A stretch of DNA of 63,241 bases, filler included, from Caldilineae bacterium (GTDB taxonomy: Bacteria; Chloroflexota; Anaerolineae; DTLA01), in NCBI GenBank assembly GCA_037446815.1. It is 3 parts of 3 records of this genome, joined end to end, with 100 filler letters (N's around TTAATTAATTAA, not from the genome) between each part and the next. Parts side by side here need not be neighbours in the genome. Positions count along the whole stretch, not along the records: positions 43,233 to 63,241 come from JBBIHX010000043.1; 2 more parts are not named here. One strand, given 5' to 3'. The notes under the pieces were generated by a model. That model searched no databases, was not told the origin of the DNA, and worked only from the letters and a program-made list of their open reading frames with translations. This document shows, in pieces, positions 1 through 63,241 of the stretch. The translations under genes were made by a program, and so were the position numbers. The number at the start of each line of letters is the position of its first letter. Within the stretch, counting starts at the first letter, position 1.

Positions 1-20
1 CCAGGGGTGAGGGCCATCGT

Positions 21-172
21 TCCCTCTCCCCGCGGGAGAGGGCTAGGGTGAGGGCGCCGTTCCCTCTCCCTCTGGGAGAGGGCTAGGGTGAGGGCGCCGT
101 TCCCTCTCCCCGCGGGAGAGGGCTAGGGTGAGGGCCATCGCCCCGCGGGAGAGGGCTAGGGTGAGGCGCCGT
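21..172. repeat. Tandem array of a 40-bp palindromic REP-like unit (TCCCTCTCCC-N3-GGGAGAGGGCTAGGGTGAGGG), 3 full copies plus a partial one
   Basis: 40-bp period at 21, 61, 101 and a partial unit at 141. Related single units at about 14825-14875, 16820-16855, 23240-23275 and 35290-35325. Confidence 0.85.
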
Positions 173-176
173 CCCC

Positions 177-326
177 GAGTCGGTTCCAAAGTCTGTTGGT
201 GGCTGTCATTGCGAGGGCACGCAGTGCCCGAAGCAATCTCCGGGGCGTGGGATTGCTTCGCTTCGCTCGCAATGACACACGAGGAGAGTGCGCCTACGGT
301 TCACCAACACAAGATGAAACCGACTC
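177..326 (+). mobile_element. MITE-like element, cargo type A
   Basis: Ends GAGTCGGTTCCAAAGTCTGTTGG...CCAACACAAGATGAAACCGACTC. Flanked by the perfect 8-bp direct repeat CCGTCCCC (169-176, 327-334). Confidence 0.85.
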
Positions 327-341
327 CCGTCCCCGCGCCGC

Positions 342-370
342 TTGACAGGCGGGCAAGGTTTGTATATCCT
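342..370 (+). promoter_or_regulatory. sigma70-type promoter of the dprA operon
   Basis: TTGACA (342-347), 17 bp, TATCCT (365-370). Confidence 0.7.
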
Positions 371-392
371 TGCCCAAAGGAGAGAGCAGGGA

Positions 393-1499
393 TTGGACGA
401 GGTCGCGTTCTGGGTTGGGTTCAACCTCGTGCCAGGCATAGGCCCGAAGCGCATCCGCATGCTACTGGATCACTTCGGCGACCTGTCGCGCGCGTGGGAG
501 GCAACCGCCTGGGACTTGGCCGCCGCCGGGCTGGACGGCCGGTGCATCCAGGCGCTCCAGGAGACCCGTGCGAAAGTCTCTCTGGAGCGCGAACTGGCCC
601 GCGTGGAACGCGCCGGCGCGCGAGTCCTGACATGGCGCGACCCCGACTATCCGCGCCTCCTCCGCAACATCGCGGCTTCGCCGCCGGTTCTGTACGTCCG
701 GGGCACCATCCTGTCCCGCGACGAACTGGCGCTGGCGGTCGTCGGCACGCGCAAGGCCAGCACCTACGGCCGCGAGGTGGCCCACCTCCTGACATCGGAG
801 ATCGCGCGCTGCGGCGTTACCATCGTGAGCGGCCTGGCGCGCGGGATTGACGGAGAAGCGCATCGGGCCGCCCTATCGGCTGGGGGCCGCACCATCGCCG
901 TGCTGGGTTCGGGCGTGGATGTCATCTACCCTGCCGAGCACCGCGAACTGGCCGAACGCATCACGCGGAACGGCGCCCTGGTTAGCGAGTATCCCATGGG
1001 CGCCAAGCCGGAGGCGGGCAACTTCCCCGCGCGCAACCGAATCATCAGCGGCTTGGCGCTGGGGACGCTGGTCGTTGAGGCCGGGCGAGAAAGCGGCGCG
1101 CTGCTCACGGCCCGCCACGCGCTGGAGCAGGGCCGAGACGTATTCGCCGTTCCGGGCAACATCCTGGCGGCGGGCAGCCGTGGCGTCAACGAACTCATCC
1201 GCGACGGCGCCAAGCCCGTCGTGTGTGCCGAGGACATCCTCCAGGAACTCAACCTGAACATGGTGCAGGAATTCGTAGAAGCGCGGGAGAGCCTGCCCGC
1301 CACGAGCAGCGAGGCCCTGCTCTTGCAGCATCTGGCCGCAGAGCCGACCCATGTGGACGAACTGGTGCGCGCCACCGGCATGTCCATCGCCGACGTGAAC
1401 AGCACACTGGTGATGATGGAACTCAAGGGGCTGGTGCGGCACGTGGGCAGCATGAACTACGTCGCCGTGCGCGAGGGGCGGCAGGGCTATCGCCCGTAA
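393..1499 (+). CDS. dprA: DNA-processing protein DprA (Smf)
   Basis: Motifs AVVGTR, VSGLARGID, FPARNRIISGL and a C-terminal winged helix. Likely TTG start at 393 after a purine-rich RBS. Confidence 0.95.
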   Translation: MDEVAFWVGFNLVPGIGPKRIRMLLDHFGDLSRAWEATAWDLAAAGLDGRCIQALQETRAKVSLERELARVERAGARVLTWRDPDYPRLLRNIAASPPVLYVRGTILSRDELALAVVGTRKASTYGREVAHLLTSEIARCGVTIVSGLARGIDGEAHRAALSAGGRTIAVLGSGVDVIYPAEHRELAERITRNGALVSEYPMGAKPEAGNFPARNRIISGLALGTLVVEAGRESGALLTARHALEQGRDVFAVPGNILAAGSRGVNELIRDGAKPVVCAEDILQELNLNMVQEFVEARESLPATSSEALLLQHLAAEPTHVDELVRATGMSIADVNSTLVMMELKGLVRHVGSMNYVAVREGRQGYRP

Positions 1500-1520
1500 C
1501 ACTTTGTTGGGAAGGGAGAT

Positions 1521-2603
1521 TTGACCATCGCTACGCTGAACATTTTGATCCTGGCGGGCGGACTGGGCACCCGTTTGTGGCCCAGCAGCCGCGAACACAT
1601 GCCCAAGCACCTTCTGTCTCTGACCGGAGAGCATTCGCTCCTGCGGGAAACCTATCTTCGCATCGCCCCCCTGGTGGAACCGCACCAGGTGTACGTGGCC
1701 ACGGCCGCGGCCCATGCAGACCAGGTGCGCGACCAATTGCCCGAATTGCCGCCGGAAAACATCCTCGTGGAGCCCATGGGCAAGGGCACGGCCCCGTGCA
1801 TTGGCCTGGCCGCGCTGCACATGCGGCGCAAGAACCCCGATGCCGTCATGGCATCGCTGCACGCCGACCACGTGATTCTGGATCCCGAAGGGTTCCGCGC
1901 GGCCTTGAAGGCGGCGGTTGTCCTCGCCGAGCAGGGCTACATCGCCACGCTGGGCATCACGCCGCGCTGGGCCGAGACCGGCTTCGGCTACATTGAGCGC
2001 GGCCAGCCGTTGGATGACGCCGTCGCCATGCCCGCCTACCATGTCATCCAGTTCACCGAGAAGCCCAACGCCGACAGGGCGCGGCAGTTCGTGGAGAGCG
2101 GCCGATACTACTGGAACAGCGGCATCTTCGTCTGGAAACTGTCCCGCATCCTGGACGACATGCGGCACCTGCTGCCCGAGTTGAGCGCCGCGCTGGACGA
2201 GATAGACTGCGCGCTGGACACGCCCCACGCATGCGCAGTCCTGGAGCGCGTATGGCCCACCATCCAGCCCATTACGGTGGACGTGGGCATCATGGAGAAG
2301 GCGCGGCGCGTCGCCGTCATCCCCATCTCCGTCGGCTGGAACGACGTGGGGTCGTGGAAGGCCGTGGCCGAAGTCATCCCGGCGGATGAGGACGGCAACG
2401 TCATCGTAGGCGAGAACGTCATCCTGGACACGACCGGCACCCTCATCTGGGGCGGCAAGCGGCTCGTCGCCGCCATCGGCCTGAGGGACATGGTCATCGT
2501 GGACACCGACGACGTGCTCCTCGTCTGCCCGAAGGATCGGGCGCAGGACGTGAAGGTCCTTGTGGACATGCTCCGCAAGGCGAACAAGCGACAGTACCTC
2601 TAG
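1521..2603 (+). CDS. manC: Mannose-1-phosphate guanylyltransferase
   Basis: Motifs ILAGGLGTRLWPSSR..PK, FTEKP, WNSGIF and WNDVGSW. Confidence 0.9.
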   Translation: MTIATLNILILAGGLGTRLWPSSREHMPKHLLSLTGEHSLLRETYLRIAPLVEPHQVYVATAAAHADQVRDQLPELPPENILVEPMGKGTAPCIGLAALHMRRKNPDAVMASLHADHVILDPEGFRAALKAAVVLAEQGYIATLGITPRWAETGFGYIERGQPLDDAVAMPAYHVIQFTEKPNADRARQFVESGRYYWNSGIFVWKLSRILDDMRHLLPELSAALDEIDCALDTPHACAVLERVWPTIQPITVDVGIMEKARRVAVIPISVGWNDVGSWKAVAEVIPADEDGNVIVGENVILDTTGTLIWGGKRLVAAIGLRDMVIVDTDDVLLVCPKDRAQDVKVLVDMLRKANKRQYL

Positions 2604-2627
2604 ACGACGCAAAGCGAGGCGCATAAC

Positions 2628-4982
<2,355 letters not shown>

Positions 4983-4992
4983 GCAGCCGTGT

Positions 4993-5988
4993 ATGCAAAC
5001 GCAAACCGAGAGCACAAAGCCGTCTGTCCTGCAGATGCACCTGGACCGCTTTGTCGCCTACCTGCAGCACGAGAAGGGCGCGTCTCCGTACACCATCAAG
5101 AATTACAGCACCGAGATTCGCGAGTTCATTGACTTTGCGACAGACGAGGACGTGGCCGACTGGTCGGCCGTGGATGTGCCGCTCATTCGCCGCTACCTCT
5201 TGTGGCTCAGCAGCCGCAACCTGGCCCAGGCCAGCGTCGCCCGCCGATTGTCCGAACTCCGCTCCTTCGCGCAGTACCTCATGCGCAACGGCGACATCGC
5301 GCAGAATCCCTTCCGCCAGGTCTCGCTGCCCCGACTGCCGGAGCGTCTTCCCAGATACCTGGAGTACGGCGAGGTGCTCGCCATGCTCCGCGTGCCCGAC
5401 ATCTCCACCCCCGCCGGGCTTCGCGACCGCGCCATCCTGGAGGTGATGTACGCCAGCGGTATCCGCGTCTCCGAAGTGGCGGGCCTGAACGTCGGCGATT
5501 ACGAGCGCGATGAGGCGCGGCTGCGCGTGTGGGGCAAGGGCGCGAAGGAGCGAATCGCGTTCCTGGGCGAGCCGGCCATTCGGGCGCTAGACGCCTACAT
5601 CGCCGACGGGAGGCCGCGCCTGCTGGCCGCCGCCCACCGCCCCACCGCCACGAACGCCCTGTTCGTCAACCGCTTTGGCCTGCGCCTTTCGGTGCGCAGC
5701 GTGGATACCCTGGTGCGGGAGACGGCCCGCGCCGCCGGCATCACGCGCCGCGTAACGCCGCACGTGCTGCGCCACACGTTCGCCACCCACCTGCTCAACG
5801 GTGGAGCCGACCTCCGCTTCATCCAGGAGATGCTGGGCCATTCGGACATCTCCACCACCCAAATCTACACCCACGTGAGCCAGGAGCGGCTCCGCGAAGT
5901 GTACCTGCGCGCCCACCCGCGTTCGCGCGCCGACAACAGCAGCGACAGACTGTCGCCTGGCGCCAACCCCACCACTGTGGCACGCTGA
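4993..5988 (+). CDS. xerC: Tyrosine recombinase XerC/XerD
   Basis: [46 protein letters not shown]. Classic position after topA. Confidence 0.85.
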
Positions 5989-6010
5989 TTGCACATGCGA
6001 GAGGAGAACG

Positions 6011-7096
6011 ATGAACATGACGGCAACGACTATGGAACGACTCACCAAACTTCGGGGGCGGATGGCTGCGCTAGAACTGCCCGCCATGCTGATTACGCAG
6101 CCGCTCAACCGCTACTATCTGAGCGGGTTTTCGGGCTCCGCGGGCACGCTGTTCGTGTCCCCGGACCGCGCTATCCTGCTCACCGACTCGCGGTACACAG
6201 AGCGCGCCACGAGCGAGGCGCCGGGCTTTGAGATCAAACTGGAGCGGGACGTGGCTCAGGCCCTGCCCGACCTTCTCGCTCAGGCGGGCGTGAGCCGCGT
6301 GGGGTTTGAGAGCGCGCACCTCACCTGCGCGGAGTACAAGGCGTGGGCCGAAAAGGTCGGCGAGGCCGCCCTCGTGCCAACCCAGAACGTGGTGGAGGGC
6401 TTGCGGGCCGTGAAGGAACCGGAGGAACTGCACCTCATCCGCAAGGCCGTGGAAATCGCCGACGCCGCCTACGCCCACCTGAAGCAGACCATCCGCCCGG
6501 GCATGACCGAGAAACAGATCGCGTGGGACTTGGAGGTCTGGATGCGGACCCACGGCGCGGACGGCATCGCCTTTACCATCATCGTGGGGTCTGGGCCCAA
6601 CGGCGCCATGCCCCACGCTCTGGCGTCGGATCGCGAAATCCAAGCGGGCGAACCCATCGTAGTGGACATGGGGGCAAGGGTGCAGGGCTACCACTCCGAC
6701 CTCACGCGGACATTGTGGCTTGGCGAGGCCAATGGCACATTCCGCCAGGTGTACGACATCGTCCTCCGCGCCCAGCAGGCCGCCGAAGCGCGGCTGGCGC
6801 CCGGCGTGCCGGGGCCCGACGTGGACGCCACCGCCCGCGCCATCATCACCGAGGCCGGATACGGCGATAACTTCGGCCACGGCCTGGGCCACGGCGTAGG
6901 GCTGGCCGTCCACGAGTTGCCCGGCCTCGGCCAGCGCACGCAGGACACTCTCGCGCCCGGGCATGTCGTAACGGTGGAGCCGGGAATTTACCTCACCGGC
7001 TGGGGCGGCGTCCGCATAGAGGACATGGCGCTCATCACCGAATCCGGCGCGGAGATCCTGACCAAGGCCGACAAGGACCCGTTCGTGCGGATTTGA
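6011..7096 (+). CDS. Xaa-Pro aminopeptidase (M24B family)
   Basis: [36 protein letters not shown]. Confidence 0.92.
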
Positions 7097-7159
7097 GTTG
7101 CGGGTGGCGGGCCGCTTGCAACGAAGCGCCCGCCGCCATTCTGAATAGCGGAGGCAGGG

Positions 7160-7450
7160 CTGTCATCTGGGGCGCGGAGCGCCGAAGAATCTCGCCGACC
7201 GAGATGCTTCGCCTTCGCCTCAACAGGACACCANNNNNNNNNNNNNNNNNNNNNNNNNNNNNNNNNNNNNNNNNNNNNNNNNNNNNNNNNNNNNNNNNNN
7301 NNNNNNNNNNNNNNNNNNNNNNNNNNNNNNNNNCGACCGAGATGCTTCGCCTTCGCCTCAACAGGACACCACGAAAACCGTCATTCTGAGGCGCGAAGCG
7401 CCGAAGAATCTCGGCGACCGAGATGCTTCGCCTTCGCCTCAGCAGGACAC
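7160..7450. repeat. Tandem REP-like cassettes spanning a 100-N assembly gap (7234-7333)
   Basis: CGACCGAGATGCTTCGCCTTCGCCTCA(A/G)CAGGACAC occurs at about 7196, 7334 and 7415. Confidence 0.75.
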
Positions 7451-7479
7451 AGCAGGGAGGTCAACCGACGCACGAGGAG

Positions 7480-7629
7480 GATTCGGTTCCAAAGTTTCTT
7501 GGTAGCCGTCATTGCGAGGGCACAGAGTGCCCGAAGCAATCCCCGGGGTGTGGGATTGCTTCGCTTCGCTCGCAATGACACATGGGGAGTGTGCGCCTAC
7601 GGTTCACCAACACAAGATGGAACCGACGC
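7480..7629 (+). mobile_element. MITE-like element, cargo type A
   Basis: GATTCGGTTCCAAAGT...CCAACACAAGATGGAACCGAC with the same interior as 177-326. No clear target-site duplication. Confidence 0.7.
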
Positions 7630-7778
7630 GCGCGAAGAGCGTGCGTTGAGTCCAATACGCAGGCGGGCATTGTTCGCAGCGCAATATTGTGCTAGAATGT
7701 AGCAACGTCCAGGGTAGTGCGCGGATGGCGGCGACTCCCGTAGCGCGCTCCGCGCAGCAGCACCTCACAACAGGAGGG

Positions 7779-8804
7779 ATGAACATGTTGGCGTCATTCA
7801 AGAAGAAGGAAACCCTTGTGGCCTGTGCCGCGGGGCTCATTGTGGGACTCCTGCTGGGCTGGCTTGTCATCGGGTGGTGGCTCTGGCCCGTGAAATGGGT
7901 GGACGCCGACCCGTGGGACTTGCGCGCCGAGCACAAGCAGGCCTACGTGGCCATGGTGGCCGATTCCCTGGCCACCAACGGCGACTCGGGCCTGGCCGAG
8001 CAGCGCCTCCGCCACTGGGACCGGAAGGAACTCGCCGCGATTCTCCAGCAACTGATTGAGGACCGCCGGGCTCGGCAAATGGGGCTGGAGGCCCAGAACC
8101 TGGAGATGCTGCGCGACACGCTGCGGCTGGAAGCGACCGCCCCGGCCCCTGCCCCAACCGCCACCCCTCAGCCGTCGGCCAAAGGCAAGACGGGGTTCGC
8201 CCGATGGCTCCCCGTCATCCTGGGCGTCGTAGTGCTGGCGCTCCTCGCCCTGGCCGCCATCGGCTGGCTCACGCGCAAGCAGAGGGGCGCCAAGGGCGCA
8301 GCCGTGCGGCGTCCCGCGCCTGCGCCGGAGACCGCAGCCCCGGCGCCTGGGGAGACCATGCGCCTGGCCAGCCATCAGGCCACCTACCGCTTCGGCGAGG
8401 CCTCTTACGACGAGTCCTTCAGCATTGAGTCGCCCGAAGGGGAATTCCTTGGCGAATGCGGCATGGGCATCAGCGAGACGCTGGCCGAAGGCTTGCCCAA
8501 CCGCGTTACCGCCCTGGAAATCTGGCTCTTTGACAAGACGGACATCCGCACCGTAACCAAGGTCCTCATGAGCGAGTGGGCCTACAAGAACCCGGACATG
8601 CGCGCCGTCCTCGCCCCCAAGGGCGAACTCCTGCTCGCCGCGCCGGGGGAGGAGATTATCCTGGAAACGGAGCGCCTGCGCCTGAAGGCCACCATCGCCG
8701 AGGTCTCCTACGGCGGCGAGGAGCCCGTCAACAGTTACTTTGAGCGGCTCGTCGTGCGCATGGAGCCGTCCCTGAAGCCCGCATCCGAACCGACCGCCGG
8801 CTAA
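7779..8804 (+). CDS. Hypothetical membrane protein (two hydrophobic segments, Pro/Ala linkers, globular C-terminal domain)
   Basis: Long ORF after RBS AGGAGG. Promoter-like TTGTTC-17-TAGAAT at 7670-7698. Confidence 0.75.
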   Translation: MNMLASFKKKETLVACAAGLIVGLLLGWLVIGWWLWPVKWVDADPWDLRAEHKQAYVAMVADSLATNGDSGLAEQRLRHWDRKELAAILQQLIEDRRARQMGLEAQNLEMLRDTLRLEATAPAPAPTATPQPSAKGKTGFARWLPVILGVVVLALLALAAIGWLTRKQRGAKGAAVRRPAPAPETAAPAPGETMRLASHQATYRFGEASYDESFSIESPEGEFLGECGMGISETLAEGLPNRVTALEIWLFDKTDIRTVTKVLMSEWAYKNPDMRAVLAPKGELLLAAPGEEIILETERLRLKATIAEVSYGGEEPVNSYFERLVVRMEPSLKPASEPTAG

Positions 8805-8821
8805 TCTATCGGCGACAGAGA

Positions 8822-8858
8822 ACGCGCTGCGGAGGGAATCTTCCGCAGCGCGTGTTTT
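8822..8858. terminator. Intrinsic terminator between convergent genes
   Basis: ACGCGCTGCGGA...TCCGCAGCGCGT stem followed by GTTTT. Confidence 0.7.
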
Positions 8859-8860
8859 CG

Positions 8861-10015
8861 CTACACCTGCACCGACGGGTCAAACAGCCGCTGGTGCTCC
8901 TGGATGGCAAAACGGTCCGTCATCCCCGCGATGTAGTCGCACACCACACAGGCCAAATCGCCGGTCTGTGAGGCGCGCTCCTCCACCGAAAACGGCAGTT
9001 GCGCCGGGTTGCTCATGTAGGCGTGGAACAAATCACCGATCATCCGCTTCGCCTTCTGCGACATGCGCACCATGCGATAGTGGCGGTAGAAGTTCCGCAG
9101 CAGGAAATCCTTCAGCGCGCGGTTCTTGCGCCGCAACTCCTCGGAAAACCGCACGATGGGGACGCCCAGGTTGCGCACATCCTCCACGGAGCGAACGTTG
9201 TGCTCCGTCAGCAATCGGCTCGTTTCGCTCACCACATCGGTAACCTCCCGCCCGATGAGTTTGCGAATGATGCGATGGCGCGTGAGTTCGTCAAAGGTCC
9301 CCGCAGGCGCGCCCACCGCCGCCAGCAACTCCTCCCAGAGTTCCATGCCCCGCAGCATGTCCGGGTGTAGGATGCCCGCCCGAAGGCCGTCGTCCAGGTC
9401 GTGGGAGTTGTAGGCGATTTCGTCGGCCACGTTGACGATCTGCGCCTCTAGCGTCGCGGCCTTGTCCGGTTCGTAGCCGGTGGCGGCGCCCTTGTCGTAC
9501 TCGGTCTCGTGCTTGATCATCCCCTCACGCACTTCCCACGTCAGGTTGAGACCGCGAAATTCCGGGTAGCGGCGTTCCAACTCCTCCACGATGCGCAGGG
9601 ACTGATGATTGTGGTCAAACCCGCCGCGATCCTTCATGAGTTCGTTGAGCGCCTCCTCGCCCGAATGGCCAAAGGGCGTGTGCCCCAAATCGTGGGCCAG
9701 CGAGATGGCCTCGGCCAGGTCCTCGTTGGCTCCGAGGGCGCGGGCGATGGTGCGGGCAATCTGCGCCACCTCCAGCGTATGCGTCAGCCGCGTGCGGTAG
9801 TAGTCGCCCTCGGTGTTCACGAACACTTGCGTCTTGTACTCCAGCCTGCGGAAGGCTGTGGTGTGGATGATGCGGTCGCGGTCGCGCTGAAAGGCCGTGC
9901 GGTACGGGTGCTCGTCCTCCGGGTACTTGCGACCGCGCGACTGGCCGCTTTTCGCCGCATAGGGGGCCAGCGTCGCCGCCTCTATCTCCTCCAGTTTCTC
10001 TCGCGAGTAAATCAT
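8861..10015 (-). CDS. dgt: Deoxyguanosinetriphosphate triphosphohydrolase (dGTPase-like, HD domain)
   Basis: FQRDRDRIIH..AFRRLEYKTQVF, RTRLTHTLEV, AHDLGHTPFGHSGE, DYIAGMTD. Confidence 0.93.
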   Translation of the reverse strand: MIYSREKLEEIEAATLAPYAAKSGQSRGRKYPEDEHPYRTAFQRDRDRIIHTTAFRRLEYKTQVFVNTEGDYYRTRLTHTLEVAQIARTIARALGANEDLAEAISLAHDLGHTPFGHSGEEALNELMKDRGGFDHNHQSLRIVEELERRYPEFRGLNLTWEVREGMIKHETEYDKGAATGYEPDKAATLEAQIVNVADEIAYNSHDLDDGLRAGILHPDMLRGMELWEELLAAVGAPAGTFDELTRHRIIRKLIGREVTDVVSETSRLLTEHNVRSVEDVRNLGVPIVRFSEELRRKNRALKDFLLRNFYRHYRMVRMSQKAKRMIGDLFHAYMSNPAQLPFSVEERASQTGDLACVVCDYIAGMTDRFAIQEHQRLFDPSVQV

Positions 10016-10165
10016 CGTCCACCCCCTGCTCTTCAACGGTTCATCATGTCAGGACCACGACCTCTCCCTCTGCGCGCTCTGTGCCTCTCTCTGCCGTGTG
10101 CTCCTGCCTACGTGAAAACGCAATCTCCGGCGGGCACCGCACCTCACCCCCCGCCTCTGCCCCTC

Positions 10166-10229
10166 AGTGTAGTCGGAGTCCGCGCCCGTGTCAACCCGAC
10201 TTGAACGCTCCCACGCCTTGCGGTATACT
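10166..10229. promoter_or_regulatory. Back-to-back divergent sigma70 promoters
   Basis: Minus strand TTGACA (10194-10189)-17-TACACT (10171-10166). Plus strand TTGAAC (10201)-17-TATACT (10224). Confidence 0.6.
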
Positions 10230-10267
10230 TGCGCCGAGGCTACGCACACCCCGAAAGGAGGCCGCAC

Positions 10268-10900
10268 ATGGTATTGGGGCCGCGCACATCGGAAGAACGG
10301 TACGGGCCGGCGCTGGAGAAGGCGCTGGGAGAATGGAAAACGCGCGAGCCGCAGGAGACCGCCTGGAAGGCTGGCGCCGACTACGACACCGCGTCGGGCC
10401 TCGTGTCCCTGACGCTCACGGGCGAGAAGTACACCATCCGCCACCCGGACGGAGAGGTGAGGCTCGTCGGCAGCGACGGTGAGGTGCCCATCACCACGCG
10501 CATCCTGCTCCTGCACTACCTGCTCACCGCCGACGGCGCGCCGCCCGCCGGCAGATGGGTCTCATTCCGGGAACTCCCCGACGCGATGGTGTACGACCCC
10601 GCATTCCAGGGGCGCGCCAGCCACCGCATTCGCGCCCGCTTCGGCACCGACATAGACGCCTTCCACCGCGCCGCGCAGTCTCTCGGCGGAGACCGCCTCA
10701 CCTTCGGCGATGCGTCGTACCTGTTCCGCGCCTTGCCGCGCGTGTGGCTGGCGGTCATCGTGTACAAGGGCGACGAGGAGTTCTCGCCGTCGGCCAACGT
10801 CTTGTTTGACGCCGCGGCGGCCAACTATCTGCCGACCGAGGACCTGGCGGTGCTAGGCGGGTACCTGGCGTCGCGGCTCATCCACGCCGCCGGCAAATAG
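10268..10900 (+). CDS. DUF3786-like protein
   Basis: ILLLHYL, WVSFRELP.A..Y, GDEEF...ANVLFD, LPTEDLAVLG. RBS AAGGAGG. Confidence 0.75.
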   Translation: MVLGPRTSEERYGPALEKALGEWKTREPQETAWKAGADYDTASGLVSLTLTGEKYTIRHPDGEVRLVGSDGEVPITTRILLLHYLLTADGAPPAGRWVSFRELPDAMVYDPAFQGRASHRIRARFGTDIDAFHRAAQSLGGDRLTFGDASYLFRALPRVWLAVIVYKGDEEFSPSANVLFDAAAANYLPTEDLAVLGGYLASRLIHAAGK

Positions 10901-10902
10901 GC

Positions 10903-11589
10903 ATGCGATTCCCCCACGCGCTGGTTCCGGGCCGATTCATGGCGCGGGACAATCGCTTCCGCGCCACGGTGGATGTGGCAGGGCGGCTCACGCCCGTGCA
11001 CGTCCCCAATTCCGGGCGCATGCGCGAACTCCTGGTCCCCGGCGCCGAGGTGCGACTCGCCCCCGCCGCCGCGCCCGGCCGCCGAACTGCTTTTGACCTC
11101 GCGCTCGTTCGCGGGCCGGGCGGCTGGGTCTCCGTGGACGCACGCCTGCCCCCGCGCCTGCTGGCCGAATGGCTGCGGAGCGGCGGCGGGGGCGTGCTGG
11201 CCGGGTGGCTCCCGCTGGATGCCGAGGTTGCGCTGGGGGATAGCCGCATAGACCTGGTGCTGGGGCGCGGCGACGACCGCTGCTGGGTGGAGACCAAGAG
11301 CGTAACCCTCGTGCGCGAAGGCGTGGCCCTGTTCCCCGACGCGCCCACCGAACGCGGCCGCCGTCACCTGAGCGCGCTCGCCGCGCTGGCCAAATCGGGA
11401 CGGCGCGCGGCGGTGGTGTTCGTGGCCCAACGCGCCGACGCCACCCGCTTCCGGCCCAACGACGAGACCGATCCGGCGTTCGGCGCGGCCCTGCGCGATG
11501 CCCGCCAGCGCGGCGTGATGGTAGTGTGCTGCGCCTGCCGCGTCGGCGAGGAGAGCATCGCGGTCATCGGCGAGATTCCCGTGGACTAG
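10903..11589 (+). CDS. sfsA: DNA/RNA nuclease SfsA
   Basis: HVPNSGRMRELLVPG, VETKSVTL, FPDAPTERGRRHL. Confidence 0.92.
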   Translation: MRFPHALVPGRFMARDNRFRATVDVAGRLTPVHVPNSGRMRELLVPGAEVRLAPAAAPGRRTAFDLALVRGPGGWVSVDARLPPRLLAEWLRSGGGGVLAGWLPLDAEVALGDSRIDLVLGRGDDRCWVETKSVTLVREGVALFPDAPTERGRRHLSALAALAKSGRRAAVVFVAQRADATRFRPNDETDPAFGAALRDARQRGVMVVCCACRVGEESIAVIGEIPVD

Positions 11590-12821
11590 CCTCTGTCCCT
11601 GTCCCGCTTCAGGAGCGATGCCCGCCGAATCGCGTCGCTCCCGAATTTGTCGCGGATTTCGTCCAGGGTGCGGGCCAGTTTGTCGTCGCGGGGATGGGTA
11701 TCGTCAAACAGGCCGAGTTGGCGGTAGGGCGCGCTCTCCAGGTTTGCCACGCCAACCCCCACAAGCCTGACCGGTCGCCCCTTCTCCCAGTTCCTCCGCC
11801 ACAGGTCCAGCGCCGTCTCATAGATGTCGCGAGCCGAGGCGGTGGGCATCGGCAGGGTCTCGCTGCGCAGTACTGTCGTGAAGTCGTGATAGCGAATCTT
11901 CAGCCGCACCGTGCGCCCCGCTTGGCCGCTGGCGCGCAGGCGAGCAGCCACCTTGTCGCTCAGGCGGAGCAACTCGTGGCGCAGGAAATCCTCGTCAGTC
12001 TGGTCCGTGGCGAAGGTCTCCTCGTTGCTCACCGACTTCGCCTGCCACTCGGTGATCACCGGACTGTCATCCTGACCCAGCGCCCGATACTTGAGCGAGA
12101 CCCCATGCGGCCCGAATGCCTCCACAAGCGTATCCTCCGACAGGGCCGCGAGGTCTCCGATGGTCTGCACGCCCAGGCGATGCAGCGCCGACGCCGTTAC
12201 CTTGCCCACGCCCCACAGGCGCTCCACCGGCAACGGCGCCAGAAACTCGGCCTCGCGCCCGTGCTCCACATACACGAACCCGTGGGGCTTGCGCAAATCC
12301 GAGGCGATCTTAGCCACCAGTTTGTTGGAGGCCAGGCCCACCGACGCCGACAGTCCCACTTCATCCATGACGCGCTGCTGGATACGCCGCGCCGCTTCCG
12401 GTATCGGCCCCCACAGGCGCTCGCACCCCGTCAGGTCCAGGAACGCCTCGTCAATGGAGACTTGCTCCAGCAGCGGCGAGAAGTCCCGCAAGATGGTCAT
12501 GACCCGCTCCGAGAACTCGCCGTAGACGCGGTGGCGCGGGGTTACCAGGATGGCCTCGGGGCAGAGTTTGAGCGCGCGGGCCGTGGGCATGGCCGAGCGC
12601 ACCCCGTACTTGCGGGCCGCATACGACGCCGACGACACAACGCCGCGCTGCGCGGGCGCCCCGCCCACGATGATGGGCTTGCCGCGCAGTTCCGGATTCA
12701 GCAACTCTTCCACCGACGCGAAGAAGGCGTCCAGGTCTATGTGCAGAATCCAGCGGAGGCGCTCCTCGGCGGGCCGAGCATTCTCTGATTTGCTGTCGGT
12801 TCCATGCGATGGGTACGGCAT
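11586..12821 (-). CDS. dinB: DNA polymerase IV
   Basis: ILHIDLDAFFASVE, SYAARKYGVRSAMP, SIDEAFLD, AKIASDLRKPHG. Exact start uncertain. Confidence 0.95.
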   Translation of the reverse strand: MPYPSHGTDSKSENARPAEERLRWILHIDLDAFFASVEELLNPELRGKPIIVGGAPAQRGVVSSASYAARKYGVRSAMPTARALKLCPEAILVTPRHRVYGEFSERVMTILRDFSPLLEQVSIDEAFLDLTGCERLWGPIPEAARRIQQRVMDEVGLSASVGLASNKLVAKIASDLRKPHGFVYVEHGREAEFLAPLPVERLWGVGKVTASALHRLGVQTIGDLAALSEDTLVEAFGPHGVSLKYRALGQDDSPVITEWQAKSVSNEETFATDQTDEDFLRHELLRLSDKVAARLRASGQAGRTVRLKIRYHDFTTVLRSETLPMPTASARDIYETALDLWRRNWEKGRPVRLVGVGVANLESAPYRQLGLFDDTHPRDDKLARTLDEIRDKFGSDAIRRASLLKRDRDRG

Positions 12822-13034
12822 ATTTCCCCAAGGGCGACTGCGGCGCGCGGTAGGCAGGCATGCCCTGCGCCCGAACGCGTCGGGAGGCCCGCCCCTATTC
12901 TATCGCCTCGCCCCTCCCAGTCAAAAAGGTTTGTTTCACCGCGGAGACGGGGAGCACGCAGAGAAAATCAAGATTCCTCTGCGCTCTCCGCGCTCTCCGC
13001 GGTGAGTTTCATCGCACCGCACAGCGATCGCGAC

Positions 13035-13185
13035 GACTCGGTTCCAAACTGTGTTGGTCTGTCCCGCGCACTGCCTCCCCACTCTGTCATGCTGAGCCGA
13101 AGGCGAAGCATCTCGGTCAGCGAGATTCTTCGCGGCTTCGCCGCTCAGAATGACGGTAGAGGCCAACAAACTTTGGAACCGTCTC
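13035..13185 (-). mobile_element. MITE-like element, cargo type B
   Basis: GACTCGGTTCCAAACTGTGTTGG...CCAACAAACTTTGGAACCGTCTC. Perfect 8-bp direct repeat ATCGCGAC (13027-13034, 13186-13193). Confidence 0.85.
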
Positions 13186-13200
13186 ATCGCGACGCGAAAA

Positions 13201-13229
13201 TTGACATCCGCCGCCATCGGTGGCATCCT
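13201..13229 (+). promoter_or_regulatory. sigma70-type promoter
   Basis: TTGACA (13201)-17-CATCCT (13224) with an extended TG. Confidence 0.6.
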
Positions 13230-13262
13230 ATCGGCTTGCGAATCCTGATGTGGAGGCATTCT

Positions 13263-14105
13263 ATGGCGCACCGTGGAACCCTCATGGCCATCTACGCGCA
13301 TCCGGACGACGAGTCGTTCGGCACGGGGGGCACGCTGGCCCTCTACGCCGAGCGGGGCTACCGCGTGGTTCTGGTAACCGCCACCAAGGGCGAGGCCGGC
13401 GAGATTCAGGACCCGACTATGCACACCGACGAGCCGATTGCCGAAATCCGCCAGCGGGAACTCAAATGCGCGTGCGAGATTCTCGGGATTGAGGGGCCGC
13501 ACTACCTGGGCTACCGCGATTCGGGCATGGCGGGCACGCCCGACAACGACCACCCCGACGCCTTTCTCCAAGCCGACTTGGACGAAGCCACGGGCCGCGT
13601 GGTAGAAGCCATCCGAATCTACAAGCCCGACGTAATCCTCACCTTTGAGCCAGGCGGCGGCTACGGCCATCCCGACCACGTGAAGGCTTGCGAGGTCGCT
13701 ACCCGCGCGTTCCACCTGGCGGGCGACCCGTCGCGCTACCCCGACCAGGACCTGCCGCCGTGGCAGCCGAGGAAGTTGTACTACACCGCCCTGCCGCGCC
13801 GCCTGTTCCGCGCCATGGCCCAACGCATGCGCGAGGCGGGCGTGGATCCGGCGCAGCGCGGCTACAACTACGAAGAGCGCGGCATGCCCGACGAGGTCAT
13901 CACCACCGAGATTGACGTGAGTAGTGTGGTGGACAAGAAGGTCAAGGCGTTTCTGTGCCACCGCAGCCAGATTTCGCCCAACGGCATCATCGCCCAACTG
14001 CCCACCGAGGCGATGCAGGAGTTCATGAAGACCGAGTACTTCTGGCGCGTCGTGCCCGAAACGCCGACAGAAGGGATTGAGCGGGACTTGTTTGCGGGCC
14101 TCTAG
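13263..14105 (+). CDS. PIG-L family deacetylase (MshB/Mca-like)
   Basis: AHPDDES, T.GEAG, YRDSGMAG, GGYGHPDH, H.SQ. Confidence 0.88.
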   Translation: MAHRGTLMAIYAHPDDESFGTGGTLALYAERGYRVVLVTATKGEAGEIQDPTMHTDEPIAEIRQRELKCACEILGIEGPHYLGYRDSGMAGTPDNDHPDAFLQADLDEATGRVVEAIRIYKPDVILTFEPGGGYGHPDHVKACEVATRAFHLAGDPSRYPDQDLPPWQPRKLYYTALPRRLFRAMAQRMREAGVDPAQRGYNYEERGMPDEVITTEIDVSSVVDKKVKAFLCHRSQISPNGIIAQLPTEAMQEFMKTEYFWRVVPETPTEGIERDLFAGL

Positions 14106-14713
14106 GAGAAGGCGGCCAGGATTTGCTGCACCTCCGCGATGGCCTGCTCGCGGCTCCGAAACTGCACCCCGTGCATCCCCAGCGCGCGGGCAGCCTCCAC
14201 GTTGACGACCATATCGTCCACGAATACCGCATGGGGCGGCTCTACGGCCAACCGCCCCAGAGCGATGCGGTAGATGGCGGCATCGGGCTTCGCCACGCCC
14301 TCCTCCGCCGAGATAATCATCTCGTCCACGGCGTCGGCCAGCCCCCACCGCTCCGTCAGCGCCCTGCGCGCGCCGGGCCAGGCGTTGCTCAGGATGGCGG
14401 TCTTGTAGCGAGGCCGCAGGTCCCTGAGAAAGTTGGCCAATTCCGCATCGGCGCGGTCGCCCGACCAGAAGTCGCGGCGCAGTTGCCGCAGCATCTCGCC
14501 GTCCAGGCCGAACCGCTCGGCCACGTGCGCCCACACGTCCTCGTCGGTGGCCTGGCCCACCGTCGCCCGCTGCGACACAGGCGAGTTGAACACGATGTCC
14601 GCCAGTTCTCCCTCGGCCAGCCCGAGGCGCTGCTCCCATTTCCTGCGCCCGCTCTCGTTCTCCGAACGCAGGAGCACGCCCCCCATATCAAAGATGACGG
14701 CTTGGATGCTCAC
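14102..14713 (-). CDS. HAD-superfamily phosphatase
   Basis: VIFDMGGVL, ILSN, KPD..IY, FVDD. GTG start with TTGACA-17-TATCAT upstream (14769-14741). Confidence 0.88.
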   Translation of the reverse strand: MSIQAVIFDMGGVLLRSENESGRRKWEQRLGLAEGELADIVFNSPVSQRATVGQATDEDVWAHVAERFGLDGEMLRQLRRDFWSGDRADAELANFLRDLRPRYKTAILSNAWPGARRALTERWGLADAVDEMIISAEEGVAKPDAAIYRIALGRLAVEPPHAVFVDDMVVNVEAARALGMHGVQFRSREQAIAEVQQILAAFS

Positions 14714-14965
14714 GTTCCCCCCACGGCGTGGATTTGCCCCATGATAGGCGGGATGGGCGCGCCTGTCAACATGATGCAGATGCGGATGAGGAGAGACCTG
14801 ACCCCCTCGTTCCTCCGAAAGCCAGGGGTGAGGGCGTCGCTCCCTCGCCCACTGGGAGAGGGCTGGGGTGAGGGCGTCGCCAGCGCCCTCGCAATGGCGG
14901 TTACCCCCAGACCTTGGAACCGCGTCCAGACCCGCCATCCCGACACGCGCAGCGCCCGCAGAATC

Positions 14966-15715
14966 TCACCCCTCGCCCAAGCCCTCTGCCGGCGGGCCAG
15001 GGAATCGCGGCGCCGCGATGAACACCTCGCCGAACAGCGTCTCCTGGTACGCCTCCACCAGTTGCCGCTTGATCATCTCCAGGACGGCCAGGAAGGTTAC
15101 GATAATCTCCATGCGGCTGCGCGCCCGCCGCACCAAGTCCCGAAAAGCCACCCGACCGCGCCGCGCCAATCGCTCCTGGATGTACGCGATCTTCTCGTCC
15201 ACCGTGATGATGAGCGGGGCGACCACATTGTTCACGGGCGGAGCGGGCGGGGCGATGGCAAGCGCCTCGCGCACCGCCTCCACCAGCGCCTCCAACGTAA
15301 CGCCCTCCAAATCCAGCGTCCGGGGCAGGTCCACCGGCGACGCCACGCGCACGAAGGCGCGGCTTCCCTGTTCCTCCAGCGCCCGCAGGTACTCGGCGGC
15401 GCGCTTGAATTGCCTGTACAGCAGCAACTGGCGCACTAGGTCATCGCCCGCGTCCTCTTCCTCCTCGTCCGCCGGAATCCCCTGGGGCAGCAGTACCGCT
15501 GACTTTATGTAAATCAACTTGGCCGCCACCACCAGGAAATCGGCCAGATGGTCCGGGTTGATGGCCTCGGCGTGGGCAATGTAGTCCAGATACTGCTGGG
15601 TAACCTGCGCGAGGGACACCTTGGTGATGTCCAGTTGTTGCTCTTCTATCAGGTGCAGCAAGAGGTCCAGCGGCCCCTCAAAGACGGGCAGTTGAACCTG
15701 GTAACCGTCCGACAT
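14966..15715 (-). CDS. scpA: Segregation and condensation protein A
   Basis: FEGPLDLLLHLI, FLVVAAKLIYIKS..LLP, IVTFLAVLE, Q...FGEV. Confidence 0.93.
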   Translation of the reverse strand: MSDGYQVQLPVFEGPLDLLLHLIEEQQLDITKVSLAQVTQQYLDYIAHAEAINPDHLADFLVVAAKLIYIKSAVLLPQGIPADEEEEDAGDDLVRQLLLYRQFKRAAEYLRALEEQGSRAFVRVASPVDLPRTLDLEGVTLEALVEAVREALAIAPPAPPVNNVVAPLIITVDEKIAYIQERLARRGRVAFRDLVRRARSRMEIIVTFLAVLEMIKRQLVEAYQETLFGEVFIAAPRFPGPPAEGLGEG

Positions 15716-15790
15716 GGAGCGCTCCTTGTCAGGAGATGACACCTGTATTATACTGACTTCCGTCGGGAACGCACAATGAACCGATAGCGG

Positions 15791-15940
15791 GAGTCGGTTT
15801 CATCTTGTGTTGGTGAACCGTAGGCGCACTCTGATCGTGTGTCATTGCGAGCGAAGCGAAGCAATCCCACGCCCCGGAGATTGCTTCGGGCACTGCGTGC
15901 CCTCGCAATGACAGCGACCAACAAACTTTGGGACCGACTC
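15791..15940 (-). mobile_element. MITE-like element, cargo type A
   Basis: GAGTCGGTTTCATCTTGTGTTGG...CCAACAAACTTTGGGACCGACTC. Flanks GATAGCGG and AATAGCGG match 7/8. Confidence 0.85.
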
Positions 15941-16024
15941 AATAGCGGCCGACACGGATATATGCAGTTGGAGGCTCGCCTTCGCCGTTGGTGAGCCTGA
16001 GGCCATGATGAAAGGAGCCCCGCA

Positions 16025-16525
16025 ATGAGCGAGGAGATTCAGCAGCCCACGGTGGCGCAGCAGCCCCCGCCCGTGTCTTCCGACGACGAGCGCGCATGGG
16101 CCGCCATCGCCCACGCCAGCGCCCTTGTTACCGTCCTGTTTGGCGTCCTGACCGGCGGAGCGCTGTGCCTGGTCGGCCCCGTCGTCCCGCTGGTCATCTG
16201 GTTGGTGTTCCGCGAGCGGTCGCCGTTCGTCGCGCGCCATGCCCTTCAGGCAACCATCTTCCAGGCGTTAGTGGTTGTGCTCACCGCCGTCTTCGGCGTC
16301 CTCGGCCTCGTCCTGGTTACGGCGGCGTGGATGGGCACTGCCGCGCTGATGGCCGCCGTGGTGGGCATCTGCCTCATCCCCGTCGCGCTCGTGCTGACCC
16401 TGGTGTGGGTCGTTTGCACGCTGGGCCTGCCCGTGGCGGCGCTGGTGTACGCCTGCTACGGCGCCTACGAAGTCGTACAGGGGCGAGACTTCCGCTACTG
16501 GCTGGTGGCCAACTGGGTGGACTGA
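16025..16525 (+). CDS. DUF4870-like membrane protein
   Basis: DERAWAAIAH, RERSPFVARHALQA, GRDFRY and three hydrophobic segments. Confidence 0.8.
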   Translation: MSEEIQQPTVAQQPPPVSSDDERAWAAIAHASALVTVLFGVLTGGALCLVGPVVPLVIWLVFRERSPFVARHALQATIFQALVVVLTAVFGVLGLVLVTAAWMGTAALMAAVVGICLIPVALVLTLVWVVCTLGLPVAALVYACYGAYEVVQGRDFRYWLVANWVD

Positions 16526-16741
16526 CACCCGCGCGCCATCCCGTCATTCTGACGCGCGAAGCGCCGAAGAGTCTCGCCCTCCCATCTGCGCCATCCGCGG
16601 ATGCAACCCCCGCCCGACATTGCCATGGCGGACAACGTGTGACGCACCTCGGAGGTGCGTTGCACGGAACCCTCACCGCGAGGGGCTAGCCCCCGTGCAT
16701 GGCCCATTTGCCCCTCTGCGGCGTGGATGACCGCGGCTCGC

Positions 16742-16917
16742 GACTCGGCTCCATCTTGTGTCGGCCTGTCCCACCCACCGCCTCCCCTCCCTTCGTCATG
16801 CTGAGCCGAAGGCGATACGCCCTCGCCCTTTGGGAGAGGGCTGGGGTGAGGGGCGAGATTCTTCGCGGCTTCGCCGCTCAGAATGACAGTGGACGCCAAC
16901 AGACTCTGGAACGACCA
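16742..16917 (-). mobile_element. MITE-like element, cargo type B with an extra GGGAGAGGG palindrome
   Basis: GACTCGGCTCCATCTTGTG...CCAACAGACTCTGGAACGACCA. Perfect 8-bp direct repeat CGGCTCGC (16734-16741, 16918-16925). Confidence 0.8.
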
Positions 16918-16932
16918 CGGCTCGCCCGCAAA

Positions 16933-16960
16933 TTGCAATATCCGCCTCCTGTGCTATAAT
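16933..16960 (+). promoter_or_regulatory. sigma70 promoter of mreBC
   Basis: TTGCAA (16933)-16-TATAAT (16955) with an extended TG. Confidence 0.7.
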
Positions 16961-17000
16961 GGGCGCGGCTCCAAGCCACACCACGCACGAGGAGATGTTC

Positions 17001-18062
17001 ATGTTCAACCCAATCGCCGCCTTCCTGGGGCTCTTCTCCCTGGATATTAGCATTGACCTGGGGACGGCCAACACGCTCGTCTATGTCCGAGGCAAGGGCA
17101 TCATCATCAACGAGCCGTCCTGGGTGGCCGTGGACAAGCGGACAAAACGGGTTCTCGCCATCGGCAGCCAGGCCAAAGACATGGTCGGGCGCACTCCCGC
17201 CAACATCGTCGCCATTCGCCCCCTGCGGGATGGCGTCATCTCCGATTTCGTCGTTACCGAGCGCATGCTCCACTACTTCATCCGCAAGGCGCATGAGAAG
17301 ATGATCTTCAGTGTGCCTCGTCCGCGGGTAGTTGTGGGGATTCCCAGCGGCGTTACGGAGGTGGAAAAGCGGGCCGTGTCCGACGCGTGCCTGAGCGCGG
17401 GTGCGCGGGAAGCCTTCCTGATTGAGGAGCCCAAGGCAGCGGCCATCGGCGCGGGATTGCCCATCACCGAATCCGTCGGCAGCATGATTGTGGATATCGG
17501 CGGCGGCACCACCGAGGTTGCCGTCATGTCGCTGGGCGGCGTGGTGGTGAGCCGCTCCATCCGCATCGCCGGCGACGAGATGGACGAGGACATCATCAAC
17601 TACGCGCGGCAGAAGTACAATCTCCTCATCGGCGAGCGCATGGCCGAGCGGGTGAAGATCGCCATCGGGTCCGCGTACCCGATGCCCGAAGAGAAAACCA
17701 TGACCCTGCGGGGCCGCAATCTGGTTACCGGCTTGCCCGAGGAGGTGGAGGTCTCCAGCATTGAGATTCGCGAGGCCCTCGCGGGTTCCGTCGCCACCAT
17801 CGTGAACACTGTGAAAGAGGCGCTGGACGACACGCCGCCGGAGTTGGTGGCCGACTTGATGGAAAACGGCATCGCCCTGGCCGGGGGCGGCGCGCTGCTG
17901 CAAGGCATCGCCACGCGCCTGAGCGAGGAGACCCACATGCGCGTGTACGTGGCCGAGAACCCCATGGCGTGCGTGGCGTTGGGGGCCGGCAAGGTGCTGG
18001 AGGATTTGGACACCCTGGGCAAGGTCCTGGCCGACAGCCGCCGCAGGCCGAGGAGAGGATAG
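17001..18062 (+). CDS. mreB: Rod shape-determining protein MreB
   Basis: IDLGTANTLVY, IRPLRDGVISDF, VDIGGGTTEVAV, GGGALL. Confidence 0.96.
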   Translation: MFNPIAAFLGLFSLDISIDLGTANTLVYVRGKGIIINEPSWVAVDKRTKRVLAIGSQAKDMVGRTPANIVAIRPLRDGVISDFVVTERMLHYFIRKAHEKMIFSVPRPRVVVGIPSGVTEVEKRAVSDACLSAGAREAFLIEEPKAAAIGAGLPITESVGSMIVDIGGGTTEVAVMSLGGVVVSRSIRIAGDEMDEDIINYARQKYNLLIGERMAERVKIAIGSAYPMPEEKTMTLRGRNLVTGLPEEVEVSSIEIREALAGSVATIVNTVKEALDDTPPELVADLMENGIALAGGGALLQGIATRLSEETHMRVYVAENPMACVALGAGKVLEDLDTLGKVLADSRRRPRRG

Positions 18063-18202
18063 CGGTCGGCGGTCGGCGAGCGGCACCCGACCACTGGACG
18101 GTGTTGCCCTGGGCAGTCTGCCCAGAGCGAGCAGAATGAGCGGTCAACAGGCCGCCATTTGCTGAATGCTGACGGCCGGATGCTGACCGCTGGAGTAGCC
18201 CC

Positions 18203-19051
18203 ATGCGTTCGCGAACGGATACACCGAGCGCCCTCATCATCGCCATCGTCCTCCTCATCGTAGCCTTTCTGGTATCCCAGACGGGCCTGATTCGCCCTGT
18301 GCGCGACCTGGCGGCGACGCTCCTTGCGCCGGTGCAAGACCAATTCTCCCGCCTGAGCCGCACCGTCAGCGACTGGGTTCAGGGCGGGCGCGACCTGGTG
18401 GCCCTGCGCGAGGAGAACCGCGAACTGCGCGCCCAGGTGGACCGCCTGTCGGTGGAGTTGCTCCACCTGGAGGAGGCGAACAAAGAGATTGAGCACCTGC
18501 GGGCGCTGCTGGATTTCACCCGGACGTATCCGGCATATCAGTTCAAGGGCGCGGAGGTGGTGGGCCACGCGGTGGGGAGCGGCGCGTCCAACCTGTTCCC
18601 CGACCTAGTGCTGGACGTGGGAGCGAGCGACGGCATCCGCCGCAATATGCCGGTCGTAACCGAGCGCGGATTGGTGGGCCGCGTGCTGGAGGTGTACCCC
18701 AACGCCTGCCGTGTGTTGCTCATCGTGGACGCGCGCAGTTCGGTCAATGCCATGATTCAGCGCAACCGCGTTACCGGCCTGGTGGAGGGACGTCCGGGCG
18801 GCAAACTGGTGATGACGCGCATCCCCCACGACAGCAGCGTGGCCGAGGGCGACGTGGTCATCACGTCGGGGTTGGGCGGCATGTTCCCCAAGGCGCTCAT
18901 CATCGGCCAGGTGTCCAAGGTCATCCGCGACGAGGTGGGGCTGTACCAGGAGGCCGAGGTGCAGCCCACGGTGGACTTCGGCGGCCTGGAGCGGGCGCTG
19001 GTCATCACGAACTTCACCCCGGCCGCGGTGCCGGAGGAGGGGACGCAGTAG
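18203..19051 (+). CDS. mreC: Rod shape-determining protein MreC
   Basis: N-terminal TM plus coiled coil (LREENRELR), GLVGRV, GDVVITSGLGGMFPK. Confidence 0.92.
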   Translation: MRSRTDTPSALIIAIVLLIVAFLVSQTGLIRPVRDLAATLLAPVQDQFSRLSRTVSDWVQGGRDLVALREENRELRAQVDRLSVELLHLEEANKEIEHLRALLDFTRTYPAYQFKGAEVVGHAVGSGASNLFPDLVLDVGASDGIRRNMPVVTERGLVGRVLEVYPNACRVLLIVDARSSVNAMIQRNRVTGLVEGRPGGKLVMTRIPHDSSVAEGDVVITSGLGGMFPKALIIGQVSKVIRDEVGLYQEAEVQPTVDFGGLERALVITNFTPAAVPEEGTQ

Positions 19052-19410
19052 GCGCCGTGCCGCGCACCACCCGGCGCCCATTCCTCAGAACGCGCCCGAT
19101 GCTGAAGCGTCGGGCTGAGTGCACCAAGCCCCGCGGGCTGTCAGCCCCGAAGGGACCTTGCTCATGTAGCGCGGGGGTTTAGCCCCGTGCGGTCTCCCGC
19201 CTCCCGCGCGGGTTTCTTCGGCGCTTCGCCCCTGAATGACAGGCCCCGAACCAGGGATAACACGAATCTGCGCGAGTAACGAACGCAGAGCCTCCTGTGT
19301 CTCTCCGCGTCCTCTGGGGTGGATTTCCACCATCCTCTTGCCATCCGCGCCGAGCAATGATACTTTGTGGGCAAAAAGTATCATTACCGAGCGCGTGTGC
19401 TACCCAAGTA

Positions 19411-20571
19411 TCATTCCGCGTCGCCGGTGAGGATGTCCACAATCGCCTGGGCGACGAACTGGCGGTTGCGGGCGCGCCCCGGTGCCGCCACAAGCACGCC
19501 CTCCTCCACCAGGCGCATGACGGTCTGGTTCGCGGCGCGGTGCGTAACGCCGAGGATTTCCTGCACCTGCGGGACGGTTACCGTCGGCGCGACGAACAAC
19601 TCGTCCACCAGTTTCAGGAGGGAGGCGGCCGTGTACGGGCGCGCTTGCAGCCGCTCGCGCCACCGGCGCTGCAAGTCCTGGAGCCGCCGCGCCCGCGCGA
19701 TGGCATCCCGCGCTTGCTCCTCCACGCCGCGCAGGAAGAACAGCAGCCAATCCTCCCACGCGCTGCGCTGGCTCACGGCCAGGAGGAGATCGTAGTAATC
19801 CCCTCGGTGCTTCTCAAAGAAGGCGCTGAGGTAGAGCAAAGGCAGCGGGAGCAGGTTCCATTCCACCAGCAGAAGCGGGATGAGCAGCCGCCCGATGCGC
19901 CCGTTGCCGTCCAGGAACGGGTGGATGGTTTCAAACTGGTAGTGGATGTAGGCCAGGCGCACCAGCGGCGGGTTGCCGTCGTCGGCGTGCAAGTATGACT
20001 CCCAGTCCTCTAGCGCGGGGATCATCTGCGACACGGGCGGCGGGACGAAGTCGGCGGTCTCCACGGTGCAGCCGGGGCGGCCGATGTAGTTCTGCACGCG
20101 GCGGAACTCGCCGGGGGTCGCCGCGCCGCCGCGCACACCCTCCATCAGGTGCGCGTGCAGTTCGCGGATGAGGCGCAGGCCCACGGGCAACTCGCTCAGG
20201 CGCTGCAATCCGTGATTCATCGCGCGCACGTAGTTGACCACCTCGCGAGCGTCCGTGTCGCGGTTCTTGAGCGCGCCGGCCTCGTAAGCGTACACGTCGG
20301 CGATGTCGGCCTGGGTGCCCTCAATGCGCGAGGAGAGCACAGCCTCGCGGCGGGTGAACGGGCCGATGAGCAGGTGGGGATTGGGAATGGCGCGGCCCAG
20401 CCCGGCCAATTCGCCCAGGGCGCGGTCCGCGTCGGACAGGGCGCGCACCAAAGGCGCCCCAAGCGCGACTGCCGGCGGCAGCGGGTCCGGCACGAACGCC
20501 CAGTACGCGCGGTCGTCCTGTTCCAGTTTGAGCAAGCGCCCCGATGGGTTGGGAAAATCCGATGGGTTCAT
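19411..20571 (-). CDS. Fic family protein with a C-terminal HTH
   Basis: Intact HPFLDGNGRIGR motif and N-terminal SSRIEG inhibitory-type motif. Confidence 0.9.
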   Translation of the reverse strand: MNPSDFPNPSGRLLKLEQDDRAYWAFVPDPLPPAVALGAPLVRALSDADRALGELAGLGRAIPNPHLLIGPFTRREAVLSSRIEGTQADIADVYAYEAGALKNRDTDAREVVNYVRAMNHGLQRLSELPVGLRLIRELHAHLMEGVRGGAATPGEFRRVQNYIGRPGCTVETADFVPPPVSQMIPALEDWESYLHADDGNPPLVRLAYIHYQFETIHPFLDGNGRIGRLLIPLLLVEWNLLPLPLLYLSAFFEKHRGDYYDLLLAVSQRSAWEDWLLFFLRGVEEQARDAIARARRLQDLQRRWRERLQARPYTAASLLKLVDELFVAPTVTVPQVQEILGVTHRAANQTVMRLVEEGVLVAAPGRARNRQFVAQAIVDILTGDAE

Positions 20572-20862
20572 GCGCGCCTCCTGCCAAAGTGCTCGGCTGC
20601 GCGCATTGTACACGACGCGGCGGCCAGGTGCAAGCGTCCTGCCCTCGGGCACGCGCGATGCCTCTCCGAGGCGCGTCGCACGTTGCGCCCCGCCTGTCAT
20701 GGCGAGCGGAGCGAAACCATTGAGGGCAGAGGAGTCTTCACTGCCCCTGTACGGGCGACCGTCCGGCCGCCCGTACAGGGGTGCATTTGCGAACACGTCG
20801 CGCCGGACGCTCCCCGCGGGCCCCGTGGCGCAGAAAAGCCCAACACCCGCGGCGACGTCCCG

Positions 20863-21570
20863 CTAGAACGCGTTGTCGGGCTTCCAGACCTTCCACACCT
20901 TGCCCGCCAGATCGGGGCTCGGCTTCAGCGTGGGCTTGCCGGGCTGCCAGCCGGACGGAGTGGCCTCGCCCGTGGCGCGCACGTGCTGGAACGCCTTGAG
21001 TTGGCGGATGAGTTCGGACACGTTGCGGCCCACAGGCGGGGTGAGCACCTCCATCGCCTGAATCACCCCGTCGGGGTCAATGAGGAAGCGACCGCGGATG
21101 TCCACGCCGGCCTCCTCGTCGTACACGCCGTACACGGTTCCAACCCGACCACCCTGGTCCGACAGCATGGGGTAGGGGATGCCCCCGGGCACCATCTTGG
21201 AGAGTTCTTCTTCGTGCCAAATCTTGTGGGTGAAGCGGCTATCGGTGCTAACGGACAGCACCTCGGCGCCCAGCGCCTTGATCTCGGGATACTTGACGGC
21301 GACCGCCGACAGTTCGGTCGGTCAAACGAAGGTGAAATCGCCCGGGTAGAAACACAGGATGACCCACTTGCCTTTGTAGTCGGAGAGTCTGACGTTCTTG
21401 AACCCGCCGTCTACGAACGCGGGCAACTCAAAATCGGGTGCAGGTTTGCCAACTCTTGCCAACACTTTCGCAACCTCCTTGACCGTTGTGGGCGCCGAAG
21501 CGGGAGCCGCCTCCGGCGCGAGGATGGGGCCCTTCGCGGGCTTTACGCATTGATCTTTCGCCTCTGGCAT
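20863..21570 (-). CDS. prxU: Selenocysteine-containing peroxiredoxin (PrxU/AhpC family), UGA at 21322-21324 read as Sec
   Basis: Two in-frame ORFs join as [21 protein letters not shown], with the UGA at the peroxidatic Cys position. SECIS-like hairpin follows. RBS AAAGGAGG. Confidence 0.9.
21294..21311 (-). promoter_or_regulatory. Candidate bacterial SECIS hairpin
   Basis: UGUCGGC-GGUC-GCCGUCA. The G-starting apical loop begins 18 nt after the UGA. Confidence 0.55.
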
Positions 21571-21636
21571 CGGATACCTCCTTTCGTGGGGTGGATTCGG
21601 GACACGTCCACGTGCCCCGCCGAAACTCACACCCAT

Positions 21637-21665
21637 ATTATACCATAGAGGTGTCAATTTGTCCA
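21637..21665 (-). promoter_or_regulatory. sigma70 promoter of prxU
   Basis: TGGACA-17-TATAAT with an extended TG. Confidence 0.55.
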
Positions 21666-21812
21666 GTATTTCCTATAAATTTTAATGTTCAACTTCGCGC
21701 ACGCGGTGCGGTCCCGCTCCCTGAAACTGCAAAGTGAGTGCTATTCGTGCAGATTCGTGTTATTCGTGGATACAACCCTCGGGTCGGTTCCAAACTGTGT
21801 TGGTGAAACGCA

Positions 21813-21912
21813 NNNNNNNNNNNNNNNNNNNNNNNNNNNNNNNNNNNNNNNNNNNNTTAATTAATTAANNNNNNNNNNNNNNNNNNNNNNNNNNNNNNNN
21901 NNNNNNNNNNNN
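21813..21912. other. Artificial contig-join spacer
   Basis: N run containing TTAATTAATTAA (stops in all six frames). Confidence 0.95.
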
Positions 21913-21987
21913 CGCCCCCTCGCAACGACGGTTACCAACCGGCCTCGGAACCGAATCCTTGCAAAGGCCCCGCCGCTGGCCGTCCTC

Positions 21988-23016
21988 CTACGGCACAATC
22001 ACCGTCCGGGCGTCGCCCTTGAAATGCTCCAGGTTGTCCATCACCTGGTTGATGGCGGCGGCGTCCAGCGGCACGGTGCGCGCCACCACGTGCGACAGGT
22101 CCAGAATCCCACGCCGCGCCAACTCAATCAGCGTCGGCAGTTCCGACATCAGGTGATCGTCCGAACCGATGATTTCGGCCTCGCGCCCGATGAGGTCAAA
22201 GTACGAGTCCACCTCAAACGGCTTGCGCGTGATGCCCACCAGCACCGCGCGGCCGAAGATCGCCAGCGACTTCACCGCCTGCTCCATCGTCTGCGGCAGC
22301 CCGATGACCTCCAGCGCCACGTCCACGCCGCGCCCGCCCGTGAGCCGCCGAATCTCGGCCACCGGGTCGCCCTTGCCGGCGTCCACGGGGATCGCGCCGA
22401 ACCTCTCGGCCAGGCGCAACTTGTCGGGGTTGATGTCCACGGCGTACACATCCAGCGCCCCGAACGCCCGCGCAATCTGGATGGCCGACATGCCAAGCCC
22501 GCCCGCGCCGAACACCGCCACAGTCTCTCCAGCCTGGAGGCGCGACTTCCGCAGCGCGTGGAATGAGGTGGCCGACGAGCACATGAGGACGGCCCCGTGC
22601 TCAAACGGGACATCCTCGGGCAACGGCACGACGCTTCGCGCGGGGATGGCGATATACTCCGCGTAGCCGCCGTCGCGGTGCTTGCCGATCATCTTGCCCT
22701 GCACGCAGAACTGCTCGCTCCCGCGGCTGCAGAAGGCGCACTCGCCGCAGGTTACCATATAGTGAACGCAGACGCGGTCGCCCGGCCTCACGTTGGATAC
22801 CAGCGCCCCCGTCTGTTCCACGATCCCCGCGACCTCATGGCCGAGGGTTACCGGCAGTTCCCGCACCGGCGACGTCCCGGCGCGGTAGTGCACGTCCGAA
22901 TGGCAGATGCCTGCGGCTTTCACCCGCACCAGCACGTCCCGGTCGCCAATGGCGGGGACGGGGATTTCCTGCATCTGAAGGGGCTTCCCGATTTCCACCA
23001 AACGCACAGCCTTCAC
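21988..23016 (-). CDS. Zinc-dependent alcohol dehydrogenase (MDR family)
   Basis: GICHSD, LGHE, CGECAFC..C, GAGGLG. Promoter TTGACA (23077-23072)-17-CATACT. Confidence 0.9.
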   Translation of the reverse strand: MKAVRLVEIGKPLQMQEIPVPAIGDRDVLVRVKAAGICHSDVHYRAGTSPVRELPVTLGHEVAGIVEQTGALVSNVRPGDRVCVHYMVTCGECAFCSRGSEQFCVQGKMIGKHRDGGYAEYIAIPARSVVPLPEDVPFEHGAVLMCSSATSFHALRKSRLQAGETVAVFGAGGLGMSAIQIARAFGALDVYAVDINPDKLRLAERFGAIPVDAGKGDPVAEIRRLTGGRGVDVALEVIGLPQTMEQAVKSLAIFGRAVLVGITRKPFEVDSYFDLIGREAEIIGSDDHLMSELPTLIELARRGILDLSHVVARTVPLDAAAINQVMDNLEHFKGDARTVIVP

Positions 23017-23092
23017 GTTTATCCTCCTTGGGAGTTCGTTGCATGCGGAGTATGGCAGAAGTGGCCCGCGCTGTCAAGCCGCCGTCCCGCGC

Positions 23093-23192
23093 CATTCGGT
23101 TCCAAAGTCTTTTGGCATCTACTGTCATTCTGAGCGGCGAAGCCGCGAAGAATCTTGCTGACCGAGATGCTTCGCCTTCGGCTCAGCGTGAC
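23093..23192 (+). mobile_element. Partial MITE-like element, cargo type B (right end missing)
   Basis: CATTCGGTTCCAAAGTCTTTTGG followed by the type B cassette. Confidence 0.65.
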
Positions 23193-23488
23193 ACAACAGG
23201 GCTGTCATTGTGAGCGGCGAAGCGGTGAGGAATCTCCCGCCCTCACCCCCACCCTCTCCCGACGGGCGAGGGCGCCGCGGCCCCCGTCATCCTGCGCCGC
23301 GAAGAGCGAAGAATCTCCTCGTCTCCGCGCCCTCCGCGCTCTCCGTGGTGCATCTCAGCCCCCAGTCGCGCCCTGGCCGGACCATCCGCGCGCAATTGCA
23401 TTTCGCCTGCCCTGTGCTATACTTCGGGGGCAAGAGCCGCAGGCACCACGGCCAACGTCGGGGCCTTGCGCCACCCGCGAGGAGGCAC

Positions 23489-24463
23489 ATGGATCGCTCG
23501 CTACGTCTGCTGTACATCCAACGGTTGTTCTATCAGAATCCGAGGGGCTACAAGGCCTCGGAACTGGCGCGTTTGTGCGGTGTAGACCCCCGCACCATCA
23601 ACCGCGACTTGCAAGACCTCCAGGACGAGCCGTTTCGGCTTCCCCTGGTGGCCGAACCCGACTGGCGCTGGCGGCTGATGAAAGGCCACCGCTTCACCCT
23701 GCCGCCCATCCACTTCTCCCTGCAGGAGGCCGCAGCCCTGTATGTGGCAGCGTGGCTGCTGGACAGGATCAGCGACGAGCCGAACCCATTTGTTGTGCGG
23801 GCGCTGATGGCCCTGGCCGATGCGCTCCCCGCCGAGATTGGGCACGTCATCCACGAGTTGGTCGCCGACCGCATCGGCGAGGAACAATCGCCCTTCGCCC
23901 ACGCCTTTGAGGTCGTAACCCTGGGGTGGGCCACCGGGCGCAAGGTGCGGATGCGCTATCGCTCGCTGCACAGCGAGGAGATTCGCGACACGGTACTGGA
24001 ACCGTACCTGGTGGTACCCTCCTGGCCGAGCCACGCTATCTACGTCATCGGCTATGCCTCCCATGCGGGAGAGGTGCGCACGTTCAAATTGGAGCGCATC
24101 CTAGAGGCCGAACTGCTGGAGGAGACCTTCACCGTGCCTGAAGGGTTTGACACCGCCGCCCTCGTGAAGAACGCCTGGGGCATCATGTGGGGCGAGGAGA
24201 CCCAGGAGGTCGTCCTGCGATTCACTCCGGCCGTTACACGGCGCGTGAAAGAGGGCCACTGGCACGAGACTCAAGAAACAGAGGACTGCGACGACGGCGG
24301 GTGTGTCGTCCGCTTCCGTGTCGCCCATCCGGGCGAGATGAAATCGTGGATACTGGGCTGGGGCGCCGATTGCGAAGTCCTCGCGCCCCCATCGTTGCGC
24401 GCGTTGGTCGCCGAGGCGCATCGGAGCGCCGCCGCCCTGTACTCGGCATCGGAACCGGCTTGA
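23489..24463 (+). CDS. HTH-WYL-WCX transcriptional regulator (PafB/PafC-like)
   Basis: N-terminal wHTH (RTINRDLQDL), YVIGY..RTFKLERI, WILGWGADCEVLAP. Confidence 0.9.
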   Translation: MDRSLRLLYIQRLFYQNPRGYKASELARLCGVDPRTINRDLQDLQDEPFRLPLVAEPDWRWRLMKGHRFTLPPIHFSLQEAAALYVAAWLLDRISDEPNPFVVRALMALADALPAEIGHVIHELVADRIGEEQSPFAHAFEVVTLGWATGRKVRMRYRSLHSEEIRDTVLEPYLVVPSWPSHAIYVIGYASHAGEVRTFKLERILEAELLEETFTVPEGFDTAALVKNAWGIMWGEETQEVVLRFTPAVTRRVKEGHWHETQETEDCDDGGCVVRFRVAHPGEMKSWILGWGADCEVLAPPSLRALVAEAHRSAAALYSASEPA

Positions 24464-24504
24464 CACCCCCGCGCCGCGATCCGGCGCGCGGATGGAGGGT
24501 TGCT

Positions 24505-25161
24505 GTGGAGAACAAGATACGGGTCATTCTGGCCGATGACCACGCCCTGGTGCGCCAGGGCATCCGCCAATTCCTGGAAGAGGCCGAGGACATCGCCGTT
24601 GTGGCCGAGGCCGCCGATGGGGCTGAAGCCGTTCGGCTGGTGGACGAGCACCGCCCCGATGTCGCCATCCTGGACGTGCAGATGCCGAAGATGACCGGCA
24701 TTGAAGCGACGCGCCAAATCAAGGGCCGCTTCCCCGGCGTGCGCGTGCTCATCCTCACCGCGTATGACGAAGATCCCTACGTGTTCGCGCTCCTGCAGGC
24801 CGGCGCCGATGGGTACATCCTGAAATCTGCCGACGCCGATGCCCTGCTGGATGCCGTGCGGAAAGTCCACCGAGGCGAGCCTGCCCTGAGCCCAGAGGTA
24901 ACGGAGAAGGTGTTGCGGCAGTTGCAGAAAGGCGGCCCCGCCCAGGCTGCAGGGCAGGTGGAACCGCTGACGGCGCGGGAGGTTGAGGTGCTGCGGCTGG
25001 CGGCCCAGGGGCTAACCAACCGAGCCATCGGGCGCGCGCTGGGCATCAGCGATCGCACCGTGCAGGGACACCTGGCCAACATCTACGGCAAACTCAACGT
25101 CGCCAGCCGCACCGAGGCCGTTACCGAAGCGCTCAAGCGCGGCTGGATCGTGCTGGAATAG
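24505..25161 (+). CDS. NarL/FixJ-family response regulator
   Basis: ILADDH, ILDVQMP, LTAREVEVL, LNVASRTEAV. Confidence 0.93.
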   Translation: MENKIRVILADDHALVRQGIRQFLEEAEDIAVVAEAADGAEAVRLVDEHRPDVAILDVQMPKMTGIEATRQIKGRFPGVRVLILTAYDEDPYVFALLQAGADGYILKSADADALLDAVRKVHRGEPALSPEVTEKVLRQLQKGGPAQAAGQVEPLTAREVEVLRLAAQGLTNRAIGRALGISDRTVQGHLANIYGKLNVASRTEAVTEALKRGWIVLE

Positions 25162-25163
25162 CC

Positions 25164-26591
25164 ATGAGCGACCCCATGCCCCCGCCCCGCGGCAAATGGT
25201 ATCGCCGCCTGGAAGTGCAACTATGGCTATGGGCCATCCTGCCCCTGACGCTGGCCCTCGTCGCCTTCACGTTGACCGGCGTCTACAGCCACCAGCACGC
25301 CATGCACGACTTCGTGGCCGAGCGCGATTCCGCCATGGCCAGCCTGTATGCCAGGCAGATTGAAGACGGCCTGGCGCATGGGGCCGTCTATCTGGACGGC
25401 ACGGGCCTCTCCCTTCTCATCCGCGACGCGGGCATCGGCAAGCGCGGCATCATCTACGTGGTGGATGATGCGGGGCGGGTGGTCTTTCACCCCGATCCAT
25501 CCCTGGCACGCGCAGATATGTCGTCCAACCCCGCCGTGCACAGCGCCCTGCAGTCGCTCACAGGCAGCGCAGCGGGCCGCTTCCCCGACGGGACAGAGAC
25601 CATCGCCTCGTTCGCGACGGTGGGAGAAACCCGCTGGCGTGTCATCGTGGAAGAGCCGGTGGACGACGTCATCGTGCCCATCCTGCGGTTCTCCAGCCTG
25701 ATGCCCGTTCTCGTCGCCGCCGCCGTGCTCCTGTCCGTCATCGTGCTGTACTTCTCGCTGCGCACCATCGTGCGCCCGCTCCAGCGCCTGGCGGGCGCGT
25801 CGGCGCGGATCACCGGCGGCGAGTTCTCCGGCCTGCAGATTGATGTGGGCGGCGTGGAGGAAATCCGTGATCTCCAGCGCGCGCTCCGCGACATGATTGA
25901 CCGCATCCGCCGCTACCAGGAATCCATGCGCGACTACATTGAGGGAATCACGCGGGGGCAAGAGACGGAGCGGGCGCGCCTGTCGCGGGAGTTGCACGAC
26001 CAGACGGTGCAAGACCTCATCGCCATGACGCAACGGTTGCAGTTGGCCTCGCGTGCACTGGAACGCGGCGACGTGCCCGCGGCCCTGAACACCTTGCGGG
26101 CGACGCGCGCCCTGGCCCAGAACACGCTGGACGAACTCCGCAGGCTCATCCGCGCATTGCGACCGGTCTATCTTGAAGACCTGGGGTTCCTTCCCGCGCT
26201 GGAGATGTTGGTGCGCGAGATTCAGACGCCCGCCGCCGAACTCCACATGCACGGAACGCCGCGCCGACTCGCCCCCGATGTGGAACTGGCCGCCTTCCGC
26301 GTGGCGCAGGAGGCTCTGGCCAACGCCGTGCAGCACGCCAAAGCCACGCGCGTTACCCTCACCGTCTCCTTTGGCGAGCGCGACCTGACGCTGTCGGTGG
26401 AGGATGACGGCGCCGGCTTCTCCCTCCCCGATGGCCCCGATGTCCTCACCCGCGAGAGCCATTTCGGGTTGGTGGGCATGCGCGAGCGCACCCTGCTGCT
26501 GGGCGGGACGCTGGACATCCAGTCCGAGCCTGGCGCGGGCACGCGAATCACGGCCCGCTTCCCGATAGGCGAGGAATCGCCCCGCACCTGA
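25164..26591 (+). CDS. Sensor histidine kinase (Cache-like/HAMP/HisKA_3)
   Basis: Two TM segments, ERARLSRELHD, QEALANAVQHA, DDGAGF, HFGLVGMRER. Confidence 0.92.
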   Translation: MSDPMPPPRGKWYRRLEVQLWLWAILPLTLALVAFTLTGVYSHQHAMHDFVAERDSAMASLYARQIEDGLAHGAVYLDGTGLSLLIRDAGIGKRGIIYVVDDAGRVVFHPDPSLARADMSSNPAVHSALQSLTGSAAGRFPDGTETIASFATVGETRWRVIVEEPVDDVIVPILRFSSLMPVLVAAAVLLSVIVLYFSLRTIVRPLQRLAGASARITGGEFSGLQIDVGGVEEIRDLQRALRDMIDRIRRYQESMRDYIEGITRGQETERARLSRELHDQTVQDLIAMTQRLQLASRALERGDVPAALNTLRATRALAQNTLDELRRLIRALRPVYLEDLGFLPALEMLVREIQTPAAELHMHGTPRRLAPDVELAAFRVAQEALANAVQHAKATRVTLTVSFGERDLTLSVEDDGAGFSLPDGPDVLTRESHFGLVGMRERTLLLGGTLDIQSEPGAGTRITARFPIGEESPRT

Positions 26592-26741
26592 ATGCAAATC
26601 GCCCCGGAGACCGCGCCGCTTACCCGGTCGCCAACCCCGCCATTCTGCCTATACGCCATCCCGCCACAACCCCCTGTTCGCCCGCTGCGTTCTGCGTACA
26701 ATGGGCGTGTAACATAACAGACATAGGGAGGATGACAACAC

Positions 26742-27575
26742 ATGAGAGTTAGATGGATTGCCCTCACCACCATCGCGGTTACGGTCGTTGTGGTTCTGGG
26801 GCTGATGGGCGCGGCCTGGTATTTCAGCAACCGCACCGTGGCCCAAGCCCAAAGCCCTCTGGCCCCTTGGGGGCGCGGGGGAATGATGGGCGGATTCTTC
26901 GGCGGGAATACCGTCGGAACGGGCACCCCCACACCGCAAGGTCAGCGGCCAGGCGCATGGGGCCCGATGGGGATGATGGGACGCTACTACGGCAGCGCCT
27001 ACGGCGTGTCGGGCATGCCGTGCAGCGGCGGGTTCGCGACGCCGGCCAACCCGAGCGGCGAGCCGATTACCATCGCGCAGGCCCGCGAGGCCGTGGAGAA
27101 GTACATCGCCAGTCTGGGCTACAGCAACCTTGTCGTGGATGAAGTCATGGAGTTCACCCAGAACTTCTACGCCATCGTCAAGGAAACCGATACCGGCACC
27201 GGCGCCATGGAACTGCTGATAGACAAGTATTCGGGCGTTGTGGGGCCGGAATACGGGCCCAACATGATGTGGAACGCCAAGTACGGGATGCACCCCGCCG
27301 GCGCGCCCTCGTGCTGCTCCGCCGGAAGCACGGCCACAACGACGATGACCGTAACGCCGGAAGAGGCCCTCAACATCGCGCAGCGGTGGCTGGACACCTA
27401 CAGGCCCGGCACCACGGTGGAGTCTCACGCTGACCCGTTCTACGGCTACTACACCATCCACACGCTGAAGGATGGCAAGATCAGCGGCATGTTGAGCGTG
27501 CACGGCTCAACCGGCCAGGTGTGGTATCACAACTGGCACGGGGACTTCGTGCAGATGATCGGCGAAGAGTCCTAG
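26742..27575 (+). CDS. Exported Gly/Met/His-rich protein with two PepSY-like repeats
   Basis: N-terminal TM/signal, GMMG tracts, SCCS, WYHNWHG. The PepSY-like call is pattern-based. Confidence 0.65.
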   Translation: MRVRWIALTTIAVTVVVVLGLMGAAWYFSNRTVAQAQSPLAPWGRGGMMGGFFGGNTVGTGTPTPQGQRPGAWGPMGMMGRYYGSAYGVSGMPCSGGFATPANPSGEPITIAQAREAVEKYIASLGYSNLVVDEVMEFTQNFYAIVKETDTGTGAMELLIDKYSGVVGPEYGPNMMWNAKYGMHPAGAPSCCSAGSTATTTMTVTPEEALNIAQRWLDTYRPGTTVESHADPFYGYYTIHTLKDGKISGMLSVHGSTGQVWYHNWHGDFVQMIGEES

Positions 27576-27607
27576 CCTCACGCACACCAGCACGAACTTT
27601 ATCGCAC

Positions 27608-27646
27608 GAAGGCATCCGGGGCCTCCAGAGGGCTCCGGATGCCTTT
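27608..27646 (+). terminator. Intrinsic terminator
   Basis: AAGGCATCCGGGGCC...GGCTCCGGATGCCTTTT. Confidence 0.7.
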
Positions 27647-27795
27647 TGCTGCCGTGGGATGCGACCGACGACCCGCGAACGCGCCAGAGGCGTAGACGCC
27701 AGCCGCCCCACACGGAGCGGCCGCGCCCATGCGATGCGCCTCCGAACCCCCCGCGGATTTGCGCTCAGGTCCCCGTGCGCAGGGGCTGCTGCGCG

Positions 27796-28389
27796 CTACT
27801 TGAACTTGAACGCCGCCTGCATGTACTCAAAGATCTTCAGGTTCGCGTCCAGGTCCTTCTCCGGCGTGGATCCCATGAGGACCAGCACCGTGCCGTCGTC
27901 CCGCTTCGCCATGACGATGTGGGCGCCCATCTTGCCGATGTCCGGGTCTGTGCCCGTGGCGATGAGCAATTTCCCCTTGGCCCCGCTCACGGTCGTATCG
28001 CCCTGCTTGATGATCTTGACGTCCGGCTCGCTGGTGATGTCCATATCGGCCATGGCGGCGTCCAGGTCATCCAGCCCCATGGAGCCGGCCATGGACGACG
28101 GCACAACCATCAGGACGAAGATGGGGTTGTCCTTCGCCACGCTTGTAAAGTCAAAATTGGTCAGATCTGTGGCCTCAATTTGCCCCGCGGAGAAGAACGC
28201 CATGCTGACGCCCATCATGTCCAGGCTGTTCTTCTGCCAGGCGCTCGGGTATTCCAACACGAAGGTGTCGGTCTCGTACTTCTGCATGGCGACGGGAGGC
28301 TTGCCGGCGCCACCCCCGCCGCCTCCGCAGGCCGCCAGCAGGACGGCGGCCGCAACGAGGGCCACAACCAGGTACCGTTTCTTGTTCAT
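27796..28389 (-). CDS. Lipoprotein of unknown function
   Basis: MNKKR plus hydrophobic core plus LAAC lipobox. RBS AAAGGAG. Confidence 0.75.
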   Translation of the reverse strand: MNKKRYLVVALVAAAVLLAACGGGGGGAGKPPVAMQKYETDTFVLEYPSAWQKNSLDMMGVSMAFFSAGQIEATDLTNFDFTSVAKDNPIFVLMVVPSSMAGSMGLDDLDAAMADMDITSEPDVKIIKQGDTTVSGAKGKLLIATGTDPDIGKMGAHIVMAKRDDGTVLVLMGSTPEKDLDANLKIFEYMQAAFKFK

Positions 28390-28650
28390 ACAATCTCCTT
28401 TCGCAGTCGCGGCAGAGGGGCACCGCATGGGGCATTCTACCACCGACTGATGGGCGGCGCAAGCCCATCTCGCTTCGCCCGCGAGGACAGATGGGCTGCA
28501 ACGTGCGACGCACTTCCGAAGTGCGTCGCACGTTATCTATTCGCGTGGATTCGTGCCACTCGCGGTTACAAGAACCGTCATCCTGACGCGCGGAGCGCCG
28601 AAGGATCTCGCCCTATCCGCGCAATCCGTGCCATCCGTGGATACGGCGGG

Positions 28651-30021
28651 CTACCGCACCTTGCCACGCGCCAGCGACGCGAAAATCCCCCCGAAGCACA
28701 AGGCCGCGAACGTAACGAAGGCGGTATGCGCGGCCTGCACAAACCGCGCGTAGTGCATCGGCGTAATCTGCACGCGCCCCACCATCAGCGTCAGGATGAG
28801 CATCACGATGCCCATGCTCAACATCTGGCCGATGATGCGCATGGTCCCTTGGGTTGCCGAGGCCACGCCGTAGAACCGCCGCTCCACGGAACTCATGATG
28901 GCGTTCGTGTTCGGCGAGGAGAACAGCGCGAACCCCAGTCCGAGGAACAGCAGGCTGGCGACGATGAACGACAGGGGCGTCGTCGCGTTCAGCAGCGTCA
29001 ACAGGACGAGGCCGACAACGTTGAGGGCCATGCCGATGGAGGCAACAATGCGCGGCTCTATGCGGTCGGACAAGCGGCCCGCCAGCGGCGAGAAGAGCGC
29101 CTGCATCGCCGGCTGGGCGATGAGCACAAACCCCGCCTGTTGCGGCGTGAGGGCCTTGATGTACTGGAGGTACAGGCTGAGGAGGAATCCGATGGCCGCC
29201 GTAGCCGCGTAATTGATGAGGGCGGCCACGCTGGAGAAGGCAAAAACGCGGTTGTAGCGGAACAGGGCCACATCCAGGACGGGATAGGAAGCGCGCGATT
29301 CCCAGACGGCGAATGCGGCGATACCCGCCAGCCCCGCCGCCACGAGGGCCGCCCCCAGCCCCCCTGGCAACTGCGAGAAGCCGTACACCAGCGCGGCCAG
29401 CCCCACGCCGTAGATAGCGGACCCCGCCCAGTCAAACGGTTCCCCTCTCGCCTCGGCCCACTCGCCTTTGAGATTGGCCACGGTGAAGGCGATGATGAGG
29501 GCGCACAGCGGCACGTTGGCGAAGAACACGCTCCGCCAGCCCAGGTTCTGCGTCAGCAGTCCGCCGAGCACCGGCCCCAGCGACAGGCCTAGGTAAACCG
29601 ATGCCACGTTGATGCCCAGCGCCTGGCCTCGCTGCTGCGGCGGGAAGACTGACGTCAGGATCGCCATGCCCGTGCCGAAGAGCATGGCCCCGCCGATGCC
29701 CTGGAGCACGCGCAGCAGGATGAGGGCCATGCCCGACGTGGCGAGGCCGCACAGAAGCGAGAAGAGGCCGAAGATGACCACGCCCCACAGGAACACCTTC
29801 TTGCGCCCGTGGATATCGGCGACGCGCCCGAAGGGCACGAGGAACATGGCCGAGGACAGGCTGTAGGCCATGGCGATCCAGGAGAGCGTTACGGCGTCCA
29901 TGGCCAACGCCTTGCCGATGGACGGCAGGGCAATGTTGATGGCCGACCCCATGAACGGGGTGAGGAACGAGCCCGTAGACACGACGATGAGGGCAGTGCG
30001 TTTGCTGACGGCGTTCTGCAT
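28651..30021 (-). CDS. MFS transporter (DHA2-like)
   Basis: GRVADIHGRKK, LRVLQGIGGA, FSSPNTNAIMSSV and about 14 TM segments. Confidence 0.9.
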   Translation of the reverse strand: MQNAVSKRTALIVVSTGSFLTPFMGSAINIALPSIGKALAMDAVTLSWIAMAYSLSSAMFLVPFGRVADIHGRKKVFLWGVVIFGLFSLLCGLATSGMALILLRVLQGIGGAMLFGTGMAILTSVFPPQQRGQALGINVASVYLGLSLGPVLGGLLTQNLGWRSVFFANVPLCALIIAFTVANLKGEWAEARGEPFDWAGSAIYGVGLAALVYGFSQLPGGLGAALVAAGLAGIAAFAVWESRASYPVLDVALFRYNRVFAFSSVAALINYAATAAIGFLLSLYLQYIKALTPQQAGFVLIAQPAMQALFSPLAGRLSDRIEPRIVASIGMALNVVGLVLLTLLNATTPLSFIVASLLFLGLGFALFSSPNTNAIMSSVERRFYGVASATQGTMRIIGQMLSMGIVMLILTLMVGRVQITPMHYARFVQAAHTAFVTFAALCFGGIFASLARGKVR

Positions 30022-30132
30022 GGCGCATGCTCCGACGTGAGATCCTCGTGGGCGCGGGGTGTGCCCGGCCCGCCACACGTGTGCAGCCACCATTGTAGCA
30101 CCGTCGCCACGCAACGCCAAACCGCCCGCCTT

Positions 30133-30161
30133 TTGACGTACCCGCGCCGCGGTGCTATACT
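30133..30161 (+). promoter_or_regulatory. sigma70 promoter of tdh-kbl
   Basis: TTGACG-17-TATACT with an extended TG. Confidence 0.65.
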
Positions 30162-30221
30162 TCGCCCACGCCATAGCCTGCAAAGACGCAAATACCAGAC
30201 TGCACGAAGGAGAGTAGTCGT

Positions 30222-31265
30222 ATGGCTGAGAAAATGCGCGCCGTGCGCAAGGTCCGGCCCGGTCCAGGGCTGGAAATGACCGAGATTGACATCCCTCGCA
30301 TCAAGCCCAACGAAGTCCTCGTCAAGGTCCGCGCCACATCCATCTGCGGCACCGACGTGCACATCTACAAGTGGGACGCCTGGTCCCAGAGCCGCATCAA
30401 GCCGCCCATCACCATCGGCCACGAGTTCTGCGGCGACGTGGTGGAAGTGGGCAGCGAAGTCCGCTCCCTCAAGGTCGGCGACTTCATCTCGGCCGATAGC
30501 CACATCTACGACGGCACCTGCCACGTCTGCCGCAACGGCCAGCCCCACATCTGCCAGAACCTGGTCATCTTCGGCGTGGACACCAACGGCTCCTACGCCG
30601 AATACGTGGCCGTGCCCGAAACCTCCGCCTGGAAGAACGACCCGGACCTGGACCCCGCCATCGGCTCCATTCAGGACCCGCTGGGCAACGCCGTGTACGC
30701 CGTCCTGTGCGAACCCATCACCGGCAAGTCCGTCGCCATCTTCGGCGATGGCCCCATCGGCCTGTTCGCCATCGGCGTGGCGCGGGCGTCGGGCGCGAGC
30801 CGCATCTACCACGTGGGCAAGTACCCCGCCCGCATCGCCATCGGGCAGCAGATGGGCACTGATGTCGCCATCAACGTCGCCGATGGTGGCGTGGTGGAGC
30901 GCATCATGGACGATACCCACGGCCTGGGCGTGGATGTCGCCATTGAGATGACCGGCAACCAGACCGCCGTGGATCAGTCGCTGGCCGTCCTGCGCAAGGG
31001 CGGGCGCTGGGTCGCCTTCGGCATCCCCTCCCAGCCCATCACGATTGACCTGAACAAGAGCGTCATCTTCAAGGGCATCACCATCTACGGCATCAACGGG
31101 CGGCAACTGTGGCAGTCCTGGATGCAGATGCAAGGGCTGTTCCGCGCCGGATTTGACCCATCCCCTGTGATCACGCATAAAATCAAACTGGATGAATTCC
31201 AGAAGGGGTTTGACCTGATGACGGCCTCGGATCGCCAGGCCGCCAAAATCGTCATGTATCCGTAG
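30222..31265 (+). CDS. tdh: L-threonine 3-dehydrogenase
   Basis: SICGTDVHIYKWDAW, GHEF, DPLGNAV, GINGR. Adjacent to kbl. Confidence 0.9.
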   Translation: MAEKMRAVRKVRPGPGLEMTEIDIPRIKPNEVLVKVRATSICGTDVHIYKWDAWSQSRIKPPITIGHEFCGDVVEVGSEVRSLKVGDFISADSHIYDGTCHVCRNGQPHICQNLVIFGVDTNGSYAEYVAVPETSAWKNDPDLDPAIGSIQDPLGNAVYAVLCEPITGKSVAIFGDGPIGLFAIGVARASGASRIYHVGKYPARIAIGQQMGTDVAINVADGGVVERIMDDTHGLGVDVAIEMTGNQTAVDQSLAVLRKGGRWVAFGIPSQPITIDLNKSVIFKGITIYGINGRQLWQSWMQMQGLFRAGFDPSPVITHKIKLDEFQKGFDLMTASDRQAAKIVMYP

Positions 31266-31306
31266 CCATTAGCCCATAGCCATTAGAGAGGAGCGACTTC
31301 AGGACT

Positions 31307-32491
31307 ATGACGACCGACAAATTCGCGTTTATTGACGAGGAAACCGCCGCGCTCAAGGAGCAAGGCCTGTATATCAACATCCGCACCATCGGCTCGCCCC
31401 AGGGCGCCTGGACGGTGGTGGACGGGCGGAAGGTGCTCAACTTCTGCGTCAACAACTACCTGGGCTTCGCCAATCACCCCAAACTCAAAGAGGCCGCCAA
31501 GCGCGCCATAGACGAGTGGGGCGTGGGGCCTGCCGCCGTCCGCTCCATCGCCGGCACCATGACGCTCCACGTGGAGTTTGAGAAGCGCATGGCCGCGTTC
31601 AAGGGCGTGGAGGCCGCCGTGTCCTTCCAATCGGGCTTCTGCGCCAACCTCGCCGCCATCCCCTCGCTGGTCGGGCCGGAGGATGTCATCTTCTCCGACG
31701 AACTCAACCACGCCAGCATCATTGACGGGTGTCGCCTGTCGCGAGCCAAGATCGTGCGCTATCCCCACTGCGACCCCGACGGGCTGGAGGAGGTCATCCG
31801 CGCCGAGCCGAAGACCTACCGCCGCGCCCTCGTCGTTACCGATGGCGTGTTCTCCATGGACGGCGACGTGGCCCCGCTGGACAAACTGTACGAAGTAACC
31901 CAGCGCCACAACTTCATCCTCATGGTGGACGATGCCCACGGCGAAGGTGTTCTGGGCAAAGGCGGGCGCGGCATCGTGGATCACTTCCACCTCCACGGCA
32001 AGGTGGATGTGGAAGTAGGCACGCTCTCCAAGGCGTTCGGCGTTGTCGGCGGCGTGGTCGCCGGCAGCCAGCGCGTCGTGGACTACCTGCGGCAGAAGGC
32101 GCGGCCGTTCCTATTCTCCAGCGCCGTAACCCCTGCCGATGTTGCCGCGTGCATCGCCGCGGTGGACGTGCTGGAGGAATCCACCGAATTGGTGGATCGC
32201 CTGTGGGACAACACGCGCTACTTCAAGAGCGAGATGAAGCGCCTGGGGTTTGACACGGGCGTGAGCACTACGCCCATCACCCCCGTCATGCTCGGCGAGG
32301 CCCCGCTGGCCAAGGAGTTCTCGCGGCGGCTGTTTGAAAACGGCCTGTTCGCCATGGCGCTGGGGTTCCCCACCGTGCCCCGCGGCAAGGCCCGCATCCG
32401 CGTCATGATCTCCGCCGTCCACACCCGCGACGACCTGGACAAAGGGCTGGAGATCTTCGCGAAGGTGGGGAAGGAGTTGGGCGTCATCTAG
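31307..32491 (+). CDS. kbl: Glycine C-acetyltransferase (2-amino-3-ketobutyrate CoA ligase)
   Basis: [42 protein letters not shown]. Confidence 0.92.
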
Positions 32492-32654
32492 TGCGAGGCG
32501 TTCGGAGCGCACCCTGGCTGCGATCGCGCCGCGCCTCTGCGGTGCAGGAAGGTTCACCGCGGAGAACGCAAAGCACGCAGAGAGTACGCAGAATCTGTCC
32601 TGTGTTTCTCTGCGTCCTCTCTACGTCTCGGCGGTGATAAGAACCCGTAGGGCG

Positions 32655-33809
32655 CTACGGCTGCTCCGCCTCGCTGTCCAGCCGCTTCTTCACGCGCTGG
32701 AGCCAGTACACCGCGAGCGCGTACAGAATCGCCACGACCGGCACGCCGAACAGCAGCCCCCAGAACCCCATGAGGATCACGCCCAGCATCGTCGCCGCGA
32801 TGATGAGCAGCGTGGGCAACCCCATCGTCTCGGCCATGATGCGCGGGATGATGACATGGAGCAGCACCTGCTGGAACGCCGTCGCCGCGATAATCAACCA
32901 GAGGGCCGCGCTCGGCTGCTGGAACAATGCCACGATGCCGGGGAGAAACATGGCAATCGGCGCGCCCACCAGCGGGATGAGCATGACGATGCCGCTAATC
33001 CACGCGACCACCAGCGCCGACGGCACACGCGCAATCAGCATGGCGAACAAGGCGAACAGGCCGTAGATGACTGCCATGAGCACCTGGCCCCGCACAAACC
33101 CGCCGAAAACCCGATCCACCGTCCGCGACGCGAAGGCGAGTTCGTCCTGGAACCGCTGGGGCACCAGGCCCGACAACTCGGTCATCAGTCGGCGGCCGTC
33201 CAGCACGGTGTAGAAACTCACGGCCAGCACAAGAAGCGAGAAGGTTACGAACGACGCGATGGCGCGCGCCGCCGTGATGAGGTATTGAATCGCCTGGCCC
33301 AGCAACACCTCAGCGCGCTGGCGCAGGAGGGTCTCATCGTACAGGGATGACAGGGAGATGGCAATGTTGCGCTCGGCCAACCACCGATCCACCGACGCCA
33401 GGAAGTCGGGCGCGCCGGCGATGATGCTGGGGATGCGCGCGCTGATTTGGGTCAGTTGGCTCACCGTAAGCGGAACCAGGTACACAGCGCTCAGGATGAG
33501 AATGGCCACCAGGCCCAGGTACACAACGGCCAGCGCGACCGTTCGCCCGACCCGCAGGTCGCACAACCGGGTCGCCCGCGCCTCGCCGAAGACGCGGCAA
33601 AGCACTCGCCGCAACCAACCCGGCGCGTGCAGTTCTGCCAGCCAGCGCACCGCAGGCTCCAGCACATAGGCCACCAGCAGCCCAAGCCCGAAGATGAGAA
33701 TCACCTCGCTGACCGATGCCAGTGCTCCCCACACCTTGTCCAACAGGTACAGCGAGGCGATGATGATGACAAGAACCAGCGCGATTTTCGCCAACTTCTC
33801 TATGCTCAT
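32655..33809 (-). CDS. AI-2E family transporter
   Basis: AYVLEP, GFVRGQ, IPLVG, G..GLLFGVP and many TM segments. Confidence 0.85.
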   Translation of the reverse strand: MSIEKLAKIALVLVIIIASLYLLDKVWGALASVSEVILIFGLGLLVAYVLEPAVRWLAELHAPGWLRRVLCRVFGEARATRLCDLRVGRTVALAVVYLGLVAILILSAVYLVPLTVSQLTQISARIPSIIAGAPDFLASVDRWLAERNIAISLSSLYDETLLRQRAEVLLGQAIQYLITAARAIASFVTFSLLVLAVSFYTVLDGRRLMTELSGLVPQRFQDELAFASRTVDRVFGGFVRGQVLMAVIYGLFALFAMLIARVPSALVVAWISGIVMLIPLVGAPIAMFLPGIVALFQQPSAALWLIIAATAFQQVLLHVIIPRIMAETMGLPTLLIIAATMLGVILMGFWGLLFGVPVVAILYALAVYWLQRVKKRLDSEAEQP

Positions 33810-33956
33810 GCCGCGCCTCCGTGGCCGTTTTGCCCATTGTACACGAAGATAGGGTTACGAATCAACCTTGACGCTCGCGCATGAATGTGCTATGATGGCA
33901 ATGTCCTGAATCGGTTCGCCAAATCATCATGCTGCGAGGCAGCGGAGGAGGACGCC

Positions 33957-34745
33957 ATGTCCACAAGAAGGGTGATGCTCGTCTTGGCGGTTGTTCTCAC
34001 CCTTGTGGTGGGGCTTACGGCATGCACACGGCCCAAGCCGCCGGTGGCCGAGACCGAGACCCCCGTCTCCAGCGCCGCGGGGGTTGAGGCGCGGGCTACG
34101 GTGCCCCCGGGCACTCCGGCCGTTGTCCCCACCGGTGCAACCGTCATCGCCGTTGGGCCTACGCCCACCTACGAGATGCCCACGCTGACGCCGTCGCCTG
34201 GGGCCAGCGCCACGCCGGTCCCGACCGCTAGTCCCGCCGCGCCGACGGCCACGCCCGCCCCCACGGCGACGCCCGTCCCCGTCCAGCACGTTGTCCAATG
34301 GGGCGACACGGTGTACTCGCTGGCGCGGCGCTACGGCACGACGGTGGAAGCCATCGCGCAGGCCAACAATCTGCCGCCCAACTATCTCATCAAGGTCGGG
34401 CAGGTGCTCATCATCCCCGGCGCCCCCGTCTCCGCCGAGGTGTATGTGGTCAAGCCGGGCGACACCCTGTACAGCATCGCGTCGCGGTATGGCATCTCCT
34501 GGCAGACCCTGGCGTCGGTAAACCGCATCCTGAACCCGACCCTGCTGCAGGTGGGCCAGCGGCTCGTCATTCCGTCGGGGGGGACGACCCCACCGCCTGG
34601 CGCCAAGACTCACATCGTCAAGCCCGGCGAGACCCTGTACCGCATCGCCCTGATGTACGGCAAGTCGGTGCAGGAGATCGCCCTAGCCAACAACCTGGCC
34701 AACGTCAACATCATCTATCCCGGCCAGCAGTTGATCATCCCGTAG
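33957..34745 (+). CDS. Lipoprotein with three LysM domains
   Basis: LTAC lipobox, Pro/Thr linker, three V..GDT/ET repeats. Promoter TTGACG-17-TATGAT at 33868-33896. Confidence 0.9.
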   Translation: MSTRRVMLVLAVVLTLVVGLTACTRPKPPVAETETPVSSAAGVEARATVPPGTPAVVPTGATVIAVGPTPTYEMPTLTPSPGASATPVPTASPAAPTATPAPTATPVPVQHVVQWGDTVYSLARRYGTTVEAIAQANNLPPNYLIKVGQVLIIPGAPVSAEVYVVKPGDTLYSIASRYGISWQTLASVNRILNPTLLQVGQRLVIPSGGTTPPPGAKTHIVKPGETLYRIALMYGKSVQEIALANNLANVNIIYPGQQLIIP

Positions 34746-34749
34746 CGCC

Positions 34750-35316
34750 ATGCTAGAGCGCGTGCTCACAAGCCACCTCGTCTACGACGGGCGGTTGCTC
34801 CGCCTGCGTGTGGACGAGGTGGAATTGCCTAGCGGGCGGCGCACCACGCGCGAAGTTGTGGAGGCGCGTGGCGCTGTGGGCATCGTCGCGCTGGACGATG
34901 AGGGGCGCGTAGTCCTGGTGCGGCAGTACCGCAGGCCCGCCGAGCGCGAACTGTGGGAGATTCCCGCGGGGACGCTGGAGCGTGGGGAAGATCCCTCCGA
35001 CTGCGCCCGCAGGGAGTTGGCAGAGGAGACCGGATTCGCCGCCCGCGAGATTGTGCCGCTCGCCGGGTTCTACACTTCGCCGGGCTTCTGCGACGAGTGG
35101 ATGCACCTGTTCCTCGCCCGCGGCCTGTCCGAGGGCGACCAGGCGCAAGAATGCGACGAGTTCATCCACGTGGCGCTGGTGCCTCTGGCCCAGGCCCTCG
35201 CCATGATCCGCACCGGCGACATCTGCGACGCGAAAACCATCGTGGGGCTGCTCCTGGTGGCCGCCCGTCCGCAGGGTGAAGGCAGAGCCCTCCCTCGCCC
35301 GCCGGGAGAGGGCTAG
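34750..35316 (+). CDS. NUDIX hydrolase (ADP-ribose pyrophosphatase-like)
   Basis: GTLERGEDPSDCARRELAEETG, YTSPG, DAKT. Confidence 0.9.
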   Translation: MLERVLTSHLVYDGRLLRLRVDEVELPSGRRTTREVVEARGAVGIVALDDEGRVVLVRQYRRPAERELWEIPAGTLERGEDPSDCARRELAEETGFAAREIVPLAGFYTSPGFCDEWMHLFLARGLSEGDQAQECDEFIHVALVPLAQALAMIRTGDICDAKTIVGLLLVAARPQGEGRALPRPPGEG

Positions 35317-35369
35317 GGTGAGGGCAGAGGCAACGGCCCGCGCACACCATGACACAGGAGGCACGCACC

Positions 35370-36815
35370 ATGGCACTAAAGACCGGCAAAGAGTACATCG
35401 CCTCGGTTGAGGCCCTGGGCCTGGAGGCCCACATCCTGGGCGAAAAGGCCGATGACCTCACGCGCCACCCCCTCGTCGCGCCCTCGCTGCGGGCCGTCGC
35501 CGTAACCTACGACTGCGCCCACGACCCCGACACGCGCCCACTCTTCCGTGCCTACTCGCCCCTCATCGGCGACGAGGTCAACCGCTTCACCCACCTGCAC
35601 CAGAGCACCCAAGACCTCATGGACAAGGTGCGGATGCAGCGCCACTGCGGCAACCTGACCGCGTGCTGTTTCCAGCGGTGCGTCGGCATGGACGCGGCCA
35701 ACGCCGTCTTCAGTGTAACGTATGAGTGCGACCAGGCCCACGGCACCGACTACCACCGGCGATTCCGCGAGTACTGGAGCCACGTCCAGCGGCATGACCT
35801 GGTGGTGGACGGCGCGATGACCGACCCCAAGGGCGACCGCTCCAAGCGCCCGTCGGAACAGGCCGACCCCGACCTGTACCTGCGCGTGGTGGAGCGTCGC
35901 CGCGACGGCATCGTCGTGCGCGGGGCCAAGTTCCACCAGACCGGCATGGTCAACTCGCACGAGATCATCGTCATGCCCACGGCGGCGATGAGGCCGGGCG
36001 AGGAGGACTGGGCCGTGTGCTTCGCCGTGCCCACCAACACCCCGGGCATCCGCTACATCTACGGCCGCCAGGCCAGCGACACCCGGAAACTGGAGGGCAC
36101 GCTTGATGTGGGCAATCCGACCTTCGGCGGGCAAGAGGTGCTCACCGTCTTTGAGGATGTGTTCGTGCCCAACGAGCGCGTGTTCCTAAACGGCGAAGTA
36201 GACCAGAGCGGGAAACTGGTGGAGCGGTTCGCCGCGTACCATCGGCAGAGTTATGGCGGGTGCAAGGTCGGCGTGGGCGACGTGCTCATCGGCGCGGCGG
36301 CTCTCATCGCGCGGATGAACGGCGTGGCCGCCGCATCCCACATCCGCGACAAGATCGTGGAGATGATCCACCTCAACGAGACGCTCTTCGCCTGCGGCAT
36401 CGCGTGCTCCACGTTGGGCCATCGCACCGCCGCCGGCAACTATGAGGTGGACCTTCTGCTGGCCAACGTGTGCAAACTGAATGTAACGCGCTTCCCCTAC
36501 GAGATGGCGCGGCTGGCCACCGACATCGCGGGCGGGCTGCTGGGCACGCTGCCGTCGGCGCGCGACCTGGACGACCCCGTGGCCGGGCCGTACATCCGCA
36601 AGTACCTCGCCGCCGCCGAGGGTGTGGATGCCGTGGACCGCATCAAGGTACTGCGCCTGATTGAGAATCTGGTGGCGGGCGCGGGGGCCGTGGCCTACCT
36701 CATAGAGTCCATGCACGGCGCCGGCTCGCCCATGGCTCAACGCATCATGCTGGCCCGCCAGGGCGACGTGGACGGCAAGATCGCCCTCGCCAAGCGCCTG
36801 CTGGGCATCCGCTAG
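35370..36815 (+). CDS. abfD: 4-hydroxybutyryl-CoA dehydratase family protein
   Basis: CFQRC and HRQSYGGC Fe-S ligands, GAMTDPKGDRS, ESMHGAGSP. Confidence 0.82.
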   Translation: MALKTGKEYIASVEALGLEAHILGEKADDLTRHPLVAPSLRAVAVTYDCAHDPDTRPLFRAYSPLIGDEVNRFTHLHQSTQDLMDKVRMQRHCGNLTACCFQRCVGMDAANAVFSVTYECDQAHGTDYHRRFREYWSHVQRHDLVVDGAMTDPKGDRSKRPSEQADPDLYLRVVERRRDGIVVRGAKFHQTGMVNSHEIIVMPTAAMRPGEEDWAVCFAVPTNTPGIRYIYGRQASDTRKLEGTLDVGNPTFGGQEVLTVFEDVFVPNERVFLNGEVDQSGKLVERFAAYHRQSYGGCKVGVGDVLIGAAALIARMNGVAAASHIRDKIVEMIHLNETLFACGIACSTLGHRTAAGNYEVDLLLANVCKLNVTRFPYEMARLATDIAGGLLGTLPSARDLDDPVAGPYIRKYLAAAEGVDAVDRIKVLRLIENLVAGAGAVAYLIESMHGAGSPMAQRIMLARQGDVDGKIALAKRLLGIR

Positions 36816-37103
36816 CGCGTCAGCACGACAGGGCATCGCACCCCGGAGCCGAGGGAGCGCGACTCGGTTCGCCGATTCGGTTCCAAAGTCTCTTGGTAAA
36901 CGTCATGGCGAGAGCGCGGGCGACGCCCTCACACCAGCCCTCGCCCAGTGCGCGAGGGGGCGACGCCCACATCCCAATCCTGTTCGCGTGGATTCGCGTT
37001 ATTCGCGGTTACAAGAACCGTCATTCTGAGGCGCGAAGCGCCGAAGAATCTCGCGGCCCTATTCGGGCAGAGTCGTTTTCTTGGCGGCTACCAACGCGGC
37101 CTG

Positions 37104-37880
37104 CTAATACTCCGTGATCTCCCCGCCCGATATGGGCCGCGCGCCGCCGCCCAGGTCCAGCGGGTGGTCCATCCCCGCCTCTATGTCCCCGCTGATGCTG
37201 TACGGCCCCGCGAATGACCAGTATCCCGGCCCGTTCTGATCCTGGAACGTGAGGGTGTGTACTGCCTTCGCCCCCTTGTACCCATACTTGGAGGGCAAAA
37301 TCATCCGCAGGGGCGAGCCGTACTCGTCGGGCAAGAGTTCGTCGTTCATCTTGAGGACGAACAGCACCCGGGGCGCGCGCAGTTCCTCTATGGAAACCAC
37401 TTCCCAGTACTCGTCGGCGCAATCAAAGCGAACGTGTGTCGCCGTCGGCAGAGGCTTGACCAGGGCCGCGAGCGTGTCGTAGGTGAACCCCTCCCATTTC
37501 GCCTTGGCCGACCAGCACTCCACGCATTTCATGCGGGACACCTGCGCCACGGTGGGCCAGCCGAGGACCGTGGCGTAGTCAAACTCGCTCGGATTCTCCA
37601 CCATCCCCTGCACGCGCAATCGCCATGCGTTGCGGTCCGGCGCGGGGAAGGCGCGGTAGTACCGGATGAAGAACCCCGGGCGGTTCTCGTTGCCCAGCAG
37701 TTTGGGGCCGGGGGCGGGCGTCGCGGTCGGCGGCGCGGGCGTGGGCGAGGGTGCCGGCGCACCGGCCGAGGGCGTTGCCACGGGGGGCGGCGTTACCTCC
37801 ACGCGGATGCCGAGGCATGCCCGCAACAGCGAGGCCGCGCCTGCGATGAGGGTCGCGCGCACGAATTGGCGTCGGTTCAC
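37104..37880 (-). CDS. Tat-exported molybdopterin-dependent oxidoreductase (sulfite oxidase/MsrP-like)
   Basis: RRQF twin-arginine signal, CVECWS..W.G, YGSPLR..P.KYGYKGAK. Confidence 0.85.
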   Translation of the reverse strand: MNRRQFVRATLIAGAASLLRACLGIRVEVTPPPVATPSAGAPAPSPTPAPPTATPAPGPKLLGNENRPGFFIRYYRAFPAPDRNAWRLRVQGMVENPSEFDYATVLGWPTVAQVSRMKCVECWSAKAKWEGFTYDTLAALVKPLPTATHVRFDCADEYWEVVSIEELRAPRVLFVLKMNDELLPDEYGSPLRMILPSKYGYKGAKAVHTLTFQDQNGPGYWSFAGPYSISGDIEAGMDHPLDLGGGARPISGGEITEY

Positions 37881-37911
37881 GGTCTACCTCCGCATGGGAG
37901 AGGCGCACACA

Positions 37912-39045
37912 TCAGCGGGGCTTGCCGCCCAGCGCCTCGGCCACCTCTTCCAACTGCTTGATAATCGGGATGTGCTGCGGGCACTTGGGTTCGCACTCGC
38001 CGCACTGGACGCACGCCTCGGCCTTGAGGCCCTTGATCCAGTGCCCGGGGCGGCCCAGTTGGGCATACGCCTGCCGCGCGTACTCGGCCAACCCGTACAC
38101 GCGGTAGTAGTTCATGTACTTGAAGTTCTCGGGGATGTTCACGTCGTTGGGGCAGGGCATGCAGTAGCCGCAGCCGGTGCAGTAGAGGTCGGCCAGCGCG
38201 CGCATTTGGTCCATGGCGCGGGCGATGGCCTGGCGCTCGTCCGCGCTCAATGGCTCCTCGCGGGACGCGGTGGCGGCGTTCTCCTCCACCATCTGGATGG
38301 TGCTCATGCCCGACAGGGCCACGTGGACGCCCGGATGCGACAGGACGAACCGCAGGGCCAGTTCGGGGCTTCCCGAAACGCCCGCCGGCAGGAGTTTGCG
38401 AATCTCCGACGAGGTCTCGGCCAGGCGCCCGCCGCCCACCGGGCCCATGATGACCACGCCCATGCCACGCGCTGCCGCACGGGCGATGGCGGCTTCGTTG
38501 GCGCGGTCCAGCAGATTGTACTGCACGGTCATGCTCTCAAAGTAACCCGTGTCTATGAACTGCTCCAGTACTTCGGGCGCGTCGTGGAAGGAGAAACTGA
38601 TGTGGCGGATGAGGCCCTCCTCTTTGGCCCTGCGAGCCTCATCCAGACGGCCTCCGGGCTTGGCGACGGCGGCCTCGTACTTGGTCTTGTTCATGCCCCA
38701 CATGTGGTAAAAGTCAATGTACTCCACATCCAGTTTTCGCAGCGACTTCTCCAGCCACGCGCGCAACTCGCCGGGGTCGGGATTGTCCAGCGGGTTCTTG
38801 CTGGAGATATACACGCGGTCGCGCCAGCCCTTGATGGCTTTGCCCAGCACGATCTCGCTTTCGCCCTTGCAGTAGTGCGGGGCCGTGTCCAGGTAATTGA
38901 TGCCGAGTTCCAGCGCGCGCCGAATGACCAGTATGGCGCGGTCCTCGTCCACGTGTTCGCCATCGGGGGTCATGGGCAGGCGCATCGCGCCAAACCCGAG
39001 GGCGCTGACGGTGGCGCCGGTATTGCCGAACGGACGGTATCGCAT
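37912..39045 (-). CDS. Aldo/keto reductase with a C-terminal 4Fe-4S dicluster
   Basis: LGFGAMRLP, DTAPHY, CTGCGYCMPCP, CVQCGECEPKCP. Confidence 0.92.
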   Translation of the reverse strand: MRYRPFGNTGATVSALGFGAMRLPMTPDGEHVDEDRAILVIRRALELGINYLDTAPHYCKGESEIVLGKAIKGWRDRVYISSKNPLDNPDPGELRAWLEKSLRKLDVEYIDFYHMWGMNKTKYEAAVAKPGGRLDEARRAKEEGLIRHISFSFHDAPEVLEQFIDTGYFESMTVQYNLLDRANEAAIARAAARGMGVVIMGPVGGGRLAETSSEIRKLLPAGVSGSPELALRFVLSHPGVHVALSGMSTIQMVEENAATASREEPLSADERQAIARAMDQMRALADLYCTGCGYCMPCPNDVNIPENFKYMNYYRVYGLAEYARQAYAQLGRPGHWIKGLKAEACVQCGECEPKCPQHIPIIKQLEEVAEALGGKPR

Positions 39046-39083
39046 GAGGTTCCTCCTCTGGGGTGTCTGCGCGGATGATGAGG

Positions 39084-40109
39084 TCAGTCTTCCTTCAGTT
39101 TCTGGGTGAGCGCGGCCAGTTCCTGGAGTTTGCGCCAGGCTGCGCGGGAGTCAACGGCGGCCTCGGCCTGCTGGATGCCCTCGCGCAGGTCCATGGCGAC
39201 GCCGGCGGCAACAAGCGCCACCGCCGCGTTGAGCACGACGATGTCCCGCCGCGCGCCGCGCTCGCCCGACAGAATCGCCTGGGTGATGGCCACGTTGTCG
39301 TCCACGCTGCCCCCTGCCAGTTCGTGCAGGGCAGCGCGCGGCAGGTCAAACTCCAGCGAGTCCAGCGCGTAGGTGGTGATGGTGCCGCCCTCCAGACGGC
39401 TGACCTTGTTGACGCCCGTGGTGGAGAACTCGTCCATGCCATCCGCGCCGTACACGACGTAGGCCGATGCCGCGCCCAGCACGCGCAGGACGCCTGCCAG
39501 GAGTTCGGTGAGAGCCCCCGCATACACGCCCAGCACGCGCGCTTCGGCTCCGGCGGGATTGGTGAGCGGCGCGAGGATGTCAAAGATGGTCTGGATGCCC
39601 AGGTCCCGGCGGGCCTCGGCCACGTACTTCAGCGACGGGTGGAGGCGCGGCGCGTACAGGAAACCGATGCCGACCTCGTCAATGCACTGGGCGATCTGCT
39701 CGGGGTCCAGCGACAGATATATGCCGAGGCGTTCCAGCAAATCAGCGCTGCTGCACCGGCTGGATACGGAGCGGTCCACGTGCTTGGCGACGGCGGCGCC
39801 TGCCCCCGCCGCGACGAACGCGGCCGTGGTGGAGATGTTGAACGTGCGGGCGTAGTCGCCGCCGGTGCCGCTGATGTCCACCAGGTCGCGGCGCTGGGTC
39901 CGCACGGGCACGACCTTGGCGCGCATGGCCCTGGCGAAGCCGGTCATCTCGGCGATGGTCTCGCCCTTCATGCGCAGGGCGACGAGAAAGGCGGCGGTCT
40001 GGGCGGGGGTGGTGTCGCCTTCCAGCACCTGGGTCAGGGCCTGCTCGGCTTCCCGCTCGTCCAGGGCTTGCCGATGGACAAGGCGGGAGATGACTTCGCT
40101 GAAGTTCAT
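39084..40109 (-). CDS. trpD: Anthranilate phosphoribosyltransferase-like protein (divergent)
   Basis: GTGGD, TFNISTT and DGMDE retained. KHGNR is changed to KHVDR and RTIFN.LGP to QTIFDILAP. Confidence 0.75.
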   Translation of the reverse strand: MNFSEVISRLVHRQALDEREAEQALTQVLEGDTTPAQTAAFLVALRMKGETIAEMTGFARAMRAKVVPVRTQRRDLVDISGTGGDYARTFNISTTAAFVAAGAGAAVAKHVDRSVSSRCSSADLLERLGIYLSLDPEQIAQCIDEVGIGFLYAPRLHPSLKYVAEARRDLGIQTIFDILAPLTNPAGAEARVLGVYAGALTELLAGVLRVLGAASAYVVYGADGMDEFSTTGVNKVSRLEGGTITTYALDSLEFDLPRAALHELAGGSVDDNVAITQAILSGERGARRDIVVLNAAVALVAAGVAMDLREGIQQAEAAVDSRAAWRKLQELAALTQKLKED

Positions 40110-40142
40110 GGCATTCCTCGCACACGGATGAATCCTGCCGGA

Positions 40143-40207
40143 AGTGTAGCACAAGGCGAGGGCGGCGTCAAAGCGCCGGTTGCAAAACGGCGGCAGTGTG
40201 ATATTAT
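40143..40207. promoter_or_regulatory. Divergent promoters for trpD and the acnX operon
   Basis: Minus strand TTGACG (40171-40166)-17-TACACT. Plus strand TTGCAA (40180)-16-TATTAT with an extended TG. Confidence 0.55.
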
Positions 40208-40250
40208 GGGGCCGCAACAGACGCCTGCGGGAATCGGAGCGACGGTCGGC

Positions 40251-41486
40251 ATGTACCTGACACGACAGGAGAAACAAATGCTGGCGGGCAAGGAAGGCCC
40301 AGCCGTGCAGAAGGCGATGGAAATCGTTACCGCGCTGGGGAAAATCTACGGCGCGGCGGATTTGGCGCCGGTGGAAAGCGTCCAGGTGGCGGGCGTCAGT
40401 TACAAGAATCTGGGCGAGGCGGGGCTTCTGTTCCTGCAGGAGTGGGCGCGGGAAGGGGCGCGGGTACGCGTTCCCACCATGCTCAACCCGGCGGGCGTGG
40501 ACCTGGAGCAGTGGCAGGCGCTGGGGCTGCCGGAGGAGTTCGCGCGGCAGCAGATGGCCGTGCTGGACGCCTACGCGCAGATGGGGATTGAGATGACCTG
40601 CACTTGCACGCCGTACCTCATCGGCAAGGTGCCCGGCCTGGGGTCGCACCTGGCGTGGAGCGAATCGTCGGCGGTGGCGTTCGCCAACTCGGTGCTGGGG
40701 GCGCGCACGAACCGCGAAGGAGGGCCTAGCGCGCTGGCAGCGGCCATCTGCGGGCGGACGGCGCGCTACGGGCTGCACCTCACCGAGAACCGCCGCGCCA
40801 CGCACATCGTCCGCGTGAACTGCCCGGTGCGCACCGAGGTGGATTTCGGCGTGTTGGGGTACGAGGTGGGGCGGCGCGTCGGCAAGGGCATTCCCTACTT
40901 CGTCGCCGACAACGCGCTCTGGAGCGCGGAAGGTATCAGCGCGGCTCTGCACTTGCGGGCGCTGGCGGCTGCCATGGCGGCGGGGGGCGCTGTGGCGCTG
41001 TTCCACGTGCAGGGGATGACGCCGGAATCGGAACTGGACGAGATTGTCCGCCCCGACGCCCAGGAGGTAGTCATCCCCTCGCTGGATGAGGGATACGCTC
41101 GCTTGAGCAGCCCTCTCAAGAGCATTGACTTCGTGAGCATCGGCTGTCCCCACGCGTCGCTGGAGGAATTGCGGGACGCGGCGCGGTTCCTGGCGGGCCG
41201 GCGGGTGCGCAGCCTGTTGTGGATCACGACGGCCCGCGAGACGCGCCGTCGGGCCGAGGCCGCCGGTTGGGTGCAGACGATTGAGCATGCGGGCGGCCAC
41301 GTGGTGAGCGACACCTGCCTGGTGGTGGCCCCCGTGGAGGCGCTGGGCGTGAAGACCATGGCGACCAACTCGGCCAAGGCGGCATTCTACGCGCCGTCGC
41401 ATTCGGGGTTGCAGGTGCGCCTGGGCACACTGGGCGAGTGCCTGGACGCGGCGGTGCGCGGATACTGGGCGCCGCGGAGGAGGTAG
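40251..41486 (+). CDS. Aconitase X catalytic subunit (probable phosphomevalonate dehydratase large subunit)
   Basis: TCTCTPY, WSESSAV, GARTNREGGPSAL, GCPH, DTC. In an operon with the swivel subunit and IPK. Confidence 0.85.
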   Translation: MYLTRQEKQMLAGKEGPAVQKAMEIVTALGKIYGAADLAPVESVQVAGVSYKNLGEAGLLFLQEWAREGARVRVPTMLNPAGVDLEQWQALGLPEEFARQQMAVLDAYAQMGIEMTCTCTPYLIGKVPGLGSHLAWSESSAVAFANSVLGARTNREGGPSALAAAICGRTARYGLHLTENRRATHIVRVNCPVRTEVDFGVLGYEVGRRVGKGIPYFVADNALWSAEGISAALHLRALAAAMAAGGAVALFHVQGMTPESELDEIVRPDAQEVVIPSLDEGYARLSSPLKSIDFVSIGCPHASLEELRDAARFLAGRRVRSLLWITTARETRRRAEAAGWVQTIEHAGGHVVSDTCLVVAPVEALGVKTMATNSAKAAFYAPSHSGLQVRLGTLGECLDAAVRGYWAPRRR

Positions 41487-41488
41487 GC

Positions 41489-41911
41489 GTGCTGAAACTG
41501 CGCGGGCGCGTCATCAAGGCAGGCACGGCCCACGGCGAGGCGCTCGTTTCGCCCGAACCCATCGGCTTCCTCGGCGGCGTGGATCCGGATACGGGGGTTG
41601 TGGTGGAGGCGGGACATCCGCTGCGCGGCCAATCGGTGGCGGGCAAGATTCTCGTCTTTCCCACGGGCAAGGGGAGCACGGTGGGCTCCTACGTGCTGTA
41701 TCGCCTAGCATATAAGGGGCTAGCCCCCGCGGGGATTATCAACGCCAGCAGCGAGGCCATCGTGGCGGTCGGGGCGATCATCGCCAATATCCCCATGGTG
41801 GATGAAATAGACATCACGCAGATACGCACGGGCGACGAGGTTGCTATTGAGGGCGGATGGGTTACCGTGCGCCGGGTCGCCCGCGCGGATAAGGACTCAG
41901 GAGCAGGATGA
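41489..41911 (+). CDS. Aconitase X swivel subunit (DUF126, probable phosphomevalonate dehydratase small subunit)
   Basis: IGFLGGVDP.TG, FPTGKGSTVGSY, AIVAVGAI. Confidence 0.88.
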   Translation: MLKLRGRVIKAGTAHGEALVSPEPIGFLGGVDPDTGVVVEAGHPLRGQSVAGKILVFPTGKGSTVGSYVLYRLAYKGLAPAGIINASSEAIVAVGAIIANIPMVDEIDITQIRTGDEVAIEGGWVTVRRVARADKDSGAG

Positions 41912-42726
41912 ACCCGACAGGCGAGACCATCTTCGTGAAACTCGGCGGTTCGCTCATCACCGACAAGACGCGGGAGGCCACGCCGCGCCTGGACGTCATC
42001 CGCCGCCTGGCGGGGGAGGTGCGGGGCGCGCTGGACGCGTCTCCCGACCTGCGGCTCGTGCTGGGCCACGGGAGCGGGTCCTTTGGCCACTTTGCCGCGC
42101 GGCGCTACGGGGTGCACACGGGGCTGGCGGGGCAATCGGATTGGCGCGGCCTGGCCGAGACCAGCGCGGCGGCGGCCCGCCTGAACCGCCTCGTTGTGGA
42201 TGCCTGCCTGGAGGCGGGTGTGCCGGTCATCTCGTTCCAACCGTCGGCCTCGGCGCGAAAGCGGGCGGGCGTCGTAGCCGATCTGGCCACGGGGCCGGTG
42301 CAAGCCGCCCTCGCCCACGGTCTGGTGCCGCTGGTGTACGGCGACGTGGCCTTTGACGATGACCAGGGGACCGCCATCATCTCCACCGAGGACATCTTCC
42401 TGTACCTGGCGCGGCGCATCCCGCCGTCGCGCATCCTCATGGTGGGCATTGTGGACGGCGTGTACGAGGCCGACCCGATTCGCCATCCGGGCAGCCGTCG
42501 CATTCCGGTCATCACGCCCGCGACGCTGGCACAGGGGGGCGCCGCACTCGGCGGGTCCCACGGCGCGGACGTTACGGGCGGGATGCTGGCCAAAGTGCGG
42601 GCGCTGGCGACCCTGGTGGCGGAGCAGCCGAACGTGCGGGTGCACTTCTTCTCGGGCGAGGTTGCGGGGCGCCTGCGGGCCGCGCTCCTGGGCGACGAGA
42701 CGTTTGGCACCGTCCTGCGGGCGTAG
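41908..42726 (+). CDS. Isopentenyl phosphate kinase
   Basis: KLGGSLITDK, HGSGSFGH (IPK signature His), GDV, DVTGGM. Confidence 0.85.
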   Translation: MNPTGETIFVKLGGSLITDKTREATPRLDVIRRLAGEVRGALDASPDLRLVLGHGSGSFGHFAARRYGVHTGLAGQSDWRGLAETSAAAARLNRLVVDACLEAGVPVISFQPSASARKRAGVVADLATGPVQAALAHGLVPLVYGDVAFDDDQGTAIISTEDIFLYLARRIPPSRILMVGIVDGVYEADPIRHPGSRRIPVITPATLAQGGAALGGSHGADVTGGMLAKVRALATLVAEQPNVRVHFFSGEVAGRLRAALLGDETFGTVLRA

Positions 42727-42761
42727 GGTGCTCGCGGTTCACCGCGTGATGGTTCTTGTAG

Positions 42762-42796
42762 AACGTGCGACGCACCTCCGAGGTGCGTCGCACGTT
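42762..42796. repeat. Palindromic REP-like unit AACGTGCGACGCACCT-N3-AGGTGCGTCGCACGTT
   Basis: Near-perfect palindrome. Related copies at about 16635, 28500 and 63115. Confidence 0.75.
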
Positions 42797-42877
42797 GGCC
42801 CTCCATCTGTCATTGCGAGCCTGTGCGGGCGACCCGCCGGGGCGACCGGCCGGTCGCCCGTGCATGATGGCGCCCCG

Positions 42878-43022
42878 GACTCGGTTCCAAAGGTTGTTGG
42901 TATTTGTCATTGCGAGGGCGCGGAGCGCCCGAAGCAATCGCCGCAGCGTGGGGTTGCTTCGCTTCGCTCGCAACGACACACGGGGGTGCATGCGGTTCAC
43001 CAAAACAAGGTGAAGCCGACCC
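42878..43022 (+). mobile_element. MITE-like element, cargo type A
   Basis: GACTCGGTTCCAAAGGTTGTTGG...CCAAAACAAGGTGAAGCCGACCC. Perfect 8-bp direct repeat GCGCCCCG (42870-42877, 43023-43030). Confidence 0.85.
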
Positions 43023-43037
43023 GCGCCCCGAAAACCC

Positions 43038-43066
43038 TTGACACCGGAGCAAGAATGTGCTATACT
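43038..43066 (+). promoter_or_regulatory. sigma70 promoter of a gene lost at the contig end
   Basis: TTGACA-17-TATACT with an extended TG. RBS AGGAGG at 43122-43127 lies just before the join. Confidence 0.75.
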
Positions 43067-43132
43067 TTCATCAGCACCGCACCTCCATCGTTACGCTATC
43101 TTTTGCCCCTCACATGCAAACAGGAGGCCTCC

Positions 43133-43232
43133 NNNNNNNNNNNNNNNNNNNNNNNNNNNNNNNNNNNNNNNNNNNNTTAATTAATTAANNNNNNNNNNNN
43201 NNNNNNNNNNNNNNNNNNNNNNNNNNNNNNNN
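43133..43232. other. Artificial contig-join spacer
   Basis: N run containing TTAATTAATTAA. Confidence 0.95.
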
Positions 43233-43389
43233 CCCATCCTATTCGTGCAGATTCGTGTTATCCGTGGATAAGGTCTTCCGAGCGGCGCAGCCGCGAGGAA
43301 TCTCGCGCCCTATGCGTCCCATCCATGCTATCCGCGGATAACGCCCCGGAGATTGCCCCGCATCGCCGGCGCGGGACAGGCAGTCCGGC

Positions 43390-44400
43390 CTACGGCTCCA
43401 CGATGGCCTTGGCCACCGCCCCCGACTCCACCGCCTTGAGCGCCGCCTCGGTGTCGTCCAGGCCCACCACAAGCCCCACGAGCGCCTCCGCGTCCACCAC
43501 GCCCTCGGCGATAAGGCGGATGCCGACCTCAAACTCGCCCGCGTAGTAGATGAACGACCCGAGGATTTCCACTTCCCTGCGCGCCACCGCCATCGGCACC
43601 ACCTGAGCCGGGCGCGTGGATAGCCCCACGAGCACGACCCGTCCGCCGGCCCGCACCAAATCCAGCGCCTGCTGCACCGTCGCGGCCACGCCCGCCGTCT
43701 CAAACACAACCAGCGGCCCTTGCCCCGACGGCGTAAGGGCGCGGATGCGGGCTACTATATCCGGGTCGCGCCCGTTGAAAGCCGCCTCGGCTCCCAGTCG
43801 GCGCGCCAACTCCAGTTTCTCCGGCACGATGTCCACCGCGAAAACCCGCGCGCCGGCCACCTTCGCCGCGGCGACGGTCAGCAGGCCAATGGCGCCGCAA
43901 CCCATCACGGCCACCGCATCGCCCACGCGCACCCGCCCCCGCCGCACCGCATGCACGCCCACCATCAGCGGCTCCACCAGCGCGCCCTGCCGGTACGACA
44001 TGGCAGCGGGAATCGGCCACACGAAGCGCGCGGGCACCTTGGCGTACTCGGCCAGCGTCCCCGGCCAGTTGATGGCCATGCCCACGCGGTTCACGCACAG
44101 GTTGACCAGCCCTTCGCGGCAGTACAGGCATTCGCCGCACGAGAAGTTCGGCTCGGCGGTAACCCGCTGGCCCACGGCGATGCCCGATACCCCCTCGCCG
44201 ACCGCGACCACATCGCCGGCGAATTCATGCCCCAGAATCTGCGGGTACTCCACGCTGCGGTCGCCGGTGTACATGTGCAGATCAGACCCGCAGATGCCCG
44301 TGGCCCGCACGCGGATGACCACCTCGCCTGGGCCGGGCTCCGGCCTGGCGACCTCACCCAGCCGAATATCCCGCGGGCCGTACAGCAATGCCGCCTTCAT
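43390..44400 (-). CDS. Zinc-dependent dehydrogenase (sorbitol/idonate DH-like)
   Basis: GICGSD, LGHE, CGECLYC..C, LVEP, GCGAIG. Confidence 0.9.
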   Translation of the reverse strand: MKAALLYGPRDIRLGEVARPEPGPGEVVIRVRATGICGSDLHMYTGDRSVEYPQILGHEFAGDVVAVGEGVSGIAVGQRVTAEPNFSCGECLYCREGLVNLCVNRVGMAINWPGTLAEYAKVPARFVWPIPAAMSYRQGALVEPLMVGVHAVRRGRVRVGDAVAVMGCGAIGLLTVAAAKVAGARVFAVDIVPEKLELARRLGAEAAFNGRDPDIVARIRALTPSGQGPLVVFETAGVAATVQQALDLVRAGGRVVLVGLSTRPAQVVPMAVARREVEILGSFIYYAGEFEVGIRLIAEGVVDAEALVGLVVGLDDTEAALKAVESGAVAKAIVEP

Positions 44401-44416
44401 AGCCCTCTCCTCCCCT

Positions 44417-46357
44417 CTACACTTGCCAGCCGGCCAGCAAGCCTTCGTAGATGGCGTTGACCAACCGGCGCGGCTGGTTGGCGTCGCCGATGACGTGCAC
44501 GGGCACGTCCAGCGAGCCGAGCGCGTCGGCCAGCGAACGCTCCGCCACGGCGCCCGCCGCCAGCACAATCACGTCGGCGGGGAAAAGCGCCGGCTTCCCA
44601 TCCGCAAACTCGCAGGCCAGACCCTCGTCGGCGACGCTCTTCGCCCTGCACGCCGCGTAGCCGATAATGCCGGCGCGCTCCAGTTCCTCCAGCAGGTCAA
44701 TGCGCGTCGTCGGCTCCACGTCGGGCGCGATTCGGTCCAGCATCTCCACCAGGGTAACGCGATTGCCCCGCGCCGCCAGGTACAGCGCCGTCTCGCAGGC
44801 CACCAGCCCCGCGCCGATCATCGCCACCGTCTTGTCTCGCACGTCGGCCTTGCCGCTGAGCACATCCCACGCCGTAACCACGCGGGCGTCGTCCAGCCCG
44901 GTGATGGGCGGGCGCAAGGGTTTTGCCCCCGTGGCCACAATCACCGCGTCCGGCTTCTGCGCCGCCACGTACTCCGGCGTGGCCTCCACGCCCAGGCGCA
45001 CCTCCACGCCCGCCTCGCGGAGTTGCCGCGTAAGCGTGTCCTGGAGCCAGAGAATCTTCTCCTTCCCGGGCGGGCGGCTGCTCAGCATCATCTGGCCGCC
45101 CAGTTCCGTGCCACGCTCGCAGAGGATAACCCGATGTCCACGCCGCGCCGCCGCCCACGCGGCCTCCATGCCCGCCGGCCCGCCCCCGATGACCAGCACG
45201 CGCTTCGGCTGGTGCGCGGGCGCAAAATCGTCAAAGACCTCCTCGCGGCCCAGGAACGGGTTCACCGTGCAGCGGATGGGCACGCCGTCCACGCTCCGCG
45301 ACTTGGAACAGACGTTGCAGGAGATGCAGCGGCGGATGCGGTGCGCCTCACCCGCCCGCGCCTTGTTCACCCACTCCGGATCGGCCAGCAGCCCCCGTCC
45401 CAGCACCGCGAAGTCCATCTTCCCCATGGCGATGGCCGCGTCCGCAAAGGCCGGCTCCCGAATCACGCTGGCCGCCAGCACCGGCACGCTCACCACCTGG
45501 CGAATCCCCTCGGCCAGGTAGAGTTTCCATCCCTGCGGGAAGCGCATCGGTTCTATCTGCTTGTGATGGGCCGCGGGGAATGCCGCCGAGATGTGCAGCG
45601 CGTCCAAGCCGGCCGCGGCGAGCATCTTGGCCAGCGCCTTGTACTCCTCCTGCGTATTGCCGCCCTCCACGAAATCGTCGCCGTTGATGCGCATCCACAG
45701 CGGGAACCCGCGCCCCACCGCCTGGCGCACGGCGGCGATGACCTCCAGCGCGAAGCGCGCGCGCCCCTCCAGCCCGCCCCCGTACTCGTCGGTGCGGCGG
45801 TTGGTGTACGCCGACAGAAACTGGCTGATGAGATACCCGTGCGCGCCGTGAATCTCGACGCCGTCAAATCCCGCCCTCACCGCGCGCGCCGCAGCCGCCG
45901 CGAAGCATTGCACGATCTCGTGAATCTCGTGCACCGTCAGCGGGTGAGGCGTCGCACGGCCCGGCGCCACCGGCACGTCCGAGGGGCCTACCGGCGCGCC
46001 CCCGCACAGTTGCGGCGATGTCAGCGCGCCCACGTGGTTGATCTGGATCGCGGCCCTCGCGCCGTAGCGCTGGATCGCCTCGGCCAGGCGATTGAGGCCG
46101 GGGATGAACTCGTCGCGGTCTATCCGATTGTGGGCCACCGCGCCCCGCCCCTGGGGATACTGCACCGTCGTGTTCTCCACGATGATGAGGCCGGTGCCGC
46201 CGCGGGCGCGCTCGGCGTAGTGGCGGATCATGCGCTCCGTTACGCCGCCCGTGTCGGAGGCGTAGTTCGTGCCCATGGGCGACATCACCACGCGGTTGCG
46301 AATCTCCATGCGTCCGATGCGCCCCGGACTCAGCAGATGCGGATACGGGTTCTTCAT
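44417..46357 (-). CDS. NADH:flavin oxidoreductase (OYE, 2,4-dienoyl-CoA reductase-like)
   Basis: GFDGVEIHGAHGYLISQF, NRRTDEYGG, CISCNVC..CTVNP, IGGGPAG. Confidence 0.92.
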   Translation of the reverse strand: MKNPYPHLLSPGRIGRMEIRNRVVMSPMGTNYASDTGGVTERMIRHYAERARGGTGLIIVENTTVQYPQGRGAVAHNRIDRDEFIPGLNRLAEAIQRYGARAAIQINHVGALTSPQLCGGAPVGPSDVPVAPGRATPHPLTVHEIHEIVQCFAAAAARAVRAGFDGVEIHGAHGYLISQFLSAYTNRRTDEYGGGLEGRARFALEVIAAVRQAVGRGFPLWMRINGDDFVEGGNTQEEYKALAKMLAAAGLDALHISAAFPAAHHKQIEPMRFPQGWKLYLAEGIRQVVSVPVLAASVIREPAFADAAIAMGKMDFAVLGRGLLADPEWVNKARAGEAHRIRRCISCNVCSKSRSVDGVPIRCTVNPFLGREEVFDDFAPAHQPKRVLVIGGGPAGMEAAWAAARRGHRVILCERGTELGGQMMLSSRPPGKEKILWLQDTLTRQLREAGVEVRLGVEATPEYVAAQKPDAVIVATGAKPLRPPITGLDDARVVTAWDVLSGKADVRDKTVAMIGAGLVACETALYLAARGNRVTLVEMLDRIAPDVEPTTRIDLLEELERAGIIGYAACRAKSVADEGLACEFADGKPALFPADVIVLAAGAVAERSLADALGSLDVPVHVIGDANQPRRLVNAIYEGLLAGWQV

Positions 46358-46417
46358 CTCCGCCTCCTTGACGATGAAACGCGGCGGGCCAGGCGATTGC
46401 CCGGCCCGCGACAACGG

Positions 46418-48130
46418 TTACAGGTCTGCGAGCGTGCCGTCCACCTCCGACTCGGGCACGTCAAACACGACATTGTGCGGCGGCAGCGGCTCTTCCAACA
46501 TGAATTCGGGCAGACGGTCGTCCGCCGTCGTAAAGCCCGCCCGTCGGTTGAACTCCAGTTCCAGTTTCAGCACGGTGCGGTTCATCTGCTCCAGGTCCTG
46601 CACTGTCCAGCCCCAGCCAAACCGCCCGTTGATGAGGTCCACCATCAGTTGCGGGTCAGCGAACACGGGCGGCCGCGCGAACAGGCACAGGCCGGTGTAG
46701 TCCAGCATCGCCGCGCCCAACTGCAACTTTCGCGACTCGGCCCGCTGCCCCTCTATGCCGAGCGGGTTCACTGTGGCCCGCGAGCCGAAGGCATTGCCTG
46801 CCGTGTGGTCCGCGCCCATGGGCGACGTGGCGTAGGTAACGCCGTTGCCCTTGAGGGAGCGCGGGTCGTAGGCCGGCATGGCCTGCCCCTTCACTGCGGG
46901 GATCCGCCTGATGCCCAGGACGCGCCCTGTAACCACCGCGCCCTGCCCGATCATCCTGCCGACGACGCTATCTTTCGCCACCTCTTGGAGCAGCGCGACA
47001 AAACTATCCTTGTCGCCGAATTTCGCCAGCCCCGCCTCGGCAGCGATACCCAGCGCGGCCCCGGTCTCAATGGTATCCAGCCCCAGGTCGTTGCACATAT
47101 AGTTCAGTTCGGCGACTTCGTCTAGCGTGCCCAGGCCCAAGTTGGAGCCCAGCAGGCCGATGGTCTCGTACTGCAGCGTGCCCACGATCGGCTTGCCGCT
47201 CTCGTCCACGAAAACGTTGCAGCAGGCGATAACGCATCCGGGCATGCAGCGGGTGCCCACCTGCCCACCCCGCGCCAGCGTAACCTCGCGCAGGTGTTCC
47301 CCGCGCAGGTTCTCGGCTTCCTCAAATCGCCCGTCGCGGAAGTTGCGCGTGGGCAGCGACCCCATCTCGTTCACCGCGCCCACGATGGACGCCGTCCCGT
47401 ACAGGTGCGACGAACCCTTGTGGCCGGTCTTGGGGCTATTCCACAACTCCTGCCCGAAGCGGCGGGCAGCGGCTCGGAACAATTCCGGATTGGCCAAGGC
47501 TGCGGGGCCTGCGTTCCCTGCGTCCAGCACCACGGCCTTCAGGCCCTTGCTCCCCATCAGCGCGCCCAGGCCTCCGCGGGCCGCTTGGCGACTGACCTGG
47601 TCGCCCTCGCCGGTGCAGGCCACGCTCGCGCCCGCAAGTTTCCGCTCGCCCGCGGGGCCGATGCTCATCACCGTGCAACTCGCACCCCAGCGCGCGCGGG
47701 CGGCCTCCGCTGTGGCATACGTGCCCAGCCCGCGCCACTCCTCCGCGGGGAGCAACTCCACCTTGTCGGGCGACACGTACAACTGATACAGCCCGCCGTC
47801 CGACGGCTGGCCCTCCACCACGATGGCCTTGATGTCCAGGCGGCCCAGCACGATGCCGGCGGTCCCGCCCGCGTTGGCCTCCTTGACGCCGCCCGTCAGC
47901 GGGCTCTTGCCGCCGACCGACACTCGCCCTGCGCTGGACAGGCTCGTGCCCCCCAGCAGGCCGGGCGCGAAGATAAGTTTGTTGTGGGGTCCCAGCGGCT
48001 CGCAGCGCGGCGGGACCTCCTCCAGAAGGATTTTCGCGATAAGTCCGCGCCCGCCGAACTGCTCGTAGGCAGGCGGAACCGGCTCCCACCTCACCGTCTG
48101 GTGGGTCATGTCAACGCGCAGTATCTTCAT
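46418..48130 (-). CDS. Aldehyde:ferredoxin oxidoreductase family (W/Mo)
   Basis: GGRG, KSPLTGG.KEANAGG, ARGGLGALMGSKGLKA, C..C..AC, LGLDTIE. Confidence 0.92.
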   Translation of the reverse strand: MKILRVDMTHQTVRWEPVPPAYEQFGGRGLIAKILLEEVPPRCEPLGPHNKLIFAPGLLGGTSLSSAGRVSVGGKSPLTGGVKEANAGGTAGIVLGRLDIKAIVVEGQPSDGGLYQLYVSPDKVELLPAEEWRGLGTYATAEAARARWGASCTVMSIGPAGERKLAGASVACTGEGDQVSRQAARGGLGALMGSKGLKAVVLDAGNAGPAALANPELFRAAARRFGQELWNSPKTGHKGSSHLYGTASIVGAVNEMGSLPTRNFRDGRFEEAENLRGEHLREVTLARGGQVGTRCMPGCVIACCNVFVDESGKPIVGTLQYETIGLLGSNLGLGTLDEVAELNYMCNDLGLDTIETGAALGIAAEAGLAKFGDKDSFVALLQEVAKDSVVGRMIGQGAVVTGRVLGIRRIPAVKGQAMPAYDPRSLKGNGVTYATSPMGADHTAGNAFGSRATVNPLGIEGQRAESRKLQLGAAMLDYTGLCLFARPPVFADPQLMVDLINGRFGWGWTVQDLEQMNRTVLKLELEFNRRAGFTTADDRLPEFMLEEPLPPHNVVFDVPESEVDGTLADL

Positions 48131-48164
48131 AACGTCCTCCTTATGTAAAGTACCAGCACTCATG

Positions 48165-49073
48165 TCAATATGCAGCCAGCAGGAACGGCATCACCGCCAG
48201 GCCGGCCAGGATGGACAGCGAGATAGCCCCCGCCGCGAACTCCGTATCCAGCCCCTCCATGGAGGCGTACACCAGCACCACGATCCCGATGGGCATGGCC
48301 GCGCCCATAGCCACGGCAGCCCGCGCCAGCCCCTGCAGCCCGAAGATCGCCACCAGCGCCTGCCCCACCAGCCAGCCCCCCGCGATGCGTAGCGCCACCG
48401 CCGTCAGCATGGGTCGCCATCGGGAAAACCGCAGTTCTATGAACGCGCCCAGGGTCAGCATGGCCAGCGGCCCGTTCGCCTTGGACACGGGTTCCAGAAT
48501 CTGCACCAGCCAAGCGGGCAGCGACACGCCCAGCAAGTTCACCGAAATCCCCAGGACATTCGCCCAGAAGGTGGGCAGGGCCAGCACCCGCTTCAGTCCC
48601 GCATGCCAGGCCGACGATGCGTTCGTCCCGTGTCGCGTCGCCGTGTAGTAGGCGTAACTGTTGCCCACCAGCGAGTTGCCCAGGTCAAAGGCCGCCAAAC
48701 GGCTAATGCCCTCGGCGCCGTAGAACGTCAGGAAGAACGGCACCAGGAAGAACCCGATGTTGCTCACCATGGTGCTGGTGATGAGCACGCCGGCCACGGG
48801 CTTCTCCAGTCGCATCGCCCTGGCCGCCAGGCGGGCCAGCAGTTGCAGCACCAGCGGAATGGCCGCCCCGCAGAAACTGAGCACCAGGATGCTCCCGATC
48901 TCCAACTCCGCCCGCGCCAGCGACAGAAACAGAAGTGCAGGCAGGGTCGCATTGATGATGACGCGCGCCATCGTGTGCCCGTCATCGTGTCGCAGAATGC
49001 GGGCCTGCCGAAACAGGAACCCCGCAACCATCCACGTGAGAATAGGCAGCGACTGGCTCAGGATGCTTGCCAT
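48165..49073 (-). CDS. AEC (auxin efflux carrier) family transporter
   Basis: LPAL.F, SNIGF..P, AAMP and about 10 TM segments. Confidence 0.85.
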   Translation of the reverse strand: MASILSQSLPILTWMVAGFLFRQARILRHDDGHTMARVIINATLPALLFLSLARAELEIGSILVLSFCGAAIPLVLQLLARLAARAMRLEKPVAGVLITSTMVSNIGFFLVPFFLTFYGAEGISRLAAFDLGNSLVGNSYAYYTATRHGTNASSAWHAGLKRVLALPTFWANVLGISVNLLGVSLPAWLVQILEPVSKANGPLAMLTLGAFIELRFSRWRPMLTAVALRIAGGWLVGQALVAIFGLQGLARAAVAMGAAMPIGIVVLVYASMEGLDTEFAAGAISLSILAGLAVMPFLLAAY

Positions 49074-50131
49074 CGGCCCGACAACTCCACCGGCTGGCCC
49101 GTCTCCCCCGACTTCATGATGGCCAGGACGACCTCCAGTGTTCGGCGCGCATCCCGCCCGCTCGTCCTGGGTTCCTCCTCCCGCCGAGCCACGCGGCAGA
49201 AGTGGCGCATCTCCTCGCGCAGCGGGTGCACCGGCGTAACCCCCAGCCGGTCCACCTGCAGCGGCCACTGCCAGCCTGCCTTCTCGGCATCCGGATACCA
49301 CACGTGGCGCATCTGCGGCAGCGTCAGCGACCCCTTGGTGCCGAAGAAGTAGTAGCAATCCTCCGGCGAATAGAAGAAGTACGGGTTCTCCCAGGGCGAG
49401 GTAGTGGACTCATAGGCCCAGATGGACGGCACGCAGTCCGACGTGGTGATGGTGGCGACGACATCCCCATCCAGGCGCAGCGAGATGGCGATGGTATCCT
49501 CCACCTCAAACCCCCGCGTCCGATTGCTCGTCTCGGCGAAGACGCGGACGACATCGCGCCCGCTGATGTAGCGGATGTCGTCCACGTCGTGAATCGTATT
49601 GATGAGCAGCGGCCCGCCGCCCGTAGCCTTCTTCGTTCGCCAAGTGGCCTGGAAGTAGTCCTTGGGCTTGAGAATAGTCCACAGCACCGCGATGGCCGTC
49701 AGGTCGCCCAGCGCCCCGCCCTGAATCATCTCCCGCGCCCGCATCACAAACGACGAGAACCGCCGATGGTGCCCAATGAGCAGCGGCGTGCCGCTCTCGT
49801 CGGCCGCCGCGATGATACGGTCTGCCGCGTCCAGCGTGGGAGCGATGGGCTTTTCCAGCAGCACCGGAATCCCCCGCCGCAGGCACTCCACCGCCACCGG
49901 CTCGTGCTGGTCGTTGGACACGACCGCGACGACGCCGTCCAGGCGCTCCTTGTCCAGCATCTCGCGGAAGTCTTGATAGAAGCGCGCGCCAAGGTTTTCG
50001 GCCACCTTCCCCCGCTCGGGAACGACATCGCATGCCGCGACCAGTTCCATCTCCGGCAACTGGGCCGCGATCTGCAGGTGGTTCACGCCAAACCCAAGCC
50101 CGATAATGGCAACGCGAGTCTTCTCAGCCAT
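49058..50131 (-). CDS. Gfo/Idh/MocA oxidoreductase (IolG-like)
   Basis: IIGLG.G, LLEKPIA, GHHRRF, GGGPLLINTIHDVD. Confidence 0.9.
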   Translation of the reverse strand: MAEKTRVAIIGLGFGVNHLQIAAQLPEMELVAACDVVPERGKVAENLGARFYQDFREMLDKERLDGVVAVVSNDQHEPVAVECLRRGIPVLLEKPIAPTLDAADRIIAAADESGTPLLIGHHRRFSSFVMRAREMIQGGALGDLTAIAVLWTILKPKDYFQATWRTKKATGGGPLLINTIHDVDDIRYISGRDVVRVFAETSNRTRGFEVEDTIAISLRLDGDVVATITTSDCVPSIWAYESTTSPWENPYFFYSPEDCYYFFGTKGSLTLPQMRHVWYPDAEKAGWQWPLQVDRLGVTPVHPLREEMRHFCRVARREEEPRTSGRDARRTLEVVLAIMKSGETGQPVELSGRWQAS

Positions 50132-50154
50132 ATGCCCTCCTCGGCCAGGCCGCG

Positions 50155-51324
50155 CTACATTTTCACCATGACCTTGCCGCCCTCGCGGTTGGCGAGACTG
50201 CGCACCGCCTCGGCCGCCTTCTCCAGCGGATAGCGCGCCGTGATCATGGGCGTCATGTCCAGGCGGCCACTCGCCATCAGTTTGATGATGTTGCCGAAAG
50301 TCCCCCATCCGGTGTGGCCCAGGCTGCCGAAGGACTGGCTGCCCGTGTCCTGGTAGATGGTGATATTGGTGGGCACGGCCCCTGCGCGGCGGCCCAGGTG
50401 CACCACCTTGGAGCCGACCGCCAGCGACTGCTCAATCTCGGGCAGCGTGGCCTTGGGCACGCCCGCCGCCTCAACCTGCACGTCGGCGCCGTCGCCATGG
50501 GTCAGTTCCAGCACCACCTCGTGAGGAGTTGTGCCTTCCTTGGCCAGCGCCTCGGGGTTATACACGTGATCCGCGCCGAAGCGCTGCGCCAACTGCCGCC
50601 GCGACTCCGTTACCTCAAACACGATGATCTTGGACGCGCCGGCGATCCTGGACAGGGCGATGCTGGTCAGGCCGATGGGGCCTGCTCCGTACACCACCAC
50701 GACCGCGCCCGGCAGGAACCCGCCCGCCCGCGTGAACAAGCCATTGTACGAGATGCCGGTCGGCTCCACCAGTGCGCCCGCCTCGCAGGCCTTGTCCTTG
50801 TCGCCGTACACGTCCAGCAGCCCGTTGATATTCCACACGTACTTGTCGCGCATCGCCACGTACTCGGCGAACGCGCCATTGGTAACGAACCCAAATCGCC
50901 CCATGTTGCGGCAGTGGTTGTACAACCCCCTGCGGCACGAGATGCACTTGCCGCACCAGTGCAACTGCTCGCCGGTAACCAGGTCGCCGACCCTGAAGTC
51001 CGAGACCTTGTCCCCGACGGCCACCACCTCGCCGGCGAACTCGTGGCCGATGACCACCGGCAGTTTCGTCCAACTCGGGTAGATGAGGTAACCGTCCTCG
51101 TCCGTCTCGTAGAGGTGCAGGTCCGAGCCGCAAACGCCACAGGCCCGGACGCGGATAAGGACATCCTCCGGGCCCACTTCGGGTTCGGGGATGTCCTTCA
51201 CTTCCAGAGTCGTGTGGCGCCACACGTTGCTCCCCTTGCGGGCGATGCGGTTCTTCCGCTCCATTTCGCTCACGGGGTAGTCGGGGCGCGGGTCAAACTG
51301 ACCGTCCAACACCAACGCTCGCAT
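50155..51324 (-). CDS. iolM: Scyllo-inosose 3-dehydrogenase-like Zn dehydrogenase
   Basis: Distinctive N-terminus (FDPRPDY..GSNVWR), CGVCGSD, LVEPTGISYN, GGFLPG, GSLGHTG, all resembling Thermotoga IolM. Adjacent to iolN. Confidence 0.78.
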   Translation of the reverse strand: MRALVLDGQFDPRPDYPVSEMERKNRIARKGSNVWRHTTLEVKDIPEPEVGPEDVLIRVRACGVCGSDLHLYETDEDGYLIYPSWTKLPVVIGHEFAGEVVAVGDKVSDFRVGDLVTGEQLHWCGKCISCRRGLYNHCRNMGRFGFVTNGAFAEYVAMRDKYVWNINGLLDVYGDKDKACEAGALVEPTGISYNGLFTRAGGFLPGAVVVVYGAGPIGLTSIALSRIAGASKIIVFEVTESRRQLAQRFGADHVYNPEALAKEGTTPHEVVLELTHGDGADVQVEAAGVPKATLPEIEQSLAVGSKVVHLGRRAGAVPTNITIYQDTGSQSFGSLGHTGWGTFGNIIKLMASGRLDMTPMITARYPLEKAAEAVRSLANREGGKVMVKM

Positions 51325-51572
51325 ATCGCTCTCCTACTCTTGTTGTAACCGGAAAAACGTGGGGTTGCGCAGCGACGCGCGTGGAGTGCGATGCGACGTC
51401 GGCGCGGGCGCAATGTCGGGCGCGATGCGACTGCAACGGGGCTTCGGTGTCTCGTCGCCGCGCAACCCCGCAGCCCTGGCTGAGATAACGGCAAACGTGA
51501 GGGCTGCCTCCGCGGCGGATCTTCTGTTGTGAGAGCACTAGCGCCGCGGCTCGTAAGCGATGTTGGCCCCCA

Positions 51573-52538
51573 TCATGGCGGGTAGGCGATGGTATACAGG
51601 TGCTTGCCGCCGCGGAACGGGCCTTTCAGAACCGCCTCAATCTCCTCTGGCGTGCGCATGGACATCTTGTCGGCGGGCGGCAACTTGCCGGCCGGGAACC
51701 GCTCCAGGATGTCGTTGATGAGCCGCACCATGTAGTCAAACAGTGCGTTCAGCCCCGCCTCGGCCTTCGCCGCATTGGCCAGCGACGGCTTGCCCACCAC
51801 GCCCTCCGGCGTCATGATGACTTCTATACCGCCGAATCCGATCTGCTCGTGTCCCTTGATGGGCGCATGGTACACCTCGCCGCCTTTGTCCACATGTCCG
51901 GGCGGCATGAATCCCTTGTGGTTGGTGTCCACGGCCTTCTCCAACTTCACCAGTTCGGGGAACAGGGCCAGCGAGTACGAGCATTCGGCCTCATCGGCGT
52001 GGCGGAACGGCGTATCAAACGGGCCGCCGTGCTCCTTGTCCTTCAGGTAATCGTGAATCACCGTCGGCCAGTGGAGCGAAATCAACATGCACGGCACCTG
52101 GTACTTCTTGGCAAACTGGTGCAGGGCCAACGGAATCACTTCCTCCTGCCCGTGGCCGTTGAGCAGGATTTGCTTGCGGAAGCCGGTGTTCCAGAACCCG
52201 GCGATGATGGCCCGCAGGTAAGCGATGAACGTGTCCTCGGGCACCACAACCGTTCCCGGCATTCCCAGGTGGTTGAACGGGTGAGAGCCATACCAGACCG
52301 GCTCGGCCACGGTGCAGCCCGTAGCCTCGGCCACCATCTCGGCCATGCGGGCGGCCAGGAACGTGTCCTCGCCGAAGGGCTGAGCATCGCCGTGCTGCTC
52401 GGTGCTGCCCACCGGGATGATGATGATATCGTTGGTCTTCAGGCGCTCTTCTACTTCCGCCTTGGTCATCGTCTGGTAGTAGATGCCATGCGGCTTGTCC
52501 ATGTGGCCGCCCGACGGCGGCAGTTTCCACTTCGGCAT
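51573..52538 (-). CDS. iolN: 3-dehydro-scyllo-inosose hydrolase-like (creatininase family)
   Basis: GIYYQTMT, IPVGSTEQHG, GEDTF, AGFWNTGFRKQILLNGHGQE, HADEAE, ERFPAGKLP. Confidence 0.85.
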   Translation of the reverse strand: MPKWKLPPSGGHMDKPHGIYYQTMTKAEVEERLKTNDIIIIPVGSTEQHGDAQPFGEDTFLAARMAEMVAEATGCTVAEPVWYGSHPFNHLGMPGTVVVPEDTFIAYLRAIIAGFWNTGFRKQILLNGHGQEEVIPLALHQFAKKYQVPCMLISLHWPTVIHDYLKDKEHGGPFDTPFRHADEAECSYSLALFPELVKLEKAVDTNHKGFMPPGHVDKGGEVYHAPIKGHEQIGFGGIEVIMTPEGVVGKPSLANAAKAEAGLNALFDYMVRLINDILERFPAGKLPPADKMSMRTPEEIEAVLKGPFRGGKHLYTIAYPP

Positions 52539-52628
52539 GAGAGCCTCCTTTGCGCTTGGGACACACGCCGACGCCGCGGCCCCGGTGGCGTAACCCGTGA
52601 GGGCCGCAGCGCCGGACGACAATCCAGA

Positions 52629-53543
52629 CTAGACGACCGGAATCCGCAGGTCTTCGGCGTTGCGCTTGCTCTGCGTCAGGTGCGGGTAGTACTTGCTGAC
52701 CATCTCCACGACGATGGCCGCCTGCTCGGCCATGCGCTTGCCCTCGGCCGCCGAGGTCATCTCGCCGTGGCCGCCCACGACGGAGTTGCCCGTCTTCAGG
52801 TGGACCGGCGCGGCAATCCGGGCGATCTCGGGCGCCTCGTACACGCGGATGAAGCCGCCGGACCCGGGCGGGTTGTCGGTGTGCACGTCAATCGGAACCT
52901 TCACCGCGGCGCGCAGCGCGGCGATCATGGGCAGTTGCAGGTCGCGCACGGGGTTGATGCTGTCCGCGCCCAGGCTCTCCAGCAACTTGAACGATGCCGG
53001 GTTGCAGTGGCCCAGGTGCGCCGACGTCTTGAAGATAATCTCCTTGGGCAGTTCGCCCTCCTTGCGCATCTCGTTGACGACCCACAGCATACCCTCGTCG
53101 TAGATGAGGAAGCCGCGCACGCCCAGGTCAATGCCGCGCTTGATGTCCTCAATGCCGCGAAGCAACTGCTCCATACCGCGCAGGCGGTAACTGATGCGCA
53201 CGCCCTGCGGCGAGAGCACCGTCGCGCCCGTATCGTAGGTCGCGCGCGGGCCGGTGGACATCAGCAGTTCCGCCCCGTAATCGTGGCACAGTTTCACGTA
53301 CTCTTTGATCTCCTGCGCCGTGTGGCGGAACATGCCGTAGGTCTCGGTAACGCGGTTGATGGTGATGCCCATCTTGTCAGCGGTCTCCAGCAGGGCCGCG
53401 ACCGCCGCCGACGAGTTCACCGTGGGCACCTCAATGCGATACGCGGCGCCATCGGGGAACCGCGCGTCCGATGTGGGCAAGTCCCACAGGTCGCCTTCGG
53501 GCAGACCGATCTTCTTCATGAACTTCCGACTGGCTTCAAACAT
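52629..53543 (-). CDS. Peptidase-U32-like TIM-barrel protein of unknown function
   Basis: FPDGAAYRIEVP, G.RGFLIYDEG, GADSINP, PIDVH. Lacks the U32 Fe-S Cys cluster motif. Confidence 0.6.
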   Translation of the reverse strand: MFEASRKFMKKIGLPEGDLWDLPTSDARFPDGAAYRIEVPTVNSSAAVAALLETADKMGITINRVTETYGMFRHTAQEIKEYVKLCHDYGAELLMSTGPRATYDTGATVLSPQGVRISYRLRGMEQLLRGIEDIKRGIDLGVRGFLIYDEGMLWVVNEMRKEGELPKEIIFKTSAHLGHCNPASFKLLESLGADSINPVRDLQLPMIAALRAAVKVPIDVHTDNPPGSGGFIRVYEAPEIARIAAPVHLKTGNSVVGGHGEMTSAAEGKRMAEQAAIVVEMVSKYYPHLTQSKRNAEDLRIPVV

Positions 53544-53579
53544 GTGAATTCCTCCTCAAGAATAGATTGCGAGTCTTCG

Positions 53580-53942
53580 CTACTTGCAGTGCTGGGGCAG
53601 CGGCGGCGAGTACACCCAGACGAGTTTCAGCGGCTCGTCGCCGATGTTCTCCAGCCGATGCTTCTTGCCGATGGGGGAATAGATGGCGGTCTCCGGGCCG
53701 ACTTCCCACTCGCCCTCGCCCTCTATCACCAGCTTGGCGCGCCCGCTGATGATGAACATGACCTCCTCCGAGTCCTCGTGCACGTGGTCGGGGATCATGC
53801 TGCCCACTTCGGTAACGTTCAGGCCCATGGACACGGCCTTCGTTCCGACGGACTTGGGGCTGAGCAACAACTTGGACACGCGAGGCGGCGTCCGGTACTC
53901 GCCTTCCACTTCGGCGGCTACAACAAACGGGCCTTTCTTCAT
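53580..53942 (-). CDS. Cupin domain protein
   Basis: HVHEDSEE..G motif 1 and P.GKKH..N motif 2. Confidence 0.88.
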   Translation of the reverse strand: MKKGPFVVAAEVEGEYRTPPRVSKLLLSPKSVGTKAVSMGLNVTEVGSMIPDHVHEDSEEVMFIISGRAKLVIEGEGEWEVGPETAIYSPIGKKHRLENIGDEPLKLVWVYSPPLPQHCK

Positions 53943-53992
53943 AACACATCCTCCATTAGTTATGTAAACTTCCGTGGTACATCATCGGTGGC

Positions 53993-54775
53993 TCACAGCG
54001 ACACCGCGCCCACATCTCGCGCAATGGCCTCCGCCGTTGCGCGAACCGCAGGCGCGACTTCCAGGATACGTTCGCGGGTCAAACGGAACGCGGGCCCTGC
54101 GACGGCTACAGCGGCAATGGGATGCCCTCGCATATCCAGCACCGGCGCCGCCACCGCATTGATGCCCGCTTCGTGCTCCTGGTACGAGACGGCATATCCG
54201 CGCTGGCGCGTCGCCTCCAAATCCGTAAGCAGCGCTTCGCGGGTTGCCAGCGTGGTATCGGTGTACCGACTCAACTCGGCAGGAAGTAGACGATCCAGAT
54301 CGTCCGGAGAGACAAACGCCAGCAGCGCCTTGCCGGAAGCCGTGCTGTGCACCGGCAGGCGCTGACCGGGCCGTGCCGCCAATTTGACGCGATGGGGGCT
54401 CTCCACAACCTCCAGGTAGACTACGCTATCCCCGTCCAGGATGGACAGGTCTACAGTCTCCTGGCACTCTTCCACGAGGCGATAGAGGTGGGGCCGGGCG
54501 CGCTGTTGCAGGTCGTTGTGTTCCATCACGAGGAAGGCCAGTTGCACCAGCCGCGTCCCCAGTCGGTAGCGGCCGGTTTCGGGGTCCCGCTGCACGAACT
54601 GCTTGGATTCCAGCGTGCCGAGGAGGCGATGCATGGTGCTCTTGTGGATCCCCAGGCGCGCCGAAAGTTCGGTCAGCGACAGTTCAGGCTCGTTGTGGCT
54701 GAAGCAAAGGAGGATGTCCAGGGCTTTCGCCACGGTGCGCGTCTCTTCTTGTGTGGGCTCTCGCTTCGTCTGCAT
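53993..54775 (-). CDS. IclR family transcriptional regulator
   Basis: VAKALDIL, KSTMHRLL.TL, STASGKALLA, AVAAPV. Confidence 0.95.
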   Translation of the reverse strand: MQTKREPTQEETRTVAKALDILLCFSHNEPELSLTELSARLGIHKSTMHRLLGTLESKQFVQRDPETGRYRLGTRLVQLAFLVMEHNDLQQRARPHLYRLVEECQETVDLSILDGDSVVYLEVVESPHRVKLAARPGQRLPVHSTASGKALLAFVSPDDLDRLLPAELSRYTDTTLATREALLTDLEATRQRGYAVSYQEHEAGINAVAAPVLDMRGHPIAAVAVAGPAFRLTRERILEVAPAVRATAEAIARDVGAVSL

Positions 54776-54813
54776 CAGACTTCACCAACCCCGATGCGCC
54801 TTCGCGTGGGTCA

Positions 54814-54873
54814 GTTTCAGTTTTTGAAACCTAGTTTCATTTTGATTATATCACCGAATCTCCCCCCTGTCAA
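54814..54873 (-). promoter_or_regulatory. Consensus sigma70 promoter with a putative IclR operator
   Basis: TTGACA (54873-54868)-17-TATAAT (54850-54845). Inverted repeat GTTTCA-N5-TGAAAC (54814-54830) plus a half site at 54834. Confidence 0.8.
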
Positions 54874-54888
54874 ATTCTCGTTCCCCGC

Positions 54889-55039
54889 GATTCGGTTCCA
54901 AAGTCTGTTGGCATCTACCGTCATTCTGAGCGGCGAAGCCGCGAAGAATCTCGCTGACCGAGATGCTTCGCCTTCGGCTCAGCATGACAGAGCGGAGAGG
55001 CGGTGCGCGGGGCAGACCAACACAAGATGGAACCGAGTC
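54889..55039 (+). mobile_element. MITE-like element, cargo type B, followed by a degenerate second left end at 55048
   Basis: GATTCGGTTCCAAAGTCTGTTGG...CCAACACAAGATGGAACCGAGTC. Flanks TTCCCCGC and CTCTCCGC match 6/8. Confidence 0.8.
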
Positions 55040-55338
55040 CTCTCCGCGATTCGGTTCCGGGGCCTGTTGGTTGCCCTCATTGCGATAGCCCACCGCGCCC
55101 GCAGCGATCTCCCCCTTCCAGGCCCTCTCCCAGTGCGTGGTGGCCCGTTGTCCTGTCATCCTTCGCCGCTTCGCGGCTCAGAATCTCGCGCGCCTATCCG
55201 AGCAACCCGCGTTGTTCGCGGTTATCGCCCCACGAGATGGATTCACCACGATCGCGCGAACGCACGAGGAGGGTGTGGCGTGGCCCACCGACACAGGGCA
55301 AAGCGTGCGCGCACAACAAACTCCGACGCACGCCATCG

Positions 55339-55488
55339 GATTCGGTTCCAAAGTCTGTTGGTATTTGTCATTGCGAGGGCGCGGAGCGCCCGAAGCAATC
55401 TCTGGGGCGTGAGGTTGCTTCGCTTCGCTCGCAACGATACACGGGGAGAGTGTCCATGCGTTTCACCAACACAAGATGGGACCGAGTT
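55339..55488 (+). mobile_element. MITE-like element, cargo type A
   Basis: GATTCGGTTCCAAAGTCTGTTGG...CCAACACAAGATGGGACCGAGTT. Perfect 8-bp direct repeat CGCCATCG (55331-55338, 55489-55496). Confidence 0.85.
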
Positions 55489-55649
55489 CGCCATCGCGTG
55501 CGTCGGAGTTGCTATCCCATGGGGATTACACCGCCCTTCGTTACCAGCCCGACCGCGCCCGCGGACGCGCCACACCGAGCCGTTCGACGGGCAACCATCC
55601 GCCTCGGCGGGAATCGGAAGCGTGCGGGCTAGAATTGCCGGCGCGCCTT

Positions 55650-56702
55650 CTACAACGCGATCTCCGAGCCCAGTTCCCGCGCAAGGCCGCGGATTTCGGC
55701 CAGCACGCTAGCGGGCACAGGCACGCCATTTTGCAGTCGGTCTTGTCGCTTGAGCCACTCTATCTCTCCCGGGAGGTAGATGCGCTCCACGCCGGGGGCG
55801 CGGGGGGAATTCAAGATGTCGCTCACGAGCGTTTGCATATCCCGCCGGAAGTCGTCCCAATCCGCAAAGGCCGAGATGTCCAGCGCCTGCATGACGAACC
55901 CCACCGACGAGGGCTGTTTCAGGTCGTGCACAGAGGTCAGCCGCGTGCCGAAATCCGCCCCCGACAGCACGCCCGACAACACGTCAATGATGAGGGCCAG
56001 CCCATACCCTTTCGGCCCGCCGATGGGCACCAGCGTCCCGTCCAATGCGGCCTTCGGGTCATCGGTCGGGCGGCCCTCCGCGTCCAGCGCCCACCCCAGC
56101 GGGATGCGCTCACCCTTGCTCGCCGCCAGGCGAATCTTCCCGCGCGCCACGACCGAGGAGGCCATGTCCAGGACAATGTCCACATCGCCGCCCGTGGGGA
56201 TGGCGATGCAGATGGGGTTGGTCCCCAAGACCGGCGCCGCCCCGCCCCATGCCGCCATGCTGGGGGCGGCGTTGGCCATCACGATCCCGACCATCCGTTG
56301 CGGCAGCGCCATCATGGCGTAGTAGGCCGCGATGCCGAAGTGATTGGCGTTGCGCACGGCGGCCACGCCCACGCCATGCTGTCGGGCGCGTTCCATGGCC
56401 TGATTCATCGCGAGCACACCCGCCACCTGTCCGAAGCCACGCTGGGCATCTAGGAGGACCGACGCGCTCCGCTCTCGCAAGACCTTGACCTCTGTCTTCG
56501 GCGTCATCAGCCCCGCCTGCACCCTGTGGATGTACGCGGGCAGTCGCAACAGCCCATGCGACTCCACGCCGCGCAGATCGGCCTCCACCACGATTTCGGC
56601 AATCAGGCGCGCCTCGTCGGGCGGCACACCAACGTTTTCCAGCAGGGTGCTGCAAGCCTGCGCCAGCACACCCGCCTGGATTCGGACAGTTTCCCCGGAC
56701 AT
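55650..56702 (-). CDS. Ldh2/Mdh2 family oxidoreductase (DlgD/AllD/ComC-like)
   Basis: ADLRGVESHGL, NANHFG, GTNPI, LDMASS, GGPKGYGL, LPGE. Confidence 0.9.
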   Translation of the reverse strand: MSGETVRIQAGVLAQACSTLLENVGVPPDEARLIAEIVVEADLRGVESHGLLRLPAYIHRVQAGLMTPKTEVKVLRERSASVLLDAQRGFGQVAGVLAMNQAMERARQHGVGVAAVRNANHFGIAAYYAMMALPQRMVGIVMANAAPSMAAWGGAAPVLGTNPICIAIPTGGDVDIVLDMASSVVARGKIRLAASKGERIPLGWALDAEGRPTDDPKAALDGTLVPIGGPKGYGLALIIDVLSGVLSGADFGTRLTSVHDLKQPSSVGFVMQALDISAFADWDDFRRDMQTLVSDILNSPRAPGVERIYLPGEIEWLKRQDRLQNGVPVPASVLAEIRGLARELGSEIAL

Positions 56703-56833
56703 TCGTCTAGCCTCCAGAATAGGATTTCTCGTACACAGTTGACCCGCCCCTGCCGATGCCGCAGTGCAAGGGCAAGAGCACCAAGACGGCGGCAGGCAGG
56801 GCCGTGCGCCCCACCTACCGCCGCCGGTGGTAA

Positions 56834-57544
56834 CTACGCTACGCCCAGATAGGCGTGCTGCACAACCGGGTTCTCGCGCAATGCTTCAGCGGTATCCGTG
56901 AAGCGGATGCGCCCCGTTTCCAGCACCACGCCGTGATGGGCAATCTTCAGCGCAGCGCGCGCGTTCTGCTCCGACAGCAGGATGGTGATGCCCTGGCGGT
57001 TCAGTTCCGCGATAATCTCAAAAACGTGTTGAACGAGCATGGGAGCAAGCCCCAGCGACGGCTCGTCCATGATGAGAATCTGCGGCCTGGACATCAGCGC
57101 GCGGGCGATGGCCAGCATCTGCTGCTCGCCACCGCTCAGCGACCCGGCCAGCTGCCGCTCGCGCCCCTTCAGGGCCGGGAACAGTTCGTACATGCGCGCC
57201 TTGTCCTGCGCGATCCCATCCGCGTCCGAGCGGTGATACGCGCCCATCTCCAGGTTCTCGTCCACGGTGAGCACCGGGAAAACGCGGCGACCTTCGGGCA
57301 CGTACCCGATTCCGCGCGCCACGATTTTGTGAGCCGGAAGCCGGTGCACCGGTTCGCCGTCCAAGTAGATGGCCCCTTGCCGAGGGTGCACGATGCCGCA
57401 GATGGCTTTCATCGTTGTGGACTTGCCCGCCCCGTTCGCGCCGATGAGGGTGGTGATCTCGCCCTTGCGCACCTCAAAGGAAATCCCCTTGACGGCGTGG
57501 ATGTGCCCGTAGTAGATGTGCACGTTCTCCAGGGTCAACATCAC
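56834..57544 (-). CDS. livF: Liv-type ABC transporter ATP-binding subunit
   Basis: GANGAGKST, LSGGEQQMLAIARALM, DEPSLGLAP. Confidence 0.88.
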   Translation of the reverse strand: MMLTLENVHIYYGHIHAVKGISFEVRKGEITTLIGANGAGKSTTMKAICGIVHPRQGAIYLDGEPVHRLPAHKIVARGIGYVPEGRRVFPVLTVDENLEMGAYHRSDADGIAQDKARMYELFPALKGRERQLAGSLSGGEQQMLAIARALMSRPQILIMDEPSLGLAPMLVQHVFEIIAELNRQGITILLSEQNARAALKIAHHGVVLETGRIRFTDTAEALRENPVVQHAYLGVA

Positions 57545-58302
57545 TCCCCCTCCTTGCCGAGGTACGCCTCAATGACGACGGGGTCGCAACTCACGGCGCT
57601 GCACGAACCCTCGGCGATCTTCTTCCCGTAGTCCAGCACCGACACCACATCGGAGATTTCCATCACCAGTTTCATGTCATGTTCCACGAGGAAGATGGTG
57701 ATGCCAGCCGCGCGGATTTGCAGCAGGATGTCGCGCAACTCGGCCGTCTCGGTCTCGTTGAGGCCGGCGGCAGGCTCGTCCAGCAGAACCACCGTCGGCT
57801 CGGTCGCCAGCGCCCGCGCGATCTCCACCCGCCGCTGCAGGCCGTAGGGCAGGCTGGTCGCGAGTTCGTCGGCGTACTGCTCTATCCGCAGAAGCCGCAA
57901 CTTCTCCATGGCCTTCTCTTTCAGTTGGCGCTCTTCCTGCCGCACTGCCAGGGGCGCCACCACGTGTTGCCAGAAGCGCGTGCGCGCGTGGTGCCCCAGC
58001 GCCACCTGCACATTCTCCAGAACCGTCATGCTGCGGAACAGGCGCAGGTTCTGGAACGTTCGGGCCAGCCCCAGCGCGGTGATCTTGTACGCAGGCAGCC
58101 CGCTAATCGTCTGCCCCTTGAATCGCACCATCCCGCCCGTGGGCTTGTAATAGCCCGACACGACGTTGAAGATGGTGGTCTTGCCCGAGCCGTTAGGCCC
58201 GATGAGGGCGTGGATCTCGCCTTCCTGGATGTTCAGCGACACGTTGTTCACGGCCACCAGGCCGCCGAATTGCATCGTGAGGTTTTCTATCTCTAGCAAC
58301 AT
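57541..58302 (-). CDS. livG: Liv-type ABC transporter ATP-binding subunit
   Basis: GPNGSGKTT, RTFQN, LPYG, DEPAAG, VIEAYLG. Confidence 0.88.
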   Translation of the reverse strand: MLLEIENLTMQFGGLVAVNNVSLNIQEGEIHALIGPNGSGKTTIFNVVSGYYKPTGGMVRFKGQTISGLPAYKITALGLARTFQNLRLFRSMTVLENVQVALGHHARTRFWQHVVAPLAVRQEERQLKEKAMEKLRLLRIEQYADELATSLPYGLQRRVEIARALATEPTVVLLDEPAAGLNETETAELRDILLQIRAAGITIFLVEHDMKLVMEISDVVSVLDYGKKIAEGSCSAVSCDPVVIEAYLGKEGE

Positions 58303-58306
58303 GGCG

Positions 58307-59314
58307 CTACCTCGCTTCTCCGGATGGCCCGTTGCCTGCCTCGCCGGTGTCTGCTTGGCGGGCCAAGCGGGATGCCTGCCGCTCCCGCCAGCGTGCGGCG
58401 ATGCCCATCACCCCGCCGGGGAAGAACAGCACCACCAGCACCACCGCCACGCCGTAGAACACCAACTGCCAGTCCCGGAATGTCCGCAAGGCTTCCTGCA
58501 GGATGACCAGAACGCCGCCCACCAGCGACCCCAGCAGATTGCCCATCCCGCCCACCATCGTCATGGTGAGGACAAAAAGCGTGGAGCGGAACTCAAAGAT
58601 GTCTGGGCTGATGTACGTGTTGAGGTGGGCGAACAGTACGCCGGCCACCCCCGCATACACCGCGCTGATCGTGATGGCAAGAATCTGGTAGAACCCGATG
58701 TTGACGCCCATGGCCTTGGCCGCCACATAGTCATCCCGCACCGCGCGGAACGCCCGGCCAAAACGGTGCCGCGTGATCTGCCGCGCAATCAGGTAGCCGA
58801 GGATGACCGCCGCCAGAACGAGGTAGTAGTACTTCTGCTCGGAGTTGAACACGAAGCCAAACAGGCTTGGCCGCTTGATGCCGGGGATCCCCATGGCTCC
58901 CCGGGTGATCTTCTCTTCGTTCACTAGGATGATGTTGATGACCTCGCCAAGCCCCAGCGTAACGATGGCCAGGTAGTGCGACCGCACCTTGAGCGAGGGC
59001 AGCGCGACGACGCTCCCGATGACCGCCGTAGCGACCATCGCCGCCGGCAGCGTCAACCAGAAGGGCCACTTGAAGTTGACATTGAGCAGCGCCGCAGTGT
59101 ACGCTCCCACGGCCCAGAACGCGCCCATGGCCAGGTTGATCTGGCCGCAGTAGCCCATGGCGATATTCAGCCCGAGGCTGATGAGGATGTACAGCCCCGT
59201 CATGTTCAGGATACGCACCTGATAGTCGTTCCGCGCGATCTTAGGCATGGCGAGGAGAAGCGCCAACAGCGCCACCAACGCGAGTGTTTTCCACAGGGTC
59301 GTGCGCGTCTTCAT
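58307..59314 (-). CDS. livM: Liv-type ABC transporter permease
   Basis: GLN...GY.GQ, YLAIVTLG, GRAFRAVRDD, PGG. Confidence 0.88.
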   Translation of the reverse strand: MKTRTTLWKTLALVALLALLLAMPKIARNDYQVRILNMTGLYILISLGLNIAMGYCGQINLAMGAFWAVGAYTAALLNVNFKWPFWLTLPAAMVATAVIGSVVALPSLKVRSHYLAIVTLGLGEVINIILVNEEKITRGAMGIPGIKRPSLFGFVFNSEQKYYYLVLAAVILGYLIARQITRHRFGRAFRAVRDDYVAAKAMGVNIGFYQILAITISAVYAGVAGVLFAHLNTYISPDIFEFRSTLFVLTMTMVGGMGNLLGSLVGGVLVILQEALRTFRDWQLVFYGVAVVLVVLFFPGGVMGIAARWRERQASRLARQADTGEAGNGPSGEAR

Positions 59315-59323
59315 CTCGCCCTC

Positions 59324-60217
59324 CTACACCTTCTCAACCGTCGTCTCGCCCACGATGCCGGAGGGCTTGACCATGAGGACGAGAACCATGATGATGAACG
59401 CGATGCCCTTCGTGTAGGCGGATGAGATGAAGCCCGCCGAGATCGCCTCAATCACGCCGAACAGCAGCCCGCCGACGATGGCGCCCGGGATGCTGCCCAG
59501 GCCGCCCAAGATGGCCGCGGCAAACCCCTTGATGCCCACCGCCGCGCTCATGGCCGGGTTCACGTACACGATGGGAGCCGCCAGGATGCCTGCTGCCGAT
59601 GCCAGCCCCGAGCCAATGGCGAACGTTACCGCGTTGGTGAAGTTCACCGGTATCCCCATGGCGCTGGCAATCTCGCGATCCTGAGCCGCCGCACGCATCG
59701 CCTTGCCCACCTTCGTCCGCGACAAGAACGTCTGCAGGCCGATCATGAGCAGCGTCCCTACCCCGATAACCAGCAGCATCTGCGGCAACAGGGACACGCC
59801 GCCCACAAGGATTGGTTTGGAGGGCAGGGGCGACTTCACCGCAAACCCCTCCGCGCCCCAGATGATGATGGCCAGGTTGTCCAGCATGATCCCCACGCCG
59901 ATGGTGCCCAGAAGCATGAGCATCAGATCCAGGTTCGCCAGGGGGCGGAACAGGCGCTCCAGCAGCACGCCCAATATCGCGGTCAGCACAACGCCGATGA
60001 TGAACGCCGCCCAGTAGGGCAGGTGCAGGCCGGCAACCATCCCCTTGTAGAAGATGATGCCGAAGTAGGTGCCAATCATGTAGATGCTGCCGTGGGCGAA
60101 GTTGACGAGGCCCATGGAACGGTACACCATGGAGTATCCCAGGGCCACCAGGGCGTAGATGCTGCCAATGCCCAGGCCGCCGACGATGGTCTGCACAAGA
60201 ATGACCGTCTTGGTCAT
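59324..60217 (-). CDS. livH: Liv-type ABC transporter permease
   Basis: GSIYALVALG, VNFAHG, GKAMRA, AAILGGLGSIPGA, KPSG. Confidence 0.88.
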   Translation of the reverse strand: MTKTVILVQTIVGGLGIGSIYALVALGYSMVYRSMGLVNFAHGSIYMIGTYFGIIFYKGMVAGLHLPYWAAFIIGVVLTAILGVLLERLFRPLANLDLMLMLLGTIGVGIMLDNLAIIIWGAEGFAVKSPLPSKPILVGGVSLLPQMLLVIGVGTLLMIGLQTFLSRTKVGKAMRAAAQDREIASAMGIPVNFTNAVTFAIGSGLASAAGILAAPIVYVNPAMSAAVGIKGFAAAILGGLGSIPGAIVGGLLFGVIEAISAGFISSAYTKGIAFIIMVLVLMVKPSGIVGETTVEKV

Positions 60218-60262
60218 GCCCCTCCTTTCAAGAACCGTCTAGACGTTCCAGCCGAAAGGAGA

Positions 60263-60296
60263 CAAGAGGGAGGCCGCGGGTGCAGCCTCCCTCTTG
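60263..60296. terminator. Intercistronic hairpin after the binding-protein gene
   Basis: CAAGAGGGAGGC...GCCTCCCTCTTG, a perfect 12-bp stem. Confidence 0.55.
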
Positions 60297-60305
60297 CAGC
60301 CGCAT

Positions 60306-61523
60306 CTACTGGACCGACACGGGGGTCAGTTTGCCGTCCTTGACAACGCCGATGCCCACGTTGTGCAGGCCTTCGCCGTTCTCGTCGTAGCAAATCTCGC
60401 CCTGCAAGCCCTGGACGCCGCAAATCTTGTGGAGTTCCTCGGTGATGCGCTCGGGCGTGATGTCGGGATAGGCCTTCTCCAGCGCCATGATGAGCACCGT
60501 AGCGCCATCATAGGCCTTGGCACCGTGGCTCTCCGGCTCGTCGCCCCAGCGGGCCTTGTATCGCGCCGCGAAGTCGCGGGTCATGTCGTTGAGATCGTTG
60601 GTGATGTACGGGTTGGAGTAGTAGGTGCCCTCCGCAGCATCCCCCGCAACCTCAACGAACTTGGTCGTGCCGATAGCCGCGCCGCCCGCGAATTGGCCGG
60701 TGAAGCCCAACTGCCGCGCCTGCTTGGCGATGAGGCCCGAAGCAACCTCGGAGCCGCCGAACAGGATGACCTCCGGATTGGTCTGGAGAATCTTGGTCAA
60801 CTGGCCGGTGAAGTCCTTGTCGTCAATCGCGTACCACTCCACGGCCAGGGGCTCCAGCCCGTGTTCCTTCAGGGCGTTGGTCTGGTATTCCGCCTCGCCC
60901 TTGCCGTAGGCCGACGTGTCGGAAATGATCGCGAACTTCTTGAACCCTTTGCCCACCATGAAGTCCACGATGCTCTTCTCATACGCGGGCCCAGCCGGGC
61001 AATCGCGGAACACGTACTTGCTGCCCTTCTGGGTAATGGTCGCGTTGAGCGCGGAGGTCAGATGCGGGATCTTGTACTCTTTGAAGATGTCCACGACCGC
61101 CAGGGTTGTCGTGCTATTGGTGCATGCGAACGCCGCCACCACCTTGTCCTGAGTGATGAGTTTCTGGGCCAGGGCTACGGCCTTGGTCGGGTCGGCCTCG
61201 TCGTCTTCCTGAATCAGCACCAGCGGCCTGCCGTGGATGCCGCCCTGCGCGTTCTTGGCCTCAAAGGCCAGCAGGATGCCGCGCTCGTCCCATTCGCCCA
61301 GGATGGCATTCGTGCCGGTCTTTGGCGCAATCCAGCCGATCTTGATGGGCTCAGGCGGCTGGGTCGGAGCCGCGGTGGGAGCCGCAGTCGGCTGCGCGGG
61401 CGCCGTGGTCGGTTGGGCCGCGGGCTTCGTGGGCGTGGGGGTAGCCTTCGCGCCGCACGCGCCCAGCAGCACCGCAACAATGGACAGCAGGGTAACCAGA
61501 AGATACACATTTCGCCGGGTCAT
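60306..61523 (-). CDS. Liv-type ABC transporter substrate-binding lipoprotein
   Basis: LGAC lipobox, Pro/Thr linker, IKIG...P.TG, GGIHGR, DFTGQLTKI, YDG. Confidence 0.9.
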   Translation of the reverse strand: MTRRNVYLLVTLLSIVAVLLGACGAKATPTPTKPAAQPTTAPAQPTAAPTAAPTQPPEPIKIGWIAPKTGTNAILGEWDERGILLAFEAKNAQGGIHGRPLVLIQEDDEADPTKAVALAQKLITQDKVVAAFACTNSTTTLAVVDIFKEYKIPHLTSALNATITQKGSKYVFRDCPAGPAYEKSIVDFMVGKGFKKFAIISDTSAYGKGEAEYQTNALKEHGLEPLAVEWYAIDDKDFTGQLTKILQTNPEVILFGGSEVASGLIAKQARQLGFTGQFAGGAAIGTTKFVEVAGDAAEGTYYSNPYITNDLNDMTRDFAARYKARWGDEPESHGAKAYDGATVLIMALEKAYPDITPERITEELHKICGVQGLQGEICYDENGEGLHNVGIGVVKDGKLTPVSVQ

Positions 61524-61673
61524 CTGCTCTTCCTCCTCATGTTCCTGAATTCGTGGGTGGACCAGTCTCGCAAATCGGGATGACTCAGGTTTTCGGCGCT
61601 CTCACCTCCTTTCTCCTGTCAGTGCCCTCGGGTATCCTTGTACGGACGCAACGACAGGGGTATTCGGTTCTCC

Positions 61674-61913
61674 CTATCCGCCGGACAACGGTGGGAAGAG
61701 GCACACACGGCTGTCCGGCGGGACATCATGCTCCAGCGTTACCTGCACCCCGTTGACCGTGGCCAGCCCCACCGCTTCGGGGTCAATCCCCAGGCGCAGG
61801 GCCACGTCGCGCACCGTCAGGGGGCCTTCGGCGGCCAGGCGTTGCCGCCGCTCCGCTCGGGGCAGCAGCGCCCCGAATATCTCTACTTCAAACGAGAAGG
61901 TTTCTCCACTCAC
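61674..61913 (-). CDS. MoaD/ThiS family sulfur-carrier protein
   Basis: 79 aa, VNG, C-terminal LFPPLSGG. Confidence 0.85.
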   Translation of the reverse strand: MSGETFSFEVEIFGALLPRAERRQRLAAEGPLTVRDVALRLGIDPEAVGLATVNGVQVTLEHDVPPDSRVCLFPPLSGG

Positions 61914-61914
61914 G

Positions 61915-62751
61915 CTACTGGGTCCGAACAGGTTCCGGCCGAATCCGCCGAACCTTGTTGAGCGTTTCGGTGTGGCTGATGCCGGGCATCAACACGGCAG
62001 CCAGCCCGATCTCGCGGGCAATATCGTCGGCGCAGGCGCGCACCACGGGCCCCAGTTCCAGCATCCGGTCCATCGGCAGGCGGAAGGCCGGCCCGGCCAC
62101 CGCCACCACGGCCACAGGCCTGCCCCGCGGGTCCAGGATGGGCGCGGCTACCGCATTGATGCCGTCCTCATACTCCGACTGAGCAATGGCAAACCCGCGC
62201 TCGCGGGTGGCGCGAAGGTCGGCAAGAAAATCGTCCGGGGAAACGATGGTGTGCTCGGTGTATCGCCGCAGCCCCTGAATCATGATCTGGCGCACCTGGG
62301 CCTCGGGCAGATAGGCCATGACCGCCTTGCCCGATGACGTGCAACACGCAGGCAAGCGCTGGCCGGGGGCGGCGGCCAACTTCACCCGCTGCGGACTCTC
62401 AATGACGTCCAGGTACACAATATCGGTCCCGTCCAACACGCCCAGGTCCACCGTTTCGCGGCACTGCTCGCTCAACTGGCGCAAAAAAGGCCACGCGTGC
62501 CGCCGGATGTCCATCGTCTCCAGCGCCAGCATAGCCAGTTCAAGGACCCGCAGGCCCAGGCGATACTTGCCCGTAGCCTCATCGTGCTGCACGAACCCTC
62601 TGTGCTCCAGGGTAGCCAGGACGCGATGCACGGTGGTCTTGTGCAGTTCCACGCGTTCAGAGACCTCGGTCAGCGTCAACTCCGGCTCCTCGCGCGAGAA
62701 GCACAAGAGTATGTCCAACGCCCTATCCACAGCGCGAATCGGCTTGCTCAA
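61915..62751 (-). CDS. IclR family transcriptional regulator
   Basis: VDRALDIL, KTTVHRVL.TL, CTSSGKA, AVAAPI. Clear paralogue of 53993-54775. Confidence 0.95.
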   Translation of the reverse strand: MSKPIRAVDRALDILLCFSREEPELTLTEVSERVELHKTTVHRVLATLEHRGFVQHDEATGKYRLGLRVLELAMLALETMDIRRHAWPFLRQLSEQCRETVDLGVLDGTDIVYLDVIESPQRVKLAAAPGQRLPACCTSSGKAVMAYLPEAQVRQIMIQGLRRYTEHTIVSPDDFLADLRATRERGFAIAQSEYEDGINAVAAPILDPRGRPVAVVAVAGPAFRLPMDRMLELGPVVRACADDIAREIGLAAVLMPGISHTETLNKVRRIRPEPVRTQ

Positions 62752-62785
62752 AGCCTATCCTCCATCGGAAGACGTGGCTGCGGCG

Positions 62786-62846
62786 GTTGCACACCGTGCA
62801 ACTCGGTTGCACAGCATAGTATAGCACAGAATCCGCGCCGTGTCAA
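62786..62846 (-). promoter_or_regulatory. sigma70 promoter with a putative IclR operator
   Basis: TTGACA (62846-62841)-17-TATACT (62823-62818). Inverted repeat GTTGCA-N5-TGCAAC (62786-62802) plus a half site at 62806. Confidence 0.8.
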
Positions 62847-62861
62847 GTACCTATCGCACGA

Positions 62862-63013
62862 GATTCGGGTTCCAAAGCCTGTTGGCATCTACCGTCATTC
62901 TGAGCGGCGAAGCCGCGAAGAATCTCGCTGCCCGAGATGCTTCGCCTTCGGCTCAGCATGACAGAGTGGGGAGGCGGCGCGGGGAGCAGACCAACACAAG
63001 ATGAAACCGACTC
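62862..63013 (+). mobile_element. MITE-like element, cargo type B, followed by a degenerate second left end at 63022
   Basis: GATTCGGGTTCCAAAGCCTGTTGG...CCAACACAAGATGAAACCGACTC. Flanks TCGCACGA and TCGCACGT match 7/8. Confidence 0.82.
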
Positions 63014-63241
63014 TCGCACGTGATTCGGCTCCGGAGGGTGTCGGCTTCCACGGTCATCCCGAGCGGCGCAGCCGCGAGGAATCTCCCGCCCCACCCGCGC
63101 AATCCGTGGAGACAACGTCCGACGCACCTTGGAGGCGCGTCGCACGTTCTCCATTCGCGTGGATTCGCGGCTTCAAAAACTGTCATTCTGAGGCGCGAAG
63201 CGCCGAAGAATCTCCCATCCTATTCGTGTAGATTCGTGTTA

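Follow-up and report, generated by a model that had tools for sequence, protein, structure and literature searches.

How did short repeats come to lie at one fixed distance from the promoters of unrelated genes? We addressed this question in a 63,241-nucleotide stretch of a Caldilineae bacterium genome (GCA_037446815.1; three records joined end to end with filler; hereafter, the window), for which an earlier note had proposed a promoter-targeting family of repeats. Our preferred reading, to which we assign a probability of roughly 85%, is that the repeats are MITEs of two subfamilies, moved in trans by a helper of the Mutator/IS256 type, inserted 15 bp upstream of -35 boxes and stacking at promoters.

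A profile built from the nine complete elements in the window (145-176 bp) recovered each of them with E-values from 4.9e-44 to 8.6e-31, and one partial copy (23094-23198; E 6.1e-22, aligned to positions 2-105 of the 150-position model), all where the earlier note had placed them; the consensus it gave for the terminal inverted repeats (TIRs) was also confirmed. The TIRs are 23 bp long and imperfect, with the two ends complementary at 18 of 23 positions, and most copies have G...C termini, the exceptions being one end each of copies 16742 and 55339 (copies are named by their first position). The elements lack coding capacity, are short and form a hairpin over their entire length, and folding of copies gave long hairpins of -72 and -71 kcal/mol (z -5.8 and -5.1). 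The 23-bp TIRs are common to both subfamilies, A and B, which differ in their hairpin-forming cores. Copies 15791 and 177 are 97% identical, and the 176-bp length of copy 16742-16917 reflects a further short repeat nested within its central loop. Being short, non-coding, TIR-bounded and flanked by target duplications, the elements are MITEs. Other short palindromic modules are abundant in the intergenic DNA of the window.

The flanking 8-mers of the nine complete copies match at 65 of 72 positions, whereas mispaired left and right flanks agree on average at 2.4/8, and 0.017% of 8-mer pairs drawn at random with a 150-bp separation match at 8/8; chance-level matching, which the earlier note had named as evidence against its reading, was thus not observed. 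The duplication is perfect in five copies: 177-326 (plus strand, subfamily A; CCGTCCCC at 169-176 and 327-334), 13035-13185 (minus, B; ATCGCGAC), 16742-16917 (minus, B; CGGCTCGC), 42878-43022 (plus, A; GCGCCCCG) and 55339-55488 (plus, A; CGCCATCG). It is 7/8 in 15791-15940 (minus, A) and 62862-63013 (plus, B) and 6/8 in 54889-55039 (plus, B), so that the five perfect and three near-perfect cases noted earlier all stand; the ninth copy, 7480-7629 (plus, A), has 5/8 in the 8-bp register and 8/10 in a 10-bp register.

Predicted sigma70-type promoters were scored by their match to TTGACA-16/18-TATAAT, out of 12, with 9 or more taken as strong. Seven -35 boxes, with scores of 9-12, are separated from an element end by exactly 15 bp, as the earlier note had counted. 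On the plus strand these belong to dprA (-35 at 342-347, TTGACA; -10 at 365-370), beside the R end of copy 177; to PIG-L (-35 at 13201-13206; weak -10, CATCCT), facing the L end of copy 13035; to mreB (-35 at 16933-16938), facing the L end of copy 16742; and to a gene cut by a contig end (-35 at 43038-43043), facing the R end of copy 42878. On the minus strand they belong to a zinc-ADH gene (-35 at 23072-23077), facing the L end of the partial B copy (23093-23198, plus, R side missing), and to two IclR genes (-35 at 54868-54873, a 12/12 match, and at 62841-62846), facing the L ends of copies 54889 and 62862. An eighth promoter, that of scpA, lies 14 bp from the R end of copy 15791 (TTGTGC-18-TATAAT), consistent with the weak -35 at 14-15 bp described before. 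Scores of 9/12 or higher occur at 28 of 125,820 positions in the window; for 20 ends tested, the binomial probability of at least seven at a single offset is 3.6e-18, or 1.5e-16 after correction over 41 offsets. An independent promoter scanner, run on two window segments, recovered the four strongest promoters there; the 13201 promoter, whose -10 matches only 3/6, was dropped by this stricter scanner. Intergenic sites scoring at least 9/12 number about 15 in the window, so roughly half of these consensus-predicted promoters bear an element.

Could the promoter instead be part of the repeat, or made by it, with the 8-mers a coincidence? The longest inverted-repeat pair in the window (13032-13206 versus 54868-55042) does run 21 nt beyond one element end and takes in the -35. 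Past that end, however, agreement between copies is limited to the -35 box and a handful of A/T bases, and the intervening 15 bases, the spacers and the -10 regions differ. The duplicated 8-mer, located between TIR and -35, has a different sequence at each site, and the genes downstream of the MITE-adjacent predicted promoters are unrelated and housekeeping, so a mobile promoter cassette is extremely improbable.

For two of the ten copies, 7480 and 55339, no promoter was found at 15 bp, in line with the lack of a clear fit reported before. Copy 7480 directly adjoins a decayed B-like remnant (7377-7479), and copy 55339 sits inside the loop of a hairpin with a 12-bp stem followed by a T-rich tail on the minus strand, likely the terminator of an Ldh_2 gene. 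These two copies indicate that intergenic sites away from promoters are usable, as would be expected if insertion were random and purifying selection had spared copies at harmless upstream spots. Selection alone would, however, allow a range of distances, whereas seven of the eight promoter-adjacent copies observed lie at precisely 15 bp and the eighth at 14 bp; near-identical copies (97%) also point to recent insertion, which leaves selection little time to sort them.

The stacking of elements also argues against such sorting. In both cases where an older element lies beyond a B copy, on the side away from the promoter, exactly 8 bp separate the two: a decayed element of a third type (55048-55309, plus; right boundary uncertain) begins 8 bp past copy 54889, and a third-type L end (63022-63086, plus), the rest of which extends toward the window end, lies 8 bp past copy 62862. 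The younger copies thus entered exactly the same 8-bp target as the older ones, and random insertion followed by selection is very unlikely. Under the preferred reading of targeted insertion, a new copy would enter the promoter-proximal duplicate of the older copy and displace it outward because distance is measured from the promoter.

Counting the two third-type elements just described, at least six TIR ends beyond those listed in the earlier note, degenerate or cut, were detected in the window. An isolated A-type L end (36874-36926, plus), its remainder lost, is followed by unrelated repeat modules and has no promoter; a degenerate end with four mismatches (14873-14925, minus) adjoins other repeat modules; an end at 21781-21812 (plus) is severed by a contig break, the N run beginning at 21813; and a further degenerate end (21913-21957, minus) directly follows that break, downstream of the ADH gene. 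The earlier note had regarded orientation as irrelevant, but in the window it tracks subfamily, the promoter-facing end being L in 5/5 B copies and R in 3/3 A copies. Our preferred reading does not account for this link between subfamily and orientation, which counts against it.

To seek the source of mobility we scanned genomes for the TIRs, which yielded at least 40 loci; the sample is small and unsystematic, and family-wide figures rest on the matches listed. Among these, other Chloroflexota MAGs contain insertion sequences (ISs) of 1.35-1.55 kb bounded by these same ends, two intact (L002, 1520 bp; L005, 1548 bp) and one broken (L007, 1349 bp), each with inverted TIRs at both ends, and transposase fragments beside the same ends at three more loci (L014, L016 and L021). 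MITEs and ISs have only the ~23-bp ends in common, and their interiors are unrelated. No transposase was found in the window by tblastn (best E 0.2), as the earlier note had stated, and the window's own genome is absent among the matches listed; the helper is therefore assumed to reside elsewhere in the source genome. These ISs support the earlier proposal that the family is non-autonomous and that a Mutator/IS256-like DDE transposase moves it in trans. They also bear on whether the elements might be REP/BIME-type structured repeats spread by another enzyme or by recombination, a view that the long hairpins and the wealth of other palindromic modules would suit. The combination of TIRs and 8-bp duplications that differ from site to site is the hallmark of DDE transposition, the same ends flank transposase genes or fragments at the six loci named, and an Rfam search gave no match, so we give this alternative next to no credence.

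The helper ORFs encode ~430-aa DDE transposases (428 and 437 aa, 61% identical). Both pass Pfam Transposase_mut (PF00872; 36.0 and 34.8 bits, cutoff 21). D171, D234, H258 and E354 do not vary across 30 sequences, in which conservation of C255 is at least 90%; C255-x2-H258 begins 21 residues after the second D (11-19 in PMC3942029). The N-terminus carries a four-Cys zinc ribbon, and a helical insert is also present. A sequence-profile search of the PDB with the helper found no relative; the best Foldseek match of its AlphaFold model (pLDDT 90.6) was the ISCth4 transposase (6xg8_A; E 2.8e-10, TM 0.53-0.56, ~400 columns). The Transposase_mut pass and the fold match to ISCth4, of the IS256 family, support a Mutator-like helper. 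With the NCBIfam models the helper scored below cutoff for IS256 (NF033543; 42.5 bits, cutoff 150) and ISH6 (29-38 bits, cutoff 240), both matched weakly by 11/11 family members, and 0/11 matched transpos_ISKra4 (NF033572) or transpos_ISLre2 (NF033529) at E <= 1, both being in the library searched. Of the kin proposed earlier for the helper (IS256, ISLre2, ISKra4, ISH6), the Mutator/IS256 superfamily is thus supported, ISH6 is weak, and the ISLre2 and ISKra4 models were unmatched. [quoted passage not shown]

How would such an enzyme produce the observed layout? The transposase encoded by the same-ended ISs would act in trans on A and B MITEs and integrate them through an 8-bp staggered cut, giving element end, 8-bp duplication, 7 bp and -35. 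By analogy with IS256 relatives, transposition may be copy-out/paste-in via a circle. The landmark is probably RNA polymerase or sigma bound at the promoter, and not the DNA sequence by itself. An element end 15 bp from the -35 would leave the core promoter whole; the element would then occupy the UP-element position without harming the promoter, and MITE-adjacent promoters may still fire.

Relatives in other MAGs were also compared with controls. Among the matches listed, a strong promoter lies no more than 20 bp from 14 of 41 de-duplicated ends at loci labelled Chloroflexota, against 132 of 20,000 random positions (0.66%) and 1 of 12 ends in loci from other phyla. Of 16 promoter-adjacent loci examined, which include 14 high-scoring Chloroflexota ends, 13 among the matches listed have, within 260 nt, the start of an ORF of 100 aa or more in the same orientation; ORFs downstream of the relatives' promoters include gyrA-like and rpsB-like genes. 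In the few relatives sampled from other MAGs, among the matches listed, spacing to the -35 is mostly 4-5 bp. At least three other MAGs show this spacing, and there the first bases of the -35 fall within the 8-bp duplication; spacing of 14-15 bp occurs in the window and, among the matches listed, four other MAGs. The two main spacing classes lie about one helical turn apart, as expected if the enzyme docked on a single face of a protein bound at the promoter.

Promoter-directed integration 13-17 bp upstream of the -35 is known for TnGBS/ISLre2 and the ISKra4 group (Guerillot 2014; PMC3942029). TnGBS/ISLre2 (p-MULT 3) integrate 15-17 bp upstream of the sigmaA -35, leave the promoter intact and make 8-9-bp repeats, with the RNA polymerase initiation complex as proposed landmark (PMC3942029). 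They are Firmicutes elements of 1.5-52 kb, unlike ours, and the helper has no match to the ISLre2 model. Their IRR adjoins the promoter, whereas IS copies here, among the matches listed, place the end nearest the transposase start there (L005, L007 and L014 clearly, L016 weakly). In both groups a sequence signature has been tied to promoter targeting, with a conserved Asp in the stretch that separates domains N1 and N2, and insertion of the IS256 family (p-MULT 1) is described as random (PMC3942029). ISCth4 (PDB 6xg8, 6xgx) and other IS256 elements resemble the helper in full-length fold, Transposase_mut, DDE triad, C-x2-H, helical insert and 8-9-bp duplications, but identity is 12-13%, the helper's IS256 score is under cutoff, and the four-Cys zinc ribbon sets it apart. 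Among the matches listed, 16 paired elements in other genomes have 8/8 duplications in nine cases and 7/8 in one.

The ISKra4 group (p-MULT 4; ISKra2/4/5/6 of Ktedonobacter racemifer) includes Chloroflexi hosts. Its members are Mutator-like DDE elements whose IRs have a terminal C; they generate 8-9-bp direct repeats, and sigmaA promoters are predicted 13-17 bp away from the IR junction on one side or the other (PMC3942029). These features are shared with the window, where the spacing is 15 and 14 bp. The window elements could thus be ordinary non-autonomous derivatives of this group, and P0193, a distant helper homologue, marginally matches the ISKra4 model at its N-terminus (E 0.0077, 15 bits). 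Against this, the window elements are non-coding MITEs, none of the 11 helper-family members matches the ISKra4 or ISLre2 model, and the fold match is ISCth4. In the published ISKra4-group ISs IR complementarity is 83-100%, versus 18/23 here, and the promoter may be on either side of the element, whereas in the window the side is set by subfamily; the 13-17 bp range also differs from the 4-5 bp of most sampled relatives among the matches listed. From the transposase models and the fold, we consider ISKra4 ancestry unlikely. The earlier note knew of no such family in Chloroflexota; promoter targeting is not new to the phylum, since ISKra4-group ISs of Ktedonobacter have been published (PMC3942029), but the MITE form differs.

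What differs here from the published elements is the MITE form, the distinct transposase lineage, the precise stacking of younger copies at one promoter and, among the matches listed, relatives mostly 4-5 bp from the -35. Only tentatively do we suggest the fuller picture of a Mutator-like lineage outside the two published promoter-targeting clades, with an IS256/ISCth4-like fold and spacing classes measured from sigma70 promoters, docking on protein rather than reading DNA sequence, having colonised about half of the strong promoters in 63 kb, with copies stacking at the same phosphodiester bonds. A review covering such elements (PMC10969869) leaves IS256, ISKra4, ISLre2, Mutator and Chloroflex unmentioned. 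The Neisseria Correia element is likewise short, non-coding, TIR-bounded, hairpin-forming, intergenic and high-copy, but according to that review it bears its own promoters, whereas the window elements stand beside pre-existing promoters at a fixed distance.

The observation of the earlier note is confirmed, and its interpretation is supported: the window carries a family of miniature non-coding elements (MITEs, 145-176 bp, with 23-bp terminal inverted repeats, TIRs) that belongs to the Mutator/IS256 superfamily and inserts at 15 bp upstream of predicted sigma70 promoters. All ten copies listed in the note, nine complete and one partial, were found in their places, and copies are named here by their start in the window. 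A profile built from the nine complete MITEs re-finds each of them (E 4.9e-44 to 8.6e-31) as well as the partial copy at 23094-23198 (E 6.1e-22, model positions 2-105 of 150). Subfamily A comprises 177, 7480, 15791 (reverse), 42878 and 55339, and subfamily B comprises 13035 (reverse), 16742 (reverse), 54889, 62862 and the truncated 23093. The 23-bp ends are common to both subfamilies and the cores differ, each core being a long internal palindrome; the predicted folding of whole MITEs reaches -72 and -71 kcal/mol (z -5.8 and -5.1). Copy 16742 is 176 bp long because another short repeat is nested in its central loop. Fuzzy TIR searches revealed at least six more degenerate or truncated ends in the window (14873-14925, 21781-21812 at a contig break, 21913-21957, 36874-36926, 55048 onward and 63022 onward), and a position-weight scan of the window and 28 loci from other genomes detected no TIR ends besides the 68 already known.

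The surroundings of the elements are ordinary. The window (63,241 bases, 65.5% G+C) was mapped using open reading frames (ORFs) chosen by GC3 together with a Pfam scan, which identified dprA, topA, a Xer-type recombinase, dinB, a PIG-L deacetylase, scpA, mreB/mreC, a zinc alcohol dehydrogenase (ADH), two IclR regulators and an ABC amino-acid transporter. An Rfam scan of the window gave 0 matches.

The MITE target duplications are real and 8 bp long. With the element boundaries of the earlier note, the flanking 8 bases of the nine MITEs agree at 65/72 positions: five copies match at 8/8, two at 7/8 and one at 6/8, as had been claimed, and copy 7480 at just 5/8. As controls, left and right flanks taken from different elements agree at 2.4/8 on average, and an 8/8 match occurs in 0.017% of 200,000 random 8-mer pairs 150 bp apart. 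Registers of 6, 7, 9 and 10 bp fail to fit the flanks, the exception being 10 bp at 7480.

To profile promoters, the outward flanks were scored against TTGACA, a 16-18 nt spacer and TATAAT (maximum 12). The best site, scoring 9-12/12, is exactly 15 bp away at 7/20 MITE ends, which bears out the spacing first proposed. The -35 hexamers of these sites are at 342 (dprA), 13201 (PIG-L), 16933 (mreB) and 43038 (a gene truncated by the contig end) on the plus strand, and at 23077 (zinc ADH), 54873 and 62846 (the two IclR genes) on the minus strand. For scpA, where 14-15 bp had been suggested, TTGTGC-18-TATAAT was found 14 bp from the MITE end. A score of at least 9 is reached at just 28/125,820 window positions (both strands), and by chance at least 7/20 ends would share such a site at a single offset with a probability of 3.6e-18 (1.5e-16 when corrected for 41 offsets). 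About 15/28 of the high-scoring sites are intergenic according to the corrected gene starts, and seven of these have a MITE at 15 bp. An independent promoter scanner, applied to two window segments, listed 342, 16933, 54873 and 62846 and left out 13201, whose -10 (CATCCT) scores 3/6. Outside the element end, the copies have in common just the -35 and -10 hexamers, and therefore the promoter is not part of the repeat. Two promoter-like sites are also arranged back to back at 10166-10229, with divergent -35 boxes 7 bp apart (10194 minus, 10201 plus); both are without a MITE, and the 15-bp target of each would fall inside the other promoter.

Copies 7480 and 55339, for which the first reading had seen no clear fit, are off-promoter. 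The former adjoins a decayed B-like remnant. The latter has a perfect duplication and is located in the loop of a hairpin with a 12-bp stem (55317-55338 / 55489-55510), and a T-rich tail comes after this hairpin on the minus strand. Ldh_2 (55650-56702, minus) probably has its intrinsic terminator here, and terminator loops may thus be an alternative target.

At both IclR promoters, exactly 8 bp (55040-55047 and 63014-63021) separate the B copy, on its promoter-distal side, from the L end of a third-type element that is older and decayed. The two stacked loci are independent events, because their flanks, 8-mers and outer elements differ. The outer elements can no longer be followed to their far ends, which have decayed too much or fall outside the window. 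A newcomer would insert at the promoter-proximal 8-mer produced by its predecessor and duplicate it once more, and such stacking is what a mechanism measuring from the promoter predicts.

To reveal relatives, genome contigs were scanned with a 20-nt degenerate TIR pattern, which matched at least 40 loci (L numbers below; MAG, metagenome-assembled genome). Among the matches listed, 28 loci are Chloroflexota by record title (Anaerolineae, Caldilineales, Chloroflexia and others), and a close full-length relative of the window MITEs was seen just in L010; BLAST gave no long match between the window and the loci listed. In this small sample, restricted to the matches listed, 16 paired elements have both flanks, and their duplications match at 8/8 in nine cases and at 7/8 in one. 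A promoter score of at least 9 within 20 bp was found at 14/41 de-duplicated ends from the Chloroflexota-labelled loci among the matches listed, against 132/20,000 positions drawn at random from these loci and 1/12 ends in other-phylum loci. L005 has TTGCCC-17-TATAAT at 15 bp and is outside the 41-end count, as its flank is too short. We inspected 16 promoter-adjacent loci (the 14 high-scoring ends, L005 and a near-threshold site), and in 13 of them an ORF in matching orientation (at least 100 aa) begins no more than 260 nt away; the genes downstream of the relatives' promoters include gyrA-like, rpsB-like and cysteine-desulfurase-like ones.

The spacing to the -35 varies among genomes in the matches listed. 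It is 14-15 bp in L005, L010, L016 and L038, 7-10 bp in L025, L032 and L040, 4-5 bp in L001, L007, L014, L017, L019, L026 and L027 (also in L011/L020 and L033, just under the score threshold), and 2 bp in L002. Misplaced boundaries do not account for the short spacing, because the perfect 8-bp duplications in L017 and L027 (4-5 bp class) adjoin the TIR and include the first 3-4 bases of TTGACA. A spacing of 4-5 bp is about one helical turn closer to the -35 than 15 bp. A TIR variant (C or G at L-end position 14) was considered as a predictor of the spacing class and dropped, as it gave no clean prediction. Two further observations concern individual loci. L006 (1758-1888), from a Planctomycetota-labelled MAG, holds an element of 131 bp that has both its TIRs and a perfect duplication of 8 bp, indicating either a wider host range or a mis-binned contig. 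L011 and L020 are two contigs of one Caldilineales MAG with identical DNA outside the same TIR end, so that either the region is duplicated or the element is part of a larger repeat.

The window was said to have no transposase, and tblastn agrees (best E 0.2). The search that had been proposed, for a transposase bounded by the same TIRs, succeeded in other genomes: among the matches listed, inverted TIRs are 1.35-1.55 kb apart in L002, L005 and L007. These insertion sequences (ISs) were seen in other Chloroflexota MAGs, the window's own genome being absent among the matches listed. The L002 and L005 proteins (428 and 437 aa, 61% identical; hereafter, the helper) match Pfam Transposase_mut with 36.0 and 34.8 bits (cutoff 21); the copy in L007 is broken, and fragments are found beside a TIR in L014, L016 and L021. 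An alignment of 30 members has invariant D171, D234, H258 and E354, C255 conserved in at least 90%, and an N-terminal four-Cys region. A sequence-profile search of the PDB with the helper returned no transposase, and a fold search was needed. The AlphaFold model (mean pLDDT 90.6, pTM 0.87) has as its best match the IS256-family ISCth4 transposase (6xg8_A; E 2.8e-10, TM 0.53-0.56, 12% identity over ~400 columns), followed by Hermes and retroviral integrases at E 1e-3 or worse.

The NCBIfam family models place the helper in an unassigned Mutator-like lineage nearer IS256 and ISH6. L002 and L005 score 42.5 and 39.6 bits with the IS256 model (cutoff 150) and 28.9 and 38.2 bits with the ISH6 model (cutoff 240), and neither matches the ISKra4 or ISLre2 model at E ≤ 1. 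This pattern, including the weak IS256 and ISH6 matches, recurs in 11/11 family members. Weak matches to the first two models and none to the others suggest a lineage outside ISKra4/ISLre2; both of these models are present in the library, since distant homologues match them marginally. The family is large, with 1763 proteins at E ≤ 1e-5 among 8000 scored candidates, mostly on ~1.5 kb contigs, and 465 clusters (50% identity) at E ≤ 1e-3. In the listed sources and 10 clusters, its members are named just 'transposase-like protein' or 'hypothetical protein'. The Protein Atlas gave just confirmed Transposase_mut clusters, mostly Chloroflexota, and tblastn against 72,556 plasmids gave one weak match of 60 residues on a Halococcus plasmid.

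The claim that orientation does not matter holds for the relatives, where single MITE families occur both ways (L017 vs L026/L027; L025 vs L032), but not within the window, where the L end faces the promoter in 5/5 B copies and the R end in 3/3 A copies. Two different helpers are one possibility for the window pattern, an idea that arises because both ends of the L005 IS are of the R type in sequence.

To our knowledge, promoter-measured integration is rare among bacterial transposons, its mechanism is unsolved, and the published proposal of contact with the RNA polymerase initiation complex is still to be tested. That proposal was made by Guerillot et al. (2014, PMC3942029), who described prokaryotic Mutator-like elements with 8-9-bp repeats and a terminal C. 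In that study, the p-MULT 3 elements TnGBS and ISLre2 integrate 15-17 bp upstream of the sigmaA -35, with IRR on the promoter side. In the ISKra4 group (p-MULT 4), promoters lie at a distance of 13-17 bp from one or the other junction in thirteen ISs, of which four are from Ktedonobacter (Chloroflexi), and IS256 itself inserts randomly (PMC3942029). What the earlier note gave as established on Mutator-like promoter targeting is correct according to this paper. In contrast to p-MULT 3, IS copies of the helper family have the opposite arrangement, the promoter adjoining the end nearest the transposase start (L005, L007 and L014; L016 by a weak 28-residue match). The statement that no such family was known in Chloroflexota needs dividing: promoter targeting is on record for the phylum (PMC3942029), whereas no such MITE was found in the literature as retrieved. 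The passages returned describe no prokaryotic MITE that is of Mutator type or targets promoters, and the terms IS256, ISKra4, ISLre2, Mutator and Chloroflex have no occurrence in the retrieved portion of a 2024 review of prokaryotic MITEs (PMC10969869).

The targeting principle is thus already known; the miniature high-copy form, the helper lineage outside ISLre2/ISKra4 and the precise stacking are new, as, apparently, are the spacing classes among relatives. The helper is small, its confidently predicted structure maps onto a solved IS256-family transpososome, and a 150-bp substrate is easy to construct. Combined with the natural spacing variants (15, 7-10 and 4-5 bp), they would make the transposase's measuring landmark directly testable. 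For annotation, the MITEs mark sigma70 promoters of uncultured Chloroflexota at single-base precision, and they account for assembly breaks in intergenic regions of these genomes.

Other intergenic repeats were also observed in the window. A G-rich hairpin repeat of ~40 nt has four tandem copies at 1-170 and single copies at 14803-14874, 16820-16852 (nested inside the MITE at 16742-16917) and 35253-35324. A stand-alone hairpin module (~35-50 nt; at 7159, 7378, 16541, 28575, 37018 and 63180) is of the subfamily B core sequence type, so the MITE cores look assembled from modules that also occur alone. Two further families, a ~35-nt perfect palindrome and a ~37-nt A/T-richer unit often beside it, are found at 16633-16687, 28499-28553, 42761-42815 and 63113-63167, and also at 21740, 28537, 36980, 43236 and 63142. 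The window consists of four contigs, and its N linkers (7234-7333, 21813-21912 and 43133-43232), two of the three carrying a stop-codon spacer, all coincide with or adjoin repeats, and one lies in a MITE end. The assembly evidently breaks at these repeat families, and their genome-wide copy number is therefore probably high.

What the first reader, a model, noticed from the sequence alone, without database searches (positions are those of the whole stretch)
43390..62751. 19-kb catabolic island: IolM/IolN ring-opening core with a non-canonical supporting cast
Seen in sequence: 19 co-oriented genes, namely IclR-MoaD-Liv ABC-Ldh2 and IclR-cupin-U32-like-iolN-iolM-Gfo/Idh/MocA-AEC-AOR-OYE-ZnADH. 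Established knowledge: in Thermotoga, IolG-IolM-IolN-IolO converts inositol to a keto-gluconate and then tagaturonate, using a sugar ABC importer. Here I see no IolO epimerase, kinase or sugar ABC. Instead there is an acid/amide-type Liv transporter, IclR control, a W/Mo aldehyde oxidoreductase with MoaD, an ene-reductase and an Ldh2 enzyme. Inference: an undescribed anaerobic pathway for a modified cyclitol or cyclic polyhydroxy acid (for example amino-, deoxy- or carboxy-cyclitol) that feeds electrons to ferredoxin.
Basis: partly seen in the sequence, partly recalled or inferred. Interest (0 to 1): 0.72.

Follow-up and report, generated by a model that had tools for sequence, protein, structure and literature searches.

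The report
Second IolM/IolN set in unknown module
A second copy of the inositol ring-opening enzymes sits inside a widespread but uncharacterised gene module of anaerobic Chloroflexi, which probably splits the opened ring without phosphorylation and passes electrons to ferredoxin.

Summary
The genes are real and mostly named correctly. There are 18 co-oriented minus-strand genes, not 19.

- **Island edges.** The window joins three unlinked contigs. The finding is the whole of contig C43, so its edges are assembly breaks inside a dispersed repeat.
- **Missing genes.** IolO, a kinase and a sugar-type ABC importer lie on contig C48 of the same genome. They sit there with their own IolM, IolN and UxaE.
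- **Paralogues.** The C43 pair is paralogous to the C48 pair: IolN 58% identical, IolM 54%.
- **Conserved core.** In 80 loci from other species the core is IclR–cupin–U32-like TIM barrel–IolN-like hydrolase–AOR. A ThiS/MoaD-like gene, a Liv-type ABC transporter and Ldh2 are frequent.
- **Add-ons.** IolM, Gfo, OYE and the ZnADH recur only in one close relative.
- **IolN clade.** Module IolNs form their own clade.
- **Distant relatives.** Distant homologues of the U32-like protein lie in sugar-acid clusters with aldehyde dehydrogenases.

Best reading: an undescribed, non-phosphorylative, ferredoxin-linked branch downstream of IolN-type ring hydrolysis, given a cyclitol entry in this lineage. The substrate is unknown.

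The parts
61915..62751 (-). IclR-family regulator 1
   Evidence: PF01614 150 bits and PF09339 67.6 bits. The best NCBIfam hits (BhcR, PcaR/PcaU) are all below cut-off.
61674..61913 (-). ThiS/MoaD-like small protein, 79 aa, C-terminal GG
   Evidence: Translation. PF02597 E 2.6e-4, 21.9 bits against a 22.5 cut-off. A homologue follows AOR directly in 41 of 80 other loci.
60306..61523 (-). Liv-type (Peripla_BP_6) solute-binding lipoprotein with a Pro/Thr-rich linker
   Evidence: PF13458 217.6 bits. Sequence. The closest solved proteins are branched-chain amino-acid binders.
59324..60217 (-). ABC permease (LivH-like)
   Evidence: PF02653 128.9 bits.
58307..59314 (-). ABC permease (LivM-like)
   Evidence: PF02653 173.5 bits.
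57541..58302 (-). ABC ATPase (LivG-like)
   Evidence: PF00005 and PF12399.
56834..57544 (-). ABC ATPase (LivF-like)
   Evidence: PF00005 122 bits.
55650..56702 (-). Ldh2-family 2-hydroxyacid dehydrogenase
   Evidence: PF02615 428.8 bits. Closest to L-sulfolactate and type-2 malate/lactate dehydrogenases, below every equivalog cut-off. Homologues of 58-71% identity follow AOR in Thermoflexales-type loci.
54776..55649 (.). 875-bp spacer between the two operons, filled with copies of a dispersed repeat of about 159 nt
   Evidence: Repeat families D1-D3. The 29-nt core occurs 242 times in 130 of 265 contigs of the genome. No Rfam match.
53993..54775 (-). IclR-family regulator 2, head of the core operon
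   Evidence: PF01614 166.5 bits. An IclR gene lies within the flanks in 70 of 80 other loci.
53580..53942 (-). Small metal-type cupin, 120 aa
   Evidence: PF07883 57.8 bits. H53, H55, E59, E60 and H95 are invariant in 31 sequences. It lies directly upstream of the U32-like gene in 77 of 80 loci.
52629..53543 (-). U32-like TIM-barrel protein, 304 aa, function unknown. Candidate aldolase-like enzyme.
   Evidence: No Pfam or NCBIfam family above cut-off. 28 of 35 family members touch PF01136 at E<=1. AF2 model has pLDDT 95.4. TIM-barrel matches. Homologue searches returned 2185 relatives and relatives at 583 genome stretches.
51573..52538 (-). IolN-type creatininase-fold hydrolase, module clade. 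Probable start at M29 behind AAAGGAGG.
   Evidence: NF041098 534.1 bits (cut-off 245) and PF02633 177 bits. 58% identical to the C48 IolN. Falls in the separate module clade. Start.
50155..51324 (-). IolM-type Zn-dependent dehydrogenase (second copy)
   Evidence: NF041097 534.6 bits (cut-off 450). 54% identical to the C48 IolM. Absent from relative L006 and from 79 of 80 other loci.
49058..50131 (-). Gfo/Idh/MocA oxidoreductase. Probable start at M60.
   Evidence: PF01408, PF22725 and PF02894. IolG model 134.8 bits, below the 355 cut-off. 28% identical to the C48 IolG-like protein. Start.
48165..49073 (-). AEC-family (Mem_trans) transporter. Probable start at M96.
   Evidence: PF03547 58.3 bits. 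Homologues of 40% identity or more lie between IolN and AOR in 9 of 80 loci. Start.
46418..48130 (-). Aldehyde:ferredoxin oxidoreductase (570 aa from M12)
   Evidence: PF01314 228 bits and PF02730 199 bits. Closest solved structures are true AORs (9mqx 245 bits, 1aor 241 bits, 8c0z 227 bits). Present in 59 of 80 loci and 34 of 42 full-flank loci.
44417..46357 (-). OYE + FAD/NAD(P) flavoenzyme of the FadH/BaiCD/BilR type
   Evidence: PF00724 243 bits and PF07992 108 bits. BaiCD model 532 bits, below the 825 cut-off. Found only in L007 and deleted in L006.
43390..44400 (-). Zn-dependent alcohol dehydrogenase (336 aa from M57)
   Evidence: PF08240 and PF00107. 32% identical to the C43 IolM and 31% to the C48 ZnADH. 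Homologues of 40% identity or more only in L007.
43133..43232 (.). Artificial join (N runs) between contig C40 and contig C43

Best explanation
Contig C43 is a composite locus built around a conserved, undescribed module.

**Module.** The core is IclR, a small metal cupin, a U32-like TIM-barrel protein, an IolN-type ring hydrolase and a tungsten/molybdenum aldehyde:ferredoxin oxidoreductase (AOR). A ThiS/MoaD-like gene, a Liv-type ABC importer and an Ldh2 2-hydroxyacid dehydrogenase usually accompany it. The module is widespread in Anaerolineae and also occurs in Acidobacteriota.

**Add-ons in this lineage.** A paralogous IolM, a Gfo/Idh/MocA dehydrogenase, an OYE-type ene-reductase and a Zn-ADH have been added. 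An AEC-family transporter is shared with 9 of the 80 other loci. The genome's ordinary Thermotoga-type inositol genes (IolG-like, IolM, IolN, IolO, UxaE, kinase, sugar-type ABC) lie on another contig.

**Proposed mechanism (inferred, not shown).**
1. Gfo and IolM oxidise a cyclitol, probably not the one handled by the C48 set, to a cyclic 1,3-diketone.
2. The module IolN opens the ring hydrolytically to a keto-acid.
3. The cupin (isomerase/epimerase-like) and the U32-like barrel (aldolase-like) convert and split this acid without phosphorylation. This releases an aldehyde.
4. AOR oxidises the aldehyde with ferredoxin as acceptor.
5. Ldh2 interconverts the resulting 2-hydroxy and 2-oxo acids.

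The two IclR proteins regulate the operons. The MoaD/ThiS-like protein serves AOR cofactor maturation.
For: Shown here:
- **Families.** IolN and IolM exceed their curated cut-offs. AOR, cupin, Ldh2, Liv ABC and IclR are all identified.
- **Canonical cluster elsewhere.** A full IolM–IolN–IolO–UxaE cluster with an IolG-like gene, an ABC system and PfkB lies on C48 of the same genome. The pairs are paralogues, 58% and 54% identical.
- **Gene order in other species.** In 42 loci with full 10-kb flanks: cupin 41, IolN-like 41, IclR 39, AOR 34, Ldh2 34, Liv ATPases 32, ThiS-like 27. IolM, Gfo, OYE and ZnADH occur in 1.
- **Variable add-ons.** Relative L006 (86% nucleotide identity) lacks IolM–Gfo and lacks OYE plus the 5' part of the ZnADH. 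It keeps a ZnADH 3' remnant.
- **IolN tree.** The 69 U32-linked IolNs form one clade (SH-aLRT 96). The 10 IolM/IolO-linked ones fall outside it.
- **U32-like protein.** It is a confident TIM barrel (pLDDT 95.4). Its nearest folds include class II aldolases (YdjI, tagatose-bisphosphate aldolase, FBA) and the U32 protein Mk0906. Conserved residues are E38, R136, R143, D149, K172, R211, D219, R233 and K250, with no invariant Cys or His.
- **Distant branch.** Homologues of 33-46% identity sit in sugar-acid clusters: galactonate-dehydratase-like 29 of 79 loci, SDR 14, aldehyde dehydrogenase 13, GH42 6. None has IolN, cupin or AOR. An NAD-type aldehyde dehydrogenase thus occupies there the place AOR occupies here.
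- **AOR type.** It is closest to true aldehyde oxidoreductases.
- **Operon signs.** Gaps are tight and GGAGG sites precede the refined starts.
Against: - 3 of 5 module-bearing genomes have no IolM above cut-off. Thermoflexales-type loci show no obvious pair of dehydrogenases to make a diketone. In most genomes the module therefore does not start from IolM chemistry.
- A Liv-type binding protein and an AEC carrier are typical for acids and amino acids, not neutral cyclitols.
- Fold matches of the U32-like protein span many TIM-barrel families within about 2.5 Z units. An aldolase role rests only on context.
- Frequent further neighbours have no place in the scheme: CoA-transferase pair, nitroreductase-like, BD-FAE esterase, LarA-like, GlcD/CCG, malic enzyme.
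- The tree is a quick search with a very long outgroup branch, so rooting is unsure.
- The contig is cut at both ends, so the gene set is incomplete.
- There are no expression or biochemical data.
Confidence: 0.5

Rival explanations
1. One reading: all 18 genes form one island for a modified cyclitol (amino-, deoxy- or carboxy-cyclitol). IolM/IolN is its ring-opening core and the rest is its dedicated supporting cast.
For: All genes are co-oriented and tightly packed. The canonical inositol set is elsewhere with its own IolM/IolN. The close relative L007 keeps IclR2 through ZnADH colinear.
Against: IolM, Gfo, OYE and ZnADH recur in 1 of 80 other loci and are missing in L006. The upstream operon is not adjacent in L007. 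The island edges are contig ends. Further module-associated genes of the same genome lie on C113 and C41.
Confidence: 0.18
2. Redundant inositol route. C43 IolM/IolN act on scyllo-inosose like the C48 pair and hand 5-dehydro-L-gluconate to IolO/UxaE on C48. Cupin, the U32-like protein, AOR and the rest are unrelated neighbours.
For: Both pairs exceed the equivalog cut-offs. IolO and UxaE exist in the genome.
Against: The cupin–U32-like–IolN–AOR order is kept in species of different phyla (41, 41 and 34 of 42 full-flank loci). These include genomes without any IolM above cut-off. Module IolNs are a separate clade.
Confidence: 0.12
3. The module IolN-like enzyme does not act on a cyclitol derivative at all. 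It opens another ring that enters as an acid through the Liv-type importer, for example a cyclic diketone or lactam from plant phenolic or hydroaromatic breakdown. IolM–Gfo are later hitch-hikers.
For: The transporters are Liv-type and AEC-type. IclR is closest to PcaR/PcaU. CoA-transferase pairs occur in 24 and 22 of 42 full-flank loci and BD-FAE esterase in 19. A tannase fragment and corrinoid methyltransferase genes lie in L056. There is no IolM in 3 of 5 genomes.
Against: 58% identity to an IolO-linked IolN and a full-length 534-bit match to the IolN model. Selection placed IolM–Gfo directly behind this IolN. The known dihydrophloroglucinol ring hydrolase belongs to a different ('cyclase') family (passages of PMC10470551). 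The distant U32-like relatives sit in sugar-acid clusters, not aromatic ones.
Confidence: 0.15

Closest known systems
Thermotoga maritima inositol pathway (IolG, IolM, IolN, IolO, then UxaE and hexuronate enzymes). Source: Rodionova et al. 2013, Environ Microbiol 15:2254. I saw that paper only as a reference entry; the intermediates are named in passages of PMC5931981 and the IolO activity in passages of PMC12632266.
   Same: IolM and IolN equivalog-level matches sit side by side, preceded by a Gfo/Idh/MocA dehydrogenase. A complete copy of the Thermotoga-type set exists in the same genome on C48.
   Different: The C43 set has no IolO, UxaE, kinase or sugar-type ABC system. Its IolN belongs to a separate clade that is linked to a cupin, a U32-like barrel and AOR. 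Regulation is IclR-type, not the ROK-type IolR named in PMC3750489.
Non-phosphorylative sugar-acid routes in which an aldolase releases an aldehyde that is oxidised to an acid. Examples are the archaeal non-phosphorylative Entner-Doudoroff branch with glyceraldehyde oxidised by an AOR-type enzyme, and the Dahms / De Ley-Doudoroff variants. This is recalled knowledge.
   Same: There is no kinase in the module. A TIM barrel with aldolase-like fold neighbours lies next to an aldehyde-oxidising enzyme. Distant homologues of the barrel lie beside galactonate-dehydratase-like, SDR and aldehyde-dehydrogenase genes.
   Different: The barrel is not a member of any known aldolase family by sequence. Entry is through a ring hydrolase, not a sugar-acid dehydratase. 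The aldolase activity is inferred only.
Peptidase U32 superfamily (PF01136; solved member Mk0906, PDB 5d88)
   Same: Weak sequence relation: 28 of 35 family members hit at E<=1, the best at 7.7e-8. The TIM-barrel fold matches at Z 14.7. Atlas neighbour clusters carry PF01136 on 18-23% of members.
   Different: The window protein is below the gathering score (15.7 against 22.4 bits). No Cys is conserved, so an iron-sulfur cluster such as I recall for the U32 hydroxylases UbiU/UbiV is unlikely. The gene context is catabolic.
Bacterial AOR operons that carry a MoaD-like gene (Aromatoleum aromaticum aor operon; recalled. Its AorB is PDB 8c0z.)
   Same: The AOR is 227 bits to 8c0z and 241 bits to Pyrococcus AOR. 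A ThiS/MoaD-like gene follows AOR in 41 of 80 loci.
   Different: No AorA- or AorC-like electron-transfer subunits are seen beside it. In this window the small gene has moved to the head of the upstream operon.

Membership tests
IolN, 3-dehydro-scyllo-inosose hydrolase (NF041098) | Full-length match above the curated cut-off | tested here: met
   534.1 bits against a 245 cut-off, model positions 1-307 of 307. Creatininase fold PF02633 at 177 bits.
IolN, 3-dehydro-scyllo-inosose hydrolase (NF041098) | Same clade as IolNs that are linked to IolO/IolM | tested here: inconclusive
   69 U32-linked sequences form their own clade (SH-aLRT 96). The 10 IolO/IolM-linked ones lie outside. The tree is a quick search and its root sits on a very long branch. 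Identity to the C48 IolN is 58%.
IolN, 3-dehydro-scyllo-inosose hydrolase (NF041098) | Hydrolysis of 3-dehydro-scyllo-inosose to 5-dehydro-L-gluconate | not testable with these tools
   Needs an enzyme assay.
IolM, scyllo-inosose 3-dehydrogenase (NF041097) | Full-length match above the curated cut-off, with Zn-ADH domains | tested here: met
   534.6 bits against a 450 cut-off, positions 1-388 of 389. PF08240 and PF00107.
Thermotoga-type inositol operon | IolO (5-keto-L-gluconate epimerase) encoded with IolM/IolN | tested here: not met
   No AP_endonuc_2 or IolO match among the C43 proteins. IolO (352 bits, cut-off 300) is on C48 next to the other IolN. The profile of the U32-like family is unrelated to IolO (probability 0.5%).
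Thermotoga-type inositol operon | IolG equivalog (inositol 2-dehydrogenase) | tested here: not met
   The Gfo protein scores 134.8 bits against TIGR04380, cut-off 355.
Peptidase U32 (PF01136) | Match at or above the gathering score | tested here: not met
   15.7 bits against 22.4, E 0.0095. The family as a whole is a distant relative: 28 of 35 members hit at E<=1.
Peptidase U32 (PF01136) | Fold like a solved U32 protein | tested here: inconclusive
   5d88 gives Z 14.7, rmsd 3.0 over 189 residues. It is tied with many other TIM barrels at Z 13-16.
Class II (metal) aldolases of the FBA / tagatose-bisphosphate / YdjI type | Sequence membership and conserved His metal ligands (ligand set recalled) | tested here: not met
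   No significant sequence match to solved aldolases (1gvf E 0.6). No invariant His in 35 sequences. Only fold-level similarity: TM 0.46-0.53, Z 13.9-14.9.
Aldehyde:ferredoxin oxidoreductase family | AFOR_N plus AFOR_C domains, and closest relatives that are true AORs | tested here: met
   199 and 228 bits. 9mqx 245 bits, 1aor 241, 8c0z 227. BamB and WOR5 reach only about 89 bits.
Cupin_2 metal cupins | Domain match and conserved His/Glu ligands | tested here: met
   57.8 bits against 27.2. H53, H55, E59, E60 and H95 are invariant in 31 sequences. The motif definition is recalled.
ThiS/MoaD sulfur-carrier fold | Family match and C-terminal Gly-Gly | tested here: inconclusive
   21.9 bits against a 22.5 cut-off. 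The sequence ends ...LSGG.

The most novel reading that the evidence does not exclude
The U32-like TIM-barrel proteins are a new family of aldolase-type enzymes for keto-sugar acids. This family comprises 864 representative clusters at 50% identity, and relatives were confirmed at 583 stretches of species-representative genomes. Together with a dedicated cupin, an IolN-clade ring hydrolase and a tungsten AOR, they form a previously unknown, kinase-free, ferredoxin-reducing pathway for cyclitols or related ring compounds. That pathway would be common in anaerobic Anaerolineae and Acidobacteriota of soils, sediments and digesters. In aerobes the same barrel works with NAD-dependent aldehyde dehydrogenases in sugar-acid routes.
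Probability: 0.3. Interest if true: 0.8.

Novelty: new variant of a known kind. Interest (0 to 1): 0.62.

Why it matters
Anaerolineae are among the most abundant uncultured fermenters in sediments, soils and digesters, and their substrates are poorly known.

A conserved module would assign a function to a large orphan branch of the U32 superfamily. It would couple hydrolytic ring opening to a ferredoxin-reducing aldehyde oxidation, without ATP investment. It would also add a low-potential electron source to the fermentation of plant-derived cyclitols or related rings.

Finally, it would show that the NCBIfam 'IolN' name currently covers at least two context-distinct clades.

Tried and rejected
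- **Cupin/U32-like complex.** Prediction with alignments for both chains gave no verdict (score 0.00 against a mark of 0.32). It counts neither for nor against binding.
- **U32-like against IolO.** Profile-profile comparison found no relation (probability 0.5%). The barrel is not a diverged IolO by sequence.
- **Solved structures by sequence.** For the U32-like protein, neither the single sequence nor the profile gave anything significant.
- **Fold searches.** These show a TIM barrel but do not single out one family.
- **Phloroglucinol idea.** I considered that the module IolN might be a dihydrophloroglucinol-type hydrolase. The published enzyme is of the 'cyclase' family, not creatininase-like, so this was dropped as a direct analogy.
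- **Fused forms.** A search for longer forms of the U32-like protein found one 562-aa protein with ATP-grasp domains. It is a single case and not informative.
- **Linking contigs.** Comparing terminal sequence of C43 with C113, C41 and C217 showed only short repeat matches.
- **Rfam.** A scan of C43 found nothing at E<=0.1.
- **Literature searches.** These found no description of this module: 'IolM'+'IolN'; the intermediates and 'scyllo-inosose 3-dehydrogenase'; 'IolN'; 'creatininase'+'aldehyde ferredoxin oxidoreductase'+'cupin'. The library lacks most subscription journals. Rodionova et al. 2013 could not be read.

Full report
**1. What the sequence holds**

The region is 63-70% G+C, and every supported gene lies on the minus strand.

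- **IolN:** 534.1 bits against NF041098 (cut-off 245).
- **IolM:** 534.6 bits against NF041097 (cut-off 450).
- **Cupin:** the 120-aa frame at 53580-53942, not the overlapping 137-aa ORF.
- **'U32-like' protein:** its only family signal is a sub-threshold PF01136 hit (E 0.0095).
- **'MoaD':** a 79-aa ORF ending in GG that just misses the ThiS-family cut-off.
- **Gene count:** I count 18 genes. The ORF in the 875-bp spacer is repeat sequence.
- **Starts:** starts refined behind GGAGG-type sites give IolN 321 aa, AOR 570 aa, Gfo 357 aa, AEC 302 aa, OYE 646 aa and ZnADH 336 aa. These lengths match the homologues elsewhere.

**2. The 'island' is a contig**

The window is three contigs of a 265-contig, 3.19-Mb assembly, joined by N runs. 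C43 spans 43233-63241.

C43 begins and ends with the same 28-nt string. It carries copies of a dispersed repeat of about 159 nt at both ends and in the spacer between the two operons. The 29-nt core of that repeat occurs 242 times in 130 of the 265 contigs, and 102 of those copies lie within 300 nt of a contig end.

The finding's borders are therefore assembly breaks. Contigs C39 and C40 in the window say nothing about its surroundings.

**3. The canonical pathway is elsewhere in the same genome**

A family search of the genome found a second IolN above cut-off on contig C48. C48 encodes, in order:
- IolM (575 bits)
- an MBL-fold protein
- a Zn-ADH
- IolN (525 bits)
- IolO (352 bits, cut-off 300)
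- UxaE (PF16257, 531 bits)

Divergently, it encodes an IolG-like Gfo/Idh/MocA protein, an SBP_bac_8 ABC system and a PfkB kinase.

This matches the Thermotoga scheme. [quoted passage not shown] IolO is described as the 5-keto-L-gluconate 4-epimerase in passages of PMC12632266. The primary paper, Rodionova et al. 2013, I saw only as a reference entry.

The C43 and C48 proteins are paralogues: IolN 58% identical, IolM 54%. So IolO is indeed 'elsewhere', but with its own IolM/IolN. This argues against mere sharing and for a separate role of the C43 set.

**4. What is conserved in other genomes**

*Spread of the U32-like protein.*
- 2185 homologues at E<=0.001 among the 8000 candidates scored. The best 120 are 81-98% identical and nearly all 304 aa long.
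- 864 hits among 50%-identity representatives.

*The 80 best loci.* These are mostly Anaerolineae and Thermoflexales, with some Acidobacteriota. I compared them by tblastn and by de novo clustering of their ORFs.

Counts within the flanks of the 42 loci that have full 10-kb flanks:

| Gene | Loci of 42 |
|---|---|
| cupin | 41 |
| IolN-like | 41 |
| IclR | 39 |
| AOR | 34 |
| Ldh2 | 34 |
| Liv ATPases | 32 |
| LivH | 29 |
| LivM | 28 |
| ThiS-like | 27 |
| Peripla_BP_6 binding protein | 27 |
| CoA-transferase (two subunit families) | 24 and 22 |
| unknown 154-aa protein | 21 |
| diverged Zn-ADH | 20 |
| BD-FAE esterase | 19 |
| nitroreductase-like | 18 |
| LarA-like | 17 |
| GlcD-like | 16 |
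| CCG/Fe-S | 16 |
| malic enzyme | 13 |

The extra families were identified. By contrast, IolM, Gfo, OYE and the C43 ZnADH are found at 40% identity or more only in L007. AEC is found in 9 of the 80 loci.

*Usual order.* It is IclR–cupin–U32-like–IolN–AOR–ThiS–Liv ABC. In Thermoflexales-type loci it is Liv ABC–IclR–cupin–U32-like–IolN–AOR–Ldh2. The genes of the window's upstream operon therefore belong to the same module, though here they are rearranged and carry a second IclR.

*The closest relatives.*
- L007 (86% nucleotide identity) is colinear only from IclR2 to ZnADH. Upstream it has primase, sigma-70, a PLP enzyme, an aminotransferase and a D-2-hydroxyacid dehydrogenase.
- L006 (also 86%) lacks IolM–Gfo (window 51356-49137) and OYE plus the 5' two-thirds of the ZnADH (46384-43703). 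It keeps a ZnADH 3' remnant, which points to a deletion in L006.

*The own genome.* It holds nitroreductase–unknown–CoA-transferase pair at the end of C113 and LarA–CCG–GlcD at the end of C41. Linkage to C43 could not be shown.

**5. Is the module IolN tied to IolM?**

In five genomes reached through module loci, IolN is above cut-off in 5 of 5 but IolM in only 2 of 5. In those two genomes, IolM sits beside a different, lower-scoring IolN (about 310 bits) with IolO.

In a sample of 301 genomes of the phylum, 9 have an IolN match at E<=1e-40.

A quick maximum-likelihood tree of 81 rows was built: 69 U32-linked IolNs, 10 IolM/IolO-linked, one of unknown context and one creatininase-like outgroup. 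All U32-linked sequences fall in one clade (SH-aLRT 96), with the C43 protein nested among Thermoflexales-type sequences. The careful search did not finish and the outgroup branch is very long. The clade is supported, but its rooting is not.

At 58% identity to an IolO-linked IolN, similar chemistry is the economical assumption: hydrolysis of a cyclic 1,3-diketone. The substrate may still differ.

**6. The U32-like protein and the cupin**

*Fold.* AlphaFold2 with 35 sequences gives a confident (β/α)8 barrel (pLDDT 95.4, pTM 0.93).
- Foldseek ranks YdjI aldolase, tagatose-1,6-bisphosphate aldolase, class II FBA and the U32 protein Mk0906 first (E about 1e-7, TM 0.43-0.55).
- The independent aligner ranks CutC (Z 16.1), MJ1099, RuBisCO-like proteins, a putative FBA (14.9), Mk0906 (14.7) and YdjI (14.5), with many barrels close behind.
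- The fold is clear. The family is not.

*Sequence relation to U32.* 28 of 35 members touch PF01136 at E<=1, the best at 7.7e-8. Atlas neighbours carry PF01136 on 18-23% of members. The family is thus a distant U32 branch.

*Conserved residues.* Across the near and far branches they are E38, R136, R143, D149, K172, R211, D219, R233 and K250, with no conserved Cys or His. Inference: a metal and/or lysine active site that binds carboxylates, without an iron-sulfur cluster.

*Cupin.* It keeps the His/His/Glu/His ligand positions invariant.

**7. A clue from distant relatives**

A scan of metagenome contigs with a subfamily of 33-46% identity gave 80 loci, and the window's U32-like protein matched in 79 of them. 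None has IolN, cupin, AOR or Ldh2 nearby. Their conserved neighbours are:
- an enolase-superfamily protein closest to galactonate/gluconate dehydratases: 29 of 79 loci; 299 bits against a 311 cut-off
- an SDR at the edge of the glucose-1-dehydrogenase model: 14
- GntR/FCD regulators: 13
- Zn-ADHs: 11
- aldehyde dehydrogenases: 13
- AP_endonuc_2 barrels: 8
- GH42 β-galactosidases: 6
- sugar-type ABC parts

This is the make-up of an oxidative, kinase-poor sugar-acid route. In such a route, the step after the dehydratase is an aldol cleavage or a related conversion of a 2-keto-3-deoxy acid, and an aldehyde is then oxidised.

By analogy, the barrel in the window's module would act on the open-chain keto-acid made by IolN. 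AOR would take the place of the NAD-dependent aldehyde dehydrogenase. This is context evidence only.

**8. Mechanism proposed**

*Shown:* family identities, gene order, paralogy, conservation and fold.

*Inferred:*
1. Gfo and IolM make a cyclic diketone from a cyclitol.
2. The module IolN opens the ring.
3. The cupin and the U32-like barrel isomerise and cleave the product.
4. AOR oxidises the released aldehyde to an acid and reduces ferredoxin.
5. Ldh2 handles the 2-hydroxy/2-oxo acid. In other genomes LarA-like, GlcD/CCG and malic enzymes may share this role.
6. The ThiS/MoaD-like protein serves AOR cofactor synthesis, as I recall for the Aromatoleum aor operon.

For 5-dehydro-L-gluconate, a retro-aldol split would give dihydroxyacetone and tartronate semialdehyde. 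For a 3,5-didehydroquinate-type substrate, hydrolysis plus retro-aldol would give oxaloacetate and hydroxyacetone. Both are paper chemistry and untested.

*Unexplained:*
- the Liv-type and AEC transporters, which suggest an anionic substrate
- the CoA-transferase pair
- the nitroreductase-like protein
- how genomes without IolM form the IolN substrate

**9. Verdict**

This is not an IolM/IolN island. It is a widespread orphan module (cupin, U32-like barrel, IolN clade, AOR) that in this lineage has gained IolM–Gfo and other add-ons. It sits beside a complete canonical inositol cluster elsewhere in the genome.

I found no description of the module in the searchable literature. The library omits most subscription journals.

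Noticed in passing
window 1-63241: The window is not one stretch of genome. It is contigs C39, C40 and C43 joined by N runs, with a further 100-N run at 7234-7333. Gene neighbourhood across the joins is meaningless.
   Followed up: yes
window 54889-55400, 62863-63108, 43278-43327 and both ends of C43: A dispersed repeat of about 159 nt with a GC-rich hairpin-like core. The 29-nt core has 242 copies (up to 4 mismatches) in 130 of 265 contigs, and 102 lie within 300 nt of contig ends. It probably causes the fragmented assembly. No Rfam match.
   Followed up: partly
L005 (G000 contig C48) 2881-15943: A complete Thermotoga-type inositol cluster in the same genome: IolM, an MBL-fold protein, a Zn-ADH, IolN, IolO and UxaE, with a divergent IolG-like gene, an SBP_bac_8 ABC system and a PfkB kinase.
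   Followed up: yes
G001:C18:55636-56557 (genome of L045) and G002:C5:49512-50434 (genome of L059): In two genomes that also have a canonical IolM–IolN–IolO set, the module-type IolN match is split. One has an in-frame TGA and the other is in two pieces. These are possibly decaying copies.
   Followed up: no
L056 15010-20827: Downstream of a Thermoflexales-type module lie a tannase fragment, a corrinoid-binding protein, a URO-D-like methyltransferase, a Zn-ADH and a second AOR. This hints at a link to plant phenolic or methoxylated compounds.
   Followed up: no
L087 about 3543 (genome G001): An AOR homologue (32% identical to the window's) lies about 3 kb from a canonical IolO–IolM–IolN cluster, on the opposite strand.
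   Followed up: no
G000 contigs C113 (6313-9145) and C41 (16003-20006): Genes that flank the module in other species lie at contig ends of the same genome: nitroreductase-like, a 154-aa unknown and a CoA-transferase pair on C113, and LarA-like, CCG/Fe-S and GlcD-like on C41. They may adjoin C43 in the real chromosome.
   Followed up: partly
L016 10001-10912: One locus holds a U32-like gene (80% identical) with none of the usual neighbours. The same contig also holds a complete module (L019).
   Followed up: no
P0271: A single 562-aa protein joins a U32-like part (52% identity over 56% of the query) to ATP-grasp domains. It is either a possible fusion or a gene-calling artefact.
   Followed up: no
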